55,535 nucleotides of DNA, taken from positions 1-55,535 of the forward strand of contig QPMI01000690.1 of assembly GCA_004431415.1 (NCBI GenBank). Direction: 5' to 3'. This document shows, piece after piece, positions 1 through 55,535 of this stretch. The notes below the pieces were generated by a model. It did not search any database. It was not told where the DNA came from and saw nothing but the letters and a program-made list of their open reading frames with translations. Position 1 is the first letter of the stretch. Each line of letters begins with the position of its first letter. A program made the translations under genes and the position numbers. The stretch comes from Cyanophora paradoxa CCMP329. Taxonomy: Eukaryota > Plantae > Glaucophyta.

Positions 1-560
1 CACTGAGTCAGGCTGCCTCGCGTTAAACTCGACGCCATAGAGCAGCAGCTTCCAAGTCGGCGACGCTCGTGTGTGATCCAACGCTACGGTGCGGGGCGCC
101 AAAAGCGGCGGATCCAACGCCACTGCATTGCGTTAAACTGGACGCTACGATTCGGGCGCCGAGCATCGCGGGAGATTCAACGCCACTGCCTCGCATTAAA
201 CTCGGCAATGATCGTGTGAAATCCAACGCTACGGACCGCCAACGGTGCGGGGCGCCAAGAGGGGAGGATTCAACGCCACTGCAATGCGACTGTATTGCGT
301 TAAACTGGACGCCACGGTACGGGCGCCAAGCCCCGCGGGGGATCCAATGCCACTGCTTCGCGTTAAACTTGACGCCATATTGCAGCTAGCGTTTCCCAAT
401 TGCAAGCTCAACCTCGTGTGATCATGAGATCTAACGCTACGGTGCGTGGCGTCAAGCCGCGGGGGATAAAACGCCACTGCATTGCGTTTGACTCGACGCC
501 ATATTCAATGACTGCAGCTTGGCGACGCTCGTACAAGATCCAACGCTACGCGTATACGTA
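1..560 (+). repeat. Degenerate direct-repeat region with iterated RACGCYAC motif (continuation of 48230-48900)
   Basis: Repeated GATCCAACGCCACTGC and GCGTTAAACTGGACGCYAC blocks, all in one orientation. Confidence 0.8.
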
Positions 561-1562
561 CGTATACGCGTGCATGGTAAACGTATGCATAGCATTGCAT
601 ACCCGCCGGCGCCGGGCCGGTATACCGTACGTTGGCCCGGTAGTACCGGTGCGGCCCGGGCGCCGGGCGCCGCGGGCCACGGTAACTAGAACGTTGACGT
701 CGACGTTCACGTTGTCGCAGTTGCAATGGGGTACAGCTGGTCTCGAGGAAAAAAAACAACGACTTGCAGCAGCAGCAGCAGCCGGCGAGCCGGGCACGGA
801 TCGACTCCCATCATCCTCGGCACACCACCACGCATCCAGCTTGCCCAGCAGCGTGTACGCGCACTCGCGAGTAGCCCGGCCGATCGGCCAGTGTGCGATC
901 AACGTCGAGGCGCGCCGCGGTACCGGTTTCTAGCACAGATCAAAGAGATGCCGCACGCGAGCCGCGCCACTGAGCGGTCCGTGTCGTCGGGGGATTGTCC
1001 GAGCGTGCGCGCTCCGAGGTTCGCCCCGCCCGCTCTCGCCTCGGACAGCCGGGACAGGTCGCCGGGCACGGGCGCTCTTCTGACGCTCGGCGGAACCTCG
1101 GGATCACGCAGACTATCTACTGAAGCTCCGCGGGATCCTTGCGCCCTCGTTGACGTGTGCGTCGCCGCCGGCCTCCGGAGCGTTGGTTGACCTGACCTCG
1201 TCGCGCAGCGCTCTCAGGAGCGTGATCGAGCACCGTGCACCAAAGTCCGCGCCTCTTGACACGCCTGGGACGCGCCGCCGCGACGGGTTCGCTCCCCGCC
1301 CGCTCCCGGCCTCGCGCTCTCGATCCCGATCGGGCGCCTCGCGCGACGCGTCGGCGGCAGGCCTCGTCGACGCGTCGCGACCCTTGGCCGCGCGCGTACG
1401 CGACGGAGCGGCGCCCGGCGGCCCCGCAGAGCGCGCATACCGCCTGCAAGAAGTGTCCCCGCGGCCGCACGGACTCTCTTGCATCGCGCGTACTTTCCAC
1501 CTCGCCTCTCGTACGAACCCTGACCGTCTTTGCAGCGGCGTGGCGCGACAGACGACCGCCTC

Positions 1563-2960
1563 CCGTACCCCTGGCTACGGCGGCGGCAGCGAGGGGGGTA
1601 GAGGTGAGCGCGGGAGACTCCCCCCCCCCAAGGGACCTGAGCCGCCCCCTTCTTCCGCCCGCAGATCCCGCTCCTTCTGGGCGGCGGGGCGAGTCTCCAC
1701 CGGCCCCGTACCCTGGCTACGGCGGCGGCGGCGGTGAGGGGTAGAGGTGCGCGCGGGAGACTCGCCGGCCCCCCCCAAGGACCTGAGCCGCCCCCCTTCT
1801 TCCCGCCGCAGATCCCGCTCCTTCTGGGCGGCGGGCGAGTCTCCACCGGCCCCGTACCCCTGGCTACGGCGGCGCGGCGGCGAGGGTAGAGGTGCGCGCG
1901 GGAGACTCGCCGGCCTCCCCCAGGGACCTGAGCCGCGCCCCTTCTTCCCGCCCGCAGATCCCGAGCCTTCTGGGGCGGCGGGGCGAGTCTCACCTCCCCG
2001 TACCCTGGTTACGGCGGCGGCGGCGAGGGGGGTAGAGGTGAGCGCGGGAGACTCGCCGGCCTCCCCCGAGGGACCCTGACCCGCGCCCCGTCTTCCCCGC
2101 CGCAGATCCCGCCCCCTCTAGGGCGGCGGGGCGAGTCTCCACGCGCCCCCGTACCCCTGGCCACGGCGGCGGCGGCGAGGGGGTAGAGGTGCGCGCGGGA
2201 GACTCGCCGGCCCCCCCCAAGGGACCTGAGCCGCCCCCCTTCTTCCCGCCCGCAGATCCGCCCCTCTAGGGGCGGCGGGGCGAGTCTCCACCGCCCCGTA
2301 CCCTGGCTACGGAGGCGGCGGCGGGGGGGGGGGGTAGAGGTGAGCGCGGGCGACTCGCCGCCCCCTCCCCAGGGGACCCTGACTCGCGTCCTTCTTCCCG
2401 CCCGCAGATCCCGCTCCTTCTGGGCGACGGGGCGAGTTTCCACCGGGCCCCGTACCCCTGGCTACGGCGGCGGCGGCGAAGGGGGTAGAGGTGCGCGCGG
2501 GAGACTCGCCGGCCTCCCCCGAGGGGCCTGACCCGCGCCCCGTCTTCCCGCCCGCAGATCCCGCTCCTTCTGGGGCGGCGGGGCGAGTCTCCACCGGCCC
2601 CGTACCCCCTGGCTACGGGCGGCGGCGGCGAGGGGGGTAGAGGTGAGCGTGGGAGACTCGCCGGCCTCCCCCGAGGGACCTGAGCCGCTGCCCCGTCTTC
2701 CCGCCCGCAGATCCCGAGCCTTCTGGGCGGCGGGGCGAGTCTCCACTGGCCACCGTACCCTGGCTACGGGCGGCGGCGGCAAGGGGGTAGAGGTGAGCGC
2801 GGGAGACTCGCCGGCCTCCCCCGAGGGACCTGACCGCGCCCCTTCTTCCGCCGCAGATCCGAGCCTTCTGGGGCGGCGGGCGAGTCTCCACCGACCCCTG
2901 TACCCCTGCCTACGGCGGCGGCGGCGAGGGGGTAGAGGTGAGCGCGGAGACTCGCCCCGC
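1563..2960. repeat. Tandem array, ~150-bp unit, about 9.5 copies; each unit has GGAGACTCGCC in both orientations
   Basis: GTAGAGGTG recurs at 1598, 1741, 1886, 2032, 2183, 2334, 2485, 2637, 2787 and 2932. A second copy lies at about 49910-51320. Confidence 0.95.
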
Positions 2961-3057
2961 CGCCCCCTGGGCCCGCCCGCCCCGCCCCCCGCCCCTCCCC
3001 TCTCGGACTCATCGGCCCTCAATTCGACAGGGCTGCGGGCGGAGCGCGGGGGCGCGG

Positions 3058-3536
3058 CTACGCGCGCTGCGGGACGGGCGGCCAGCTGTGAGAGCCGAGG
3101 GCGAGGGAGAGGGCGTCGTAGGCGAGCCAGAAGCCCTCCTGCGGCTCCGGGGGCGCCGCGAAGAGGGCCCGCGGCGCCATGCGCTCCTGCGCGCGCCGGG
3201 ACGCGTTGCGGGTCGACCGGTGGAGACCGAAGAGGCGGGCGGCGTGGGGGCAGCGGCTGGGCTTCAGCGTCGCGGCCGCGAGCTCCCGTGCGTGCTCGCC
3301 GCCAGAAACTGCCTCAGCTCCTTGGCGCTCAGACGCGACAGCGCCCTGACCATCCCTCCGTCTCCAGGTCGACGTGCAGCACCTGCCAGGGCGCGATCCG
3401 CTCCGCGGCGCGACGGGACGCGGCGCGGGTCGACTTGCGGATGGCGACGATGGCGGCGACGGGCAGCGGTCACGGTCGCGGACGCGTCGTCCCCGGCCGC
3501 GGCGCGGGTCGCGACGCGAGCGGTGGTGCGGGGCAT
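3058..3536 (-). CDS. Hypothetical protein, ~160 aa (frameshifted in this copy)
   Basis: The repeat copy reads through uninterrupted (MPRTTARV...SWPPVPQRA). A TATAAAT box lies ~60 nt upstream on the minus strand (~3590). Confidence 0.6.
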
Positions 3537-3971
3537 CTTGTTTCGATTCGAGAGAGAGAGAGTGGCACGAGGCCGGGCGCGCCCCCCATTTATACCCCCG
3601 AGGGCAGGGCTCGGCCCGAATCCGGGCACCCCCCCCTTTCCCCTCCCCTCCTCTCCTCCCCCCCGTACCCCCCCATCCTGACCTGTTTCCCTCGCCCCCG
3701 CAGGTCCCTTTCGTCTCCGCGCCTGGGGCCCCGCCCCGCCCGCCGCCCACCCCTCCACTCCCCCTCCCCACCCTTCTCGCCCAGGTACCCCTCCTCGCCC
3801 CCTCCCCCCGCCTGGAGACTCGCCGCGCCCCCCGCAAACGTCCCCGCCCTCACCCCCCCCCCCCCACGCAGGCCGAGGCCGCGGTGGTACACGGATACGT
3901 TGCCGCTGCAGGAGCGGGGGTACCCGCGCGGCTACCCGGGCGCCCCGGTCCGCGCGCCCCGCCCTCTGCCC

Positions 3972-4613
3972 CTATCGACCGACGAGCTGAGCGTCCGGGC
4001 GCAGCGCCGATCGGGAGGGCGTCTCGGCGGACCGCGTGCACGGAAAGGAGAGGGAGGCGGGCGGCGGGGCCCCGAAGGACATCCAGTCGACGCTGGCGAA
4101 TCGCCGCCGGAACGGTTCCGGCATGAAGCCCAGCGTCCCCTCGGCCTCGGCGGCGAGCCGCGCGGCGTACCCCGGGTCCTCCCGGGCGAGGCGGGCGTGC
4201 TCGGCGGCGGCAAAGTAGGCGCCTCCGACGGGGCACGGCGCGCGGCACACGGGGCAGCTCGCCGCCCTCCAGCGGACCATGCAGCCGTAGCACATCACGT
4301 GACCGCACGCCTCGGAGACGGGCCGCGTCACCGGCTCGAGGCAGACGGGGCACTCGTCGGTCCAGCGGAGCGGCGACGGCGGCCCGGCGGCGCGGTTCTG
4401 GAAGCAGCGCCAGGCGATGCAGCAGGCGAGGCCAAAGTCGATGTGCCGCTCCCGCGCCGCCTCGTCCTCCTCGGGGTCGGCCCCGAGCGGCATCTCGATC
4501 GTCTCGAAGCGGATCCGGCCCTCGGGCGTCGTGCCCACCGCCAGCGCGCAGCGCGAGACCCCCCTCTCCCGATCGTACTCGATGAGCCGGTGCGCGGGTA
4601 CCCCCGCCTGCAT
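3972..4613 (-). CDS. C3HC4 RING-finger protein (putative E3 ligase)
   Basis: CPVC...CGHVMCYGC...CPVC is canonical RING spacing. ATG at 4613 with TAAAAGAGGG ~50 nt upstream. Confidence 0.85.
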   Translation of the reverse strand: MQAGVPAHRLIEYDRERGVSRCALAVGTTPEGRIRFETIEMPLGADPEEDEAARERHIDFGLACCIAWRCFQNRAAGPPSPLRWTDECPVCLEPVTRPVSEACGHVMCYGCMVRWRAASCPVCRAPCPVGGAYFAAAEHARLAREDPGYAARLAAEAEGTLGFMPEPFRRRFASVDWMSFGAPPPASLSFPCTRSAETPSRSALRPDAQLVGR

Positions 4614-4808
4614 TTCTCCCCCGGGCTCAACGCTGACGGGGTACCCCCTCAGGTCGCCCTCTTTTAGGCTCGCCCCGCGGGGGGTACGCCCGAGGCGGCG
4701 CGGCGATTCCGGGCCCCCGTTTCGGCGCAGCCGTCGGAGACGCGATAAAAAGGGGACGGGGCGGGCCTGAATCCGCACACTCTTCGCCGAGCTCTGCACC
4801 CCGCGATC

Positions 4809-7800
4809 ATGCCTCCCGTCGCGTCTCCCCTCGTCGTCGCCGCCGTCGAGTCTCCCGGCGGCGCGTCGCCCCCGAAACGGGAGGCGGCGCCGGCGGGCGT
4901 CGCGCCCGGCCCGGCCCCGCGTCGCGTCTCCACCTCCTCGGCCCCGCCCCCGTCGCAATCGCGAGGATGGGGCGGGGGCGTGGACGCGGCGGGCTCGCGG
5001 GGGCGGAGCCCATGGAGGTCGACGTCGCGCCGGCCGCCGCCGCCGCCGCCGCCGCCCGGGTCCGGCTGGAGGCCCACGCCCTCGTCAAGCCGGCCGTCCC
5101 GGGCCTCCCCGACCCCTTCAACCAGCGCTGGCGCCGCCGCCCCCTCCGCGACCTCGTCGACGCGGCGGCGCGGCGCGCCTTCTGCCAGGCCGCCTCCACC
5201 CTCGCCGTCCGCCGCCCCGACGGCTCCCAGACCGCCTGCGTCTACGCCGGATTCCTCGACTTTGACGCCGCCGGCATCGCGCCCTCGGAGAAGAAGGGCC
5301 TCGCCGCCAGGGCCGCCCCGCTGCGCACCCTCGCCGAGCTCTTCGCCGCCGAGCCGCGCCTCCTGGAGCCGGCCGGGACCGCGTACAGGCTCGCCAAGGC
5401 GTGCGGGGCGTACCCCCCCGCGCCCGGCGAGGCGCCGCTCGAGTGCCTCGTCACCTTCAGCGGCCTCAAGGCTTCCACGTCCTCCTCCGCCACCCCGCCC
5501 TGCTCGTCCGGGCCCCGGGGCGCGCGTCAAGGCGGACGGCCAGGTGGAGCCGGCGGCGGCCGGCGGCGGCCGGGCCTACTCCGTGGACGACCTCCTGGAG
5601 ACGGCGCTCGTACCCTGCTCCGCAGGCTGCCGGGCCTCTCCGAGGAGGACGTGCTCGGCATCGTGGCGGCGATCGACAGGTCCCCGCTCAACCCCAACTG
5701 CGGCCTCCGCCTCGACGAGTACCCCCACCCGCTCACGGGGCGGTACCCCGTCGCCGTCTCGGGCCCCGACCTCGACGCCCTGATCGAGCCCGACGGCGAG
5801 GCGGCGGAGCGGGTCCTCATCGCCGGCGACGGCCCCGCCCCGGAGATCTCGGCCTTTCTCTCCGGCCTCTTCGCCGACCTGGAGCGGCGCGTGGGGACGG
5901 AGGAGGCCGTGGCCGCCCTCCCGGCCCTCCCCGAGGCCCCGAGCGCCCCGCGCGAGGGCGGCGGCGCGAGCAGGAAGCGTCGGCGGGACGGGAGCCCGGC
6001 CCGGGGCGGCGCCGGCAGCGCGCCCGAGGCCCTGCGCCGGGCCCTGGAGCTCGCCCCGCACCATCGCGATCGGCGGGGCGCGCCCCGCAAGGTCCGACTC
6101 GTGGGGCGCTCGGAGGACGGGCGCTACGTCACGTTTCGCGTCAGCCCCGCGGCGGGCAGCGGCGCCCGGTGCCACCTCGGCGTCGAGCACGACTGGCGCG
6201 GGACCCTCTGCTCGGTCTCGCAGCTCCTCCCGGGGGCGAGCATGGTGGCGTTCCGGTGCGGGGGCCAGAACCACTCGGACTGCGCCCGGCGCCCCGTCTT
6301 TGGGCGGCCCGTCTGGGACGGGGCGCGGGCGGACCCGGCCGAGGAGGCGGCGGACGACGCGGCCCTCGTGGCCCTCGGCGAGTGCCTCTCGAGCATCGCG
6401 GACGGGGCGCGCGGCGGCGGCGCCGCCCCGCCCGCCCGCACCCTCCCGTACCCCTTCTCCGTCGTCCCCCGCACCAACGACCGCGTCTACTCTGTCGACG
6501 CGCCCTGCGCCGAGTGCGGCGGGGCGCGCGGGGGCGTGCTCGTCGACGTTCTGGCGCGCGAGGTCAAGGCGTTCCCGTGCGCCGGCTGCAAGGCGGCGAG
6601 CCCCGAGGGGCGCACCCGTCGCCTCGACCTCCTCCCCGAGCTGGGCTCGGAGCTGCGCGCCGCGGAGGACGCCGTGCAGCGCGCCCTCGTCGCGCGGGCG
6701 CTGGAGGCGAACGGGGGCCCCGGCATCGCGCTCTTCGGCGCCGCGGGCCCGAAGGGCTGGCTGGAGGCCCTCCCGCCCCTCGGCGGGCAGGCCGGGGAGC
6801 AGCTCGTCGCGATCATCGAGGTGCTGCGCCAGCGGGTCGTGGCCAAGGACTGGTCCGGCGAGCCGATCCGCCGCGGGCTCGTGCCGGAGGCGGCGCGGAA
6901 GGCGCTGGACGCGCTCCCGCTCCCCGACCTGCGCGAGCCCCTCGGGCGGCCCGCCGGCGGGGGCTTCGACTGGCGTGACATCGTCCACGACGCCAACGAC
7001 CTCGGCGACCCGCGGCGCCGGTGGGTGGACAAGGAGGCGGTCGAGGGGGCGCTCCGCGGGCCGGCCACGCGGCGAGGCATGCTCTTCCTCCGGGCGCAGA
7101 CGGGTACGGGCAAGTCGCAGGCGATCGTCCACCTCCTCGCCGAGATGCGCAAGTCCCCCGCCGCGTACGGCCTGCCCCAGCACTTCAGGATCCTCTACGT
7201 CGTCGCGGGGCGGATCCACGACGAGCTCCTCCTGGCGGACACGCGCTACACGGCGATCTGCGCGGTGCCGTGGACCTCGTACAAGGAGATGACGCCGGGG
7301 CAGCTGGCGCAGGCGAGCGCGCAGCTCATGTCGACCGTCGAGTCGATCCAGCGCCTCGAGGGCGCCTTCCAGGTCGTCGTCGTGGACGAGGGGGCCAAGG
7401 CGCTGGCCACGCTGGCCCTCTCGACGACGCTGGCCAAGGAGGGGCGCCACAGCGCGGCGGTCGCGCGATTCAGAAGCCTGTTCGCCCAGGCGCACCGCCT
7501 CGTCATCGCCGACGCGGACCTCTCCCAGCCCGACGTCGACTTCTACGTCGGCCTCTTCCTCGGGGCCGGCGCGGCGGCGGCGGGGGCGCGGGGGGCCCCG
7601 GAGCCCTTCGTGGTGCAGTACCTGCACCGGCTCCGCGAGCACGCGCGGGCGGCGCTCCTCCTCCCCTGGATGTACGCCCCGCTCCTCGTCGCGGCGCACC
7701 TCCTGGCCGGCAAGCGCGTCGTCCTCTCCGCCGACGACCGCCGCGCCCTCTTCGCCACCCTCGCCCTCCTCCACGCCCACCCCGCCCTCCGCGCGCGGGT

Positions 7801-10412
7801 CGAGGCCGGCCGCCTGAGCTCGCTCTTCATCTACGCCGACGCGCCCGACGCGGAGAAGGAGAAGCTCAAGGAGAAGGCGCTCGTCGGGGCGCTCGACCTC
7901 TTCGCCTACAACTCGGCCGTACCCCAGGGCAGCGACTTTAACGAGGGCGGCTTCGACGTCTGCATCGTGGCGATGGGCGGGCGGACGTACGACGTGAACG
8001 GGGCGGGGCAGGGCATGGCGCGCGTGCGCTCTGTCGCGGAGCCGGACGTCTTCGTGTGCGCGGGGCGCGAGCCGCGGGAGGAGGCCGCCCTGGGGCCCCT
8101 GGGGGCGACGGTCGGCGGCGTCGAGGCCGTCTACGAGCGGCGCCTCGAGGAGGAGCGCGAGATGCGGGGGCGGGTCGAGGGCGACCGCGCCCGGCTCCCC
8201 CGGGCCGACCTCGCCTTCCTCCGCATGCAGGCGGCCCGCCTCGTCGTCCTGAACTGGAGCCGGCAGCGCACCGTCCAGGCCCTCGACGCCAAGTTCGGGA
8301 AGATGGGGTACGCGCGCGGCCTGGAGCTCGTCGAGAAGGCCGAGCCGCTCCCCAAGTCCGTCGCCTCGCTCCTGAACGGCCTCGCCGCGCGCGTGCGCTC
8401 GGCGGCGATCTACGCCCCCGTGGCCGCCGCCGCCACCCTCGGGGAGGAGGACCCCCGGACGGGCGCCATCGTGGAGAGCATGCTGGCCGGGAGGGCGCCG
8501 GCGGCGCTGGGTCGGTGGCCCGTGACCGAGGCGGAGAGGCTCGCGTGCCGGAAGCGCTTCGTGGCCGGCGCCCTCCGCATCGACCCCGCCGACGTCAGCC
8601 TCGCGGAGGTCGAGGCGCACGCCAAGGAGACGCCCGCCTCCCTCCGCCCCCTGATCCGCGCCTTTGGCGCCGCCGCCGGCCCCTTCCTCGCCGACCGCGA
8701 CGGGCGGGGGGCGGTCTACGGGAGGCACGGGGGGTACGGGCTCCTGGCGGGGCGCGTGGACAAGCAGCACACGCGGCGGAGCGCCCTCGCCCTCCTCGCC
8801 CTGGCGGCGGCCCCGGGCCCCCGGCGGGGCCCCGCGGCCCGGCCGCCCGGCGCCCTCGTCGTCGAGAAGCTCTCGCCCCTCGGGCTCCTCGACTCGTTCG
8901 CGCCGGACGCCTGGCCCGCGGCGGACCTCGCTCGCCTCGCGGCGGCGGTGGAGCGGGACCGGCTCTTCGAGCACGCGACCCGGCGGGACTTTGTGGTCGG
9001 GGCGGGCCTGCTCCAGCAGGCCGACCGGGCCGACGCGGCCGCGTGCAGGGCGTACCGCGCGCGCGCCCAGGAGCTCTTCGATCTGGCCAAGGAACCGACG
9101 CTGGAGGTGGCCGTGGGGAAGCACTTTCTCCGACTCCTGAAGCGGGCGGCCATCTGGGCGGGCGTACCCCTCAAGCCGGCCGTCTTCGCGGGCCCCCCGA
9201 AGCGCCGACAGGTCGGCGGGCGGCGGGTGACCCAGAGGGCGGCGTCGAGGGCGGGATTCGTGGTGGACTACCTCGCCCTCGCCTTTGTTACCTGCGCCCA
9301 CGCCAAGACCGAGTACGCGTCCCGGCGGCTCTTCGAGGCGTCGAACCCGGAGCCCGAGGCGGCGGCGGCGGCGGCGGAGGAGGAGGAGGAGGGGGAGGAG
9401 GAGGGCGCGGCTCCGGGCGGGGACGGCGAGGAGGGGGAGGGGGCGGGCGAGGGCGGCCGGCGGGGGGGGAGGAGACGGACGTGGCGGACGGCCTCGATCG
9501 GGCGAGCGAGGGCGGGGACGAGACGGCGGAGGCCGACCGGGAGGCCATCGAGGCGCTCCTCGCGGGGGCCGCCCCGGGGGAGCGCGCCCCCCTCCCGCCC
9601 GTCACGTACCCGGAGCCGGAGGAGGGCGCGGGCGCGCGCCGGTGGACCCGCCACGGGGCCCGCCTCTTCTTCTCCGCGATGAACCTGACGGCCGTCGCCA
9701 TGAGCGCGATCGTCGAGCTGGGGCGGCCGCTGCCGCAGCGCAGGCCCCTGCGCGAGCGCGCCGAGCTCCACCCCTCTGTCTGGTACGGGCCGGCGGCGCG
9801 GGCGCTGGCGGCGGAGCCCAACGAGCTGCTCGGGCGGCTCCTGGGGATGGGGGGGGGCGAGGAGGCGATCCGCGCGGCGGCGGCGCGCGTGCACGCGGCC
9901 CTGCTGGACTCGTGCGACGCGGAGGAGAGGGCGGGCGCCGAGTCCGAGGCGGAGCCGCGGGTGACGCCGGCGGCGCTCGAGGAGCTCCTCCGCGCCCTCT
10001 GCGAGCGGGCCGCCGAGGCGGAGGCGCGCTCCGCGGCGGATCCCGGCGTCGACGAGGAGGACGCGCGCTGGTTCGTGGGGCGCCTGGCCGAGGCCTGGCG
10101 CGCCGGCGCGGGGACGCGCTCCGACCCCGCCAGTTTCACCAAGAAGGAGCTCAACGGGATCTTCAAGCCCAAGGACCCGACGAGCGGGGAGGAGCTCCCC
10201 GTGACGCTCCGGGGGCTCCCGAACAAGGTCGCCGTCATCAAGCCCGGCAACAGCAGCGGGTCCGGCCTCGGCCTCGTCGCCGACTGGCTCGAGAGGCGCG
10301 GGGCGCCGTCCCTCCGCATCCAGCTCGAGTGGCGCGCCCGCCCAAGGGGAAGGAGCTCACGGGGATCGCCGTCCCCCGCGCCCTCTTTGCTCACTTCGGA
10401 TTCGACAGCTAG
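4809..10412 (+). CDS. AEP primase/PrimPol + UL52-like Zn finger + UL9 (origin-binding protein)-type SF2 helicase fusion; several apparent sequencing frameshifts
   Basis: AEP motifs: FLDFD, FSGLK/GFHV (1-nt slip at ~5470), IDRSPLNPNCGLRL. Zn finger: CHLGVEH...FRC...HSDC. Helicase motifs: AQTGTGKS, VVVDE, VIADAD, AYNSAVPQGSDF, QGMARVR. The C-terminus continues through frames 8056..10728 and 9285..10412 to FGFDS*. The start may be 4809 (ATAAAAAGGGGAC at 4745) or 5012. Confidence 0.85.
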
Positions 10413-10780
10413 GCACCCCCTCCTGTACGCGAGCACCTCTGAACGCGTGCGGCTCCCTCTTCCCTCGGTGTTCGGGGTGGGGGTACGGGGGCGGGAGGGA
10501 GGGGAGGGGAGGGGGAGGGGCCCGGGCGCCCCGCCCCGTTCCGCCCTCGCAGGGCTCGCAGCCGGCCGTTCGCGCTCCAAAGGTGCGGCGTACCCCGCCC
10601 CCCCCCCCCCCCCCCCCCCCCCGCTTACCCCTCGTGACAGGGCCCGTTCGAACGAGGCCTTCGCATGCGCCCTCTCATCTGAGCGATTCCCTTTTCGGGT
10701 ATTTTTCTCGCGCCCCGCCGCACTATAAAAAAGATCGCGCCGCCCCGAAACCTCACTCTCAAGTTTCGCAGCTTCGCAAC

Positions 10781-11478
10781 ATGAGCTCGGCCCTTTCCGT
10801 CGCGTCCTCTCTCGACATGATCGACCCGGCGCTTTTCGGTCGCGACGGCGCGCTCTTCTCCTGCGGCGCACCGGCCCCGGGCGGCCTGGACTCGGCCCGG
10901 CTCCCTCCCGTCGCGTCGATCCTCGCCGCCGCGCCCGACGCGGAGAAGGAGAAGCTCATGGAGAAGGAGCTCGTCGGGGCGCTCGACCTCTTCGCCTACA
11001 ACTCGGCCGTACCCCAGGGCGGCGACTTTAATGAGGGCGGCTTCGACGTCTGCGTCGTGGCGATGGGCGGGCGGACGTACGACGTGAACGCGGAAAAGGA
11101 GAAGCCCAAGGAAAAGGAGCTCGTCGGGGCGCTCGACCTCTTCGCCTACAACTCGGCCGTACCCCAGGGCGGCGACTTTAACGAGGGCGGCTTCGACGTC
11201 TGCGTCGTGGCGATGGGCGGGCGGACGTACGACGTGAACGCGGAAAAGGAGAAGCCCAAGGAGAAGGAGCTCGTCGGGGCGCTCGACCTCTTCGCCTACA
11301 ACTCGGACGTACCCCAGGGCGGCGACTTTAACGAGGCTGCTTCGACTTCTGCATCGTGGCGATGGGCGGGCGGACGTACGACGTGAACGCGGCGGGGCAG
11401 AGCATGGCGCGCGTGCGCCGTTTCGCGGAGCCGGCCGTCCCGCGCGCCCTCTTTGCTCGCTTCGGATTCGACAGCTAG
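10781..11478 (+). CDS. Chimeric ORF copy 1 (Zn-knuckle gene N-terminus + 3x helicase motif V-VI segment + helicase C-terminal tail); 1-nt frameshift near 11336
   Basis: Near-identical to 11854..12552, with TATAAAAA at ~10724. Confidence 0.5.
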
Positions 11479-11853
11479 GCACCCCCCTCCTGTACGCGAG
11501 CACCTCTGAACGCGTGCGGCTCCTTCTTCCGTCGGTGTTCGGGGGGGGGGGACGGGGGGGGGGGGGGGGGAGGGGGGAGGGGGAGGGGCCCGGGCGCCCC
11601 GCCCCGTTCCGCCCTCGCAGGGCTCGCAGCCGGCCGTTCGCGCTCCAAAGGTGCGGCGTACCCCGCCCTCCCCTCCCCCCTCCCCCCGCCTCCGCTTACC
11701 CCCTCGGGACAGGGCCCGTTCGAACGAGGCCTTCGCATGCGCCCTCTCATCTGAGCGATTCCCTTTTCGGGTATTTTTCTCGCGCCCCGCCGCACTATAA
11801 AAAAGATCGCGCCGCCCCCGAAACCTCACTCTCAAGTTTCGCAGCTTCGCAAC

Positions 11854-12552
11854 ATGAGCTCGGCCCTTTCCGTCGCGTCCTCTCTCGACATGATCGACCC
11901 GGCGCTTTTCGGTCGCGACGGCGCGCTCTTCTCCTGCGGCGCGCCGGCCCCGGGCGGCCTGGACTCGGCCCGGCTCCCTCCCGTCGCGTCGATCCTCGCC
12001 GCCGCGCCCGACGCGGAGAAGGAGAAGCTCATGGAAAAGGAGCTCGTCGGGGCGCTCGACCTCTTCGCCTACAACTCGGCCGTACCCCAGGGCGGCGACT
12101 TTAATGAGGGCGGCTTCGACGTCTGCGTCGTGGCGATGGGCGGGCGGACGTACGACGTGAACGCGGAAAAGGAGAAGCCCAAGGAAAAGGAGCTCGTCGG
12201 GGCGCTCGACCTCTTCGCCTACAACTCGGCCGTACCCCAGGGCGGCGACTTTAACGAGGGCGGCTTCGACGTCTGCGTCGTGGCGATGGGCGGGCGGACG
12301 TACGACGTGAACGCGGAAAAGGAGAAGCCCAAGGAGAAGGAGCTCGTCGGGGCGCTCGACCTCTTCGCCTACAACTCGGACGTACCCCAGGGCGGCGACT
12401 TTAACGAGGGCTGCTTCGACTTCTGCATCGTGGCGATGGGCGGGCGGACGTACGACGTGAACGCGGCGGGGCAGAGCATGGCGCGCGTGCGCCGTTTCGC
12501 GGAGCCGGCCGTCCCGCGCGCCCTCTTTGCTCGCTTCGGATTCGACAGCTAG
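11854..12552 (+). CDS. Chimeric ORF copy 2, 232 aa, intact
   Basis: Open frame MSSALSV...(40 aa)x3...QSMARVRRFAEPAVPRALFARFGFDS with a TATA box upstream. Confidence 0.55.
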   Translation: MSSALSVASSLDMIDPALFGRDGALFSCGAPAPGGLDSARLPPVASILAAAPDAEKEKLMEKELVGALDLFAYNSAVPQGGDFNEGGFDVCVVAMGGRTYDVNAEKEKPKEKELVGALDLFAYNSAVPQGGDFNEGGFDVCVVAMGGRTYDVNAEKEKPKEKELVGALDLFAYNSDVPQGGDFNEGCFDFCIVAMGGRTYDVNAAGQSMARVRRFAEPAVPRALFARFGFDS

Positions 12553-12926
12553 GCACCCCCCTCCTGTACGCGAGCACCTCTGAACGCGTGCGGCTCCTTC
12601 TTCCGTCGGTGTTCGGGGGTGGGGGGTACGGGGGGCGGGAGGGGGGAGGGGGGGGGGGGGGGCCCGGGCGCCCCGCCCCGTTCCGCCCTCGCAGGGCTCG
12701 CAGCCGGCCGTTCGCGCTCCAAAGGTGCGGCGTACCCCGCCCTCCCCTCCCCCCTCCCCCCGCCTCCGCTTACCCCCTCGTGACAGGGCCCGTTCGAACG
12801 AGGCCTTCGCATGCGCCCTCTCATCTGAGCGATTCCCTTTTCGGGTATTTTTCTCGCGCCCCGCCGCACTATAAAAAGATCGCGCCGCCCCCGAAACCTC
12901 ACTCTCAAGTTTCGCAGCTTCGCAAC

Positions 12927-13533
12927 ATGAGCTCGGCCCTTTCCGTCGCGTCCTCTCTCGACATGATCGACCCGGCGCTTTTCGGTCGCGACGGCGCGCT
13001 CTTCTCCTGCGGCGCGCCGGCCCGGGCGGCCTGGACTCGGCCCGGCTCCCTCCCGTCGCGTCGATCCTCGCGCCGCCGCTCGTCGCGACCCCTGGCTCCC
13101 TCCCGCCGCCTTTGAAGCCTGCAAGGCGCCCCTCCCGTGGCCCCGCGTGGACGCGGACGCGACGGCGCCGGCGCCCGCGGGCCCTCTTCAGGATCCCCTC
13201 GCGCCCCTGCCGCCGAGCCCCGCGGCCGGCACCCGAGCCCGCCGCGCCCGCAGGGCCCCCTCTGCGCTTCCCGTCGCCGTGCCGGCCCCGGCGCGGCACG
13301 TCGACCTGGGCCCGTGCGCCCCGCTCAGGCGCCGTCGCGTCGTCCGCTGTTCCGTGTGCAGGCTCACGGTACGCGCTCGCGAGGCCCGGGCGGGCGGCGC
13401 GGCGCGGCGGGCGTCGCGCGGCGATCTGACCTTTTTCCTGCGCGCGCAGGGCCACAACAAGAAGACCCACGACCGGTTTGTCCTGGGCATCGTGCCCGTG
13501 TGGAAGAAGCGGCGTCAGTGGCAGCGCAAGCGG

Positions 13534-13572
<39 letters not shown>

Positions 13573-13821
13573 CCCGCGAGCTCCGCCGCCCCCGCCTCGA
13601 CGTCGACGGGCGGCAGGGTGATGCACTGCTGCGAGTGCGGCATGGAGGTGAGTCCACCGGAGGGCGCGTCGTGGGGGGCGACAGGGGGAGGTGGGGGGGG
13701 GGAGGGAAAGGGGGTACGGGCCCGATCTGACCCTCGTTCTGCGCAGGGCCGCAACTCCAGGACGCACCACGGCCCGCGGATGCACTGGCGCAAGAAGCGG
13801 GAGAGCGACTACGAATACTGA
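12927..13821 (+). CDS. Spliced protein with two Zn-knuckle-like motifs (introns 13369-13449 and 13648-13746; indels in the 5' part)
   Basis: Removing GTACGC..CTGAC..GCAG and GTGAGT..CTGAC..GCAG gives CSVCRLTGHNKKTH and CECGMEGRNSRTH. TATAAAA at ~12870. Confidence 0.65.
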
Positions 13822-13894
13822 GCGCGCCGGCGTTTGCATAAAGGGGACCCGCGCCGCCTCTCCCGCAGCGGCGGCGCCCAGGGCCTGAGCGGGG

Positions 13895-14200
13895 ATGACG
13901 CTCCGCGTGGAGGGAAGGCTGCGGATCGGGCCCAGCGCGGAGGGCCCGGCGCGCGTCGAGGTGGACCTCGACGCGGACGAGACCCTGGTGGCGACGGCGG
14001 GCGAGGAGACGCTCTGGGTCGTCGCCCGCGACCGCGTGCGCGCCCTCGACGCCCGCTGCTGCGCCTGGTCCGTCGAGTACAAGTTCTCCTCGCCCCTGAG
14101 CCGCGTGGAGGGCGCGCCCGACGGCTCCCTCGTCGTCTTCTTCGAGGGGGGCGGCCTGCGGTACCTCCCCAAGCCGACCGTGGACAGGTGGGGCCTCTGA
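13895..14200 (+). CDS. Hypothetical beta-rich protein, 101 aa
   Basis: Globular composition, GC3-rich codons, and ATAAAGGGGACCC 57 nt upstream. Confidence 0.65.
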   Translation: MTLRVEGRLRIGPSAEGPARVEVDLDADETLVATAGEETLWVVARDRVRALDARCCAWSVEYKFSSPLSRVEGAPDGSLVVFFEGGGLRYLPKPTVDRWGL

Positions 14201-16122
14201 ATCCCGCTGCCCGTGCGCCGCGCGCTCGGACGAACAAAGTCCTCTAGATCGAGCCTGGCCCCTCCCCCTCCCCGTCCCCGCCGGCACATGTTGGTCGAGT
14301 TTTGCTCGTTCAAGTTGTATTGGATCGCGAGGTCGCTCATATGCATTTTCAATGCAGATGCGCGGGAGGGCGCCTGGGGGGATAGGGGGGGGGGGGGGGG
14401 GGGTCGGCGGCGGGGTACACGCGGATGCTGCGAGGCGAGAGGCCTCGGCCTAGGGCGGGCCCCTCGGGGTGAGCGGGCGAGTCTCCCGTGTGGAAATTCC
14501 GGAGGGTCTCTCGATCGGGGCGCGACCGGGGTCCTGGAGAGGGGCGGGCGACCGCCGTCTCCCGCCGCGCCGCCGCCCCGTGCGGCGAGCCGCGCCGCCG
14601 CCAGCCCCGCCCGCCGAACCGCGCCGCCGCCGGCCGAGCCCCAGCCCGCCCGTCGAGCCGCGCCGACGCCCGCCACGTCCCCGCCCCGCCCGTCGAGCCG
14701 AGCTGCAGTCAGCCAAGCCCCCGCCCCGTGCAGCGATGCCCATAGATGGGCCGCTCACCAGGCGTTCGGTGTACATGCATGGCTCAACCACCTGCGCACG
14801 CACGGGTCAACCGATGAGGCAGCCGGGCACAGGGCACCCAAAAGCGCACGAAATAAGGCCCTTGAACCCTGTGTCCCTCGGCAGCGTAAAGTCTATGCCG
14901 GCTGCGGCGCACGCGACGGCTGCGGCGCCGGCGCACGCGACGGCTGCGGTCGATCGTCGCCGGCGCGGAGCTGGACAGGCGGGAGATCTCGCGCAGCGTG
15001 CAGCTGCTCACGAGCTTCCAGGGAGCAGTATGCCCACGCTCCGAGCTTCAACGTGCCTCGATTCGAGCGCCCCGAGAGCACACGCGTACGCCGCCCCAGG
15101 AGATCCAGAGGCCCGCGTAGCTGGCCGGAGTACTGCGCATGCATCGCTCAGCACCCCGGCCCCATGTCGCTGAGCACGTACAGCCACTCCTGCTCACGCA
15201 CATTTCCTTCGGCATCTGAAGGGACTTGCCACCCAGACGCAGCGGCCGCCGGGAGCGGGCTGCAGGCAGAGCTGGAGCTAGCTATCGACAACGCTTGACG
15301 AAAGCTCAGCGCTAGCCCCGTGCTCACGGCCGCCGCGAGAACTGCAATGTGTATCCCCCATCCTCTCACCCTCCCCCCCCCCAGAAAAAAACAAAAAACT
15401 CCTGCACTATTGATATCTAGATCTACCGGTATTTGAAATTGGCACCCTGGCCCCGCAGGCCGCCCCCCCACCCCCCCACCCCACCCCTAACATCCAAAGG
15501 CTATAGCAGCCGGACTCGAGCTCGTGCAAACGACGTTGGGCTGATCGCGAGGCCGGCCGGCCGCGATTATGAAATTGCGCCCCAAATTAAATTGCGCGCG
15601 CGACTGCGGGCCCTCAAGAGGACGAGGCGATATATATGTGTGCATTACAGCTTCATTTGGATAGCCACTGCGCCTGGCCTGTCGGTCGCGATCTCTCTCA
15701 TGAGAATCACGTGCACTGTCATGCAGCGAGACGGCGCAATGATTCATTATTCAAGCATGCGCATGCGTGTATGCATGCTCGTAAAAATGCGCAATATGAA
15801 TCGATCTTTTTTTAAACATGAAGCTCGCGACTCGAATTCCGGATCCGTCGACACGTGCACGGATGTGCGCGTTGAGTGCGCGCGACGTGAACATTTCCAC
15901 GGCCCGGCCTGGTTCGGCGAATTTTGAAACTCTCAGGCTCTACGTCGTTCAAGACAATTTAGAACGGAGAACTGACGGATATTAATTCGAGATGCGGATA
16001 TATATGTATATATATCGATCGAAATTAAATTCGACAACGTGCGAATTAAACGATATCGGTATACGTATCGATTTCGATGGATGGCCGTCGACTGCGCGCT
16101 AAATAGCTGGATATAGAGTGCA

Positions 16123-16938
16123 TTACGACTCTGAGCCGGCGGCGGCCTCTGTCTCGACCTGAATCGAGCACGCGCATGCGCACGTGCCTTCGATCTTGCG
16201 GACATCGGGCCCGTTCCCGCAGGAGGGGGCCGAAAATTCCGCGCCTAGCGCTGTCATCACCTTTAATTTCTTTGCGAGGCCCCCGTTTCGTGCACGATCC
16301 TCGAGGAGCAGTTTAAACGCCTTGGCGACGGTTTCGTTCGGAAACCCGTGTGCCACCGCCCGAATCTTGATCGGTCCGCGGGCCATCTCGAAGAGGCCGG
16401 AGCCGCGCAGCTCGGCAAACTTGCGCTTGAGGTTGGACGAGCAGCCGACAAAGGCGGGGAGCTGCCTGGCGCCGCCCATGACGAACACGACGGGCTGCTT
16501 GGGTCCGAATTTGTCCGAGAGCTCCACCGGGGCGGGCTTTGCGTTTGGGTCCCGAACGTGAACGGCCCTGTTCGGCGCCGGCGCCGAGGACGCTGCGTCG
16601 CGACCCGCGGCCGCGTCGACGTCGCCGGCCGCCTCGCCCTCGCGATCCTGCCCTCTGCCCGCGGGCGCGCGCCTGCGCCCGAATCGCGACGCAGGTCGAC
16701 GTCGGGGCCGGGATCCGGAGGCGGCTGCGTTCGAATCCGGCGCCTCCGAGCGCGAATCGCGCTCGCGATCGCTGTCGGCCGCAGCGCCCTGCACCGAAAT
16801 CGATAGCGATGGGTTCGGCGCGGGAGATTTCGGAGGTGACGACGGCGCTTCCCGACATCGATCGGGATCCTGATCGATATCGTGATCGTGGTCGGCGGCG
16901 GGGCCCGATCGCTTCGAATTCGGGCTCGACGTCGACAT
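16123..16938 (-). CDS. Degenerate GIY-YIG (SLX1-like) domain protein, likely inactive
   Basis: PVVFVM...AFVGCSSNLKRKFAEL...GPIKIRAVAHGFPNETVAKAFK aligns with the paralog at 40.4-40.8 kb. ATAAATAG lies upstream. Confidence 0.7.
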   Translation of the reverse strand: MSTSSPNSKRSGPAADHDHDIDQDPDRCREAPSSPPKSPAPNPSLSISVQGAAADSDRERDSRSEAPDSNAAASGSRPRRRPASRFGRRRAPAGRGQDREGEAAGDVDAAAGRDAASSAPAPNRAVHVRDPNAKPAPVELSDKFGPKQPVVFVMGGARQLPAFVGCSSNLKRKFAELRGSGLFEMARGPIKIRAVAHGFPNETVAKAFKLLLEDRARNGGLAKKLKVMTALGAEFSAPSCGNGPDVRKIEGTCACACSIQVETEAAAGSES

Positions 16939-17394
16939 CCCCTCTAGCGCCTCGAGCTTCGGGGCATGGTGCTTCTATTTATCCGCGCCCAGGCCCTCAC
17001 ACTCTTGAGGGCGGCTTTGTTTTCGGCCGACGTGCGCTGCGGGCGGCCCGAGGTTTACGAGTATGTATATGTGCGTATGCGGGGAGAATTCGAATCGAAC
17101 TGCAGCGCTAGCTGGGATCCGGATCGGGCCTGCGTCGACGTTCCGTCGACCTAGGCCTCCCGCCCGCCGTTGCCCGCGTCTCCCGCGCGGACTGCTTTAT
17201 AAGCGAGCGCATGCACGGCCCGGGCCCGGGGGGACCGGGCGGGGGCGGGGGTGCACGTGCCGAGGCGGCGGGCGGGGTGCGTGACCCGCGAGTCGCCCTC
17301 CCCTCTGGACGTTGGCCGTACCCCTCCTCCTCCCCTCCCCGGGCCCCCCTCCGGAGACTCGCCGCCACCCCCCTCTGGAGGGAGCGGCGCTCGC

Positions 17395-18765
17395 GCGTCG
17401 TCCGCAAGGCGAACGAGTGAAAGGGAGGGAGGGTGCCGCGCCGCAAGAGGCAGGGGGGTAGAAGAGTTTCCGGGGCGCCATGCGCCCCCGCGCCGATGGA
17501 CCAGGCCTAGGGGGCGCCGAAGCTCGTTCTGGGGCGTCGGGCGAGTCTCCAGGGGGAGGGGGGGGGCCGCCGGGGGTACGGCTCGGAGCTTTCGCGCCGC
17601 TCTCTCTCGGGGGCGGCGGCGAGTTTCGAAGGGGGGGGGGGGGAGCTTGAGGGGGGGTAGCTGGGGGTACGAGCGAGATTCTAGCGCCGCCCTCTGTCGG
17701 GGGCGGCGGCGAGTCTCCCGGGGGGGTGAAACGAGGGGGTACGTGGGGGTACGGTCGAGATTCGAGAGTCGTTTGCTTCGAGGGGGTGGCGGCGAGTCTC
17801 CAGGGGGGGAGGGGGAGGTAGGTGGGGGTACGGTCAGAGATTCAGCGCCACCCTCTTTCGGGGGCGGCGGCGAGTCTCCAGGGGGGGAGGGGGAGATAGC
17901 TCGGGGTACGGTCAGAGATTCAGCGCCACCCTCTTTCGGGGCGGCGGCGAGTCTCCAGGGGGGTGGGACGAGGGGCACGTGGGGGTACGGGAGAAATTAT
18001 AGAGCTGTTCGCTTCGAGGGGGTGGAGGCGAGTCTCCAGGGGGGGAGGGGGAGGTAGGTGGGGGTACGGTCAGAGATTTAGGGCGGCGCGGCTCTGGATC
18101 TCTCTCGGGGGCGGCGGCGAGTCTCCGGGGGGGTGGGACGAAGGGTACGTGGGGGTATGGCCGAGATTATGGAGCAGTTCGCTTTGAGGGGGTGGCGGTG
18201 AGTCTCCAGAAGGTAGGAGGAGGCCACCGAAAACTCGCCGCGCCCCCCTCAGGGACCCGTTGCACGGGCGTGAGAAGCCAAGGGTGAGCGAGCTCGAGGA
18301 GAAGGCCGGTCCCGTACCCCGTCTCCCAACCTGGACCCCGCTGGAAACTCGCCACGCCCCCCTCAGGGGCCGGCTGCACGAGCGTGAGAAGCCGAGGGGG
18401 AGCGAGGGAAAGGCCGGTCCCGTACCGGGACCCCATCTCCCAAACCTGCCCCCCGCCGCTGGAAACGCGCCGCGCGCCCCTCAGGGGCCGGCTGCACGAG
18501 CGTGAGAAACCGAGGGGGAGCGAGGGAAAGGTCGGTCCCGTACCCCGTCTCCCAAACCTGCCTCTGCCGCTGGAAACTCGCCACGCGCCCCTCGGGGGCC
18601 GGCTGCACGGGCATGAGAAACTTTAAGCCGAGGGCGAGCGAGGGAAGGGCGGACCCGTACCCCGTCTACAAACCCGCCCCTGCCGCTGGAAACTCGCCGC
18701 GCGCCCCTCAGGGGCCCGCTGCACGGGCGCGAGAATTCGGAGCCGAGGGCGAGCGAGGAGAAGAC
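17395..18765. repeat. Left arm of large imperfect inverted repeat (~80-bp array x~9, then ~115-bp array x~4.5)
   Basis: Reverse complement of 35165-38060, including the non-array stretch CCGCGCCGCAAGAGGCAGGGGGTAG...GGGGCGCCATGCGCCCC. Confidence 0.85.
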
Positions 18766-19303
18766 CACCACCCCCTCCCCCCTGGAGACTCGCCGGCTCC
18801 CCCTCTGAGAGAGCGGTGCTCGAGATTTGATCGTACCCTCACCAACCCCGCCCCCCGCCCCTGGGAGACTCGCCGGCTCCCCCTCGGAGAGAGCGGCACT
18901 CGCGCGTCGTCCGTACCCCGCCGAATGGAAGATGAAACCCCGCCTCCCGCCCCCCTGGAGACTCGCCGCCGACCCCCTCTGAGAGAGCGGCGCTCGGGAT
19001 ACGCAATATATATAAGGAATGCGAGAGGTCTAGATCGCAGAGGGACCGGAGCGTGCGGCCAGAGCACCTTCAGGTGATCGCGGTCAGGGCTCAGATTTCG
19101 AAACGATATAAAGGAACGCGCGCGCGCGCGCCTCTATCTCTGCGCACACGGATCCGGGCCGGGCGGCACTCACGACCACGATCCATAGATTGCGATCGAT
19201 CGAAACTGGGTTCGCCCCCAAGATTCGTGATCGCGATCGGCGGCATAAATTTCAGACCGCTTTCACAGAGCCCTCAGTCCCCACACCGCGACCGAAAACG
19301 ATC

Positions 19304-20227
19304 ATGAGCAGTTGCGTCCACCCTTACGTCGCGTCCGGGGCCGAGGGCGACGTGTGCACGTCCTGCGGCATGTGCCTCGACGCGTACGGGTCGTACGCGA
19401 CGCCCCTGGGCCTCGTCTGCGACGAGCAGGGCGGCGCCGGCGTCGCGTCCTCGCACGATCGATATCTGCAACTGGGGCTGGATCTGCTACGCGATATTCC
19501 AGAGCCGGCGCCGCGCACGTGCACGTGGCAGCCTTCCAAGTCTAGTTCTGCGCGCGCAATCCCGAGCTCGAGCGCGCACGGTACCCACGCGAATATGAAT
19601 CGCACGGAGCTGGATCAGACTGTGAGGGAGACGGCAGAGCGCATGCTCCTCCCGGAGATTGTCTGGCGCGAGGCCCTGGAAACGCTCCGCGAGAAGCGCG
19701 CCGTGATCTCGGGGAGGCGGTACACATCCCTCGCCCTCGCGGCCCTCTATCTGGCCGTCCAACAGCTCGATATCCCTCGTGGGATACACGATTTCGAGCA
19801 CGCGGCCCCTCCCGAGGCGCGCCACGAGGTCCGAAAGTACGTTCGCGTCCTCTTGGAGGCGACGCCGGCGCCGGCGCCGGCCGCGGGGCCCCCCGCGGGC
19901 GATCGGCGCGAGGGCCGTCGCCTTCACACGTACGACTTGGGCGTGTCCCTCGTGGAAAGCGTCGGAAAGAATATTGGAATCGACGGTTCGATCATCTCGG
20001 CCGCCCAGAAGCGCTACAGAGAGTACCTGGAGGCGGGACGAGCTCGTTCCAGGACCCCGAAGATCCTAGCGATAGGGGCGCTCGCGCTCGCGGCCAAGCT
20101 CTCCGGACGCGCTTCCTGGTCCACGCGAAAAATCGCGATTCGAGCCGGGGCCTCTCCGACCGCCGCGCGCGCTGCGGTCAGGGAGATGAGGGCACGGCTC
20201 GGGATAGACCTAGATCTAGACCCGTAA
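19304..20227 (+). CDS. TFIIB-like transcription initiation factor, 307 aa, intronless
   Basis: N-terminal Zn ribbon CVH...CTSCG, followed by two cyclin-fold repeats (GRRYTSLALAALYLA..IPR and SRTPKILAIGALALA..KIAIRAGAS). Confidence 0.85.
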   Translation: MSSCVHPYVASGAEGDVCTSCGMCLDAYGSYATPLGLVCDEQGGAGVASSHDRYLQLGLDLLRDIPEPAPRTCTWQPSKSSSARAIPSSSAHGTHANMNRTELDQTVRETAERMLLPEIVWREALETLREKRAVISGRRYTSLALAALYLAVQQLDIPRGIHDFEHAAPPEARHEVRKYVRVLLEATPAPAPAAGPPAGDRREGRRLHTYDLGVSLVESVGKNIGIDGSIISAAQKRYREYLEAGRARSRTPKILAIGALALAAKLSGRASWSTRKIAIRAGASPTAARAAVREMRARLGIDLDLDP

Positions 20228-20823
20228 TCAAGTGCTAGAACTCGATCGATATCCAGATCTAGCTCGAAATTGACTTTGTCATGTGAATATTTGTATACGT
20301 AGCCTGGATGATTTTCCGCAGAAACTTGAAATATCGCTAGCCATGATATCGATCATGATCATGAATTTGAATATAGATTAATATATTCATCTGGAGCAGA
20401 TCCTAGCTATAGTTATGACGAGTCAGTTGAATAAACAAATCTAAAGCTCACGATGAAGACTCTGAGATGAAAACTACGATATGCATATGGCAGCGCATCT
20501 GCAGCGATCGCGATACATGTATACCGTACAGGCATGATTATGGACAGAGGGACGCGCCTAAAAGGACGCGCCGGCCCGCGCCTCATGGCATGTACACGGT
20601 CAGCCCTCTCCGCAGAAATTCGAATCCGTGACCATCGAGGTGGACGACGCCTAGCTATAGCTCCTTGAGAGTATAGTTGAACATCGCAGGCCTATAGCTA
20701 GGTGCGCGCGCACCGGCTGCGAAATTTTCAGACGTCTCACGGGGGATTCGAAAATTCGTATTCACAGCCCAGGCCATGTCCACGCACACTCATATTGCCT
20801 AGACCATCGCAGCGCGTCGAGGC

Positions 20824-23283
20824 ATGGCATCTGCAAACTCGCCCCCCAGCCGCGATCGCGATCGCGATCGCGATGAAGAGAAAGATCTAGATCCGGGTTC
20901 CGGATCCGGAGCGAGCGCGAGGGGGCGGTTGCTGCCCTCGCCGAGCTCGGGGGGCGGGTCCAGGCCCCCTTTCGACTCCCGCCCCGCCAAAGTCCAACTT
21001 CCAGCGTACCTGAGCGTGGGGAGGGACCCGGCCCTCGCCTTTCGCCCCTCGTGCGCGCGATGCCAGGTCGAGCGGGTCCCACCCCCATCGTACATGCTTC
21101 CCTGCGCCGTCTCGCGCATCTTGGACCGCACCGGGCCTCGAGCTTGAACGGATCGCTCGAGGCGCACCCCCGCCCACGTTCGAGGACCTCCGAAGCTGCT
21201 CAGGAAAAGCCTGCATCTGCGTCACCTGCGCGATCAATCTGGTGGCCGCGGCCGCGGCCGCCCCCGCCCCCGCCCCCGTGTTCAAGTGCCCCGCCTGCGG
21301 GGAGGACCACCGCGCGCCGGACGAGCTCCTGAGCTCGTCCCGTATCGACGCCTACCTCGCCTACGCGTCCTTTATCGAGGACGGAAACAACCCGCAGGCC
21401 TGGATCGCCTCCGAAATTATCGGGAGGCAGGCGCTGGCCTCGGTGTTTGAGCACGTGGCCCACCTGGCGCTGGAGGCGGCGCGGGCAAAGGAGACCCCCG
21501 CGATCCCGATCGCGAGCGCTGCCCCGCCCCCCCCGGGCCCGGCCGGCCCCCCGGCCTCGACGTTGACGTTGGCGCCGGCGCCGGCGTCGACGTCCGCGGC
21601 AGCGCGAGCCGGACCCGGCACGTCGCGCCCGGACACCGACCCCGCAGCCGGAGAGGGTCCGAGCGGCCCGTCGGAAGGGAACCCGGCGCCGGCGCCGCCC
21701 GGGCCCGGTACCGCGGCCGGTGCGGGCTCGAGTTCGAAAAAGGGCAAGGAGCCGGCCCTGCACGCGCAGGCGCCCGCGGCCGCCCGGCCTCCCCGCCGGC
21801 AGAGGGCGATCGCGAGAGCGAGGCCAAGGGCGAGGCCGGCGCCGGCGCCGGGGCGAGCGCCAGGGCGGGCCCGGGGCTCCGAAAGCGCCCCGATCGCGAG
21901 GGGCAGGTCCCCTCGGGCGCGACGCAGGCGGGCACCCCCAGGAGGGGGCCCCTCCAGGGCGAAGCGCCAGCGGAGCAAGTGGGGCTCGGGGAGGACGGAG
22001 CGCAAGCCCTACGAGAGCGACAAGCTGGTCAAGGTCCTCTACACGGCCTACACGTACCCCGCCGAGCTCGATCGCGACGCGGATGGGCCAGAGGACGGGG
22101 CAGGGGCGCCGGCAGAGGGTTCGAGCTCGCGCTCGGGCTCGGGCTCGGAGCTCGGCGATCCCGCCCCCGGTCCGTCCGCGGCCGGCCGTGGCCCGGCGGG
22201 CGCCGGGCCCTCTGCGGGCCCCTCTGATTCCGGCAAACGCAAGCCTCCGAATTCTCCGGCTGCCGCGGCCGCCGCCGCCGGCTCCGATTCCGGATCCGGG
22301 GAAATCTCAGAGTCCGACGCGGGCTCCCGCGCCGGGAGTCCGGATCCGCGCGATGCGGAGCTGGCCGAGGCGTGGAGCAAGGCCTACGCGGCGGCCGTCC
22401 GGTTGGACTCGGAGGCGTCGTCCGAGCGCGACGGGGGGGAGGCCGCGGGGGGGGACGAGCTCGAGAGCGCGGGGAGCGCCTCGCAGGAGGGGCAGGAGGA
22501 GGATCCGGAGAGCCTCCCCGCCTACGAAAAGGGGCTGGCCGTGGGCGTGGACGTCGCCCTCGTCGGCCGCCGCCTCGACGCGAATCCGCAGGCCCGGGCG
22601 GCTCTGCTCGAACGCGTTCAGAACCTGGGGCGGGAGAGAATTCGGGCGCTCGTCCTCGTCGCCGCCGCGGTCCTCGGGGCGTACGAAAAGTACAGGTGGG
22701 CGCGCGGGATTTCTGTCCATTCTTTCTGCCCGCGCAGGCGGCCGATGGGGGCGGGTGCGGGGGCGCAGGGACTCGCACGGGAACAATCGAAAATTGTGGG
22801 GGTACTGGAGAAAGGAGCACATCGAGACAAAGTACAACTCGATTCTCGGTTCGTTTAAATTTCGCGAGCTCGGGGCGCCGGCGGCGCTCCTGTTGCGCGT
22901 GGCCGTGGGGCCGGACTCCCCCCCGCTGACCCTGCAAGCGTGCACCCGTTTGCGCAGAGGCGGTGGGATTCCGGCTCGAGCTCCCGGCACAGAGAACCGA
23001 GATTTACACCGATCTCAAGAATCTGGCAGAGACGATGCGCAGATTCCCCGGCCTCTGCCGGGTCTCTGGGTCCGGCATCAGTCCGATCGACTTTCTGTCG
23101 ACCGTACCCCTGCTCAAAACCGCCGACGCCGAGGGCGCGAAGCGCGTCGCTGCGCGGGTGAGCGACGAGGTCCGCCGCGCCAAGGGGTACGCGTTCGACG
23201 AGTCGGTGCTCGAGCTGGGGGCCCCTGCAGCCGGCGGCGAGGAGGGGGAGGGCGACGCGTCATCCTCGGAGGCGGGGGGGTAG
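20824..23283 (+). CDS. Large protein with N-terminal RING-like Cys cluster and long disordered middle; exon structure uncertain
   Basis: CARC...LPC (frame 20824) joins CICVTC...FKCPAC (frame of ORF 21242..22858) across a probable indel. The 3' segment 22963..23283 follows an intron-like CTGAC..GCAG. Confidence 0.5.
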
Positions 23284-23684
23284 GGGGGATTCTGGGGAGC
23301 TCCCCGGCCTGCGCACGCGGGCGCCGTAATTTCGAATTCGGAGCTCCCCTCTCGGACGTCGACCCGCCCGAGCTCCTGCGCCCAAGCCTCGGACCGCTGC
23401 ACGTGGTGACTTTATTTGTAAAATCTAGACCGCTGCACGTGACAGCGGGCGCTGCACCCCAGCTCTTCATCTTGATCGCGATTCGATAACTGCTCTGATA
23501 CCATCTTGATACTCGCCGAGAGTCGAGCTCGGGTAAAAGTCGAGCCAGAGAAGAGTAATATTTAATATTAAATTTCGCATATACACTGAATGCTCCGCGG
23601 ACAAATTTCATGGCCGCGCTTAAAGGATGCCTAGGTCAGAGACTCGGAGATCGTCCAATCGTCCGGTACCCGGTGACAAGCACG

Positions 23685-24410
23685 ATGGAAACTTCGACGG
23701 GCCCGCGGCCGCCAATTCATTTGCATTTGCCGATTCATAGCGCGAATTTCGCCGCGAAATGCTTGACCGCGAGCCCGCGCGATCCCGAGGTCGACGGCGA
23801 TCCTCGAACTCGTGCGCGTGATCACGACGGGTTCGGGGGCGGTTGCCGGGAGGGTTCAGAGGGGTCCGAGTCGGGGACGGGGACCGGGGTGGCGGCGCCG
23901 GCGGCTCCGGCGCCTGGCCATGCATATGGGCCCTGCTTCGCGGCGCGCTGCGCCCCGGACGGCGAGCGGGTCGATCTCTGCGACGCCCTCGTGCGGCAAT
24001 CCATCCTGCTGGCGTCCCTGTCCGAGTGCAGCGACGTCGGCCTGGGCGGCGCGCTCGAGGCCACGCCCGTCGATCTGCCGGCGACGGCGGACACCGTGAG
24101 GCTCGCCAACGCGGCGGCGTCGGGCGCCTGGCCGCCCGATCCAGTCCCGCTGCCCCTCTATTTCTCGCTCATCGACCTGCTCCAATTTTTGGACGCTTAT
24201 GCGGGCCCGCTCGGCCTCCAGGTCGTAGGGCGGGCCGCGGCCGAGGCGTCCCGGATCGACATCAAGACGCTCCTGCGCGCCCTGGACGCGCGCTGGGCTC
24301 CGCCCCGAGCCCGCCCCGGCGCCCGCGACCGCGGGGCCCCCGGCCCGCGCTCGCGCAAGCGACCCAGGTCTCCGATCGCGAACCCAGCAGATCTAGATCT
24401 AGAGGCCTAG
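23685..24410 (+). CDS. Skp1/BTB-POZ-like protein with C-terminal basic NLS-like patch
   Basis: CAPDGERVDLCDALVRQSILLASL...PVDLPATADTVRL...YFSLIDLLQFLD resembles Skp1 (SSDGE.F.V...A.QS.TI...IPLP.V...LF.LI.AANYLD). RKRPR near the C-terminus. Alternative start at 23610. Confidence 0.55.
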   Translation: METSTGPRPPIHLHLPIHSANFAAKCLTASPRDPEVDGDPRTRARDHDGFGGGCREGSEGSESGTGTGVAAPAAPAPGHAYGPCFAARCAPDGERVDLCDALVRQSILLASLSECSDVGLGGALEATPVDLPATADTVRLANAAASGAWPPDPVPLPLYFSLIDLLQFLDAYAGPLGLQVVGRAAAEASRIDIKTLLRALDARWAPPRARPGARDRGAPGPRSRKRPRSPIANPADLDLEA

Positions 24411-24624
24411 GGGCGAGGGGCCGGGCGCGGCCTCGAGACCTAGGCCTACACAGACATCCGTTTTATATATAGCTAGCTTTTTTATTATACATTGGGAGCG
24501 CGCGATTCTACGAACTTCCGAACCGCATGCGCTCGAGCACGAGTCTCCCAGAGGGAGAAGAAGGGGGTACAGGCCAAGAGGGAGGGGGAAGTATCAGGGG
24601 GGGGGAATTCGTGGCGGTGGGGAG

Positions 24625-25290
24625 GGGGCGAACGGTTGCAAGGGGGGTACAGGCGGTCTCGCATGGGGTTCTGGATCTTCTAACGGGGGCGAGGCGAGTT
24701 TCCAAAAGGCGGGGCAGGGGCGTGTGTGAAGGGGTACAGCGCGCGACTCGAAGCGTCTCCCCCTAGAGGGGGGCGTGGCGAGTTTCCAGAGGGGGGGGGG
24801 GTAGGGGGTACAAGGGGAATTCGAGCGCGACCACAATGCAGACTAGGATCGCTCCCTCCATCCTTGGAACAGGAACCCTTCCGGGGCGAACGGTTGCAAG
24901 GGGGTACAGGCGGTCTCGCATGGGGTTCTGGATCTTCTAACGGGGCGAGGCGAGTTTCCAAAAGGCGGGCAGGGCGTGTGAAGGGGTACAGCGCGCGACT
25001 CGAAGCGTCTCCCCCTAGAGGGGGCGTGGCGAGTTTCCAGAGGGGGGGTAGGGGGTACAAGGGGGAATTCGAAGGCCTCGCCGCACCCTAGCTATAGGAG
25101 GGCCGGGGCGAGTTTCCAGAAGGCTCGGAGTGGGTGTGCGGGCGCCCTCGAAATTAAAGGTACATCCTCTGGGGTGGACGTGGTGAGTTTCCAGGGGGCG
25201 AGGCGTGAGGAAGTAAGGGGTGGAGATTTCGAAGGTTAGCACCCTCTTTATCCAGCTATAGCTGGGGGAGCACGGCGAGTTTCCAGAGAA
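24625..25290. repeat. ~258-bp tandem duplication and scattered GGCGAGTTTCCA motifs
   Basis: GGGGCGAACGGTTGCAAGGGGGGTACAGG occurs at ~24625 and ~24883. Confidence 0.85.
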
Positions 25291-25374
25291 CGCGCGCAGG
25301 CGCGGGAGATCTTTGCGGGCCGTGACACCTAGAACTCACCGTCTCGCTCATACTATGATATCCCGCGTCTCGGC

Positions 25375-25960
25375 CCCAGCTGGAAACTCGCCCGCTCCCC
25401 TCAGAGCCTCCGCCCCTTGCTGGAAACTCGCCCCGCTCCCCTCAGAGCCCCCGCCCCCAGCTGGAAACTCGCCCCGCTCCCCTCAGAGCCCTCCCGCCCC
25501 CCAGCTGGAAACTCGCCCCGCTCCCCTCAGAGCCCTCCGCCCCCCAGCTGGAAACTCGCCCCGCTCCCCTCAGAGCCCTCCCGCCCCCAACTGGAAACTC
25601 GCCCGCCCCCCTTAGAGCCCTCCCGCCGCAGCTGGAAACTCGCCCCGCTCCCCCTCAGAGCCCTCCCGCCCCCAGCTGGAAACTCGCCCCGCCCCCCTCA
25701 GAGCCCCCCGCCGCAGCTGGAAACTCGCCCCGCCCCCCTCAGAGCCCCCCGCCGCAGCTGGAAACTCGCCCCGCCCCCCTCAGAGCCTCCCGCCCCCAGC
25801 TGGAAACTCGCCCCGCCCCCCTCAGAGCCCTCCCGCCCCCAGCTGGAAACTCGCCCCGCTCCCCTCAGAGCCCCCCCGCCGCAGCTGGAAACTCGCCCCG
25901 CTCCCCCTCAGAGCCCTCCCGCCCCCCAGCTGGAAACTCGCCCCGCTCCCCCTCAGAGCC
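25375..25960 (+). repeat. ~42-bp tandem array x~14 (CAGCTGGAAACTCGCCCCGCTCCCCTCAGAGCCC...)
   Basis: CTGGAAACTCG recurs every 40-45 nt. Five more units lie at 26460-26680. Confidence 0.95.
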
Positions 25961-27165
25961 CGAGGTGCCGGCGGGGCCGTGACGAGAAACTAGAAGAGAG
26001 GGGCGGGGGAGGGGGGGGGGCGACCTCGCCGGATTGCTCATACCCCGCCCCGCGTCCTGGCCCGCCTCTACCCCCCCCCCTCCCCCTTCCCCCCTCCTCC
26101 CCCCTACCCCCGCTCCCTGAAACTCCCCTGCCCCCCCCGGCGCTCGCGCTAGCCCGCGCGCAGCAAGCGTTCTTCGAGGCTCTTCAGCGCTTGTGCATTT
26201 GGTCAGCGCGCGAGCGGCGCGCGGGGGGTACGTCGCCTCTGGCTTCGATCCTTGCGTACCCCCGAGTCCATCGCCGCCGGCGCGCTTGGCGGAGCTCGCG
26301 ATCGCGGGGCGAGGCGCGGCCCGCGTTCGATATTCAGATGGCCACCGCGCCGCCCACTCCCCACGCTGCGGCGCCGGGCCCAGCGCGACTCGAAAGGATC
26401 TGCAGAGGGGTATGAGCACGCCGAGGGGCCCAGGGGGGCCGAGAGAGACCGCCTACCCTTAGAGCCCTCCCGCCGCAGCTGGAAACTCGCCCCGCCCCCC
26501 CTCAGAGCCCTCCCGCCCCCAGCTGGAAACTCGCCCGCCCCCCTCAGAGCCCTCCGCCCCCCAGCTGGAAACTCGCCCCGCTCCCCTCAGAGCCCCCCGC
26601 CGCAGCTGGAAACTCGCCCCGCTCCCCTCAGAGCCCTCCCGCCCCCAGCTGGAAACTCGCCCCGCTCCCCTCAGAGCCCGAGGTGCCGGCGGGGCCGTGA
26701 CGAGAAACTAGAAGAGAGGGCGGGGGAGGGGGGGGGGCGACCTCGCCGGATTGCTCATACCCCGCCCCGCGTCCTGGCCCGCCTCTACCCCCCCCTCCCC
26801 TTCCCCCCTCCCTCCCCCCCTACCCCCGCTCCCTGAAACTCCCCTGCCCCCCCGGCGCTCGCGCTAGCCGCGCGCAGCAAGCGTTCTTCGAGGCTCTTCA
26901 GCGCTTGTGCATTTGGTCAGCGCGCGAGCGGCGCGCGGGGGGTACGTTGCCTCTGGCTTCGATCCTTGCGTACCCCCGAGTCCATCGCCGCCGGCGCGCT
27001 TGGCGGAGCTCGCGATCGCGGGGCGAGGCGCGGCCCGCGTTCGATATTCAGATGGCCACCGCGCCGCCCACTCCCACGCTGCGGCGCCGGGCCCAGCGCG
27101 ACTCGAAAGGATCTGCAGAGGGGTATGAGCACGCCGAGGGGCCCAGGGGGCCGAGAGAGACCGCG
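25740..27165 (+). repeat. ~718-bp tandem duplication (array tail + ~500 bp unique block)
   Basis: GAGGTGCCGGCGGGGCCGTGACGAGAAACTAG occurs at ~25962 and ~26680. Confidence 0.9.
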
Positions 27166-27200
27166 TACCCCCGCCGCGCAGGAGACTGCAACTGTCCTTC

Positions 27201-28265
27201 TTACATGTCGCCCCGGAGCCGGCGGGTAAACTGAATGTCCTGCCCGGGATTTGAGCGGCCCGTGGATTTGAGCGGCCCGTGGGGGTGGCGGCCCGGGGCG
27301 CGGGGCGATGGGCGCGGGGCGCGGGCCGGGCCCACCTTGGCTGGATCGTGATCCGCTTGGCGTGGATGGCGGCGAGGTTCGCGTCATCGAGACGGTTCAC
27401 GAGAAACTGCGCCCGCAGTCAGGTCAGGCGGGCGCCCGGGAGCGAAGGGGCGGGGAAGGAGCGGGCGCGCACGGCCTCGGCGGCCTCGCGGAGGCACTCG
27501 ATGGCCTCGCGGCGCCAGCGCAGCTCGATATTACCCTCGCCTTCGGCCGCCTTCTTCTCCTTCATGACGTCCTGCCCGATCTCCCTGACCTGCGGCCCGT
27601 GACGCGGGGGGCCGGGCGACCGGAGCGGGCCGGCGCACGAGGCGGGCAAAGCCGGCGTAGCTGATGAGCGCGTTCGTGGTCTGCACGGTGGCGGTGAGCC
27701 GTCTCGGCCGCTCGTACGGCGGGGGCGCGCGCGGAGCCGACGTGCCTTCTGGTACTTGCGGATCTACGGGAGGAGGGAACTGTCCGTCGGGCACGAGCGA
27801 GGGGATCGAGAGAGGCGAGGCGCACCTCGCGAAGTGCCACGGTGCCTTTCAAGACGCCCCGCCAGGTCGCCGGACCGGCGCACGCGTCAGGAATCAGCGG
27901 CGGGGGCGGGGCGGCGGGCCCGGGGGGCGCGTGGGGCGGCAGGGAAACGACCGGGGCGGTAGCGGTGAGGCTTCTTGACCTGGTGACGATGACCAAGGTG
28001 AGCAGAGGCCGGCGCGTGTGCGCGGCCCACGGCTAGCAGTGGCCCCGGGATCCCACGCACCCCGCCGGCCGCGGGCGCGCTCTTGCGGGCGGCCTTGCTC
28101 GAGAGATTCTTCTTGGCGGGCGCGTCCGCGAAGCGCTTGCGAGGAGCCTTCTCTCCCGTGCCCTTCTGACCCTGCGAGCACGACGACGTCGTACGCATCG
28201 GCGGCGCCGGCGCGCGGCGGGACGGCGGCCGGGAGAGAGCTCACGGTGTGCTTCACCCTGGCCAT
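27201..28265 (-). CDS. Histone H3 variant (~155 aa, 9 exons) with CenH3-like histone-fold features
   Basis: Exons: 28265-28245, 28171-28061, 27979-27952, 27845-27826, 27763-27746, 27680-27639, 27589-27473, 27406-27336, 27239-27201. They give MARVKHT-GQKGTGEKAPRK...[55 protein letters not shown]...[40 protein letters not shown](K)-DIQFTRRLRGDM*. One base is missing at the last junction, and intron 5 is GC-AG. Confidence 0.92.
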
Positions 28266-29247
28266 CGAGACGCGCTAGAGTGTGGCTGGAGAGCGTGCGA
28301 CGCGCGCCCCATCCTCGACGCCGGTGGACCCTTTTCTGCGCGACCACCGCGCGCTCGAGTGACAGCGATCGAAGCTGCGGGTCGCTGGATGCGCGGGAGA
28401 TGGCGCGGCCGCGGAGCTGGGCATGTGCATACGAGCAGGAAGAGATATCGATACCCGCGGAGTCGAACCCGCGTGCCTGAAATGCTTGGCTCGTGCGCCG
28501 AATTGGCGTACCCCAGTGAAACCGAATTGGCGTACCCCAGTGACTAGGACCCCCAGGGCCGTTGATAGCCGCGGGCACGCGGCCCGAATCCGATTTCGCG
28601 GTCGCCGCCCCGGCAGGCATCGATTCCCATACAAGGGCACCGGGGTACGGGCGGGACCGAAACTTCGATCCGCTGGGCACCCACCTCCAAATCGGCACCC
28701 TCGCCACCGATTTACTGCTAAATATCACGCTTAGTGCGGATCCACGGATCCTCGTTTATCAAGCAAAACGGATTTCAAAAAGTGCCATACCGGACGTACC
28801 CCCCGTGAAGTAGGGGTTAGATGAATTAATGGACCCGCACTAACACCGCGCAAGACGTCGGGGGGGCCCCTTCTAGCCCCTGGTATTTTTAGTGCGGCAT
28901 AATGACCCGGTCCTGGGACCCTCGATCACGACTTCCGGGGGAGCCCCTTCCCTAGGAGAGGGGGGAAAGACGCGAGCAAGCGAGCCGGCGACGCCGGATT
29001 CGTGCACTACGCTCCCGGCTGCGCTAGTAGCGCGCTTGCAGCCGGCAGCGGGCGAGCCGGTGCGGCGGTGGGGCGAGATCAAATCGAGAGCGACTCCTGA
29101 TCACCGAATCGGTGACTCACGAGTCGCTATGGGGGGGGGGGTACAGCTAGCCGTTGGCGCGGGGGCCCCGGCGGGCGCCCTTAAAGAGATCCCGGGAGCG
29201 GCTCGAGGCTCGGGGATGGCAGAGGGGCGCGCGGGAACGCCCGTGGG

Positions 29248-32200
29248 ATGTTCTCCGTGGTGACAGACACCTACGAGAGGGCCGAGTTCCAGGGGCCCTA
29301 CGGGTGGACGGGCCTGGTCGTGCTCCGCACGGACGCGGGGCCGAGCGTCTGCGTACCCGAGCTCAGGCGCCTCATCGCGTTCACGGGGGGCGACGCGCGC
29401 CTCGGGGAGACCTTTGGGGTCCCGACGCGGCCGCTGCGGGATGAGAACACGATCCTCCTCCTGGAGCACCTCGCCGCCCTCCCCCGCAAGCACTACGACG
29501 CGCAGGAGCGCCCGCCGCACGTCCTCGCCCTGCGCTACGTCGAGACGGTCATAGGCAACTCGTGGGAGCGCTCGCAGGACGTGCGCATGCCCCGGGCGGC
29601 GGCGGAGCTCTATGCGGCGCTGGAGAGGAGAAAGCAGGGCACCTTGCAGCGGCTCGAGATGCAGTTGATTCGGACCGGCGGCGATCGGCTCCTGGCCGTC
29701 CGGGCGCGGCGGATCGAGACGCCGGAGCTGCAGTGGTGGATCCCGCTCGCGAGCCTCGCCGAGGCGGCGTACGGCGACTCGCGCAGCACGAACTGCGTGC
29801 GCCAGGAGATCGTGAGGAAGCACCCCGACCTCGCGGTGGGCGGGCCTCACCGGTTCGAGGCGAGCACGCGGACGGTGGGGCGCGAGCGGCTCGCCCTCCT
29901 GACCCGCACCCTCGTCCACTACGGCGGCCTGGGCGCTGACGTGGCGACGTACGGCTCCGCGCGCCGCTGGGCGTTTATCAGCGCGCTGGGGTGCGAAAAG
30001 GTGCTGGCGGGGCTGCCGGACCGGGCCCCCGGGCTCGCCGCCGAGTTTAAACGAGCGCGGCTCCTCCTGGAGGGGGCCGACCCCGCGACGCTCGACTCGG
30101 CCCCGTCGCTGCCGCTCGCCCCGGCCCCGCGCGTCTCCATCTTCGGACGCAAGACCTGGCTAAAGGTGAGCGGGGCCTCGGCGAGGTGGGGGGTAGGGAG
30201 GCGGGGAAGGGGGGGGGAGGGAGGGGGGGGGTACCGACCACGCCGCAGGACGCCGAGATCGCCAACGTCCTCTCGCTCCTGCTCCTCCGGGCGCACGCGG
30301 GGGACAAGGTCAGGGCCCTGTACCCCATGCACGTCGAGATTCTCGCCTCGCTCCTCCGGCGGTACGCGCGCGCCGACGAGGCCAGGCGCGCGCGGGGAGC
30401 CCTTGGCGCCGCCGAGCGCGGCGCCTGCGTGCTCTGCCCCGTCAGCGTGGGCAACCTGCGGCGCGGCGGGGAGCGCACAAAGGGATGGGCCTCGGGCGGC
30501 CACTGGACCCTCCTCGCCGTCGACGGGAGCGCGAAGCGCGTGGGGTACTGGGACTCGCTCGGCGCGGACCCCGAGCCGAAGCTGCAGCACGCGGCGATGG
30601 CGGCCTTTCCGCGCTTCCCGTTCGTCGTCCAGACGGGCGGCCGCCTGCAGGTGGGGGACGGGTATCAGTGTGCGCGCTCGCCCCGCCCCCCTCCTCCGGC
30701 CCCCTCCCCCGCGCGCCCGCGCCCCCCCTCACCTCGCCGCCGCCGCCGCCGCCGCCGCAGGCGGGCCGTGGACCCTCTGGTTCGCCGAGGTGAAGACGCA
30801 AGAGGTGCTCACGGGCTTTCCCTGGTCCGACGAGATCGAGAGCGGGTGCCTCTCGTACGTGTACCCTGGCGAGGCTATCTCGTCGGCGATCGCGGCGGAG
30901 AACGGGCGGTTCATCGCGGAGAAGCGCGAGGCGTACCGGACGATGCTGGAGAGCGGCGTCGTCGACCAGGCCGTGGCGCTCTTCGACGAAGACTCGCTGC
31001 CGGACGCGGAGCGCGTCGTCCTCCCCGCCGTCCCCGCCACGGCCGCCGCGGCGGCGGCGGCGGCCGCCGCCGCCGCCAAGTCCGTTCGAAAGGCCGGCAA
31101 GGCCGCGGCCGCGGCGGCGGCGGGGGGGCCCTCCATCACCGTCCTCTCCTCGTCCTCGTCCTCGCCGTCCTCCGAGGACGGCGGAGAGGGAGACGAGGAC
31201 GGGGAAGAATCCGAGGGGCGCGCCGACGGGGACGGGGCCGACGCGCCGGCGGGGACAGAGGAGGCCCTCGCCGAAGAGGTGCACGAAGATGGGGAGCCGG
31301 GGGCCGAGCGGCTCGCGCCCTACGCCCTGCGCGAGTCGGAGATGTCACGGGAGCTGAGGAACCAGCTCGCGGCGTTTCAGACGTGGCGCACCTCGGCCCT
31401 CAACCCCGACCGCCAGGGCGGCGCCGCCGAGCGCTCGACGGTCCTCGTCAACGACGTCGGCACGATCTGCCGCCTGCTGGGGTACGTCAAGGAGCGCGAA
31501 CAGGTCGGGCCGCTCACGATGGACCTCTTCGCGCGCACCGATTTCGTGGAGATCTACCTCCGCTTCCTCGGCTACCTCCGCTCCGAGCGCAGGCTCGCGG
31601 CCGGCACCCTCGCGGGGTACACGCAGAGCGTGATGCAGGCCTACGCGTTCGTTCACAGCCGAACCGCCGGGGCCGAGGCGGGGGCCGATCGAGAGGGTCC
31701 GCACGCCCGCCCGCTCCGGAACCTGAAGACGCAGTTGGAGAAGGAGAAGAAGCAGCAGCGGGGGTGGAGGAAGCGCGGACCGAACTGGGTCTCGTTCGAG
31801 GCCGTCCTCTCGGCGCGGCGCGAGGCCCTCGAGGCGTTCGAGGCGGCGCCGCTCGAGCGGGACAGGGCCCTCGCCCTCCGCGAGGCCGTGCTCATCGGGT
31901 TCCTGAGCATCACGCCGGCCCGCGTGGGGGTCGTGCGGCGCCTGCAGATCGGTCAGACGCTGCGGCGCGACGGCGGCGCGTGGGCGATCTCGCTCACCGA
32001 GATGCGGCACGAATCGGGGGAGCTGGTGTCGAAGACGGCCAAGTCGCACGGCGCGATCACGGTCCCCATCGCCAGCCCGCTCCAGGCCCCCCTCGAGACC
32101 TACGTGGAGCGCTACCGCGGCCTCCTGCTGCCCGCCGGGCGCGCCGACGAGGGCTGGCTCTTCGCCTCGAGCAACGGCACCTGCCTCTCGGAGAGCGGGT

Positions 32201-33698
32201 GGGCCGTCTTCGTGCGCAGGGTGATGCTCAAGTACGTGGGCCTCCCGATCACTGCGAAGACGATGCGGGCGATCATCACGACGCACGTGCGGGAGCAGGC
32301 GGCGGCGAACCTGATCGAGAACGAGACCGCGGCGGCCGTCGTCGAGGGCGTCGCCCGCCTCCTCGCCCACACGCCCCAGACGGCGACCCTGCACTACGAT
32401 TACGGGGCGCGCCAGCGCTCGGCGGCGAGCGCCGTGGCGTACCTCGAGCGCCTCGCCCTCCAGCACGAGGCGCGGTCCAGGGGCTCGGCGTCGAGCCCCA
32501 CGGGCCTCCCGGGCGCCTCGTCGTCGGCGCCCCCGCCGCCCCCGCCGCCGCTGCCGCCGCCGCCGCCCTCCCTCCCCCTGGAGGCCCTTCCCGAGCCGCC
32601 TCCAGATCCCGACCCCCGCGCAGCACCCTCCTCCTCTTCCTCCTCCTCCTCGCGATCCGCGCGCGCAGAGGGCCCGGCGCCGTCGCCCGCCGTTGCGGCG
32701 CGGCCGGCCCGCGGCGCGGCCGCCGGGGGGAAGGAGAGCGGGGCGAGGGCCGGGCCGGGGAGCGCCGGGAGCTCGGGGTCGGCCCGGGCCGCCCAGGAGA
32801 GCACCGAGACGAGTTCGGGGTCGCAAGAGGAGGAGGCGGAAGAGGAGGAGGAGGAGGAGGAGGAAGAGGAGGAGGGGGAGGAGAGCGGGTCGTCCGCCGA
32901 GCGGCCCCGGAAACCGAAGCGCTTCCACTGGCAGCGCCGCCGCCTCGACCCGGGGGACCAGATGGAGCTGGACCTCGCCCGGGGCGAGGGCCGCTACTGC
33001 GAGACCTGCAAGCGGGTAAGGAACTCCCCGCCCGCGACCCCCCGAGCACGCGCGCCGCGCACCCTCACCGACTGTAGATCTTCCAGACGGCCGGGGGCGC
33101 CCGCCAGCACGCCCGGAGCTGTTCCGGCGGGGCGAGCCGCACGCGGGAGAGGCGGGGAGGGGGCGCGGGGCACGGGCGAGGGCGCGGGCGGGGTGCGGGG
33201 TCGCCCGCGGCCCTCCCCGCCCCCGTGCACGTCGCGCAGCCGGCTTCCGAGGGGCCCCCGCCTCCGACCTGGCACCTTCGGTGGGTCAGCGCGAGCCCGT
33301 ACCCCCCCGGGCAGGTCGCGGCGGCGATGGCGACGCACTCGACGGACCCGCTCCCGCGGACGGTCTTTGCTCGGCTCGTCCAGACCGTGCGCCTCCCCAG
33401 CGGCGAGTTCGAGTCCCGCTGGGTCGTGCTGCGGCGCTTCGGGGCCTTCTGGACGCCGGGCTCCGAGGGCAGCGCGCGCGAGTGGAGGGGGGTACGGGCG
33501 CTCGCGCCCGTCGACTACGACGCGAGAAACGGGAGCGTGGACATCAGGACGCCCGCCGCCCGCATCTCCGACCTCCTCGGGCTCGGCTCCGGCACGCGGG
33601 CGCCGTCGCCGCCGCCTCCGCGGTCCGGGGCGGGAGCCCGGGGCGAGGGAGGGGCCTTTCGGCCGCGGGGCCGGCCCCGGAAGCGCCCGGGTACCTGA
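29248..33698 (+). CDS. Multidomain tyrosine recombinase (1404 aa spliced): Bro-N-like + Ulp1/C48 protease + YR + C2HC Zn finger + AT-hook
   Basis: Introns 30166-30248, 30670-30760 and 33016-33077 keep frame without any indel. Ulp1: WLK|DAEIAN, GHWTL, WDSL, QVGDGYQC|GPW. YR: PARVG, SKTAK, KTMR, LLAH, LHY. Zn finger: CETCKR|IFQTAGGARQHARSC. AT-hook: RPRGRPRK. Confidence 0.9.
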
Positions 33699-34097
33699 CT
33701 CGGGGGGTCGGTTCGGGCCCCAGCGCCCCAGGCTTGCGGACGCAGCCGGCGCGGTGCGCACCATCGGATCCGCCGTGCTCGAGAGGGGCGGGCAAAACTC
33801 CAACGGGGTCCTGGGGCGAAGGTCGGCTCCGGAGGGGAGGGGGGGGTACGGGTACTTTGTGCGCACCCCCCACGGCGTGCCGCACCTCGTTCGATCGGGA
33901 ATGACAAGGAGAGTGCGGAGAGGCGGTCGGCGGGCCTCGGGGGTGCCGGGGTCGAGGGGTAGATCGAAAAAACTGCGCGGGGCCGGTCTCGGGACGGGAT
34001 GGGCGGCAGCGCGGGGCCGGAGGGGCGAGCTTAAAGCGCACCGACGGTGCTGGGCACAACCGGAGCGCCCCGACCCGCGATCGGGCGCGGTCGGGGG

Positions 34098-35100
34098 ATG
34101 ATGGAGCCCGCCGATCCTCCGTGCCTGCCCGAACCGACGGACCGCCCGCCCGCAGAGGCTCTGCGCCCCCTCCCGCGCGTTCTCCCGCCCCCGCGACCGG
34201 ATCCAAAGCGCCAGAAGCGCGCGCCGTGGCGGAGCAGGGGCCCGCGCTGAGCGGGCGGGCGGGCGGCTGCGGCGCCGCCGCGGGGCGCCTGGTCGGGGAG
34301 GCGGCTGCGACTCCTGCGAGCCATGTCAGAGCGTAGCGGGGTGGAATCGGTGCCGAAATCGCACGCGGGCACGCCTCGTCCTCGGAACGCGTGGGGAGCA
34401 GTCGGATGGCGCGGTCGAGCGGGCTGCGACGGATCGAGGAGCACGTGGGCGCGAGGGAAGAGCGATCGGGATGGATCGGGGCGCGAGGCGCCGCCGGCCG
34501 CTCGCTGTGCGCCGATCGGTGCGCTCGGGGGTTGGGCGCCGGAACAGCACGGTCGAAGCACTCGAATGTGGACGAGCAGGCCGGCCGCGTCCGCAGCAAA
34601 CACGAATCTCGCCGCGAGAGCTCCCGGGGTACGCGGCAGCGGGCGGGGTACAAGGGGATCGTGCTATGCCCGGTCCGCCTGTAGTGTGCGTAAAGCTTAA
34701 GGCCGACGAACCCACAAAGTACGATTGGCCGGCCGTCGAGGCACCTCGGAGCCGAGCCGTCACGAGGTCCGCGCAGCCGCACGCCCGGACGTGCTCTATC
34801 GCCCCCGATCCGCCGCGCATCGTTGAACGGTCCGCCAGGGGAGCGCCTCGACCGCCTGCGCGGCTCCGCCTCGCCGCGGCGGTTATCGTTGCGAGGTGAG
34901 CGGCGCGGGACGCGCCGTCGCGACTTTGGGAGCTCGAGACGCGACGGTCGTTGGTTGAATGTCCCGTCTTCCCGCAGGAACGGCACTCGCCCCGCCCGCG
35001 GGCGCCCCGACCCTGATCACTCGTGCTGGCCATGGCGCGTGCGCGCGCCGCGAGCGCGCCCGTCGCCGGCCCGTCCGCCTCGCGACTCGGCTCGCGTTTG
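34098..35100 (+). CDS. Possible frameshifted/spliced hypothetical gene
   Basis: CTTAAAG lies ~68 nt upstream of the ATG, and there is an intron-like GTGAGC..CCGCAG at ~34895-34977. No clean ORF or recognisable domain. Confidence 0.25.
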
Positions 35101-35164
35101 TCCCACGACCCCTCGCACTCCGTTTGCCGAGCGCCGCTGCAGAGGTTCTCGCGCCCGTACGCGT

Positions 35165-38060
35165 GCGGCGGGGCCCTGAGGGGCGCGCGGCGAGTTTCCA
35201 GCGGGGTCCAGATTTGGAGGCGGGGTACGGGACCGCCCTTCTCCTCGCCCGCCCTCGGCTTCTCACGCCCGTGCAGCGGGGCCCTGAGGGGGGCGCGGCG
35301 AGTTTCCAGCGGGGGAGGGTCGGGTCTGGAGACGGGTACGGGACCGCCCTTCTCCTCGCCCGCCCTCGGCTTCTCACGCCCGTGCAGCGGGGCCCTGAGG
35401 GGGGCGCGGCGAGTTTCCAGCGGGGGAGGGTCGGGTCTGGAGACGGGTACGGGATTCCCCTTCTCTCCCTCGCCCTCGGCTTCTCACGCCCGTGCAGCGG
35501 GGCCCTGAGGGAGGCGCGGCGAGTTTCCAGCGGGGGAGGGTCGGGTCTGGAGACGGGTACGGGACCGCCCTTCTCCTCGCTCGCCCTCGGCTTCTCACGC
35601 CCGTGCAGCGGGGCCCTGAGGGGCGCGGGGCGAGTTTCCAGCGGGGGAGGGTCGGGTCTGGAGACGGGGTACGGGATTCCCCTTCTCGCGCTCGCCCTCG
35701 GCCTCTCACGTCCGTGCAGCGGGGCCCTGAGGGGGGGCCCTGCGAGTTTCCAGCGGGGGAGGGTCGGGTCTGGAGACGGGGTACTGGATTCCCCTTCTCT
35801 CGCTCGCCCTCGGCTTCTCACGCCCGTGCAGCGGGGCCCTGAGGGGCGCGCGGCGAGTTTCCAGCGGGGGAGGGTCGGGTCTGGAAACGGGGTACGGGAT
35901 TCCCCTTCTCTCGCTCGCCCTCGGCTTCTCACGTTCGTGCAGCGGGGCCCTGAGGGGGGCGCGGGGCGAGTTTCCAGCGGGGGAGGGTCGGGTCTGGGGA
36001 CGGGGTACGGGATTCCCCTTCTCTCACTCGCCCTCGGCTTCTCACGTCCGTGCAGCGGGGCCTTGAGGGGCGCGGGGCGAGTTTCCAGCGGGGGAGGGGC
36101 GGGTCTGGAGACGGGTACGGGATTCCCCTTCTCTCACTCGCCTCGGCTTCTCACGCCCGTGCAGCGGGGCCCTGAGGGGGCGCGGCGAGTTTCCAGCGGG
36201 GAGGGTCGGGTCTGGAGACGGGGTGCGGGATTCCCCTTCTCTTTCTCGCCCTCGGCTTCTCACGTCCGTGCAGCGGGGCCCTGAGGGCGCGGGGCGAGTT
36301 TCCAGCGGGGGAGGTCGGGTCTGGAGACGGGGTACGGGATTCCCTTCTCTCCCTCGCCCTCGGCTTCTCACGCCCGTGCAGCGGGGCCCTGACTGGGGCG
36401 CGGCGAGTTTCCAGCGGGGGAGGGTCGGGTCTGGGGACGGGGTACGGGACCGCCCTTCTCCTCGCTCGCCCTCGGCTTCTCACGCCCGTGCAGCGGGCCC
36501 TGAGGGGGGCGCGGCGAGTTTCCAGCGGGGGAGGGTCGGGTCTGGAGACGGGGTACGGACCGCCCTTCTCCTCGCTCGCCCTCGGCTTCTCACGCCCGTG
36601 CAGCGGGGCCCTGAGGGGGGCGCGGCGAGTTTCCAGCGGGGGAGGGTCGGGTCTGGAGACGGGGTACGGGATTCCCCTTCTCTCCCTCGCCCTCGGCTTC
36701 TCACGCCCGTGCAGCGGGGCCCTGAGGGGGCGCGGCGAGTTTCCAGCGGGTCCGGGTCTGGAGGCGGGGTACGGGACCGCCCTTCTCCTCGCTCGCCCTC
36801 GGCTTCTCACGCCCGTGCAGCGGGGCCCTGAGGGGGGCGCGGCGAGTTTCCAGCGGGGGAGGGTCGGGTCTGGAGACGGGGTACGGGACCGCCCTTCTCC
36901 TCTCCCGCCCTCGGCTTCTCACGCCCGTGCAGCGGGGCCCTGAGGGGGCGCGGCGAGTTTCCAGCGGGGAGGGCGGGTCTGGAGATGGGGTACGGGATTC
37001 CCCTTCTCTCCCTCGCCCTCGGCTTCTCACGCCCGTGCAGCGGGGCCCTGAGGGGGCGCGGCGAGTTTCCAGCGGCCTCCTCGTACCTTCTGGAGACTCG
37101 CCACCACACCCGGTGAGAGGGGGAGCGCTAGAACTCTGACCGTACCCCACACCCCCCTACCCGCCCCCCGAGACTCGCCGCCGCCCCGAAAGAGAGCGGC
37201 GCTTAATCTCTGACCGCACCCCTAGTCGCCTCCCTCCCGCCCCCCTTGGAGACTCGCCGCTGCCCCCCCAGAGAGAGAGAGTGGCGCTTAATCTCTGACC
37301 GTACCCCCACTCCCCTCCCCCTCCCCCCCTGGAGACTCGCCGCTGCCCCCCCGAAGCAAACAGCTCTATAATATTGACCGTACCCCCAGCTCCCTCCCCC
37401 CTCCCCCCCTGGAGACTCGCCGCTGCCCCCGAAAGAGAGCGGCGCTTCATCTCTGACCGTACCCCACCTACCTCCCCCTCCCCATTGGAGACTCGCCGCT
37501 GCCCCCCAGAGAGAGAGAGAGAGAGTGGCGCTGAATCTCTGACCGTACCCCCACCTACCTCCCCCCTCCCCCCCCTGGAGACTCGCCGCTGCCCCCGAAA
37601 GAGAGTGGCGCTGAATCTCTGACCGTACCCCCAGCCCCCTCCCCCCTCCCCCCCTGGAGACTCGCCGCCGCCCCCTCGAAGCAAACGGCTCTCGAATTTC
37701 GGGCGTACCCCCCACGTACCCCCTCGTTCCAACTCCCCCGGGAGACTCGCCGCCGCCCCCGAGAGGGCGACGCTAGAAGCTCGGCCGTACCCCCAGCTAC
37801 CCCCTCCCTCCCTCCCCCCCCCCTCTGGAGACTCGCCGCCGCCCCCCGAGAGAGAGCGGCGCAAAAGTTCCGAGCCGTACCCCCGGGCAGCCCCACCCCA
37901 CCCACCCCCTGGAGACCCGCCCGACGCCCCAGAACGAGCGAGCTTCGGCGCCCCCTGGGCCATCGGCGCGGGGCGCATGGCGCCCCTGAAACTCCTCTAC
38001 CCCCTGCCTCTTGCGGCGCGGTACCCCCCTCTCTCTCGCTTGATCGCCTTGCGGGCGCGA
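35165..38060. repeat. Right arm of large inverted repeat (~111-bp array x~17, then ~80-bp array x~11)
   Basis: GGCGAGTTTCCAGCGG recurs every ~111 nt to 37072, then CTGGAGACTCGCC every ~80 nt. Inverted relative to 17395-18765. Confidence 0.9.
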
Positions 38061-38332
38061 CGTCGCGACGACGGGGTTCCCTTGGCGCGCGCAGATCCCT
38101 CGCCGAGGGCCCGCAGCCGCACCGCGCTCCGCGGCCGGCCGTGCGCCCGCGCCCCGCCCCCGCCCCGCCCCCGCCCCACCCCCAGCGCCCTCCCCCCTCG
38201 CCCCCTCCCCTCCCCCCCGCCCCCCCCCCACCTCCGCTCCCCCTTTTCCTCCCCGCTCCGTGCGATCGACTCGAATAAAAGGGACCCGATCCGCGTTGGC
38301 CCCCGGGGGCGAGAAGAGCGGGGCGGGGCGGA

Positions 38333-40141
38333 ATGAAGGCGGGCCGGGCCGCGGACCTCCTCCCCCCCGAAGCCCCGCCGGCGGCCCCCGATGCGGCGGT
38401 CGCGGTGCTCCTCTCCGGCGACCCCCTCTTCTACGCCGCCGTCCGAGCGCGCCGCCAGAGCGCGCGGAGGCGGCTCGACGACGTGGAGCCGGAGGAGAGG
38501 ACGCGCTGCCTCTACCCCTCGCTGCACCGGGCGCGCCGCACCGTACCGGCCGACCTGGCGCCCTTTTTCCGGTCCTCCGGGGCGCCGCCGCTGCTCTCCG
38601 TTTCCGCCCTGCGGCCCGGGAGAGCGCCTCGCTCGTGCTCGCCCCGTCGGCCGAGTGGGCCGTCGTCCACAGCTACGAGACCGACGGGTACCGCATCGTT
38701 CCCGTCCTCGCCGGCGAGCGGCCGGCGGTCGAGCCCGAGTCCGCGCCCCCGTGCCGGGGGCGCCGAGCTGGGGGCCCGCGGCGGGGGATCCCGGCATCCT
38801 CTTCGGCCTCTGCGACGGAAGCGTCGCCCTCTACCGGCGCGGGACCTACCGCGTCGTGCCCCCGGGGGCGGCCCGCCCTACACCACGCCGGGGCCCTGGG
38901 AGCGTGGGGGCCGCCGCGGCCGCCATCCCCGCCCGCCGCGTGCGGCGCATAGCGGCCCTCGACGAGCGCCGGGTCGCGGTGGCGGTCGGGGGGAGCGAGA
39001 GCGTGCACGTGGTGGACCTGGAGACGGGGCGCTGGGAGCCCGTCTTCCGCAACTCGCACGCCTGGCTCGTCGACATGGCGGGGGACGAGCGCGGGCGCCT
39101 CTGGCTCGAGTACACGAACACGGTGGCCGTCCGCGAGCCGGGCCCCGGCGGGGCCCTCTGCGTCCGCGCCCCCTGGCCCCGCGTGGCCCCTCCCCCCGAC
39201 GCCAGCCCCTGGGTCGTACACTCCCCCGGGGGTACCCGGTACTGGTGGTGGGCGGCGCGGTGCTGCCTCTGCGCGGGAGAGTCAGAGGGCGGGACGCGCA
39301 CACGACGCTGCGCGACGTCGTCTCCGTGCGCTACCTGCTCCCCGTCGGGGAGGCGAGGCTGCTCGCCGCCTGCCAGCGCAACTCGTTCGTCTGGGAGCCG
39401 CGGCGGCGCCGCGTCGCGTCCCTCGTCCCCCTGACCCCCGACGCGCCCCCCTCCTGGGCCGCGCCCGGGCGCGAGTCGTACCTGAGCGTCTCGCACTCGT
39501 CCTCGTACGTGCTGGGCCTCGCGACGGGCCCCGCCTCCTGGAGGCCGTTCAGCCCGAAGACGGGGGCGTGGTACCCCGAGGAGCCCGTCGCCGAGACGGC
39601 CGCCCGCCCCGATCTCTTCGAGACGTTTGGCGTCCCCGTGAGCACGTACGCCCACGCGAGCCGCCGCGGCTCCGTCCTCGCCCTCTACCGGCGCCCCCGC
39701 TACGATTCGGTCGCCGCCGGCCGGGGTACGAGCGCGGTCGACGTCTTCTGGCCCCAGCGGGGCCTGCGGGCGGGGCCCTACCGCGTCCCCTTTCGCGTCG
39801 AAGGCTCGGTCGCCGTGCACCGCGGCGTGCGCTTCACCCCCGACGAGCGAGCGATCGTGATCCCCAGCGCGACGGGGTACAGCATCTTTCCCCTCCCCTA
39901 CGCCCCCTCGGATCCGAATTCGAGCGCCTCGGCGGTCTCGAGCTCTAGATCTTGTTCACGATCGGCCGAGCTGGAGGGGCCGGGCGCAGAGCCTGCGGCG
40001 CCGCCGGCCGCCGCCGCCGGCACCGGCACCGACACCGGATCTAGGTCCGGATCCGGAGACGTCGACGCGATTGGCGTGCCGCAGGAGCCCGCGCGAGAAA
40101 CTCTAGCTAGGCAGGCGCCGGCATGCGCAGGCTTCATCTGA
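38333..40141 (+). CDS. ~600 aa beta-rich, probable beta-propeller protein (internal compensating frameshifts)
   Basis: Propeller-like strands (ILFGLCDGSVALY, VAVAVGGSESVHVVDLETGRW, VRFTPDERAIVIPS) are distributed over three frames. ATAAAAGGGACCCG 58 nt upstream. Confidence 0.6.
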   Translation: MKAGRAADLLPPEAPPAAPDAAVAVLLSGDPLFYAAVRARRQSARRRLDDVEPEERTRCLYPSLHRARRTVPADLAPFFRSSGAPPLLSVSALRPGRAPRSCSPRRPSGPSSTATRPTGTASFPSSPASGRRSSPSPRPRAGGAELGARGGGSRHPLRPLRRKRRPLPARDLPRRAPGGGPPYTTPGPWERGGRRGRHPRPPRAAHSGPRRAPGRGGGRGERERARGGPGDGALGARLPQLARLARRHGGGRARAPLARVHEHGGRPRAGPRRGPLRPRPLAPRGPSPRRQPLGRTLPRGYPVLVVGGAVLPLRGRVRGRDAHTTLRDVVSVRYLLPVGEARLLAACQRNSFVWEPRRRRVASLVPLTPDAPPSWAAPGRESYLSVSHSSSYVLGLATGPASWRPFSPKTGAWYPEEPVAETAARPDLFETFGVPVSTYAHASRRGSVLALYRRPRYDSVAAGRGTSAVDVFWPQRGLRAGPYRVPFRVEGSVAVHRGVRFTPDERAIVIPSATGYSIFPLPYAPSDPNSSASAVSSSRSCSRSAELEGPGAEPAAPPAAAAGTGTDTGSRSGSGDVDAIGVPQEPARETLARQAPACAGFI

Positions 40142-40421
40142 TATATCGATATCGATTGAATTTCGACGACTCGGCGAGTACCGTAGTACATGCGCGCGAT
40201 CGGGGCCGGACACCAACGCGATTATAAATAAAAACATCAATCATAAAACTTGCGAGCGAGCGAGCGGGTCGAATCGAAGAGGAAGGTAGGATGATAAATT
40301 TGGTCAAGGCCCGAAAGGAATTCGAAACGAACAGGCACATGCCATGATGGCCGGCAGCCTCGAACAAACAGGATCAAACAGAAAAGGAAATTCGAAACGG
40401 GACGAGGAACGCATCTAGAGC

Positions 40422-40833
40422 CTAGGCGAAAGCGGCGCCGTCCGCGAGCTCAAACGCGAGGCGGGGATCGGCGGCGGCGAGGGCCCGCATCTTGGCGAGC
40501 TTGCGCGGGCCGCCCGAGGCGGTCCGCTTGACCTCCATCTCGGCCGCGCGCGCGGCGGCGTTGGAGGGGAAGCCGTGCAGGACGGCGGCGAGGGCCCAGG
40601 GCCCGCGGCCGCGGGTGTAGGCGGTCTTGGACGAGCCCGAGAGGTGCTCGGCGAGGCGGCGGAGAAGATTCTGGGTGGATCCGACGTAGGCGAGGCCCGG
40701 GGCGAGGAGAGGAGGTAGACGACGGGGCGGGGCCGAGGCGCGCGACGAGCTCGGATGGGATTCGGAGGGTGGCGAGGGGTGGGCGGGGGCGGGCGGGCGG
40801 GGGGTACGGGGCATCGTGCGGAGCGGTGCTCAT
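40422..40833 (-). CDS. GIY-YIG endonuclease, SLX1-like catalytic domain (indels in the 5' part)
   Basis: VVYLL...LAYVGSTQNLLRRLAEHLSG...YTRGRGPWALAAVLHGFPSNAAARAAEMEVK, with catalytic Y, Y, R, H and E present. Confidence 0.85.
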
Positions 40834-41062
40834 CCCACGCCACGAGTCGGATGGGCATGTACAGTCGAGGTTGGGCGGGGCGGCAGCTGCAGGCTTTAGG
40901 AGGGAAAAAGGTCAAGATGGGTGGAGGGAGAGGGGGGAGGGGGGGGAGAGAGGGGGGGGGAGGGGGCGGGGCGGGGAGGGGAAGGGGGGGAGGGGGGGAG
41001 GGGAGGGGGGGGAAGGGGGAGGGGAGGGGGGGGGGGGGGACGGGAGCACGTTCGGCGGCGGC

Positions 41063-44000
41063 TCAGACGGCGGAATCGGCGCCCGAGGGGCGCGGCGCTT
41101 GCGACGAGCTCGAGGCGCGCGCGAGGGGCGCCTGGGCGACGGCCGGGCGCTGGGCGCCGGGCTCGCCCTCGGGCGCCCGGCGGCCTTGCGCTTCGCGCTC
41201 GAGGAGCCCGCCGCGTCGGCGGCGCGGCGGGAGCCTCTCCGGATTCGTTGATGTGCCCGGCTTCTGCGCACGACGGCGGGGCGGGTCGGAGGGGCCCAGA
41301 GCGCGGAGGCCGCGCGGGCGCCGCGGCGCGGACCTTGAGGAGCGGCCGCCGCCGCCTGCGTGGACGTGACCGCATCCGCGGCGGGCCGGCGGTCCGCCGC
41401 GCCGAGCTTGAAAGCGGCCTCGCACTGCTTGAGAGAGTCCGAGTGCATCTCCTTTACTGTACCCTCGCGGACCGCCTGTTCGAGCGTGCCGTAATCGATG
41501 TCGAAGGGCCTGCGCGCGCGTTTCGGCCCGATTCACGGCGGCCGTCGCGCGGAGCGGAGCGGGAGGCGCTGCGCGCACTTTTTCTTCGGGAGGATCTGCG
41601 TGAACACCTCTTCGAAGACTTGGTACGTGAAGCCCCCCGAGATGGCGTCGGACGCGAGCTTGTTGACGTTCTCTCTCGCGCTGCACTCGGGCAGGAAAAC
41701 TCTGCCCAGCGCCTCCGGCACGCCCGTTCCCCCAAGCCGCCTGAGCTCCCGGTGGTATCGATCGATGGCCTCGCGCTCCAGCTCGTTGATGAAGCTCAGG
41801 ATGAACATGCGCCGCTGCTCGGCGTCGGGCGGGCGGATGTAGACGCTGCGGCAAGCCCCGGATGTCAGATCTAGAGGGCGGAATGCCGCGCGGCGGAGGC
41901 CTCGGGTTGGGGGTACGGCGCACTGCTTGGGGAACCGACGGTAGAATTTTCCCTCCAGATTCAAGGGGTAGTTTGTCGCCGCGATCAAGACGGGCCCGCC
42001 GCCCGCGGCGCCAGCCTTGCGACGTGCCCTGAGGTCACGTGCCAGCGCGGACATACCTTTCGCGCACTGCGGGCGGGCCGCGGGCGGGGCACGGTGAGCT
42101 CTGGGGCGGGGCGCGTCGCCGATCGCGACGACCCTCGGGACGTGCACCTGATCGGAGATGTTCTTGTGAAACTTGTCCCCGTTGCCGGACGCGCCGGCCT
42201 TCGGGAAGAGCGTGTCGACTTCGCTGCGGGGCCGGGCGGGCCGGCGCGTCGGACGGCCGCGGGGCACGGGCGTGGCCATGGAGTGGCGCGGGCCGAAGCG
42301 CACTCGCACAGGAAGACGACGTCCGGGAAGTGCTTGAGAAAGGCGAAGAACGCCTTGACGATGTTCTCAGACTCGCCGTACTGCGCATGCGGGGCAACGT
42401 CGGCGGCGGCGCGTGGGCCGAAGGTTCCGGGAGCGCGCACATATTTGCTGGTTTGAGTGTGGTCGTACTCCAGGAGCGCAAAGTTCAGCCTCCGCGCGAG
42501 CTCGCTCGCAAACTCCGTCTTCCCGTCCCCTGCAGCGGCCGGCTGGTTAGGAGCGGCGAGGGGCGAGGAAGGAAGCGACGCCGGCGGGCGCGCGCACGGG
42601 CGGGCCGTAGAGGAGAATCCCGTCCGGGGCTTTTTGGCGGAGTCGGGGACGTGGGGTCCCGGCGCCGCAGGATCATCGCCGAGGTATGCGTAGGCGCTCC
42701 TCAGCTCGTCGAAGAGGTCCGCCCGCCCGACTGGCGGGGCGTTCAGCGACGGCGTCGTGTCCCCGAACGCGACGGGCGCAGGGATGCGTACCGTATTCAC
42801 GTGCCGTCTGCTGCACGACGTCGGCGGACTTGAAGGCCGCGAGGATGGACTCTCTGGCGAGCGTCCGCACATCGGCCTGCCCGATCACCTGCACCGCCTT
42901 TTCCAGCGCCGCCTCGAGTGCCGCTTCGCTAGACGCACGAAGGCGTGAGACCGCGCGGGGCGGCGAGGGGCGCCCGCGGCTGGCGGGCGCGCGGGGCGAG
43001 GCACCTGCCACTGGGTCCCGGAGTGAAGAGCGCGCTCTCCGGGTCGAGGACGGGGAGGTCGCCGTCGAGGAGAAACTCGAGCGACTCGCCGTCGCCCTGC
43101 AGCCTCTTGTCCCCCGTAGACGCAGCTCCACGAGGCGCTCCCGGGCCGCATCGATGAGAGCCTTGGCCTCCGCCAGCGCCCGCGCCTTTGTGCGCTTGTT
43201 CCCGTTCTCCTGTTTCCCCGCCGGGCCAGCGGCGGCCGGCGCCGCGTCCCCCGCCGAGGGGCTGGCGGCGGGCGCCGCATCCCCCGCCCCCACCGGAGGG
43301 CAGGCGGCGGGCGCCGCGTCCCCTGCCTCAGCCGCGGGGCCCGGGGCCGGCGCCGCGTCCCCTGCCTCAGCCGCGGGGCCCGGGCCCGGCGCCGCGTCCC
43401 CTGCCTCAGCCGAGGGCCCGGGGCCGGCGCCGCGTCCCCTGCCTCAGCCGCGGGGCCCGGGCCCGGCGCCGCGTCCCCTGCCTCAGCCGAGGGGCCCGGG
43501 GCCGGCGCCGCGTCCCCTGCCTCAGCCGCGGGCCCGGGCCCGGCGCCGCGTCCCTGCCTCAGCCGAGGGGCCCGGGGCCGGCGCCGCGTCCCCCGCCGAG
43601 GGCCTGGCGGCGGGGGCCGCATCCCCCGCCCCCGCCGTCGCCGCAGGCGGGACAGCCGTCGCTTCGGGCGATTCCAGCTCCCGCTTGGCGAGGGCCGCCT
43701 GCCCAAGGGAGCGGAAGGGTCGTTGAGACGCTTGATGTGCTTTCGGGTCGTGTAGGGGCCGATCTGCCGCAGGGCAGGGAACGCACGCAGCGCCTCGCCG
43801 ATGTTGCGCATCCTCCGAAGCTGCGGCGCGGCGCGGGCGGGATTGGCGGCCGGAAAGAAGGGAGGGGAAGGGGGGGGGGGGACGGGAGGGGGGGAGGGAG
43901 GGGGGGAGGGGGGAGGGGGGAGGGGGGAGGGGGGTTCTGCACGGGCGGACCGCGTCGGCGAGGTTCTTCGCGCCGGTCCGGTCCTCCTTCTTCCGCTCCC

Positions 44001-45698
44001 CCGCCTCGAGGTCCTGGTCGGCCTTGCGGGAGATGGTGTTGTCGCGGAACTGCTGCACGCTACCATTCGTCTCGAGCGTGAGCAGCTCCGCAAAGTCGAA
44101 CGCGAGCTTGGGGGCCTCCGGATCGCCGGGATCCTTGAGGTTCTCCAACTTGGGGTCTCCCGGATCAGCCTTCTCCCGCATGTTCATCTCGACGATGTTG
44201 TTGATCTTCTCGCTCTTCACTTCTCGGCCACCTCGAACGAGAATGCGGCCTTGCGCTTCCCCTTGGAGTCGCTCGCTAGCTTTGCGCCAATCCGCCGGCC
44301 CTCGGACTCGCAGAAGAGCGCGATGTACTGCGGACGGTGCGTATGCGCCATCAGCGTCGATCGCGGCGGCCGGGGCGGGCGGGCCGGGCGGGCGCGCGGT
44401 GGTGGGGACGCGGACCGGACCTGGCATGCGATGACAAAGGCGCCGGTGCGCTCCTGCTCGGAGACTTGGAGGATGCGCTGGGTGTTCAGCATGTACGGAT
44501 CGAGCTCCCTGTACCGTGACGCGACGTTCTTATGTGCGAGATCACGTCCGTCGGAGCGTAGAGGTTCCGGGCCCCCGCGGGGCGCTCGCCGACTCTGACA
44601 AGGGTCCCTCGCGGGGACCGAGGCCACTCCGGCGATCGCTCGGCCCCGCCCCTCCTCGCCCGCGCCCGGCGCCGCGCGTGCATGCCCGGCGCGGCGGCCG
44701 CCGGGGGCCCCATCCGGAGCCGCCGATGCCACGCTGGCGGCGACGGCGCCGGCGGCCGGAGGCGACGGGTTGGGCTGCTCATTCTTGTAGCTGTAGGCGT
44801 CCCTCCAGCCCTCGAGGAGGTTGTCGACGATCTTCTCCGCCTTTTCCGCCATGCGCTTCTTCAGGAGCTCGCTCTCGTCGCCTCCGCCGCCCGAGCTCGG
44901 CGGCTTGCCGCTCCTGGAGTTCTTCTTTTTCTTCTTCTCGCCGTCGCCGTCCTCCTCGCTGCTGCTGCTGCTGCTCCTCTGCGTCTTCATCCGGATCCTT
45001 GTCCGAACCGCTGGCGCTGGATTCGTTGTCATTGGACGAATTCGGAGCGCCCTTGTTTCTGATCTTGTCCTCGAGCGCTGCCTGGTTGTTCACGCCGTTG
45101 GGCGTGGACAGAGCGCGATCCTTGAACAGCTTCCACTGCGCCTCCTGCTCCTTCCTCTTCTTCTTCGGCGGCTCCGTCTTCGCCGCCTCCGCGTCGTAGC
45201 ACTCCACAAACTTTGCGTGGGTGTTCTCCACCTTTTCGAGCCCGTGCGCCGCAGCTGCGCGCGGCGCCGAGCGGTCGGCGCGGGCCCCGACCTGGTAGCG
45301 CGGGGGCTCGTGGGGGCGTGTGCACCATTCACCCACGGCTCTCTTGTATTTGGCAAATTGCCTTATCGAGGAGAAGCAGAAGATACAGAGCCTGAGGCGC
45401 TTGGGGCACGTCGCCTCGCACAGCGAGACGGGAGGATCCAGGCTTTCTTGCACCCCGTACAGATGCCGCGGCCGCGGGGGCCTCTGCGCAGAGGCGCGCG
45501 CGCCTGTCAGGGTCCGCGCGCGGCGGCCGCGGGCGAGGCCTAGGGGCGACCGCGGAGCGCACGGGAGGCTCCAGGTTTGGGTTTCTCGGCGTCAACTTGG
45601 GGACCTTCGCGCTCGCGGGCCGCTGGCGCCTCTTTGCGCCCGGGATCCTCCGGATTCGTCCCCTCGCCGTGCTTGGCGGTCTTGCCCTCGCCGCTCAT
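41063..45698 (-). CDS. Large intron-rich protein with C-terminal classical AAA+ ATPase domain; ends approximate
   Basis: GILLYGPP|GTGKT (split by an intron, 1-nt slip), SKY|YGESENIVKAFF, VVFLCD|EVD, LIAATNYPLNLEGKFYRRF, VYIRPPDAEQR. The long charged N-terminal region is interrupted by GT..AG introns. Confidence 0.75.
43235..43640. repeat. ~39-bp coding minisatellite (AGDAAPAPGPSAE-like units) inside the AAA gene
   Basis: GGCGCCGCGTCCCCTGCCTCAGCCG is repeated about 7 times, with flanking variants. Confidence 0.9.
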
Positions 45699-46001
45699 GA
45701 TCGTCGAGCACCGGCCGTCGGCGCGCGCAGCCGCAGCTGCAGGCTGCAAATGCGGTGATGAGCGCTAGTACGCGTACGGCGTGGCGCACAGCGGCCGGCG
45801 GCGCGGCTACCGTAGTACCGGCCCGCGGGGTAGGGCCGCTAGGCTAGCTATCATAGACTAAGATTCGAATTCATTGTACTACGGTACATAGCTAGGTCAC
45901 AGCCTAGGTGTGTGCACGTGTGGGCGTATCGCTAATTTTGCGGGGTAATATAAGGCTGCTTCTCATCCGCTAGCCTGAGCTAGGGAATTATGGTGGAGCC
46001 G

Positions 46002-46043
46002 GAAATTAGTGGACTGAGTCAAGATTTTCAGTCCACTAATTTC
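46002..46043. other. Perfect 16-bp inverted repeat with 10-bp spacer; candidate recombination site or circle junction
   Basis: GAAATTAGTGGACTGA-gtcaagattt-TCAGTCCACTAATTTC in lower-GC non-coding DNA. The structure is certain, the function is inferred. Confidence 0.6.
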
Positions 46044-47929
46044 TGCGTGGGTACCGGTGCTGCATCACGGCCCTGCATGCGTACGTACGTACGTACGCCC
46101 ACGTATACGAACGAAATTTTGCAACAGAATTCGAAATAAAAACCTTTGCACCGCATGGTACTGCGTATACCGCACTACGTATACCGCGTCGTGTGATCAT
46201 GCCTGAGTCGGCGTGACTCTCGTGGTGACTCACTGCAGCTGGCTCACTGCCAGCTAGAGTCACTGGTGAGTCGCGTCGCGTATACGTACTACAGTATACC
46301 AGGTCACAGCTCGCGGAAAAAAGGCGCATAGGCCGGTCTAGGACTTTAATTTCTCCCAGTGAAGATTTTCTCGCGAGCTCCAGCCATTGGATGAAAACGT
46401 TTCATTTGCGTACCCCAAACCTTCGTTCGCGCTCGTTCAACATGAAAGCTGCGCACAAAGCACTTCGTACCCACGCCTTCTTGCAGAGTCAGCGCCGCAG
46501 CGGAGAAAGCTGGTCGCCCCGCCGGCTTTCAGCAGCCTCCTTAGGTCCAGTGAGCTTCAGGGAAGCGGCGAAGGCGGCCCCAGGTGGCGGCAGTCCGCGG
46601 CGGCACTTTTGAGCGCGGAACAGGACCTGTTGACCGCCCACTCTCTTCCCACGCATCGAAGGCAGGTTCTGTATTCACTCTGATGCACTAGGACGCGTCC
46701 CGGGCTCTGGCGGTTCCTCACCGGACTCGCAACCGCAGTGGCACCTCCTTCACAGCACGCCTCCACGCACGCTACGCGTATACTATGCAAGCTAACGATC
46801 ATGCGGGTGCGTGTCTGCACGCGCCGCGCGCTGCCCAGCTGATGCGATGAGGTCGCTCCCGCCGTGTGCAGTTGTCTCCCAAAGTGCCAGAGCCGGGCCT
46901 CAGCGTAACGAGTGGATGCTACTCAAGCTACATAAGCTGTAGGCGAGCGAAGAAGGGTCGCTCAACAGCTCAGTTCCGCGCTAATCGAAAACGCGTTTGC
47001 AGGTCTCCCTAGTCCTTGGCGCCGACGACGGGGCCTCGCCGCCGGCTGCGCATCGTCGTTTCACGATGTACAGGTGCTATACTTCCTTTCCGCTCTCTTC
47101 TGCGACCATTTCGCCGCCGCCTGATCGACCACCACCACCACCAAGGCGCGGTCCTTCACCTCGGCGGCAGCCCTGGGCGGAATGACACGCAGCGGCATTC
47201 CGAGGCGTACGCAAGTGTGTTTTATAGCTTCTAGAACACCCCACGCCCTTCCCTTCGATGTGGCGCTCGCCCATGTCGCCCGTGTGCAAGGCACCTCGCT
47301 GTCTCTCGCGCGCGGGCGGGGCGTGGCGGCACTCCTTCTGGCATGTGAGGGCGTTGTACTGCATGCATAGGTGGGAAAGCGCACAACAAGACGAGCGGTG
47401 CCGGGGCGGCGAAACGCGCCGGATGGGCGGAAGCCGCGATTCGAACAACCGGGACCGATCCAGCGGCAGTCCTGGCGCCTGGCCCGCTCTATAGCTCGGG
47501 ACATACATCTAAAGCACGGTGAGAGCGTTGACGGAAGACGCGCGCCGCAGGATGGCTTTCGAGGAGCGTTTGTCTGCGGCGGGCGCGGCAAGCGAGCGAG
47601 AGCGTCGCATATACATCCCAAGCGCGCGGAGAGCGCGGAGGCCGAGCGCTGGAGCGAGCGGAGCGAGCTAGCCGGCGGCAAGTTTGGGCGAACGAAGGCT
47701 TTAGCGGGGGTAGCGCTAGCTAGTTGCACGTGGCTCACGTGCGCTGAGCCAATCCGATTTGCAGGAAGCACCGGATCGCGTTTCTATTGGCCGACTCGGA
47801 ATATATATATTCGGCAATTCCCTTGACTTAAAGTCTTGGTATATTTGGGGGGCCCTATATCGTGACTCAACGAGTAACACCGAACGGTCGCCCTTTTTTC
47901 CGCGAGCTGTGGGTAGTCCGAGTCCGTGC

Positions 47930-48915
47930 GTGACGCGACGTCGACGTCGCGACTCGCGATCGCGAGTCGCGATCGACTAACATGCACATGCATGCATATG
48001 CATATGTACATATTTTAACGTTATCCAGATTCATGACCGTACGCCGGTCCACTCAAATTAATAATTTTTATATCCGTACGCGTGACGCGTCGATCGACTT
48101 ATATAATGTTATATATATACACGTATCAATATCATAGCGCTAGCATATCCATACGCGTACGTCGACGTCCATCGCGCAAATGAATGTGACTAAAATTAAT
48201 TCAGTGTACATGTTAATTTTATAACTGAAACTCTACGCCACCGCAGCGGTGCGACGTTCGTGCAAGAATCAACGCCACGTTCCACGGTTCGGGCCGCTGA
48301 ATTAATCGGGCGCCGAGCATCGCGGGCGATCTGACGCCACTCACTGAGTCAGGCTGCCTCGCGTTAAACTCGACGCCATAGAGCAGCAGCTTCCAAGTCG
48401 GCGACGCTCGTGTGTGATCCAACGCTACGGTGCGGGGCGCCAATAGCGGCGGATCCAACGCCACTGCATTGCGTTAAACTGGACGCTACGATTCGGGCGC
48501 CGAGCATCGCGGGAGATTCAACGCCACTGCCTCGCATTAAACTCGGCAATGATCGTGTGAAATCCAACGCTACGGACCGCCAACGGTGCGGGGCGCCAAG
48601 AGGGGAGGATTCAACGCCACTGCAATGCGACTGTATTGCGTTAAACTGGACGCCACGGTACGGGCGCCAAGCCCCGCGGGGGATCCAATGCCACTGCTTC
48701 GCGTTAAACTTGACGCCATATTGCAGCTAGCGTTTCCCAATTGCAAGCTCAACCTCGTGTGATCATGAGATCTAACGCTACGGTGCGTGGCGTCAAGCCG
48801 CGGGAGATAAAACGCCACTGCATTGCGTTTGACTCGACGCCATATTCAATGACTGCAGCTTGGCGACGCTCGTACAAGATCCAACGCTACGCGTATACGT
48901 ACGTATACGCGTGCA
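47930..48915. other. Candidate replication origin: palindromes + AT-rich tract + iterated RACGCYAC motifs
   Basis: 26-bp palindrome at 47947-47972, AT-rich tract at 47980-48230, and about 17 co-oriented motif copies at 48234-48890. Confidence 0.45.
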
Positions 48916-51425
48916 TGGTAAACGTATGCATAGCATTGCATACCCGCCGGCGCCGGGCCGGTATACCGTACGTTGGCCGGGTAGTACCGGTGCGGCCCGG
49001 GCGCCGGGCGCCGCGGGCCACGGTAACTAGAACGTTGACGTCGACGTTCACGTTGGTCGCAGTTGCAATGGGGTACAGCTGGTCTCGAGGAAAAAAAACA
49101 ACGACTTGCAGCAGCAGCAGCAGCCGGCGAGCCGGGCACGGATCGACTCCATCATCCTCGCACACCACCACGCATCCCAGCTTGCCCAGCAGCGTGTACG
49201 CGCACTCGCGGAGTAGCCCGGCCGATCGGCCAGTGTGCGATCAACGTCGAGGCGCGCCGCAGGTACCGGTTTCTAGCACAGATCAAAGAGATGCCGCACG
49301 CGAGCCGCGCCACTGAGCGGTCCGTGTCGTCGGGGGATTGTCCGAGCGTGCGCGCTCCGAGGTTCGCCCCGCCCGCTCTCGCCTCGGACAGCCGGGACAG
49401 GTCGCCGGGCACGGGCGCTCTTCTGACGCTCGGCGGAACCTCGGGGATCACGCAGACTATCTACTGAAGCTCCGCGGGGATCCCTTGCGCCCTCGTTGAC
49501 GTGTGCGTCGCCGCCGGCCTCCGGACGCGTTGGTTGACCTGACCTCGTCGCGCAGCGCTCTCAGGAGCGTGATCGAGCACCGTGCACCAAAGTCGCGCCT
49601 CTTGACACGCCTGGGACGCGCCGCCGCGACGGGTTCGCTCCCGCCCGCTCCCGGCCTCGCGCTCTCGATCCGATCGGGCGCTCGCGCGACGCGTCGGCGG
49701 CAGGCCTCGTCGACGCGTCGCGACCCTTGGCCGCGCGCGTACGCGACGGAGCGGCGCCCGGCGGCCCGCAGAGCGCGCATACCGCCTGCAAGAAGTGTCC
49801 CCCGCGGCCGCACGGACTCTCTTGCATCGCGCGTACTTTCCCACCTCGCCTCTCGTACGAACCCTGACCGTCTTTGCAGCGGCGTGGCGCGACAGACGAC
49901 CCGCCTCCCGTACCCCTGGCTACGCGGCGGCAGCGAGGGGGTAGAGGTGAGCGCGGGAGACTCCCCCCCCCAAGGGACCTGAGCCGCCCCCCTTCTTCCC
50001 GCCCGCAGATCCGCTCCTTCTGGGGCGGCGGGGCGAGTCTCCACCGGCCCCCGTACCCCTGGCTACGGCGGCGGCGGCGGTGAGGGGGTAGAGGTGCGCG
50101 CGGGAGACTCGCCGGCCCCCCCCAAGGGACCTGAGCCGCCCCCTTCTTCCCGCCCGCAGATCCCGTCCTTCTGGGGCGGCGGGCGAGTCTCCACGGCCCC
50201 CGTACCCTGGCTACGGCGGCGGCGGCGGCGAGGGGTAGAGGTGCGCGCGGGAGACTCGCCGGCCTCCCCAGGGACCTGAGCCGCGCCCTTCTTCCCCGCC
50301 CGCAGATCCGAGCCTTCTGGGGCGGCGGGCGAGTCTCCACCTCCCGTACCCCTGGTTACGGCGGCGGCGGCGAGGGGGTAGAGGTGAGCGCGGGAGACTC
50401 GCCGGCCTCCCCCGAGGGACCCTGACCCGCGCCCCGTCTTCCCGCCCGCAGATCCCGCCCCCTCTAGGGGCGGCGGGGCGAGTCTCCACCGCCCCCCGTA
50501 CCCCTGGCTACGGCGGCGGCGAGGGGGGTAGAGGTGCGCGCGGGAGACTCGCCGGCCTCCCCCGAGGGACCCTGACCCGCGCCCCGTCTTCCCGCCCGCA
50601 GATCCCGCCCCCTCTAGGGGCGGCGGGGCGAGTCTCCACCGGCCCCCGTACCCCTGGCTACGGAGGCGGCGGCGGGGGGGGGGGTAGAGGTGAGCGCGGG
50701 CGACTCGCCGCCCCTCCCCAGGGACCCTGACTCGCGTCCTTCTTCCCGCCCGCAGATCCCGCTCCTTCTGGGGCGACGGGGCGAGTTTCCACCGGGCCCC
50801 GTACCCCTGGCTACGGCGGCGGCGGCGAAGGGGGGTAGAGGTGCGCGCGGGAGACTCGCCGGCCTCCCCCCAGGGACCTGAGCCGCGCCCCTTCTTCCCC
50901 GCCCGCAGATCCCGAGCCTTCTGGGGCGGCGGGGCGAGTCTCCACCTCCCCCGTACCCCTGGTTACGGGCGGCGGCGGCGAGGGGGGTAGAGGTGAGCGT
51001 GGGAGACTCGCCGGCCTCCCCCCAGGGACCTGAGCCGCTGCCCCGTCTTCCCGCCCGCAGATCCCGAGCCTTCTGGGGCGGCGGGGCGAGTCTCCACTGG
51101 CCACCGTACCCCTGGCTACGGGCGGCGGCGGCAAGGGGGGTAGAGGTGAGCGCGGGAGACTCGCCGGCCTCCCCCGAGGGACCTGACCCGCCCCCCTTCT
51201 TCCCGCCCGCAGATCCCGAGCCTTCTGGGGCGGCGGGGCGAGTCTCCACCGACCCCTGTACCCCCTGCCTACGGCGGCGGCGGCGAGGGGGGTAGAGGTG
51301 AGCGCGGGAGACTCGCCCCGCCGCCCCCTGGGGCCCCGCCCCGCCCCGCCCCCCCCGCCCCTCCCCTCTCGGACTCATCGGCCCCTCAATTCGACAGGGC
51401 TGCGGGCGGAGCGCGGGGGGCGCGG

Positions 51426-51908
51426 CTACGCGCGCTGCGGGACGGGCGGCCAGCTGTAAGAGCCGAGGGCGAGGGAGAGGGCGTCGTAGGCGAGCCAGAA
51501 GCCCTCCTGCGGCTCCGGGGGCGCCGCGAAGAGGGCCCGCGGCGCCATGCGCTCCTGCGCGCGCCGGGACGCGTTGCGGGTCGACCGGTGGAGACCGAAG
51601 AGGCGGGCGGCGTGGGGGCAGCGGCTGGGCTTCAGCGTCGCGGCCGCGAGCTCCCGTGCGTGCTCGCCGCCCAGAAACTGCCTCAGCTCCTTGGCGCTCA
51701 GACGCGACAGCGCCCTGACCATCCCCTCCGTCTCCAGGTCGACGTGCAGCACCTGCCAGGGCGCGATCCGCTCCGCGGTGCGACGGGACGCGGCGCGGGT
51801 CGACTTGCGGATGGCGACGATGGCGGCGACGGGGCAGCGGGTCACGGTCGCGGACGCGTCGTCCCCGGCCGCGGCGCGGGTCGCGACGCGAGCGGTGGTG
51901 CGGGGCAT
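51426..51908 (-). CDS. Intact copy of the 160-aa hypothetical protein (3058-3536)
   Basis: In-frame ATG at 51908 within ORF 51426..53000, with TATAAAT upstream. Confidence 0.6.
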   Translation of the reverse strand: MPRTTARVATRAAAGDDASATVTRCPVAAIVAIRKSTRAASRRTAERIAPWQVLHVDLETEGMVRALSRLSAKELRQFLGGEHARELAAATLKPSRCPHAARLFGLHRSTRNASRRAQERMAPRALFAAPPEPQEGFWLAYDALSLALGSYSWPPVPQRA

Positions 51909-52351
51909 CTTGTTTCGATTCGAGAGAGAGAGAGAGTGGCACGAGGCCGGGCGCGCCCCCCATTTATACCCCCGAGGGGCAGGGCTCGGCCCGAATCGGG
52001 CACCCCCCCCCTTTCCCCTCCCCTCCTCTCCTCCCCACGTACCCCCCATCCTGACCTGTTCCCTCGCCCCGCAGGTCCCTTTCGTCTCCGCGCCTGGGGC
52101 CCCGCCCCGCCCGCCGCCCACCCCCTCCACTCCCCCCCTCCCCACCCTTCTCGCCCAGGTACCCCCTCCTCGCCCCCTCCCCCCCGCCTGGAGACTCGCC
52201 GCGCCCCCCGCAAACGTCCCCGCCCTCACCCCCCCCCCGCCACGCAGGCCGAGGCCGCGGTGGGTACACGGATACGTTGCCGCTGCAGGAGCGGGGGGTA
52301 CCCGCGCGGCTACCCCGGGCGCCCCCGGTCCGCGCGCCCCGCCCTCTGCCC

Positions 52352-52984
52352 CTATCGACCGACGAGCTGAGCGTCCGGGCGCAGCGCCGATCGGGAGGGC
52401 GTCTCGGCGGACCGCGTGCACGGAAAGGAGAGGGAGGCGGGCGGCGGGGCCCCGAAGGACATCCAGTCGACGCTGGCGAATCGCCGCCGGAACGGTTCCG
52501 GCATGAAGCCCAGCGTCCCCTCGGCCTCGGCGGCGAGCCGCGCGGCGTACCCCGGGTCCTCCGGGCGAGGCGGGGTGCTCGCGGCGGCAAAGTAGGCGCC
52601 TCCGACGGGGCACGGCGCGCGGCACACGGGCAGCTCGCCGCCCTCCAGCGGACCATGCAGCCGTGCACATCACGTGACCGCACGCCTCGGAGACGGGCCG
52701 CGTCACCGGCTCGAGGCAGACGGGGCACTCGTCGGTCCAGCGGAGCGGCGACGGCGGCCGGCGGCGCGGTTCTGGAAGCAGCGCCAGGCGATGCAGCAGG
52801 CGAGGCCAAAGTCGATGTGCCGCTCCCGCGCCGCCTCGTCCTCCTCGGGGTCGGCCCGAGCGGCATCTCGATCGTCTCGAAGCGGATCCGGCCCTCGGGC
52901 GTCGTGCCCACCGCCAGCGCGCAGCGCGAGACCCCCTCTCCGATCGTACTCGATGAGCCGGTGCGCGGGTACCCCCGCCTGCAT
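52352..52984 (-). CDS. Second copy of the RING gene (indel-broken)
   Basis: Fragments MQAGVPAH, ECPVCLEP and FRRRFASVDW lie in different frames. Confidence 0.7.
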
Positions 52985-53173
52985 TTCTCCCCGGGCTCAA
53001 CGCTGACGGGGTACCCCTCAGGTCGCCTCTTTTAGGCTCGCCCCGCGGGGGTACGCCCGAGGCGGCGCGGCGATCCGGGCCCCCGTTTCGGCGCAGCCGT
53101 CGGAGACGCGATAAAAAGGGGACGGGCGGGCCTGAATCCGCACACTCTTCGCCGAGCTCTGCACCCCGCGATC

Positions 53174-55535
53174 ATGCCTCCCGTCGCGTCTCCCTCGTCG
53201 TCGCCGCCGTCGAGTCTCCCGGCGGCGCGTCGCCCCCGAAACGGGAGGCGGCGCCGGCGGCGTCGCGGCCGGGCCCGGCCCCGCGTCGCGTCTCCACTCC
53301 TCGGCCCGCCCCGTCGCAATCGGCGAGGATGGGCGGGGGGCGTGGACGCGGCGGGCTCGGCGGGGGCGGAGCCCATGGAGGTCGACGTCGCGCCGGGCCG
53401 CCGCCGCCGCCGCCGCCCGGGTCCGGCTGGAGGCCCACGCCCTCGTCAAGCCGGCCGTCCCGGGCCTCCCGACCCTTCAACCAGCGCTGGCGCCGCCGCC
53501 CCCTCCGCGACCTCGTCGACGCGGCGGCGCGGCGCGCCTTCTGCCAGGCCGCCTCCACCCTCGCCGTCCGCCGCCCCGACGGCTCCCAGACCGCCTGCGT
53601 CTACGCCGGATTCCTCGACTTTGACGCCGCCGGCATCGCGCCCTCGGAGAAGAAGGGCCTCGCCGCCAGGGCCGCCCCGCTGCGCACCCTCGCCGAGCTC
53701 TTCGCCGCCGAGCCGCGCCTCCTGGAGCCGGCCGGGACCGCGTACAGGCTTCGCCAGGCGTGCGGGGCGTACCCCCCGCGCCCGGCGAGGCGCCGCTCGA
53801 GTGCCTCGTCACCTTCAGCGGCCTCAAGGCTTCCACGTCTCTCCCTCCGCCACCCGCCACTGCTCGTCCGGGCCCCCGGGCGGCGCGTCAAGGCGGACGG
53901 CCAGGTGGAGCCGGCGGCGGCCGGCGGCGGCCGGCCTACTCCGTGGACGACCTCCTGGAGACGGCGCTCGTACCCCTGCTCCGCAGGCTGCCGGGCCTCT
54001 CCGAGGAGGACGTGCTCGGCATCGTGGCGGCGATCGACAGGTCCCCGCTCAACCCCAACTGCGGCCTCCGCCTCGACGAGTTACCCCCACCCGCTCACGG
54101 GGGCGGTACCCGTCGCCGTCTCGGGCCCGACCTCGACGCCCTGATCGAGCCCGACGGCGAGGCGGCGGAGCGGGTCCTCATCGCCGGCGACGGCCCCGCC
54201 CCGGAGATCTCGGCCTTTCTCTCCGGCCTCTTCGCCGACCTGGAGCGGCGCGTGGGGACGGAGGAGGCCGTGGCCGCCCTCCCGGCCCTCCCCGAGGCCC
54301 CGAGCGCCCCGCGCGAGGGCGGCGGCGCGAGCAGGAAGCGTCGGCGGGACGGGAGCCCGGCCCGGGGCGGCGCCGGCAGCGCGCCCGAGGCCCTGCGCCG
54401 GGCCCTGGAGCTCGCCCCGCACCATCGCGATCGGCGGGGCGCGCCCCGCAAGGTCCGACTCGTGGGGCGCTCGGAGGACGGGCGCTACGTCACGTTTCGC
54501 GTCAGCCCCGCGGCGGGCAGCGGCGCCCGGTGCCACCTCGGCGTCGAGCACGACTGGCGCGGGACCCTCTGCTCGGTCTCGCAGCTCCTCCCGGGGGCGA
54601 GCATGGTGGCGTTCCGGTGCGGGGGCCAGAACCACTCGGACTGCGCCCGGCGCCCCGTCTTTGGGCGGCCCGTCTGGGACGGGGCGCGGGCGGACCCGGC
54701 CGAGGAGGCGGCGGACGACGCGGCCCTCGTGGCCCTCGGCGAGTGCCTCTCGAGCATCGCGGACGGGGCGCGCGGCGGCGGCGCCGCCCCGCCCGCCCGC
54801 ACCCTCCCGTACCCCTTCTCCGTCGTCCCCCGCACCAACGACCGCGTCTACTCTGTCGACGCGCCCTGCGCCGAGTGCGGCGGGGCGCGCGGGGGCGTGC
54901 TCGTCGACGTTCTGGCGCGCGAGGTCAAGGCGTTCCCGTGCGCCGGCTGCAAGGCGGCGAGCCCCGAGGGGCGCACCCGTCGCCTCGACCTCCTCCCCGA
55001 GCTGGGCTCGGAGCTGCGCGCCGCGGAGGACGCCGTGCAGCGCGCCCTCGTCGCGCGGGCGCTGGAGGCGAACGGGGGCCCCGGCATCGCGCTCTTCGGC
55101 GCCGCGGGCCCGAAGGGCTGGCTGGAGGCCCTCCCGCCCCTCGGCGGGCAGGCCGGGGAGCAGCTCGTCGCGATCATCGAGGTGCTGCGCCAGCGGGTCG
55201 TGGCCAAGGACTGGTCCGGCGAGCCGATCCGCCGCGGGCTCGTGCCGGAGGCGGCGCGGAAGGCGCTGGACGCGCTCCCGCTCCCCGACCTGCGCGAGCC
55301 CCCGGGCGGCCCGCCGGCGGGGGCTTCGACTGGCGTGACATCGTCCACGACGCCAACGACCTCGGCGACCCGCGGCGCCGGTGGGTGGACAAGGAGGCGG
55401 TCGAGGGGGCGCTCCGCGGGCCGGCCACGCGGCGAGGCATGCTCTTCCTCCGGGCGCAGACGGGTACGGGCAAGTCGCAGGCGATCGTCCACCTCCTCGC
55501 CGAGATGCGCAAGTCCCCCGCCGCGTACGGCCTGC
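53174..55535 (+). CDS. Second copy of the primase-helicase 5' part, truncated at the window end
   Basis: Matches 4809-7175, including FLDFD and Walker A. Confidence 0.8.
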   Translation, partial: MPPVASPSSSPPSSLPAARRPRNGRRRRRRRGRARPRVASPLLGPPRRNRRGWAGGVDAAGSAGAEPMEVDVAPGRRRRRRPGPAGGPRPRQAGRPGPPDPSTSAGAAAPSATSSTRRRGAPSARPPPPSPSAAPTAPRPPASTPDSSTLTPPASRPRRRRASPPGPPRCAPSPSSSPPSRASWSRPGPRTGFARRAGRTPRARRGAARVPRHLQRPQGFHVSPSATRHCSSGPPGGASRRTARWSRRRPAAAGLLRGRPPGDGARTPAPQAAGPLRGGRARHRGGDRQVPAQPQLRPPPRRVTPTRSRGRYPSPSRARPRRPDRARRRGGGAGPHRRRRPRPGDLGLSLRPLRRPGAARGDGGGRGRPPGPPRGPERPARGRRREQEASAGREPGPGRRRQRARGPAPGPGARPAPSRSAGRAPQGPTRGALGGRALRHVSRQPRGGQRRPVPPRRRARLARDPLLGLAAPPGGEHGGVPVRGPEPLGLRPAPRLWAARLGRGAGGPGRGGGGRRGPRGPRRVPLEHRGRGARRRRRPARPHPPVPLLRRPPHQRPRLLCRRALRRVRRGARGRARRRSGARGQGVPVRRLQGGEPRGAHPSPRPPPRAGLGAARRGGRRAARPRRAGAGGERGPRHRALRRRGPEGLAGGPPAPRRAGRGAARRDHRGAAPAGRGQGLVRRADPPRARAGGGAEGAGRAPAPRPARAPGRPAGGGFDWRDIVHDANDLGDPRRRWVDKEAVEGALRGPATRRGMLFLRAQTGTGKSQAIVHLLAEMRKSPAAYGL

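Follow-up and report, generated by a model that had tools for sequence, protein, structure and literature searches.

The window, the 55,535 nucleotides of Cyanophora paradoxa contig QPMI01000690.1, opens with one full copy of a 48,341-bp unit (positions 1 to 48341, 71% GC) and then begins that unit again. A codon scan finds about 14 genes in the unit (Table 1). Coding-like segments outside them score no higher than 8.7, against a shuffle maximum of 7.9, and no spare coding space is left.

Table 1. Genes, repeats, and other features of the window
Positions	Strand	Feature	Basis
1535..2995		151-bp tandem array, 16 motif copies in alternating orientation	
3061..3538	-	small orphan, ~160 aa, frameshift errors	codon scan
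3972..4613	-	C3HC4 RING protein, 213 aa	Pfam E 2.6e-7
4809..10370	+	AEP primase-polymerase, zinc fingers, UL9-like SF2 helicase, C-terminal domains	
10368..13087	+	~1.07-kb tandem duplication: promoter-like DNA and three copies each of a 150-bp helicase-gene piece	
12927..13820	+	two-intron gene, two zinc-knuckle-like motifs (by eye)	codon scan; no family match
13895..14200	+	101-aa beta-rich orphan	no family match (Pfam, PHROG, NCBIfam)
16123..16970	-	second GIY-YIG-like protein	39% identity over 61 aa to the 40.4-40.8 kb GIY-YIG, E 3e-11
17340..18990		repeat cluster, 78-80 and 118-bp units, 14 motif copies	
19304..20227	+	TFIIB, single exon, 307 aa	PF00382 E 9.5e-7; NCBIfam PRK00423 E 0.001
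21092..23283	+	multi-exon orphan, N-terminal zinc-finger-like motif, start approximate	codon scan
23610..24410	+	orphan, Skp1/BTB-like by eye only	coding signal in codon scan
24540..26700		repeat cluster, 43-bp array and 720-bp duplication, 25 motif copies	
27201..28266	-	histone H3 variant, 9 coding exons	H3 match E 2e-28; spliced mRNA
29146..30646	-	spliced antisense RNA over 5' half of YR gene, three GT-AG introns	
29248..33698	+	N-terminal domain, Ulp1 (C48) protease, tyrosine recombinase (YR), C-terminal domain	
35146..37930		repeat cluster, 111 and 80-bp units, 26 motif copies	
38333..40141	+	604-aa beta-rich protein, likely beta-propeller (full model P0175)	Atlas
40422..40815	-	GIY-YIG nuclease, start approximate	Pfam E 4.7e-11
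41063..45697	-	intron-rich AAA+ ATPase, 39-bp coding minisatellite	Walker A and B by eye across exons
46002..46043		perfect 16-bp inverted repeat, 10-bp spacer	
46305..47911	+	1.6-kb non-autonomous transposon, 20-bp perfect terminal inverted repeats starting CAC	
47912..48900		AT-rich stretch, then degenerate 30-60-bp direct repeats across the join (=1-560)	
48342..55535	+	second, error-prone reading of 1-7175 (assembly overlap)	short-read letters are those of copy 1

The unit is real. Its terminal redundancy, proposed in a first-pass annotation made from the sequence alone, is borne out by a 97.5% match between positions 1 to 7175 and 48342 to 55535, by one short-read contig of run X1 (47912 to 49870, depth 227) that bridges the 48341/1 join, and by another contig whose gene numbers (H3, g1895; an orphan, g1897; helicase, g1902; RING, g1903; propeller, g1906) follow a reversed permutation of the order crossing that join. 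The product of g1897, considered as TFIIB, turned out to be the 21- to 23-kb orphan. The 173 differences between the end copies divide into 33 substitutions and 140 indel events; same-base runs contain or adjoin 121 of the 139 short indels. At three substitutions within the first 700 bp (48444, 48805, and 48979), X1 and X9 contigs carry copy 1's letter, so both ends are one sequence with consensus errors. Near-identical gene models are present in the C. paradoxa proteome, where P0163, P0176, and P0181 repeat the window's own reading and were left out of the count of independent copies. Element genes also occur on four further contigs, and since the propeller and helicase gene numbers on two of them lie 45 apart, more than one unit holds, those two may carry host genes.

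Searches for virion genes were negative. Pfam matched no capsid, minor capsid, or packaging ATPase among the unit's 291 reading frames, and none of these appeared in PHROG (20 candidates) or NCBIfam (19 candidates), although divergent capsids can be missed by such profiles. No core gene of large viruses (capsid, packaging ATPase or terminase, PolB, VLTF, RNA polymerase) was recognized among the roughly 14 genes, the unit has no DNA polymerase gene, and Rfam gave 0 matches. The earlier description of the element as capsid-less therefore agrees with the profile searches, while the two largest orphans are known from sequence alone. Apart from the helicase the unit has a single ATPase, which reads as AAA+ rather than A32/FtsK and has a weak CdvC/Vps4-type match (NCBIfam E 0.011). 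The C-terminal third of the 604-aa protein falls with WD40-like clusters (Atlas 0.90 to 0.93, weak recognition), and the protein has no PDB match. TFIIB, also claimed earlier, was matched by Pfam, and the claimed Bro-N domain had no match in Pfam profile searches of the unit's reading frames. The 3061 to 3300 part of the small orphan matched nothing in Pfam, PHROG, or NCBIfam, and the 21- to 23-kb orphan had no convincing family match in Pfam or PHROG. Two labels given by eye lapsed: zinc knuckles in the two-intron gene gained no support, and Skp1/BTB was unsupported by Pfam or PDB.

The replicase has the AEP motifs DxD and SGxKGxH, and its helicase part matches Herpes_ori_bp at E 0.008, below the curated cutoff. 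A paralog on another contig (P0004, 31% identical) reaches Atlas 0.97 for a UL9-like helicase, and the AEP-UL9 primase-helicase of the first-pass annotation was thus recovered. Reading-frame breaks near 5470 to 5610 and 9460, through which model P0001 reads, are likely consensus errors. Folding the primase region from its sequence alone gave no usable model (pLDDT 44). Comparison of the replicase with IMG/VR yielded 0/63, a pattern search there was also without a match, and P0004 matched nothing in phage GenBank.

The H3 variant keeps K4, K9, K27, and K36 and has lost T3 and S10. Relative to H3 it carries insertions of 11 residues in loop 1 (versus H3.2) and 9 in the tail, and it is changed also at Q68, F84, and T107, which we take to be positions on the list of CenH3 residues. 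All 60 PDB matches listed are H3 or H3 chimeras. Centromeric variants are distinguished by a longer, divergent loop 1 and a divergent alpha-2 (PMC2995078). The loop 1 and fold of the element's histone are CenH3-like, as had been claimed, but its tail aligns to canonical H3, where that of a CenH3 should be unalignable.

The recombinase domain retains its catalytic residues (R198, K235, K310-x-x-R313, H347, and Y356 in 381-aa domain numbering), and its AlphaFold model (pLDDT 86.6) has Cre as best Foldseek matches. A Cre-fold recombinase is thus present, as proposed, but its standing as the element's own module is weakened by eight relatives on other C. paradoxa contigs, one 99% identical, on account of which the YR may be a Crypton-like passenger. 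The family is widespread in eukaryotes (225 clusters at 50% identity). The cassette is flanked by contig breaks at 28783 and 33775, around which no pair of terminal direct repeats, 4 to 6 bp long in Cryptons, was located. Splices over the gene, considered as YR mRNA, end in CT..AC and are hence antisense; all three are, and no sense-spliced YR mRNA is among them. Linked YR and AEP-UL9 loci, which the first-pass annotation had advised seeking in protist genomes, did not appear among 82 YR loci, 80 of them metagenomic (median length 3.2 kb): no homolog of the replicase or any other queried element gene lies in them. IMG/VR returned two weak phage-like integrase loci with the window YR and 0/7 and 0/20 with YR alignments.

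The 11-bp motif GGARACTCGCC occurs 83 times in the unit, in four repeat clusters, and 101 times in the whole window against 0.29 expected. The 17340 to 18990 cluster is an inverted homolog (about 74 to 83%) of that at 35.1 to 38.1 kb. The 16-bp inverted repeat, the sole one of its kind in the unit that is not low complexity, is a candidate recombination or origin site, and the AT-rich stretch with the repeats across the join is a candidate replication origin. The 1.6-kb transposon is flanked by a 3-bp GGT duplication, yields spliced noncoding RNA, and has variant copies elsewhere. This inserted host transposon, the Ulp1 fusion, the AAA+ ATPase, and the 83-copy motif are features beyond those of the first-pass annotation.

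The data support a multicopy, intron-bearing nuclear unit. Spliceosomal introns were confirmed by splices of the histone transcript (three introns, in RNA-type runs of two studies) and of the AAA+ transcript in RNA contigs; four runs were taken as RNA-type by guess, and their contigs are spliced. Together with the inserted transposon and its variant copies elsewhere, these introns place the element in the nucleus. In a depth comparison of the sort that the first-pass annotation had advised, element contigs are ~3 to 6 times deeper than chance-hit contigs (143 to 251 in X1, 218 to 441 in X9, and 195 to 366 in X17, versus 31 to 84). Contig depth does not equal copy number, however, the status of the chance-hit contigs as single-copy host DNA is presumed, and depth is uneven inside the unit (143 to 251 in X1). 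Reads were compared with 20.4 of the unit's 48.3 kb. Element-to-host depth, alleles, and one rearranged form vary among the three DNA runs. The X9/X1 depth ratio is 0.96 to 1.30 (median 1.0) for 11 chance-hit contigs and 1.48 to 1.76 for three element places; the X17/X9 ratio is 1.16 to 1.32 for eight chance-hit contigs and 0.80 to 1.0 for four element places. One allele at 39653 accounts for the whole depth in X9 and for none in X1, with both alleles among the proteome models, and X17 is mixed at 29058 and 29096 (88/258). Model P0006, considered as the X9 allele set, shares one change (31769) and has others absent from the X9 contig, so it is a separate copy. Strain differences between the coded samples could account for the variation between runs.

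We lean toward a virus-derived, low-copy circular nuclear plasmid of 48 kb with no recognizable capsid gene, a reading we hold to be probable by a modest measure. The AEP-UL9 protein would bind and open the origin and prime synthesis, and host polymerases would copy the circle, since the unit lacks a polymerase gene. An element protein could bind the 83-copy motif, either to recognize the origin or to tether the circle to chromosomes, and TFIIB would serve transcription from the element's own promoters. The H3 variant would form the circle's own chromatin, its long loop 1 and lost T3 and S10 perhaps aiding partitioning or escape from silencing. The YR might resolve multimers or integrate and excise the circle, with antisense RNA possibly keeping it down. 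SUMO limits Flp in yeast, and by analogy the SUMO protease fused to the YR may relieve host SUMO control. The fuller version, a capsid-less, self-replicating plasmid derived from a large DNA virus, with its own chromatin and partition locus (H3 variant and motif) and a 31%-identical second family member, we put forward tentatively.

The earlier suggestion of a plasmid or integrative episome holds in that the unit is real, multicopy, and nuclear, but the join is interior sequence in a circle and in an array alike and does not separate the two. A virus-derived unit in one or more chromosomal head-to-tail arrays of ~4 to 6 copies, arising through YR insertion or local amplification and inherited with the chromosome, would explain the continuous join and the permuted contig equally well; it also draws on the four further contigs, two perhaps with host genes, on depth ratios near 4 and 6 that could be whole copy numbers, and on the endogenous giant-virus regions reported in C. 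paradoxa (PMC12344493). We nevertheless find such an array rather unlikely, because element depth and alleles change from run to run while the chance-hit contigs keep pace with one another, and no host junction is among the matches listed in the 20.4 kb compared with reads.

Less probable again, the unit could be a segment or defective minicircle belonging to a larger resident DNA virus of the nucleocytovirus or mirusvirus kind, with its own replicase and helper packaging, if any. AEP-UL9 fusions are described in several large DNA viruses, including mimiviruses, ASFV, malacoherpesviruses, some mriyaviruses, and SmDNAV (10.1101/2024.02.29.582850; 10.64898/2026.08.29.747986); histones, RING proteins, and introns are described as common in mirusviruses, some of them episomal (PMC12768974); the replicase paralog P0004 lies on another contig; and marine YR relatives adjoin a protelomerase and SF2 helicase (L006) or a D5-like helicase (L015, by eye). 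Against this, no core gene of such viruses was recognized in the unit, GC content and introns are host-like, and no near-identical larger parent is among the protein matches. A small true virus whose capsid, in the 604-aa protein or the 21- to 23-kb orphan, is too divergent to recognize seems very improbable: size and the primase-helicase/YR pair are as in Polinton-like viruses (PMC10120064, PMC12220804) and the 604-aa protein is beta-rich, but its WD40-like third (weak), its lack of a PDB match or of a PHROG or NCBIfam capsid family, the AAA+ rather than A32/FtsK ATPase, the missing minor capsid gene, and the fusion of the protease to the YR all point away from it. Ordinary single-copy host DNA with a misassembled repeat is scarcely credible; the long-read consensus is error prone and the GC content host-like, but short-read contigs several times deeper than presumed host contigs bridge the join, a second contig has the permuted order, and the gene set is that of a mobile replicon.

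Few eukaryotes, among them yeasts, Dictyostelium, and some diatoms and red algae, are known to have natural nuclear plasmids. None of those known to us combines a viral primase-helicase with TFIIB and a histone of its own. If the element is a nuclear plasmid, it would be eukaryotic mobile DNA of a kind not yet described; a self-replicating, capsid-less one would be the first in a glaucophyte and, standing between plasmids and giant viruses, would form a new class of eukaryotic replicon. Were it extrachromosomal, it would show how a large DNA virus can become a persistent episome without a capsid, offer a case in which the supply of an H3 variant by a selfish element can be tested, and equip vectors for the model glaucophyte with a ready-made origin and partition system. 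Should it be an array, it is still a virus-derived element outside the described classes, expressed, spliced, and variable, and it brings to light a YR family widespread among eukaryotes.

That no described class fits, as the first-pass annotation held, is our conclusion too: no known system matched, and the literature searched gave no description of such an element. Mriyaviruses (Yaraviridae, 'Gamadviridae') are described as 35 to 45 kb, without DNA polymerase, some with an AEP-SF2 (UL9-like) protein, and with predicted nuclear replication (10.1101/2024.02.29.582850); their capsid, packaging ATPase, VLTF2/3, RuvC, and HUH endonuclease were not recognized in the element with general profiles. 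Mirusviruses share circular episomes in protist cultures, spliceosomal introns, histones, and RING proteins, but are described with a mean genome of 265 kb and an HK97 virion module (PMC12768974), and general Pfam and PHROG profiles recognized no HK97 capsid, triplex, portal, or terminase in the 48-kb unit, which also falls short of the 100 kb that such genomes exceed. Polinton-like viruses resemble it in pairing a primase-helicase with a YR, in GIY-YIG nucleases, in protist hosts, and in a size of tens of kilobases (PMC10120064, PMC12220804). The element has the primase-helicase (or pPolB) plus YR (or rve integrase) combination that defines them, but endogenous members are stated to have no introns (PMC10120064), and its histone and AAA+ transcripts are spliced. 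It is intron-rich, has no recognized major or minor capsid or A32 ATPase, adds TFIIB, an H3 variant, and an AAA+ ATPase, and exceeds their usual 14 to 40 kb; repeat and Pfam searches of the unit found none of the Polinton/Maverick marks (pPolB, rve integrase, terminal inverted repeats). Cryptons (CryptonF-2_PS, CryptonS) combine a YR with an Ulp1-type C48 peptidase in a dispersed family (PMC3212892), and with its catalytic residues and dispersed copies the 29- to 34-kb cassette alone may answer to that description. Compared by description only, Cryptons are not credited with a replicase, TFIIB, or histone, and the AEP-UL9 gene sets the whole element apart from them.

The element is about eight times larger than the yeast 2-micron plasmid, encodes its own replicase, TFIIB, and histone, and differs in its Cre-like YR fold and in inverted clusters only about 74 to 83% identical. 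A closed circle like that plasmid is consistent with the join, the permutation, and the variation between runs, the first two of which fit an array equally. The element works like the 2-micron plasmid in being multicopy nuclear DNA with a YR, an inverted repeat pair, and a repeat locus, and the 2-micron STB is reported to bind the CenH3 Cse4 (PMC8318298).

The first-pass annotation had described a terminally redundant unit of 48,341 bp in the 71% GC window, and that description was confirmed. Bases 48342-55535 repeat 1-7175 at 97.5% identity; the 173 differences between the copies include 140 indel events, and 121 of 139 short indels lie within or adjoin same-base runs. Three substitutions fall within the first 700 bp, and at each of them short-read contigs from DNA sequencing runs X1 and X9 carry the letter of copy 1; a single X1 contig (depth 227) spans the join between the two ends of the unit, passing from 47912 to 49870. 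We therefore read the overlap as one sequence read twice, which makes the unit a circle or a head-to-tail repeat; that it is an artefact is very improbable. Element genes also occur on four further contigs, besides three models repeating the window's own reading, and one of the four carries them in a reversed order that runs across the join (histone H3, g1895; an orphan, g1897; helicase, g1902; RING, g1903; a propeller protein, g1906), a permutation that again supports the redundancy. All 20 listed runs containing 29000-38900 or part of it are labelled as a single species, with about 0.8 of its words present in 17 DNA runs, and near-identical EukProt gene models carry the name Cyanophora paradoxa.

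A head-to-tail repeat might be an integrated array, and read depth, alleles, and rearrangement all bear on that alternative. The comparison with host depth that the first-pass annotation proposed shows an excess: listed element contigs reach 143-251 in X1, 218-441 in X9, and 195-366 in a third DNA run, X17 (the X1 contig of depth 143 being omitted from medians), while presumed host contigs, found by 20-25-bp chance matches, range from 31 to 84, a figure that omits a few joint rows below or above it (e.g., 20-23 and 96-119). The X9/X1 ratio is 0.96-1.30 for 11 chance-hit contigs and 1.48-1.76 for three element places, and X17/X9 is 1.16-1.32 for eight chance-hit contigs and 0.80-1.0 for four element places, a comparison of contig depth rather than copy number that spans samples of unspecified relation. 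In short-read contigs covering 20.4 kb of the unit, from which rare variants are dropped, position 39653 is T alone in X9 and C alone in X1, with both alleles among proteome models, and two positions, 29058 and 29096, show a mixture in X17. Two joint rows of X9 with equal depth (128.5), which suggest a single contig, link 33355 (inverted) with 48333 through a piece of 39-bp minisatellite, and the X9 depth of 361 drops to 222-263 over the 43.9-48.3 kb interval; about one-third of the X9 element copies thus appear rearranged. Together, these data favor an episome, short of proof. Among the contig ends listed for the 20.4 kb, none joined the element to host DNA. On balance, we put the identification of the element as a nuclear plasmid slightly above even, and an integrated array is possible but doubtful.

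Main features located in the unit
Feature	Position	Content
Replicase	4809-10370	AEP motifs, zinc fingers, SF2 helicase
Ulp1-YR gene	29-34 kb	N-terminal domain without assigned family, C48/Ulp1 protease, tyrosine recombinase (YR)
Transposon insert, 1.6-kb	46305-47911	Perfect 20-bp terminal inverted repeats, 3-bp duplication

Trained on 12 coding stretches, a codon model recovered 14 genes; three coding-like segments elsewhere scored 7.2-8.7, where shuffled sequence reached at most 7.9. The replicase matched Herpes_ori_bp in Pfam under that family's cut-off (E 0.008), and its 31%-identical paralog, P0004, was grouped with Herpes_ori_bp clusters (Atlas 0.97); a helicase-region search of at most 8000 candidates of 798-2540 aa returned four proteins, all from Cyanophora paradoxa. 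TFIIB, RING, and one GIY-YIG protein scored above Pfam cut-offs, a second GIY-YIG shares 39% identity with the first, an AAA+ ATPase with exons read by eye matches CdvC weakly, and the 604-aa protein, a candidate propeller, weakly resembles WD40-like clusters, with no match in a PDB search. Between 10368 and 13087, a tandem duplication, also seen in models of two other contigs, took in three copies each of a 150-bp helicase-gene piece, which sit behind a promoter-like stretch and yield short chimeric reading frames.

The other alternatives to a nuclear plasmid are that the unit is itself a virus or part of one. Pfam (291 frames), PHROG (20 proteins), and NCBIfam (19) gave no hit to a capsid, packaging ATPase, terminase, or polymerase family, so the capsid-less character claimed at first pass stands at the level of profile libraries, which divergent capsids escape. 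Structure prediction covered the primase region and the YR. A virus with a hidden capsid is left a slender chance. Endogenous giant-virus regions are described in Cyanophora paradoxa (PMC12344493, whose available text and supplement give no contig names). The unit could be a defective piece of a larger virus, which we regard as unlikely. The Bro-N domain cited earlier was not found.

The spliced histone model has nine coding exons and one GC donor; the introns at 27406-27473 and 27241-27339 and a 3'-UTR intron are skipped in RNA-type contigs from two studies. Relative to H3.2, the protein gains 11 residues in loop 1 and 9 in the tail and is changed at Q68, F84, and T107, residues whose change is a sign of CenH3. 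Its tail can be aligned to H3, keeping K4, K9, K14, K18, K27, and K36 and losing T3 and S10. As a long loop 1 is a CenH3 criterion in the accessible part of PMC2995078, the earlier CenH3-like label holds for the loop-1 insertion but not for the tail, and we describe the protein as an H3 variant with a CenH3-like fold rather than as an established CenH3.

The place of the recombinase in the element is less secure. Its C48/Ulp1 domain fell slightly short of the Pfam cut-off (E 0.0013); the best Foldseek matches of the predicted YR model (pLDDT 86.6) are to Cre, and catalytic R, K, K-x-x-R, H, and Y are all kept. A search of 1.84 billion representatives gave 225 YR relatives at E<0.001, the closest (P0006-P0012 and P0025) lying on eight other Cyanophora paradoxa contigs. 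In a quick tree of 40 rows, which excluded P0011 as too short, the window's YR and seven of those eight form a single branch (support 100). The Ulp1-YR layout recurs, whole or partial, in seven of them, and one YR model is fused with a host-like gene. Since Cryptons with a C48 peptidase are on record (PMC3212892, available portion), the cassette may be a passenger; a set of 82 YR loci, of median length 3.2 kb and with 80 from metagenomes and four of at least 10 kb, gave no match to the replicase or the other element genes queried.

Some neighbors at these loci look virus-like. In a marine metagenome (L006:2878-18322), a related YR adjoins cysteine-protease-like and SET-like frames, both by eye, with a protelomerase (E 6e-15), a DnaJ-bearing frame, and an SF2 helicase as further neighbors, a predicted virus-like island. 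Two divergent YR-family copies lie close together in L032, L043, L066, and L015, the last with a D5-like helicase (by eye) and a pogo-type transposase, and chromodomain frames adjoin YR in L069 and L073. The metagenomic protein P0035 fuses Ulp1-like, YR, and chromodomain-like parts (by eye), so the layout occurs beyond Cyanophora. All three RNA splices over the window's YR gene are minus-strand GT-AG introns, indicating an antisense transcript, and none is a sense-spliced YR mRNA. Two studies have runs that contain this spliced RNA (29146-30646, minus strand). One of its introns, 83 nt long, overlaps a sense intron predicted at the same length, and its joined pieces give one open frame of 433 codons.

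Against an expectation of 0.29, the window contains 101 matches to GGARACTCGCC, 83 of them in one unit. Within one unit, 81 copies fall in four clusters of differing unit lengths (151; 78-118; 43; 111 and 80 bp) and 2 stand alone. Two of these clusters, at 17-19 kb and 35-38 kb, are homologous in inverted orientation (~74-83%). Retention of one motif across unlike arrays suggests a predicted protein-binding site. GGGGTAC (n=110 in the unit) is 7.5-fold above a second-order model, with 57 copies outside arrays, several intronic. The transposon insert, presumably CACTA-like, is flanked by X1 contigs that end precisely at 46304 and 47912 and is covered by variant copies and spliced RNA. It is non-autonomous, with variant copies elsewhere, and its multi-exon, apparently non-coding RNA includes some GC-AG introns and has contig depth 87-93 versus 4-18 for element genes. 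An AT-rich stretch follows 3' of the insert, then degenerate repeats running over the join; past the join, RNA-type contigs (depth 9-16) at 48456-49359 (=115-1018) cover these repeats, where no gene is predicted. At 46027, beyond the spacer of a 16-bp palindrome, four X9 contigs continue into a variant arm and different sequence; a recombination junction, or a repeat family related to this one, could account for this.

A nuclear plasmid might be maintained by analogy with the yeast 2-micron plasmid. The AEP-UL9 protein would open an origin and prime synthesis, host polymerases would elongate, and an element protein may bind the motif arrays for origin function or tethering. The H3 variant would chromatinize the circle, TFIIB would serve element promoters, and YR might resolve or integrate the element, and its Ulp1 domain might work against SUMO control. 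In the yeast plasmid, STB binds Cse4 and Flp corrects copy number, according to the accessible text of PMC8318298, where SUMO control figures in reference titles alone.

The first-pass observation as a whole was borne out, and its interpretation survives in part: no described class fits, but the recombinase may be a passenger and one virus-type gene drops out. Our literature search, which covered subscription journals thinly, returned no account of the element or its class. The words virus, viral, plasmid, circular, and histone are absent from a Cyanophora paradoxa genome paper (PMC6704402), and adintovirus-like and Polinton-like elements receive passing mention in the available parts of PMC8502044 and PMC12220804. 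The element fits none of the described classes. Going by the sections available, Polinton-like viruses share its pairing of primase-helicase and YR but have capsids and lack introns (PMC10120064, PMC12220804). The AEP-UL9 protein is found in mriyaviruses and SmDNAV too, yet these have capsids and VLTFs (10.1101/2024.02.29.582850, 10.64898/2026.08.29.747986). Mirusvirus episomes, as portrayed in the accessible text of PMC12768974, have introns and histones as the element does, but they are far larger and carry HK97 capsids.

What the first reader, a model, noticed from the sequence alone, without database searches (positions are those of the whole stretch)
4809..10412. Hidden AEP primase and UL52-like Zn finger fused to a UL9-type origin-binding helicase
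Seen: DxD (FLDFD), SGxK-GFH (masked by a 1-nt slip present in both copies), hD..LRL, a C-H-C-C Zn finger, a second CxxC..CxxC ribbon, and SF2 motifs I, II, III, V and VI in UL9 style. Known: AEP-UL9 fusions occur in nucleocytoviruses, and UL9 binds iterated origin sites. Inference: a single-polypeptide initiator/primase. No separate DNA polymerase is visible.
Basis: partly seen in the sequence, partly recalled or inferred. Interest (0 to 1): 0.8.

Follow-up and report, generated by a model that had tools for sequence, protein, structure and literature searches.

The report
Algal element's one-protein replication starter
This is one intact, very long gene whose apparent breaks are sequencing errors; it joins a predicted primase, zinc fingers, a herpes-UL9-like helicase and a predicted DNA-binding tail, and it likely starts the copying of a 48-kb mobile DNA element in an alga, possibly at an 11-base motif repeated 83 times.

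Summary
The gene runs from ATG 4809 to TAG 10412 (about 1,870 aa). Its frame slips are single-base assembly errors: short-read contigs carry the missing bases, the one masking SGLKGFH in 4 of 4 runs. The N-terminus folds like AEP primases. The helicase is UL9-like by profile comparison. This fusion is already known (mimivirus R8, ASFV F1055L, some mriyaviruses, SmDNAV, CyRepA1), and the scan found it before on other DNA.

Three things are new here. (1) A conserved C-terminal domain is predicted to be a winged helix like TcpK and SaPI Rep, not UL9's SAP domain. (2) The motif GGARACTCGCC occurs 83 times in four repeat loci, none in coding spans. (3) The gene sits on a 48.3-kb unit with a tyrosine recombinase, TFIIB and an H3 variant, with no capsid gene found. 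Seven diverged subfamilies occur in records named Cyanophora paradoxa, three on contigs that also carry the recombinase. Origin binding, primase activity and topology are untested. Verdict: new variant of a known kind.

The parts
4809..10412 (+). Single intronless ORF, about 1,870 aa: primase-helicase initiator; nine single-base assembly drops
5060..5900 (+). AEP primase domain (DxD 5252-5266, SGLK/GFH 5456-5480, motif III region 5672-5716)
   Evidence: modelled on the near-identical copy P0001
6170..6283 (+). C-x5-H-x22-C-x7-C zinc finger of UL52/PrimPol pattern
   Evidence: sequence; P0005 has C-x5-H-x23-C-x4-C; atlas neighbours carry Herpes_UL52; low-confidence region in the model
6506..6589 (+). 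Second zinc ribbon, CxxC...CxxC
   Evidence: both pairs in P0001, P0005, P0011, P0020; one CxxC in P0002; none in P0008, P0013
7025..8065 (+). UL9-like SF2 helicase
8066..10040 (+). Long unassigned region, partly conserved in the family, with an acidic low-complexity linker near 9350-9500
   Evidence: not folded
10045..10412 (+). C-terminal domain, predicted winged helix; candidate origin-binding domain
   Evidence: modelled on the relative P0006 (32% identical over 112 aa)
1555..2960 (.). 151-bp tandem array, each unit with one forward and one reverse GGARACTCGCC (repeated at 49899-51317)
17500..19000 (.). Motif locus A: about 80-bp and 118-bp arrays pointing away from a centre at 18197-18239
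24650..26700 (.). Motif locus C: reverse sites then a 43-bp forward array, switch at 25274/25382
35160..37950 (.). Motif locus B: 111-bp and 80-bp arrays, switch at 37060/37092; inverted homologue of locus A (about 80% identical)
29248..33600 (+). Intron-bearing gene: unknown N-terminal domain, Ulp1-like protease, tyrosine recombinase with R-K-(K)xxR-H-Y residues in place, C-terminal domain
   Evidence: (XerC E 1.6e-6, below cut-off); catalytic residues read by eye
19304..20227 (+). TFIIB homologue
   Evidence: Pfam TFIIB E 2.7e-6; NCBIfam PRK00423 E 8e-7
27330..28265 (-). Divergent histone H3 variant in many small exons
10368..13087 (+). About 1.07-kb duplicates that reuse the gene's 3' end and carry three tandem 150-bp copies of helicase motifs IV-VI
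   Evidence: also in P0001 and P0003
1..48341 (.). 48.3-kb unit; the window's last 7.2 kb repeat its first 7.2 kb at 97.5% identity (circle or tandem copy)

Best explanation
The gene is intact and encodes a predicted primase, two zinc-binding modules, a UL9-like helicase and a predicted winged-helix tail, and it likely serves as the replication initiator of a roughly 48-kb recombinase-bearing mobile element in the nucleus of a glaucophyte alga. Shown: one open reading frame, the domain motifs, the family, the repeat motif and the neighbouring genes. Inferred steps: (1) the winged-helix tail binds the iterated GGARACTCGCC sites, which face away from short centres at three loci; (2) the SF2 motor opens the DNA there; (3) the AEP with its zinc finger lays primers; (4) host polymerases extend, since the element shows no polymerase; (5) the tyrosine recombinase excises and reinserts a circular form. 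The helicase and tail seem to be the essential parts, because three of seven subfamilies have lost the primase catalytic motifs but keep both.
For: Intact ORF. AEP fold: the 11 best of 48,161 chains are all AEP-type primases or polymerases over model residues 3-280, Z 4.7-6.8, rmsd 4.6-5.4 A, 141-190 aligned. Atlas neighbours are AEP_C962R and Herpes_UL52 clusters at 0.90. Helicase: family profile against four environmental relatives plus one cluster mate, 98.8%, E 1e-16. Those relatives hit Herpes_ori_bp at E 4e-17 to 1e-25 and HSV UL9 structures at 1e-20. CyRepA1 E 3e-10, and CyRepA1 is required for autonomous plasmid replication (PMC9978351, passages). Tail: model pLDDT 81; best matches TcpK Z 7.2, rmsd 3.5, 95 aligned, and SaPIBov1 Rep C-terminus Z 6.0, rmsd 4.6, 92 aligned, then mostly winged-helix proteins. 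TcpK binds tandem 9-mers at oriT (PMC6137059 abstract) and SaPI Rep winged helices bind iterons (10.64898/2026.10.17.759575, passages). Motif: 101 in the window against 0.29 expected; 83 in the unit, 0 in 25.8 kb of coding spans; kept across array families whose flanks are mostly 23-58% identical. Recombinase homologues lie 8, 13 and 16 gene numbers from helicase homologues on three contigs.
Against: No activity or binding was measured. The AEP model is weak (mean pLDDT 48, three sequences) and Foldseek gave nothing at E<=0.001. Tail Z of 7.2 lies in the range the tool calls common, and winged helices bind many things; the tail was modelled on a relative. The centres between inverted sites are short and not AT-rich, unlike HSV oriS and SaPI origins. 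The shuffle control does not allow for tandem duplication. The recombinase or a host protein could own the motif. Summed contig depth suggests only a few copies, not a high-copy episome, and the tool warns depth is no copy number. Element ends and excised circles were not tested.
Confidence: 0.6

Rival explanations
1. The unit is a segment or remnant of an endogenous giant virus (nucleocytovirus, mriyavirus-like or mirusvirus). The gene is its R8/F1055L-type accessory primase-helicase, capsid genes lie elsewhere or were lost, and the unit no longer replicates on its own.
For: The AEP is nearest to nucleocytovirus clusters. TFIIB, RING, GIY-YIG and histone genes fit large DNA viruses (own knowledge). 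Giant endogenous viral elements are reported in C. paradoxa (PMC12344493, section 9). SmDNAV lacks a polymerase but has this fusion and TFIIB (10.64898/2026.08.29.747986, passages).
Against: No capsid, packaging ATPase, VLTF or polymerase family hit in 84 unassigned frames, and little unassigned coding room remains. The ORF and recombinase are intact, the recombinase is linked to the helicase on three other contigs, and several genes carry GT-AG introns.
Confidence: 0.25
2. The protein is a helicase-primase that works without sequence-specific origins; the repeat motif is bound by the recombinase, another element protein or a host factor (recombination, chromatin or segregation sites).
For: Loci A and B are inverted homologues around the recombinase-bearing segment, with 13-bp inverted arms at their centres. 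An H3 variant with some centromeric-type features is on the element. The centres are not AT-rich.
Against: The 17-bp spacer between arms is longer than the 6-8 bp of typical recombinase core sites (own knowledge). The protein has its own conserved predicted DNA-binding tail whose best matches bind origin repeats.
Confidence: 0.25
3. The unit is a polinton-like virus with a tyrosine recombinase and an AEP-SF2 replicase whose very divergent capsid genes were missed.
For: Recombinases associate with AEP replicases in polinton-like viruses (10.64898/2026.10.13.758929, passages); primase-SF2 fusions occur in cryptophyte PLVs, and a C. paradoxa PLV is mentioned (PMC12220804, passages).
Against: 48 kb exceeds the 14-40 kb quoted there; about half the unit is non-coding or repeat; intron-rich genes; no capsid-sized unassigned ORF.
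Confidence: 0.1
4. The gene is a decayed pseudogene.
For: About nine frame slips in the window, one shared by both copies; P0003 and P0004 are also broken records.
Against: Short-read contigs restore the frame at eight listed sites and imply the ninth; no stop in the main frame for 1,681 codons.
Confidence: 0.02

Closest known systems
AEP + UL9-like SF2 primase-helicases: mimivirus R8, ASFV pF1055L, Ostreid herpesvirus 1 AAS00940, Yaraviridae SF2_hel, SmDNAV (10.1101/2024.02.29.582850; 10.64898/2026.08.29.747986; passages)
   Same: N-terminal AEP with intact motifs, C-terminal UL9-related SF2 helicase; in mriyaviruses and SmDNAV no own DNA polymerase; primase lost in some lineages.
   Different: Longer (about 1,870 aa), ends in a predicted winged helix; sits on a recombinase-bearing nuclear element with no capsid or HUH gene found.
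HSV-1 UL9 origin-binding protein (PF02399; PDB 9hgi, 9hgj, 9zgf, 9vjh; PMC13483431, passages)
   Same: Related helicase core with UL9-style motifs II, III, V and VI; inverted short sites nearby.
   Different: No direct Pfam or PDB hit from the window protein, the link is transitive; UL9 has no active primase and binds oriS through a SAP subdomain; the centres here are not AT-rich.
CyRepA1 (Slr7037) plasmid Rep, NCBIfam NF042913 (PMC9978351, passages)
   Same: Single-chain primase-helicase Rep; helicase matches at E 3e-10.
   Different: 39 bits against a cut-off of 200; twice the length; eukaryotic host.
SaPI Rep/PriRep and TcpK winged-helix domains (PDB 8tch, 5vfx/5vfy)
   Same: Predicted fold of the tail; in SaPI PriRep the order primase, helicase, winged helix binding oppositely disposed iterons is the same.
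   Different: SaPI helicases are hexameric SF3 or MCM-like, not SF2; 8-12% identity, so this is a fold resemblance only.
Polinton-like viruses with tyrosine recombinase and AEP replicase (PMC12220804; 10.64898/2026.10.13.758929; passages)
   Same: Recombinase plus primase-helicase on an integrated protist element.
   Different: No capsid or packaging genes found; larger, intron-bearing, repeat-rich.

Membership tests
AEP superfamily | Motif I DxD, motif II SxxKGxH, motif III hD | tested here: met
   Conserved in P0001, P0002, P0005; in frame in short-read contigs
AEP superfamily | AEP catalytic fold | tested here: met
   11 best structural matches all AEP-type, Z 4.7-6.8; model confidence low overall
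AEP superfamily | Primer synthesis | not testable with these tools
   needs assay
UL52/PrimPol zinc finger | C-H-C-C pattern after the AEP domain | tested here: met
   C-x5-H-x22-C-x7-C in the window, C-x5-H-x23-C-x4-C in P0005; first Cys missing in P0002. Reference spacing is recalled
UL52/PrimPol zinc finger | Profile or fold match | tested here: inconclusive
   No Pfam hit; atlas clusters with Herpes_UL52 in 19-66% of members at 0.89-0.90; region unresolved in the model
UL9-like SF2 helicases | Helicase core homologous to Herpes_ori_bp | tested here: met
   Transitive; direct scans negative
Herpesvirus UL9 proper | C-terminal dimerisation and SAP origin-binding subdomains | tested here: inconclusive
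   The last domain models as a winged helix; the 650 residues between helicase and tail were not folded
CyRepA1 (NF042913) | Score above the curated cut-off of 200 bits | tested here: not met
   39.4 bits
Mriyaviricetes | Major capsid protein, packaging ATPase, HUH endonuclease, VLTF genes | tested here: inconclusive
   None among 84 frames scanned with Pfam; divergent viral proteins and noisy frames can be missed
Polinton-like viruses | Jelly-roll capsids and packaging ATPase | tested here: inconclusive
   None found; no PLV capsid profiles available
Iteron-type initiators | Initiator binds iterated sites flanking an AT-rich melting region | tested here: inconclusive
   Iterated, oppositely oriented sites are present; centres are not AT-rich; binding untested
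Tyrosine-recombinase mobile elements | Defined ends, attachment sites, circular intermediate | not tested
   Recombinase present; ends not mapped; host genome not held

The most novel reading that the evidence does not exclude
A family of capsid-less, self-replicating 50-kb nuclear elements (plasmid-like giant transposons) in a glaucophyte alga. Each carries a single-chain initiator of primase, UL9 helicase and winged helix, its own iteron arrays, a tyrosine recombinase for excision and integration, and its own TFIIB and H3 variant, perhaps to transcribe and segregate a circular form. Initiator and recombinase modules are swapped between elements: a 93%-identical recombinase is paired with a 26%-identical helicase on one sister contig.
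Probability: 0.3. Interest if true: 0.82.

Novelty: new variant of a known kind. Interest (0 to 1): 0.6.

Why it matters
The role of R8/F1055L-type primase-helicases is open, and no target sequence is named for them in the passages I read. Here the enzyme, a candidate recognition domain and a candidate 11-bp site lie together on a small element in a culturable alga, and seven diverged tails allow a protein-to-site covariation test. If the element replicates and integrates on its own without capsids, it is an undescribed kind of large eukaryotic mobile DNA and a possible base for an algal episomal vector.

Tried and rejected
Direct Pfam scans of the gene and its host relatives gave no primase or UL9 hit; best was LigD_Prim-Pol E 0.01 for P0005. 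PDB sequence searches with the AEP alignment and the helicase were negative. Foldseek on both models gave nothing at E<=0.001; HSV helicase-primase chains topped the AEP list only at E 0.3. The Foldseek-independent wide search of the tail model never ran because the machine was busy, so a fold Foldseek missed cannot be excluded. My guess that the tail is KilA-N/APSES was not among the listed matches, which does not exclude it. The atlas had no usable hit for the tail. A second homologue search with the alignment found only 3 known proteins. No related loci in viral contigs, metagenome contigs or plasmids. Six viral contigs matched a paired motif, each with only 2 copies and no related protein: chance. 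No RNA holder listed, so expression is open. P0018 (repetitive, E 2e-4) was dropped as spurious. The whole genome is not held; the element's ends were not mapped. The AAA+ ATPase at 41.3-45.7 kb rests on motifs read by eye, with no database hit. No paper describing this element came up in searches; subscription papers are missing from the library and I read no supplements, where host gene lists or PLV tables could already include these loci. No tree was built, as reference viral proteins were not in hand.
Full report
Setting. The window is a 48.3-kb unit of about 72% GC whose first 7,175 bases recur at its end at 97.5% identity with 139 gaps: a circle or a tandem copy with noisy ends. No whole genome is held. 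A near-identical copy of the gene (P0001) and most relatives are EukProt records that the tool names Cyanophora paradoxa, so the host is inferred to be that glaucophyte alga.

The gene is intact. One frame is open for 1,681 codons from 4637, and a codon-phase scan shows the coding frame leaving it before about 4870, at about 5500 and after about 9460. Both window copies lack the same G in SGLK-GFH. Contigs from 4 public runs laid on 4300-10380 show single bases put in at 5469, 5512, 5612 and 10340 (4 of 4 runs), 4907 (3 of 4) and 4960, 4973, 4996 (the 2 runs whose listed contigs span them); contigs over 9413-10380 imply one more near 9413-9460. The last residues match the ends of the relatives. 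No contig skips an intron in the spans covered.

Primase and zinc fingers. Pfam finds nothing directly. Three subfamilies at 34-37% identity keep DxD, SGxKGFH and D..P..PNxGxRxD. A model built on P0001 with these three sequences is poor overall (pLDDT 48) but better over the core. Against 48,161 chains its 11 best matches are all AEP-type (human, yeast, Tetrahymena and archaeal primases, LigD, CAPP, Prim-PolC, HP0184), Z 4.7-6.8; each Z alone is middling, and the agreement is the evidence. Foldseek gave no significant hit. The atlas places the P0005 N-terminus beside nucleocytovirus AEP_C962R and Herpes_UL52 clusters at 0.90, a borderline score. The C-H-C-C finger and the second CxxC pair are in the sequence and partly conserved, but unresolved in the model.

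Helicase. A full search of 1.84 billion representatives gave 18 hits: 12 named C. paradoxa, the window's own copy, 4 environmental or database proteins and 1 repetitive false hit. The four outside proteins hit Herpes_ori_bp at E 4e-17 to 1e-25; their profile matches HSV UL9 structures at 1e-20 and the host family profile at 98.8% over 301 columns. The window protein also hits CyRepA1 at E 3e-10, far below its cut-off. Motifs I, II, III, V and VI are invariant or nearly so. The host proteins fall into seven subfamilies by inspection, 25-39% identical to the window helicase. AEP motifs are intact in three, lost in three and not covered by the record in one.

The tail. All seven subfamilies end in a related domain of about 110 residues. 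Modelled on P0006, which is 32% identical to the window over 112 residues, it reaches pLDDT 81. Best matches among Foldseek's top 1,000 are TcpK (Z 7.2, 95 aligned), the C-terminus of SaPIBov1 Rep (Z 6.0) and a run of mostly winged-helix regulators. TcpK binds tandem 9-mers in oriT (PMC6137059, abstract); SaPI Reps bind oppositely disposed iterons with a C-terminal winged helix (10.64898/2026.10.17.759575, passages). UL9 uses a SAP subdomain instead (PMC13483431, passages). A shared fold does not show function.

The motif. GGARACTCGCC occurs 101 times in the window against 0.29 in shuffles, and 83 times in the unit with none in 25.8 kb of coding spans. Tandem duplication inflates the count. 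The informative point is that arrays of period 43, about 80, 111, 118 and 151 bp all keep it while their flanks are mostly 23-58% alike (68-83% for the homologous A and B arrays). At three loci the sites face away from a centre; in the 151-bp array they alternate. The centres are not AT-rich, which counts against a classical origin. Earlier scan notes report Bodo saltans virus AEP-UL9 genes beside repeat arrays; I did not check them.

The element. It carries an intron-bearing Ulp1-recombinase gene, TFIIB, an H3 variant, RING and GIY-YIG genes and a probable AAA+ ATPase read by eye. No capsid, packaging ATPase or polymerase family appeared in 84 frames, 79 of them kept from 163 unassigned frames by a composition filter, plus 5 added. 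Of 9 recombinase homologues, 3 lie on contigs that also hold a helicase homologue, 8, 13 and 16 gene numbers away; one pairs a 93%-identical recombinase with a 26%-identical helicase. Contig depth over the gene (167-219 in one run) exceeds that of most stray matches (about 35-80), a weak hint of a few copies. Ends and topology remain open.

What is known. The AEP plus UL9-like fusion is described for mimivirus R8, ASFV pF1055L, OsHV-1 and some Yaraviridae (10.1101/2024.02.29.582850, passages) and SmDNAV (10.64898/2026.08.29.747986, passages). CyRepA1 is needed for plasmid replication (PMC9978351, passages). Recombinases pair with AEP replicases in polinton-like viruses (passages). Giant endogenous viral elements are reported in this alga (PMC12344493, passages and section 9). 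PMC10120064 and PMC8502044 (passages) added nothing specific. Searches showed no description of this element; no supplements were read.

Verdict. The role as the element's replication initiator is likely (about 0.7); binding of the 11-mer by the tail is a testable guess (about 0.45). The enzyme is a new variant of a known kind. The interest lies in the tail, the candidate sites and the apparently capsid-less element family. Interest 0.6.

Noticed in passing
window 27330-28265 (-): Histone H3 variant in about nine small exons. The tail looks canonical, but the fold has a long loop 1 and LRW; that exon's best PDB hit is centromeric Cnp1 (E 0.011), with an H3.3 chain at E 1.1, and the last exon hits ordinary H3 (E 5e-5). 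The centromeric hallmarks are recalled; identity unresolved.
   Followed up: partly
window 29248-33600 (+): Tyrosine recombinase fused to a Ulp1-like protease and two unknown domains; 9 homologues of 687-2000 aa at 57-93% identity (one a fragment), all EukProt records.
   Followed up: partly
window 10368-13087: Duplicates of about 1.07 kb with a TATAAAAA box, ATG, three tandem copies of helicase motifs IV-VI and the big gene's last codons; short-read depth is raised over that helicase piece, so they are real. Possibly recombination products or decoy fragments.
   Followed up: partly
motif arrays: 48 of 83 motifs have GTACCC within 50 bases upstream (mostly 22-29) against 6% of random positions; the opposite strand is G-rich with quadruplex-type runs.
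   Followed up: partly
window 41300-45700 (-): Intron-bearing AAA+ ATPase-like gene with a long N-terminus and a 39-bp coding repeat; motifs read by eye.
   Followed up: no
window 4068-4626 (-), 16126-16974 (-), 40425-40829 (-), 21014-23300 (+), 38330-39910 (+), 13900-14200 (+): RING finger gene divergent from the initiator (Pfam E 7e-8), GIY-YIG nuclease at 40.4 kb (E 5e-11), a possible second GIY-YIG at 16.4 kb (by eye), a cysteine-rich protein and two beta-rich unknown proteins.
   Followed up: partly
window 1-600 and 48340-48900: A second, unrelated degenerate repeat (AACGCCACTGC...CGTTAAAC) beside an AT-rich patch at 48000-48200; an alternative origin candidate.
   Followed up: no
P0011, P0013, P0020: Sister proteins keep the helicase motifs and tail but have lost DxD and SGxKGFH, echoing primase loss in mriyaviruses and UL9.
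   Followed up: partly
P0014, P0015, P0017, P0019: Nearest outside relatives are 890-970 aa UL9-like proteins that begin at the helicase; three lie on contigs of 11, 29 and 40 kb. Their context could not be fetched.
   Followed up: no

What the first reader, a model, noticed from the sequence alone, without database searches (positions are those of the whole stretch)
27201..28265. Mobile-element histone H3 with a canonical-like tail but CenH3-type fold
Seen: the tail keeps K4, K9, K14, ARKS(K27) and [10 protein letters not shown] contexts, plus an insertion. The fold has FAR for FQR, LRW for LRF, DAN for DTN and an extended loop 1 (VMKEKKAAEGEGNIE). Known: loss of Q68, F84 and T107 and a longer loop 1 are the standard CenH3/CENP-A diagnostics. 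Inference: the element may build its own centromere-like chromatin or a decoy nucleosome. Eight introns in ~1 kb hide the gene from ORF callers.
Basis: partly seen in the sequence, partly recalled or inferred. Interest (0 to 1): 0.88.

Follow-up and report, generated by a model that had tools for sequence, protein, structure and literature searches.

The report
Algal mobile element's hybrid histone H3
A 48-kb repeated, likely mobile DNA element of the alga Cyanophora carries an eight-intron histone H3 gene with a near-ordinary tail and a core bearing centromere-histone-like changes; it likely helps the element's DNA escape host silencing rather than build a centromere.

Summary
The gene is real. 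Nine exons (seven GT-AG introns, one GC-AG) run 28265-27201 on the minus strand. A68, W84, A107 and an 11-residue longer loop 1 are confirmed. Two corrections: the K9 motif is broken (GQKG), and this copy is one base short at the last junction; two of three annotated copies are in frame.

The copies are labelled Cyanophora paradoxa. They belong to a family of nine gene models in four subtypes. The H3 shares a contig with the same helicase gene in the window and in both other close copies. The window holds a 48.3-kb circular or tandem unit with an origin-binding-like helicase, a probable tyrosine recombinase, TFIIB and 83 copies of one 11-bp motif.

CenH3 membership is not shown. The tail aligns with H3 (80%). 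Six of 62 viral-contig H3s carry the same three substitutions. Four trees place a giant-virus H3 as sister, but no verified CenH3 was in them. A published survey lists other host CenH3 candidates. The fold alone does score best against Cnp1.

Best reading (0.45): an element-borne, silencing-evading H3 variant. A private centromere on the arrays remains possible (0.17). Expression is untested.

The parts
27201..28265 (-). Divergent histone H3 gene, 9 exons and 8 introns, 155 aa when read with X at one break
   Evidence: copies P0001-P0003
28245..28265 (-). Exon 1 (start, K4; T3 replaced by V)
28061..28171 (-). Exon 2 (broken K9 motif, K14, 9-residue insertion, ARKS K27)
27952..27979 (-). Exon 3 (K36 region)
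27826..27845 (-). Exon 4 (20 nt, alpha-N; skipped by the three annotated models)
27746..27763 (-). Exon 5 (18 nt), followed by the GC-AG intron 27745-27681
27639..27680 (-). Exon 6 (R63-K64 replaced, Q68A)
27473..27589 (-). Exon 7 (loop 1 +11 residues, F84W, alpha-2 site EAIE)
27336..27406 (-). Exon 8 (T107A, H113 kept); one base short at its junction with exon 9 in this copy
27201..27239 (-). Exon 9 (alpha-3 and stop)
   Evidence: in frame in P0001 and P0003
1..48341 (.). Repeat unit of the element; bases 1-7175 recur at 48342-55535 (circular overlap or tandem copy)
   Evidence: 97.5%, 141 gap columns
4637..10728 (+). Large helicase gene, origin-binding-protein-like (read across at least two frame changes)
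   Evidence: Atlas top three clusters 0.97-0.98, Herpes_ori_bp in 31-53% of members; no Pfam hit at E 0.01; copies P0138, P0139, P0141
3972..5084 (-). ORF with RING finger
   Evidence: Pfam E 2.6e-7
19307..20227 (+). Intronless TFIIB-like gene
   Evidence: Pfam PF00382 E 1.2e-6
31321..32460 (+). Probable tyrosine recombinase domain, downstream of a weak Ulp1-type peptidase stretch (30240-30560)
   Evidence: Phage_int_SAM_1 E 0.1 and Peptidase_C48 E 0.018; 25% over 116 aa to an integrase-like ORF of L094; catalytic order read by eye; weak
40422..40829 (-). GIY-YIG nuclease; a second GIY-YIG-like ORF at 16123-16974 (-) was read by eye only
   Evidence: Pfam E 4.7e-11
1562..2956 (.). 151-bp tandem array carrying the GGARACTCGCC motif in alternating orientation
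17353..18967 (.). 78/80-bp and 118-bp arrays with the motif; orientation flips near 18.2 kb
24693..26679 (.). Motif cluster and 43-bp arrays just downstream of the H3 gene; orientation flips near 25.3 kb
35162..37884 (.). 111-bp and 80-bp arrays with the motif, inverted relatives of the 17.4-19.0 kb arrays

Best explanation
The gene encodes an H3 variant carried by a multi-copy, likely mobile element of Cyanophora, and it likely joins host H4, H2A and H2B in nucleosomes on the element's own DNA, where it would resist host silencing rather than mark a centromere. Shown: gene structure, residue changes, the nine-model family, co-location with the helicase, and no other histone gene detected in the unit. 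Inferred steps: (1) The host splices and translates it. (2) It pairs with host H4, since R83, H113, R116 and D123 are kept. (3) The broken ARKS motif at K9 and loss of T3 would block heterochromatin writing and reading (the need for the RKS context is recalled knowledge), while K4, K14 and K36 stay available for active marks. (4) Loss of R63-K64, the long charged loop 1 and the altered alpha-2 chaperone site would give a looser, separately deposited nucleosome. On this reading the CenH3-like residues reflect a fast-evolving H3, or at most a captured CenH3-type fold.
For: Across the four subtypes K4, K14, K23 and K36 are kept in 4 of 4. The RKS motif at K9 is broken in 4 of 4, T3 is lost in 4 of 4, R63-K64 is lost in 4 of 4, and K27 is R in 2 of 4 (the K4 position of P0004 rests on a model that starts three residues late). 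Among 41 distinct full-tail viral H3s, K4 is kept in 41, RKS9 in 28, RKS27 in 11 and R63 in 39. Rewriting of silencing-mark sites is thus a parasite-H3 habit, while the K9 and R63 changes are more complete here. All four trees put giant-virus-contig H3 L019 (canonical-type tail; C68, W84, A107) as sister: 99/84, 95/76, 94/73 and 92/85 under a mixture model. The host methylates and mostly silences repeats and viral-origin genes (PMC12344493, passages and section 9), which supplies the selective pressure. No H4, H2A or H2B match was found in the window. Single viral H3s are thought to use host histones (PMC9145170 section 9).
Against: There are no expression, localisation or biochemical data. 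The fold alone scores 4 bits better against Cnp1 than against any H3. Shared derived residues with L019 (9 of 28 positions) are no more than with two CenH3-like sequences (9 and 8). An AU test does not reject a clade with two CenH3-like sequences (p 0.25). The trees have 83-86 columns and no verified CenH3. ARKS at K27 is intact in this copy, so one silencing site remains. This copy has a one-base break.
Confidence: 0.45

Rival explanations
1. Private centromere: a CenH3-derived fold under an H3 tail is loaded on the motif arrays and lets the circular element attach to the spindle or hitch-hike on chromosomes.
For: All four fold diagnostics are met and conserved in 4 of 4 subtypes. Cnp1 is the best PDB hit for exon 7 (2 of 2 hits, E 0.04) and for the fold. 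AU p 0.25. A 58-row tree groups the family with four CenH3-like rows among 14 rows (96/91). The unit looks circular and has four clusters of one repeated motif, so it would need a segregation device.
Against: The tail and alpha-N align with H3 (0.80). The same substitutions occur in 6 of 62 viral-contig H3s and in P0022 (tail 0.91). A viral loop region also hits only CENP-A-type chains. The 14-row group is absent from three other trees. The family profile ranks H3 in the top 60. A published survey lists five other C. paradoxa CenpA candidates, none matching this family.
Confidence: 0.17
2. Host-directed decoy: the protein enters host chromatin or titrates chaperones and modifiers, weakening host defence genome-wide, as proposed for bracovirus H4 and single viral H3s.
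For: It is a single histone with no partners in the unit. The tail insertion is lysine-rich. The unit also carries TFIIB, RING and a weak Ulp1-like domain. Precedent is in PMC9145170.
Against: Nothing tested separates this from the best reading. A low-copy resident element gains more from protecting its own DNA than from global disruption (inference).
Confidence: 0.18
3. Silent passenger: a host H3 variant was captured, diverged under relaxed constraint and is now methylated or decaying.
For: There is a one-base break in this copy and in P0002. 21% of the species' genes are methylated and mostly silent. The three classic positions are among the first to change in any divergent H3.
Against: Four subtypes 62-76% identical in the fold keep W84, the long loop, H113, R116, D123, K4, K14 and K36. 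Two of three close copies are in frame. Eight introns keep usable splice sites.
Confidence: 0.14
4. One family member (P0004 or P0010, single-copy) is the host's own chromosomal gene, possibly its CenH3, and the element copies are recent captures of it.
For: P0004 and P0010 have one model each. Their neighbourhoods were not examined. The host CenH3 is not experimentally known in the papers searched.
Against: Other CenpA candidates with divergent tails exist in the species. A P0006-type copy lies 19 list entries from a second-family helicase, which suggests a second element family.
Confidence: 0.06

Closest known systems
Single viral H3 histones (DSLPV1, Sylvanvirus, xenomavirus; Talbert et al. 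2022, PMC9145170, section 9 read)
   Same: A lone H3 on a parasitic DNA, with a largely conserved tail and an altered alpha-2 chaperone site, presumed to use host histones.
   Different: Those are 73-87% identical to a host-type H3 in the fold; this one is 54%. It has eight spliceosomal introns and an 11-residue loop insertion, and sits on a 48-kb element with no detected capsid gene.
CenH3/CENP-A (criteria in PMC4359364 and PMC3156773, passages read; S. pombe Cnp1 in PDB)
   Same: Loss of Q68, F84 (to W) and T107, and a longer loop 1; Cnp1 is the best single-sequence PDB hit for the fold.
   Different: The tail and alpha-N align with H3. The gene is multi-copy and element-linked. Grouping with CenH3 and centromere localisation are not shown.
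Giant-virus-contig H3 of locus L019 (cluster of 15 members) and similar H3s L025, L045, L054, P0022
   Same: Canonical-type tail (L019, L025, P0022) with CenH3-like substitutions; L019 is sister in four of four trees.
   Different: L019 is intronless, has a normal loop 1 and an intact K9 motif, and lies among large-DNA-virus genes (labels read by eye).
Mirusvirus episomes and intron-rich mirusviruses (PMC12768974, PMC10827195; passages read)
   Same: Circular nuclear elements of protists with spliceosomal introns, histones and RING genes.
   Different: They average 265 kb with HK97-type capsid modules. Here the unit is 48 kb and no capsid was recognised; no mirusvirus marker was searched specifically.
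Tyrosine-recombinase Polinton-like viruses and Cryptons (PMC12220804, PMC10120064; passages read)
   Same: Probable tyrosine recombinase, a helicase fused to an uncharacterised N-terminal region, GIY-YIG nuclease, multiple genomic copies.
   Different: Larger than 14-40 kb; no capsid or packaging ATPase recognised; carries TFIIB and a histone; no protein histone cargo appears in the passages read.

Membership tests
Histone H3 family | H3 tail, alpha-N and histone fold colinear with H3 | tested here: met
   P0001 vs PDB H3 E 2e-28; alignment
CenH3/CENP-A | Absence of Q68, F84, T107 | tested here: met
   A68, W84, A107; but also in 6 of 62 viral-contig H3s
CenH3/CENP-A | Longer loop 1 | tested here: met
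   +11 residues; +10 or +11 in all four subtypes
[quoted passage not shown]
   Tail identity 0.80 to canonical H3, against 0.18-0.36 for six CenH3-like rows
CenH3/CENP-A | Phylogenetic grouping with CenH3 | tested here: inconclusive
   Sister is viral L019 in 4 of 4 trees; AU p 0.25; no verified CenH3 in the set
CenH3/CENP-A | Fold closer to CENP-A than to H3 in solved structures | tested here: inconclusive
   Single sequence: Cnp1 72.1 vs H3 68.0 bits; family profile: top 60 of 177 all H3; controls
CenH3/CENP-A | Centromere or kinetochore localisation | not testable with these tools
   Needs imaging or ChIP
Single H3 of a virus or mobile element | Travels with replication or integration genes | tested here: met
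   Same helicase in the window and on both other contigs with a close H3 copy, 4-7 gene numbers away
Single H3 of a virus or mobile element | No partner core histones on the element | tested here: met
   tblastn with H4 and fused viral histones finds only this H3; intron-split genes could be missed
Single H3 of a virus or mobile element | Expressed protein | not testable with these tools
   No reads could be examined; no per-gene data in the one supplement searched
Virus (PLV, mirusvirus or nucleocytovirus) | Major capsid protein and packaging genes | tested here: inconclusive
   No Pfam capsid hit in 174 ORFs of at least 130 aa, none in PHROGs for 22 proteins, no match to 3 NCLDV capsid-like ORFs; PLV and mirusvirus capsid profiles were not available
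Tyrosine-recombinase element | Catalytic tyrosine recombinase domain | tested here: inconclusive
   Weak hits only; single-sequence model pLDDT 38, not searched
Tyrosine-recombinase element | Defined ends and an empty insertion site | not testable with these tools
   No genome is held for the window

The most novel reading that the evidence does not exclude
A eukaryotic plasmid-like element encodes its own centromeric histone, a CenH3-type fold under an H3 tail, and loads it on arrays of an 11-bp motif, giving a selfish circle its own point-like centromere in a glaucophyte nucleus.
Probability: 0.17. Interest if true: 0.92.

Novelty: new variant of a known kind. Interest (0 to 1): 0.62.

Why it matters
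Lone H3 genes are known from viruses. An intron-rich H3 family riding a 48-kb element with no detected capsid, in a cultured alga, did not turn up in seven literature searches. The family is a natural experiment. Four diverged subtypes keep the active-mark lysines, break the K9 silencing motif and converge on CenH3-like core residues. That makes two questions testable in a culturable host: whether a mobile element can escape heterochromatin with its own histone, and whether the standard CenH3 diagnostics really mark centromere function. It is also a practical warning that those diagnostics misclassify parasite H3s.

Tried and rejected
No genome was held and no sequencing reads could be examined, so splicing, expression, copy number and circularity are open.

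Searches for relatives of the element found little. The helicase, TFIIB, ORF 41536-42060 and an 18-bp array motif found nothing in viral contigs. The recombinase found 2 distant loci. A fold-profile scan of metagenomes gave 31 loci, none of this family. A profile search of 1.84 billion representatives listed 150 hits; besides P0004 and P0010, a pattern scan found no W84-type core among them (P0143 not read).

Structure work did not discriminate. The Atlas look-up of the fold gave generic histone clusters. AlphaFold of paralog P0004 (pLDDT 60) and Foldseek gave nucleosome H3 chains. The recombinase model was too poor to search.

A tRNA-like stretch upstream of the gene was not confirmed.

Rejected readings. 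'Eight introns are unusual': they match the host average. 'Best hit Cnp1 proves CenH3': a viral control does the same. 'Mirusvirus': size differs and no capsid was found, though this was not tested with mirusvirus profiles.

Tree rows left out: the H3/CENP-A chimera P0075 in all trees; 20 further rows; 31 further rows. Loop-1 and insert columns were excluded throughout. Supplements of the bioRxiv preprint on chromatin evolution were not seen and may list these histones.

Full report
OBSERVATION. The minus strand from 28265 to 27201 holds nine exons separated by introns of 73, 81, 106, 62, 65, 49, 66 and 96 nt; seven are GT-AG and intron 5 is GC-AG. Read with X at one break, the product is 155 aa. 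Against canonical H3 P0029 it shows Q68A, F84W, T107A, loop 1 +11 residues, tail identity 0.80 and fold identity 0.54, plus a 9-residue tail insertion. K4, K14, K18, K23, ARKS(K27) and K36 are kept. With canonical sites the last exon is one base out of frame.

COPIES AND FAMILY. A search with exon 7 found 1 protein among 29 candidates, P0001. Its cluster has three members, all labelled Cyanophora paradoxa gene models. P0001 and P0003 have the last exon in frame; P0002 shows the same break as the window. All three skip exon 4 and retain intron 5. Paralog P0004 is colinear with my model through that stretch, which supports the splice model without RNA. The window's terminal repeat differs by 61 gap openings and 8 mismatches in 4154 columns, 54 of the gaps beside a run of the same base, so a read error at the break is likely. 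Further relatives, all from the same species, are P0004 (1 model), P0006 (3 accessions), its mis-spliced twin P0011, and P0010. That makes nine models in four subtypes, 62-76% identical over the fold. All four subtypes lack Q68, have W84 and A/S107, and have a loop +10 or +11. No closer member outside this species appeared in the best 120 of 694 hits, the best 150 of a profile search of 1.84 billion representatives, 62 viral loci or 31 metagenome loci. Eight short introns match the species average (PMC6704402, passage).

THE ELEMENT. Bases 1-7175 recur at 48342-55535, so the window holds a 48.3-kb circular or tandem unit. It encodes a large helicase whose nearest Atlas clusters carry the herpes origin-binding family in 31-53% of members (Pfam gave nothing at E 0.01). 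It also encodes TFIIB, a RING protein and a GIY-YIG nuclease, and a probable tyrosine recombinase behind a weak Ulp1-like stretch (weak evidence). One 11-bp motif occurs 101 times in the window against 0.29 expected, 83 times per unit. It falls in four clusters built from different repeat units, one directly downstream of the H3 gene. The helicase search returned 5 proteins: near-identical copies numbered g1902 and g21531/g21532 on the same contigs as H3 copies g1895 and g21536; one window-encoded model; and a 38% relative, P0140. P0140 stands 19 entries from a P0006-type H3 in the same protein list; a shared contig is not shown. So H3 and helicase travel together in the window and in both other close copies. 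No other histone and no match to three NCLDV capsid-like ORFs was found. No capsid family appeared in 174 ORFs scanned with Pfam, but PLV and mirusvirus capsids could be missed. Element ends and mobility were not observed.

IS IT A CENH3? Published criteria are a longer loop 1, loss of three residues, a highly divergent tail and phylogenetic grouping (PMC4359364, passages; PMC3156773, passages).

For: the residue and loop criteria are met. Exon 7 hits only Cnp1 (2 of 2, E 0.04). The fold scores 72.1 bits against Cnp1 and 68.0 against the best H3. A 58-row tree groups the family with four CenH3-like rows in a 14-row set (96/91). An AU test does not reject a clade with L063 and L052 (p 0.25).

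Against: the tail criterion fails (0.80, against 0.18-0.36 for six CenH3-like rows). The family profile ranks H3 in all top 60 of 177 hits. Of 62 viral-contig H3s (duplicates not removed), 6 have all three substitutions and 4 have two. L019, L025 and L045 lie among large-DNA-virus genes (labels by eye) and L054 is labelled viral; L052 and L057 may be cellular. The loop region of L045 also hits only CENP-A-type chains (14 of 14), and P0022 combines all four features with a 0.91 tail. The 14-row set is absent from three other trees, whereas L019 is sister in all four (99/84, 95/76, 94/73, 92/85). Shared derived residues do not favour L019 over CenH3-like rows (9, 9 and 8 of 28), and the trees hold no verified CenH3, so the origin of the fold is unresolved. 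The supplement of PMC5579357 (parts of file 3 seen) lists five C. paradoxa CenpA candidates with divergent or missing tails. None matches four family motifs; it used an early assembly that may have lacked these genes.

MECHANISM. Shown: a conserved family that keeps K4, K14, K23 and K36 in 4 of 4 subtypes, breaks the RKS motif at K9 in 4 of 4, loses T3 and R63-K64 in 4 of 4, and replaces K27 in 2 of 4, while keeping R83, H113, R116 and D123. Among 41 distinct full-tail viral H3s, RKS9 survives in 28 and RKS27 in 11. The host methylates repeats and viral-origin genes, which are mostly silent (PMC12344493, passages and section 9). Inferred: the protein pairs with host H4, is deposited through its altered alpha-2 site, and forms looser nucleosomes on element DNA that cannot carry the K9 silencing mark (0.45). 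The roles of R8/S10, T3 and R63 are recalled knowledge. Rivals are a host-directed decoy (0.18), a private centromere on the motif arrays (0.17), a silent passenger (0.14) and recent capture of a host gene (0.06). A low-confidence model of P0004 (pLDDT 60) draws part of the insertion as a longer helix 1; it does not discriminate.

COMPARISON AND NOVELTY. The nearest known kind is the single viral H3 (PMC9145170, section 9 read). Those are 73-87% identical to host-type H3 in the fold and are not described with this loop. Intron-rich, histone-bearing mirusvirus episomes are much larger (PMC12768974, passages; PMC10827195, passages). Recombinase-bearing Polinton-like viruses are smaller and have capsids (PMC12220804 and PMC10120064, passages). 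A preprint on chromatin evolution (10.1101/2021.11.30.470311, passages) describes capture of chromatin readers by transposons; its supplements were not seen. Seven searches (listings only unless named above) showed no account of this element or family.

VERDICT. A real, element-linked H3 family and a new variant of a known kind; not shown to be CenH3; expression untested. Interest 0.62.

Noticed in passing
window 1688-3824, 17353-18967, 24693-26661, 35189-37837: One 11-bp motif (GGARACTCGCC) is shared by tandem arrays with unrelated units (151, 78/80, 118, 43, 111 bp). In three clusters the sites flip orientation at a centre, as iterons or recombinase sites might.
   Followed up: partly
window 17399-18763 and 36565-38057: Array blocks are inverted relatives (76-82%) that bracket a ~20-kb segment holding TFIIB, the H3 gene and the recombinase; this may be a nested or invertible module.
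   Followed up: no
window 10368-13087: Tandem ~1073-bp duplications contain 150-bp repeats copied from inside the helicase gene (7847-8026). The same arrangement appears in models P0138 and P0139, so it is shared among copies.
   Followed up: partly
window 25736-27170: A ~720-bp tandem duplication (96.6%) of the region just 3' of the H3 gene, including part of the 43-bp array.
   Followed up: no
window 28440-28545: A tRNA-like stretch and a 24-bp tandem repeat about 200 bp upstream of the H3 start; ARAGORN and Rfam find no tRNA.
   Followed up: yes
window 29251-32460 (+): An unknown N-terminal domain, a Ulp1-like peptidase stretch and a recombinase-like domain appear to belong to one intron-containing gene.
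   Followed up: partly
L019:9989-10408, L025:3876-4295, L045:699-1091, L054:9986-10297; proteins P0017, P0022: Giant-virus-contig and unnamed H3s carry W84, often with A/S107 and sometimes a long loop 1: a recurring class of CenH3-like parasite histones.
   Followed up: partly
L071:50-1267, L072, L076: Metagenome ORFs that appear to fuse several histone folds (H4-like, H3-like and further folds) in one ~400-aa protein.
   Followed up: no
PMC5579357 supplement file 3, CenpA.fa: The species has at least five further divergent H3-like models. One CenpA candidate is fused in its model to an MCM-like protein (label by eye), probably an annotation merge.
   Followed up: no
window 45850-48340: A lower-GC, ORF-poor stretch with palindromic runs just before the unit junction; a candidate origin or attachment region.
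   Followed up: no

Follow-up and report, generated by a model that had tools for sequence, protein, structure and literature searches.

A predicted in-frame fusion of a clan CE protease and a tyrosine recombinase in a multicopy gene family of Cyanophora paradoxa

Introduction

What would a gene that joins a ubiquitin-like-modifier protease to a DNA recombinase in a single chain do, and what kind of element would carry it? The question is raised by a locus in the 55,535-bp stretch of Cyanophora paradoxa DNA analysed here (the window). Ulp1-type domains recur on unrelated mobile elements, and in the excerpts of the literature drawn on their role there has so far only been proposed. The features identified in the window are collected in Table 1.

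Table 1. Features of the window, with coordinates counted from its first nucleotide
Feature	Position	Strand	Details
Terminal direct repeat	1..7175		Copy at 48342-55535; bounds the 48,341-bp unit
RING finger gene	3981..4664	-	Pfam zf-C3HC4_3, E=1.1e-7
Large gene, likely primase and UL9-type SF2 helicase	4994..10338	+	Herpes_ori_bp, E=0.068; PHROG 4913 'replication', E=6e-4
Inverted repeat, left arm	17399..18918		Degenerate; 78-118-bp arrays
TFIIB-like gene	19112..20227	+	Pfam TFIIB, E=1.2e-6
Divergent histone H3 variant	27201..28265	-	Nine exons; head to head with the recombinase gene
Spliced antisense transcript(s)	29136..32385	-	Exact-match RNA-like contigs
Protease-recombinase fusion gene (predicted)	29248..33698	+	Four exons; 1404 aa plus stop
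N-terminal domain, aa 6-130	29263..29637	+	Predicted Dachshund/Ski/KilA-N-like winged-helix fold
Clan CE (Ulp1/SENP/NEDP1-like) protease	30157..30955	+	Spans introns 1 and 2; W304, H391, D408, Q440, C447
Intron 1	30166..30248	+	83 nt; interrupts the WLKD motif between K and D
Intron 2	30670..30760	+	91 nt; interrupts the catalytic Cys codon (C447) as T/GC
Tyrosine recombinase, core-binding and catalytic domain	31294..32466	+	R834, K871, K946, R949, H983, Y992
Zinc finger CxxC...H...C	32998..33122	+	Interrupted by intron 3
Intron 3	33016..33077	+	62 nt; interrupts the zinc finger
Conserved C-terminal domain	33264..33593	+	About 58-61% identical in distant paralogs
Inverted repeat, right arm	35162..38057		111-bp and 80-bp arrays
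GIY-YIG nuclease gene	40434..40691	-	Pfam, E=4.2e-11
Perfect dyad	46002..46043		16-bp arms, 10-bp asymmetric spacer; single in the unit

Results

Gene structure and splicing

Joining four exons (29248-30165, 30249-30669, 30761-33015 and 33078-33698) across three GT-AG introns yields one frame of 1404 aa, as an earlier note on this DNA had claimed, and GC3 read in the joined frame is 0.92-0.95 per exon. Each of the three introns cuts a conserved motif, and the same note's observation that introns 1 and 2 split the WLxD motif and the catalytic Cys codon, respectively, is borne out in the sequence. The encoded protein features, in order, a Dachshund/KilA-N-like domain, a clan CE protease, a tyrosine recombinase, a zinc finger and a conserved C-terminal domain. 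By a strict pattern, the joined motifs are found in 8/12 paralogous gene models at junction 1, in 9/12 at junction 2 and in 4/12 at junction 3, these paralog junctions being gene predictions rather than transcripts. Because the motifs recur both in the paralog models and in the uninterrupted frames of environmental relatives, their restoration goes beyond chance, and the locus is predicted to be a three-intron gene spliced into one protein.

RNA-like contigs that match the locus exactly define spliced RNA of the opposite strand. Minus-strand GT-AG introns lie at 29349-29411, 29535-29642, 29793-29850, 29967-30021, 30156-30238, 30425-30478, 30866-30936, 31942-31997 and 32252-32310, and one more (30645-30732) is deduced from an 88-nt gap. 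The contigs come from runs X18, X19, X20 and X23 of two studies, all taken to be RNA runs; in one contig set, 6/6 joints examined read CT..AC, and none was seen in the DNA run X1. Joints of the sense introns are absent from those listed in these contigs, which show presence and not absence, and intron 3 has no RNA cover in the contig set examined. As every spliced contig is antisense, the sense junctions are not confirmed by this RNA.

The fact that all 10 introns in the RNA-like contigs fall on the minus strand bears on a very improbable reading, in which the sense-strand gene has fallen silent as a relic, or is not spliced in the predicted way, and the functional product is either an antisense RNA or an unspliced recombinase. 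A stitched antisense model is indeed stop-free over 461/461 codons, but of 3000 trials with random splice choices 5% also give a fully open antisense frame (0.6% when scored by absolute length), and the model does not keep one register relative to the codons of the sense strand; for these two reasons, support for antisense coding is weak. Likewise, the sense frame stays open for 1617 aa when introns 1 and 2 are retained, which would give a recombinase without the protease, although shifted frames are often stop-free in DNA as GC-rich as this. Exon 2, read in its own frame, also argues against a relic, with a GC3 of 0.95, an intact catalytic set and conservation in paralogs down to about 45-60% identity.

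The protease domain

The protease of the fusion protein has the complete His-Asp-Cys triad, the oxyanion Gln and the N-terminal Trp. The domain-architecture search that the earlier note had proposed returned Pfam Peptidase_C48 on exon 2 with E=0.0012, a match under the curated cut-off, and Phage_integrase in 11/50 family members. The fold was judged from a predicted model of the paralog P0001 (83% identical, 1026 aa). With this model, Foldseek placed a NEDD8 protease first (E=8.5e-7) and also found Ulp1 (E=5.9e-6), and VIA-align gave Z scores of 12-17 to 23 clan CE entries, led by enzymes of mixed specificity. NEDP1, SnCE1, OtDUB, SENPs and Ulp1 are among the best-matching folds, and on the strength of the model the domain is assigned the Ulp1/SENP fold.

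The earlier label "SUMO-protease-like" is thereby apt for the clan CE fold and goes too far for SUMO specificity, given which enzymes head the two comparisons: SUMO is not established as the substrate, and NEDD8 or ubiquitin are also candidates. The suggestion that the recombinase de-SUMOylates itself found no support, as a sequence scan of the 1404-aa protein returned no consensus SUMO site. The spacing from Gln to Cys is 6 residues here and in the paralogs P0002 and P0012, and 5 in 34/34 environmental proteins and in the remaining paralogs having the motif; the longer spacing may affect protease activity.

The recombinase domain

By sequence comparison, the downstream domain is a member of the tyrosine recombinase superfamily and is predicted to be active in recombination. 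A profile of 50 family members matches solved recombinases, including XerC-like (E=1.4e-8) and XerD (E=2.3e-7) proteins as well as Int, XerA and XerH. The catalytic set read in the earlier note, R-K-(K for H)xxR-H-Y, is conserved across 80 aligned relatives: R834 is kept in 80/80, K871 in 78/79, R949 in 75/79, H983 in 68/71 and Y992 in 62/69. At position 946, K is the commonest residue (36 relatives) and H occurs in 10, so that K-for-H is a family trait. A single-sequence fold model of the recombinase reached a pLDDT of 35.

Flanking domains

In the P0001 model, the N-terminal domain has a pLDDT mostly of 70-90, and residues 133-276 have no resolved structure. Its fold is closest to Dachshund (Z 8.5, rmsd 3.1, 93 aligned), followed by Ski-like (Z 7.2) and Mbp1 (Z 4.9) proteins; at these middling Z scores, which amount to a lead, the modelled domain likely binds DNA. 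Profile comparison supported neither a tandem repeat at the N-terminus nor homology to the N-termini of the environmental clades, and a protein-atlas search with exon 1 gave no usable match. The C-terminal domain has no match in Pfam, PHROG or the protein atlas, and profile comparison did not support a Tudor-like fold.

Paralogs and environmental relatives

The family includes at least 10 EukProt gene models whose names follow one contig-based style; they lie on nine contigs, and two are C. paradoxa by accession. Three further gene models follow the same naming. Recombinase identity among paralogs ranges from 45 to 99%, with several subfamilies and near-identical copies within each. Two paralogs, P0012 and P0010, are incomplete and run into WD40 or EF-hand genes, a kind of fusion that chromosomal insertion would give.

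Of 34 environmental proteins, 31 have all four protease motifs and 31 a recombinase stretch of more than 250 aa; 31/34 are also picked up, at E 1.3e-7 or better, by a profile that draws on nothing but four Cyanophora-type rows. The spliced 1404-aa protein aligns with two of the environmental proteins over about 700 aa at 25-26% identity. A chromodomain is found in 28/31 environmental members. Two metagenome loci read through without an intron: L002 has a stop-free frame of 493 codons running from protease into recombinase, and L001 a frame of 770 codons from the Cys motif to the chromodomain. The earlier view that the fusion is revealed only by splicing therefore holds at the Cyanophora locus but not for the family, which has intron-free members. 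As far as these gene models and frames go, the fusion is a family and not a single locus, and splicing is not needed in general.

In the first collection, only 14/157 recombinase relatives, many of which are fragments, show the protease, so the wider family can do without it. A FastTree tree of 81 rows of searched relatives, from which fragments under 330 aa were left out and in which 9/34 environmental proteins are included, does not resolve as sisters the two clades that bear the protease. No relatives were found in prokaryote genomes and phage records. The viral contigs held no relative of P0037, alignment A2, P0018, the helicase or the dyad, and yielded two weak recombinase loci (26% over 96 aa). 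One of these two, L004, resembles an ordinary phage integrase.

The 48.3-kb unit

The two copies of the terminal repeat differ by 33 mismatches and 139 gap openings, most of them single-base, at an overall identity of 97.5%. Long-read assemblies of circles or tandem units give overlapping ends that differ by single-base gaps. The 7.2-kb overlap of the contig ends raises the unlikely possibility that the unit replicates itself in the nucleus as an episome, singly or in a tandem array. Resolution and integration would then fall to the fusion protein, which would act, in the manner of Cre or Flp, at the 16-10-16 dyad or between the arms of the inverted repeat. Copying of the unit would be the task of the primase-helicase, and its partitioning or packaging that of the H3 variant and the repeat arrays. 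Such an episome is compatible with an integrase/excisase function of the enzyme and differs in the nature of the element.

Cre of phage P1 recombines at loxP, a dyad site. The perfect dyad found here is a candidate recombination site or origin, as 16-bp arms arose in 0/200 local shuffles and 15-bp arms in 2/200; on the other side, it could be an origin only, or a small hairpin element. The inverted arms, which enclose 20.7 kb, also speak against an episome: the left arm and 37247-38057 are just 81% alike over 844 bp, the longest exact match between the arms is 41 bp, and a Flp-like site common to both was sought and not found, the arms sharing no dyad.

The gene at 4994..10338 is likely a primase-helicase. 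Its putative primase motifs were recognised by eye; the primase part has no Pfam or PDB match. Close copies on two other contigs would suit an episome, but, among the matches listed, none of three other helicase models lies on the contigs of the ten recombinase paralogs. The GIY-YIG nuclease is 52% identical to one that directly adjoins the 3' side of the recombinase at a second, distant locus (paralog P0006), an association that would also favour a common element, whereas the unit also resembles a nest of repeats and could comprise several elements. Rfam gave no match.

The histone H3 variant that stands head to head with the fusion gene would likewise fit an episome. Exon 8 matches H3 (E=6.5e-5; Pfam Histone, E=1.4e-4), and the sole two matches of exon 7 are to fission-yeast Cnp1/CENP-A (E=0.04). 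The tail exon matches canonical H3 around K27 (E=0.01), and loop 1 is about 11 residues longer than in canonical H3. The tail of CenH3 is unlike that of canonical H3. CenH3 proteins have an extended loop 1 in the histone fold (PMC2995078, in part). The variant carries CenH3-like marks in its long loop 1 and not in its tail, and a centromeric role is putative; its reading phase, moreover, is broken at the last intron in the assembly as given.

Genes for TFIIB, RING and GIY-YIG proteins are common in giant viruses, and in the segments scanned these three were the only NCLDV-type matches in the unit. They count towards a reading that we rate as less likely still than an episome, namely that the locus is the remnant of a capsid-less or decayed Polinton-like or giant virus. 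The protease would derive from a viral clan CE maturation protease and would cleave the fusion protein or viral precursors, not host modifiers; viral clan CE proteases fit the protease model as well as cellular ones. Polinton-like virus (PLV) insertions, as outlined in the excerpted source, usually carry a primase-helicase, a recombinase, a cysteine protease and terminal inverted repeats within 15-30 kb (PMC10120064), a gene set and size that the unit and the 20.7 kb between its arms resemble, and insertions of PLVs and giant viruses are reported in C. paradoxa (PMC12220804, PMC12344493, each in part). Against a viral origin, the coding-like segments scanned with Pfam and PHROG matched no capsid protein, packaging ATPase or DNA polymerase, the inverted arms do not enclose the helicase, GC content and codon use are alike across the whole unit, several genes are intron-rich, and the relatives carry chromatin-reader domains.

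Discussion

On balance, the gene probably encodes the integrase/excisase of a multicopy DNA element, a recombinase carrying its own ubiquitin-like-modifier protease. The domains, intact catalytic residues, multicopy family and intron-free relatives are demonstrated; from these we infer the following steps. On the model of Cryptons, PLVs and Cre/Flp, short sites in DNA would be broken and resealed by the recombinase by way of a covalent link to its tyrosine, and the element would be excised as a circle and then re-inserted. The winged helix, zinc finger and C-terminal domain would tether the enzyme to DNA and chromatin, the chromodomain holding the place of the C-terminal tether in the environmental clade. 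The tethered protease would free host proteins of silencing or repair in its vicinity, or the recombinase that carries it, of SUMO, NEDD8 or ubiquitin, and so counter modification-driven turnover of the kind known for yeast Flp. The spliced antisense RNA is likely part of how this gene copy is silenced. Element ends and target sites were not found at this one locus with DNA flanks.

With a fusion of this kind, an element would likely be able to clear proteins at its recombination sites of the tags by which the host exerts control. With both activities in one chain, a single Cys-to-Ala change separates them, and the intron-free versions should express directly in bacteria, which makes the role of the protease testable. 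A bolder interpretation of the whole unit, which we regard as doubtful, is a new nuclear episome or integrating element with its own primase-helicase, CenH3-like histone, segregation arrays, TFIIB, a single loxP-like site and a de-SUMOylase-bearing resolvase that escapes host copy-number control. Such a selfish circle of a glaucophyte alga would resemble the 2-micron plasmid at eight times the size; equipped with a histone variant of its own, it would represent a rare large nuclear plasmid and a possible backbone for a glaucophyte vector. The part of PMC6704402 consulted mentions no plasmid, circular, viral or recombinase feature.

Comparison with known systems

With the fusion, a family of eukaryotic tyrosine recombinases is defined whose chromatin-reading ends are modular and which has no match to any of the Crypton, DIRS, Starship and Flp profiles tested. 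Starships are also large multi-gene regions with a tyrosine recombinase in eukaryotes, but are described as fungal, and the description, in the portion consulted, includes no replication module (PMC13465315); the captain domain DUF3435 was found in 0/50 family members. PLVs with a tyrosine recombinase integrase share the recombinase, primase-helicase, clan CE protease and long inverted repeats, according to the excerpts used (PMC10120064, PMC12220804). Here, in contrast, protease and recombinase are fused, genes are intron-rich, and no capsid or packaging gene was recognised with Pfam and PHROG profiles, none of which is PLV-specific. The reverse transcriptase of DIRS, Ngaro and VIPER elements (RT-RNase H) had no Pfam or PHROG match in the window segments scanned.

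Cryptons are also close in gene content. These DNA elements of eukaryotes encode a tyrosine recombinase and lack a reverse transcriptase, and some of those in oomycetes (CryptonF-2_PS-type and CryptonS) encode a C48 (Ulp1) peptidase (Kojima and Jurka 2011, PMC3212892, in part). In that text the peptidase is an additional protein, described as "in addition to" the recombinase, whereas here it is fused in frame upstream; the listed Cryptons are also shorter than 6 kb with 5-6-bp terminal repeats, none of which was located around this single copy with flanks. The CryptonF/CryptonA domains GCR1_C and DUF3504 were found in 0/50 and 0/31 members at E 0.05. The earlier statement that the architecture is not among described tyrosine-recombinase elements needs narrowing, since the pairing of a recombinase with a C48 peptidase is known from these Cryptons; neither an in-frame fusion of the two nor the present element was found described in the open literature, Repbase entries and figures lying outside its scope.

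The earlier note's points that Ulp1 domains ride on transposons and that SUMO controls Flp agree with the published excerpts. Ulp1 or OTU domains are fused to Ginger1 and Mutator transposases, which likewise combine a mobility enzyme with a ubiquitin-like-modifier protease, often with introns and sometimes with a PHD finger; those enzymes are DDE cut-and-paste transposases, and in Ginger1 the protease is C-terminal, unlike the N-terminal protease of the present tyrosine recombinase (PMC2836005). The Flp-family Pfam profile had no match in 50 family members. Flp of the yeast 2-micron plasmid is nonetheless also a tyrosine recombinase of selfish DNA, and it is turned over via SUMO and Slx5-Slx8, its level being set by SUMO and SUMO-targeted ubiquitin ligases (PMC6594588, in part). 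Flp, as described there, has no protease domain and relies on the Ulp1 of its host, whereas the fusion protein described here carries its own.

Gene structure and intron-free relatives

Removal of three GT-AG introns, placed where the earlier note had put them, yields the single spliced frame that it proposed, encoding 1404 residues followed by a stop. Read in this joined frame, each exon has a GC3 of 0.92-0.95. Intron 1 cuts the WLK|D motif and intron 2 the Cys447 codon, also as previously described, and intron 3 interrupts a conserved zinc finger. The introns resemble, in size and splice-site sequence, those removed in RNA-like contigs from the same organism. The peptides expected across junctions 1, 2 and 3 are found, under a strict pattern, in 8, 9 and 4 of 12 Cyanophora-type models, respectively, these being predicted gene models rather than transcripts. 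At the position of junction 3, the related protein P0007 contains inserted sequence, as though the same intron had been read through.

Alignment to intron-free relatives is the strongest support for the predicted splicing: intron removal restores alignment to uninterrupted environmental genes. A query with the protease region of the relative P0037 retrieved 34 environmental proteins, 31 of which carry all four protease motifs (the other three lack the N-terminal motif). A recombinase stretch exceeding 250 residues is present in 31/34, and 28 of the 31 aligned proteins have a chromodomain. A profile built from four Cyanophora-type rows alone recovered 31/34 at E <= 1.3e-7. In the metagenome locus L002, a frame without stops spans the whole protease and enters the recombinase; in a second locus, L001, such a frame connects the Cys motif with the chromodomain. 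Directly 3' of the L001 fusion gene lies a second, unrelated tyrosine recombinase (YR)-like frame (2462-3325, plus strand; Phage_integrase E=0.14).

Domains of the predicted fusion protein

Exon 2 has a weak match to Peptidase_C48 (E=0.0012), which falls short of the curated cut-off. A structure model, covering residues 1-535 of the paralog P0001 rather than the window protein, resolved two domains. Residues 293-516 match clan CE (NEDD8 protease, E=8.5e-7; Ulp1, E=5.9e-6), and the first 23 entries, all clan CE, have Z scores of 12-17. Giant-virus proteases likewise match this domain. That the enzyme is a viral maturation protease is improbable in our view. Residues 6-130 resemble winged-helix domains of the Dachshund (Z 8.5), Ski (Z 7.2) and KilA-N (Z 4.9) types, a modelled likeness that is a lead only.

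Pfam alone revealed no recombinase in the window protein. The R-K-(K for H)xxR-H-Y set given in the earlier note was recovered in an 80-row alignment as R834, K871, K946, R949, H983 and Y992. A 50-member profile matches solved structures of XerC-like, XerD, Int, XerA and XerH recombinases, the best at E=1.4e-8, and 11/50 members match Phage_integrase. In a Pfam-type domain search, none of the 50 matched the DUF3504, DUF3435, GCR1_C or Flp families.

Paralogs and related recombinases

The recombinase region matched at least 11 proteins, nine of which are gene models from EukProt whose names share one contig-style pattern (57-92% identity). P0001 and P0013, models of the window type, bear Cyanophora paradoxa accessions, which makes this glaucophyte the likely source of the window. 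Two models are incomplete copies joined to other genes, P0012 to a WD40 gene and P0010 to an EF-hand gene, which fits chromosomal insertions. The full-library search gave 234 relatives at E <= 0.001. The protease is not universal, being present in 14 of the 157 relatives first collected. A FastTree phylogeny built from 81 rows supports the Cyanophora-type group and the environmental group each as a clade but does not resolve the two as sisters. A large protease-less sister group (P0018, P0021, P0030, P0101), from environmental contigs, features C-terminal chromo, PHD-like or Tudor-like modules.

Antisense RNA

Exact-match contigs from four runs of two studies, whose RNA label is predicted only, contain short skips bounded by CT..AC, which correspond to minus-strand GT-AG introns. 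Under stricter alignment, 6/6 joints were CT..AC, with none in a DNA run. In all there are ten such minus-strand introns, of which one was deduced from an 88-nt gap. One of the ten overlaps sense intron 1 and another sense intron 2; the remainder fall within sense coding sequence, the recombinase core included. Stitched together, the antisense model contains no stop, but this holds for 5% of random splice choices too, and its register shifts relative to the sense codons. We read the transcript as a non-coding antisense RNA, in agreement with the repeat methylation and exonic small RNAs reported in C. paradoxa (PMC12344493, PMC3700990). It is evidence neither for nor against sense splicing. We consider a silent or unspliced sense gene highly improbable.

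The surrounding unit

The terminal overlap of the window delimits a stretch of 48,341 bp, which may be a circle, a tandem unit or a recent duplication. Genes for a RING protein, TFIIB, GIY-YIG and a likely primase-helicase lie within it, and degenerate inverted arms enclose 20.7 kb around the recombinase. The histone H3 variant is head to head with the recombinase gene; one exon has structure matches to Cnp1 only, and, as assembled here, the final intron does not keep the reading phase. Histone context (PMC2995078, PMC9145170) and the hallmarks of Polinton-like viruses (PLVs; PMC10120064) are described elsewhere.

Features of the window
Feature	Position	Strand	Description
Terminal repeat	1-7175; 48342-55535		97.5% identical; 33 mismatches, 139 gap openings
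Likely primase and UL9-type helicase	4994-10338	+	gene models from two other contigs are close copies of helicase region
Duplication after helicase gene	10368-13087		1.07 kb; 150-bp repeats copying piece of helicase gene
Coding-like segments	13892-14197; 21242-23223; 23937-24296; 38336-39904	+	no family match; on inspection, two beta-rich and similar to each other, one BTB-like
GIY-YIG-like segment	16300-16641	-	without Pfam match; likeness to GIY-YIG gene (40434-40691) judged by eye
Tandem arrays	1562-2956; 17649-18990; 24680-25250; 25374-26679; 35162-37884		repeats of 151, 78-80, 111-118, 43 bp; common GGA(G/A)ACTCGCC core; possible binding-site arrays
Histone H3 variant	27201-28265	-	nine exons; canonical-type tail with insertion; long loop 1; one GC-AG intron
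Direct repeat	28498-28543		exact, 22 bp; spacer between histone and recombinase genes
Antisense RNA	29136-32385	-	heavily spliced; one overlapping intron equal in length (83 nt) to sense counterpart, displaced 10 bases
Sense introns 1-3	30166-30248; 30670-30760; 33016-33077	+	each GT-AG
Intron-rich gene	~41300-45700	-	intron interrupts Walker A motif; judged by eye, AAA ATPase-like; Pfam P-loop E=0.13 only
Perfect dyad	46002-46043		16-bp arms, 10-bp spacer; unmatched in 200 shuffles; unique, in AT-richer intergenic stretch

The whole 48.3-kb unit could be an episome of a new kind, which we consider unlikely. In P0006, a related protein, a GIY-YIG related to that of the window follows the recombinase, which favours one large element; against it, among the matches listed, helicase copies lie on contigs other than those of the named recombinase paralogs.

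Proposed mechanism and comparison with known systems

The domains, catalytic residues, family and antisense RNA are observed; the fusion gene probably serves a mobile element whose recombinase carries a tethered protease. The recombinase would excise and integrate at specific sites through a circular form, a route already put forward for Cryptons and for PLVs that carry a YR (PMC13465315, PMC12220804). DNA- and chromatin-binding modules would tether the enzyme, and the protease may locally strip SUMO, NEDD8 or ubiquitin; the predicted fold cannot tell which. SUMO control of Flp, invoked in the earlier note, is documented: Flp is degraded via SUMO and Slx5-Slx8 (PMC6594588), which would give an element reason to carry a protease. 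Since the 1404-residue protein contains no consensus SUMO site, self-rescue is no likelier than action on host proteins.

No marker domains of CryptonF/A, DIRS or Starship were found among the family members and window segments scanned, and the fusion recombinase is not assigned to a described Crypton group. Literature searches, screened by title and opening of the abstract, brought up no description of the in-frame fusion or of the element. In oomycetes, elements of the CryptonF and CryptonS types encode a C48 peptidase alongside the recombinase (PMC3212892), whereas here the two are fused in frame; judged from the text of that source rather than its figure, a fused form is possible there too. 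Ginger1 and, as noted earlier, Mutator transposases bear Ulp1 domains (PMC2836005). By analogy, the fusion may work like a Crypton-type recombinase equipped with a Ginger-type accessory protease.
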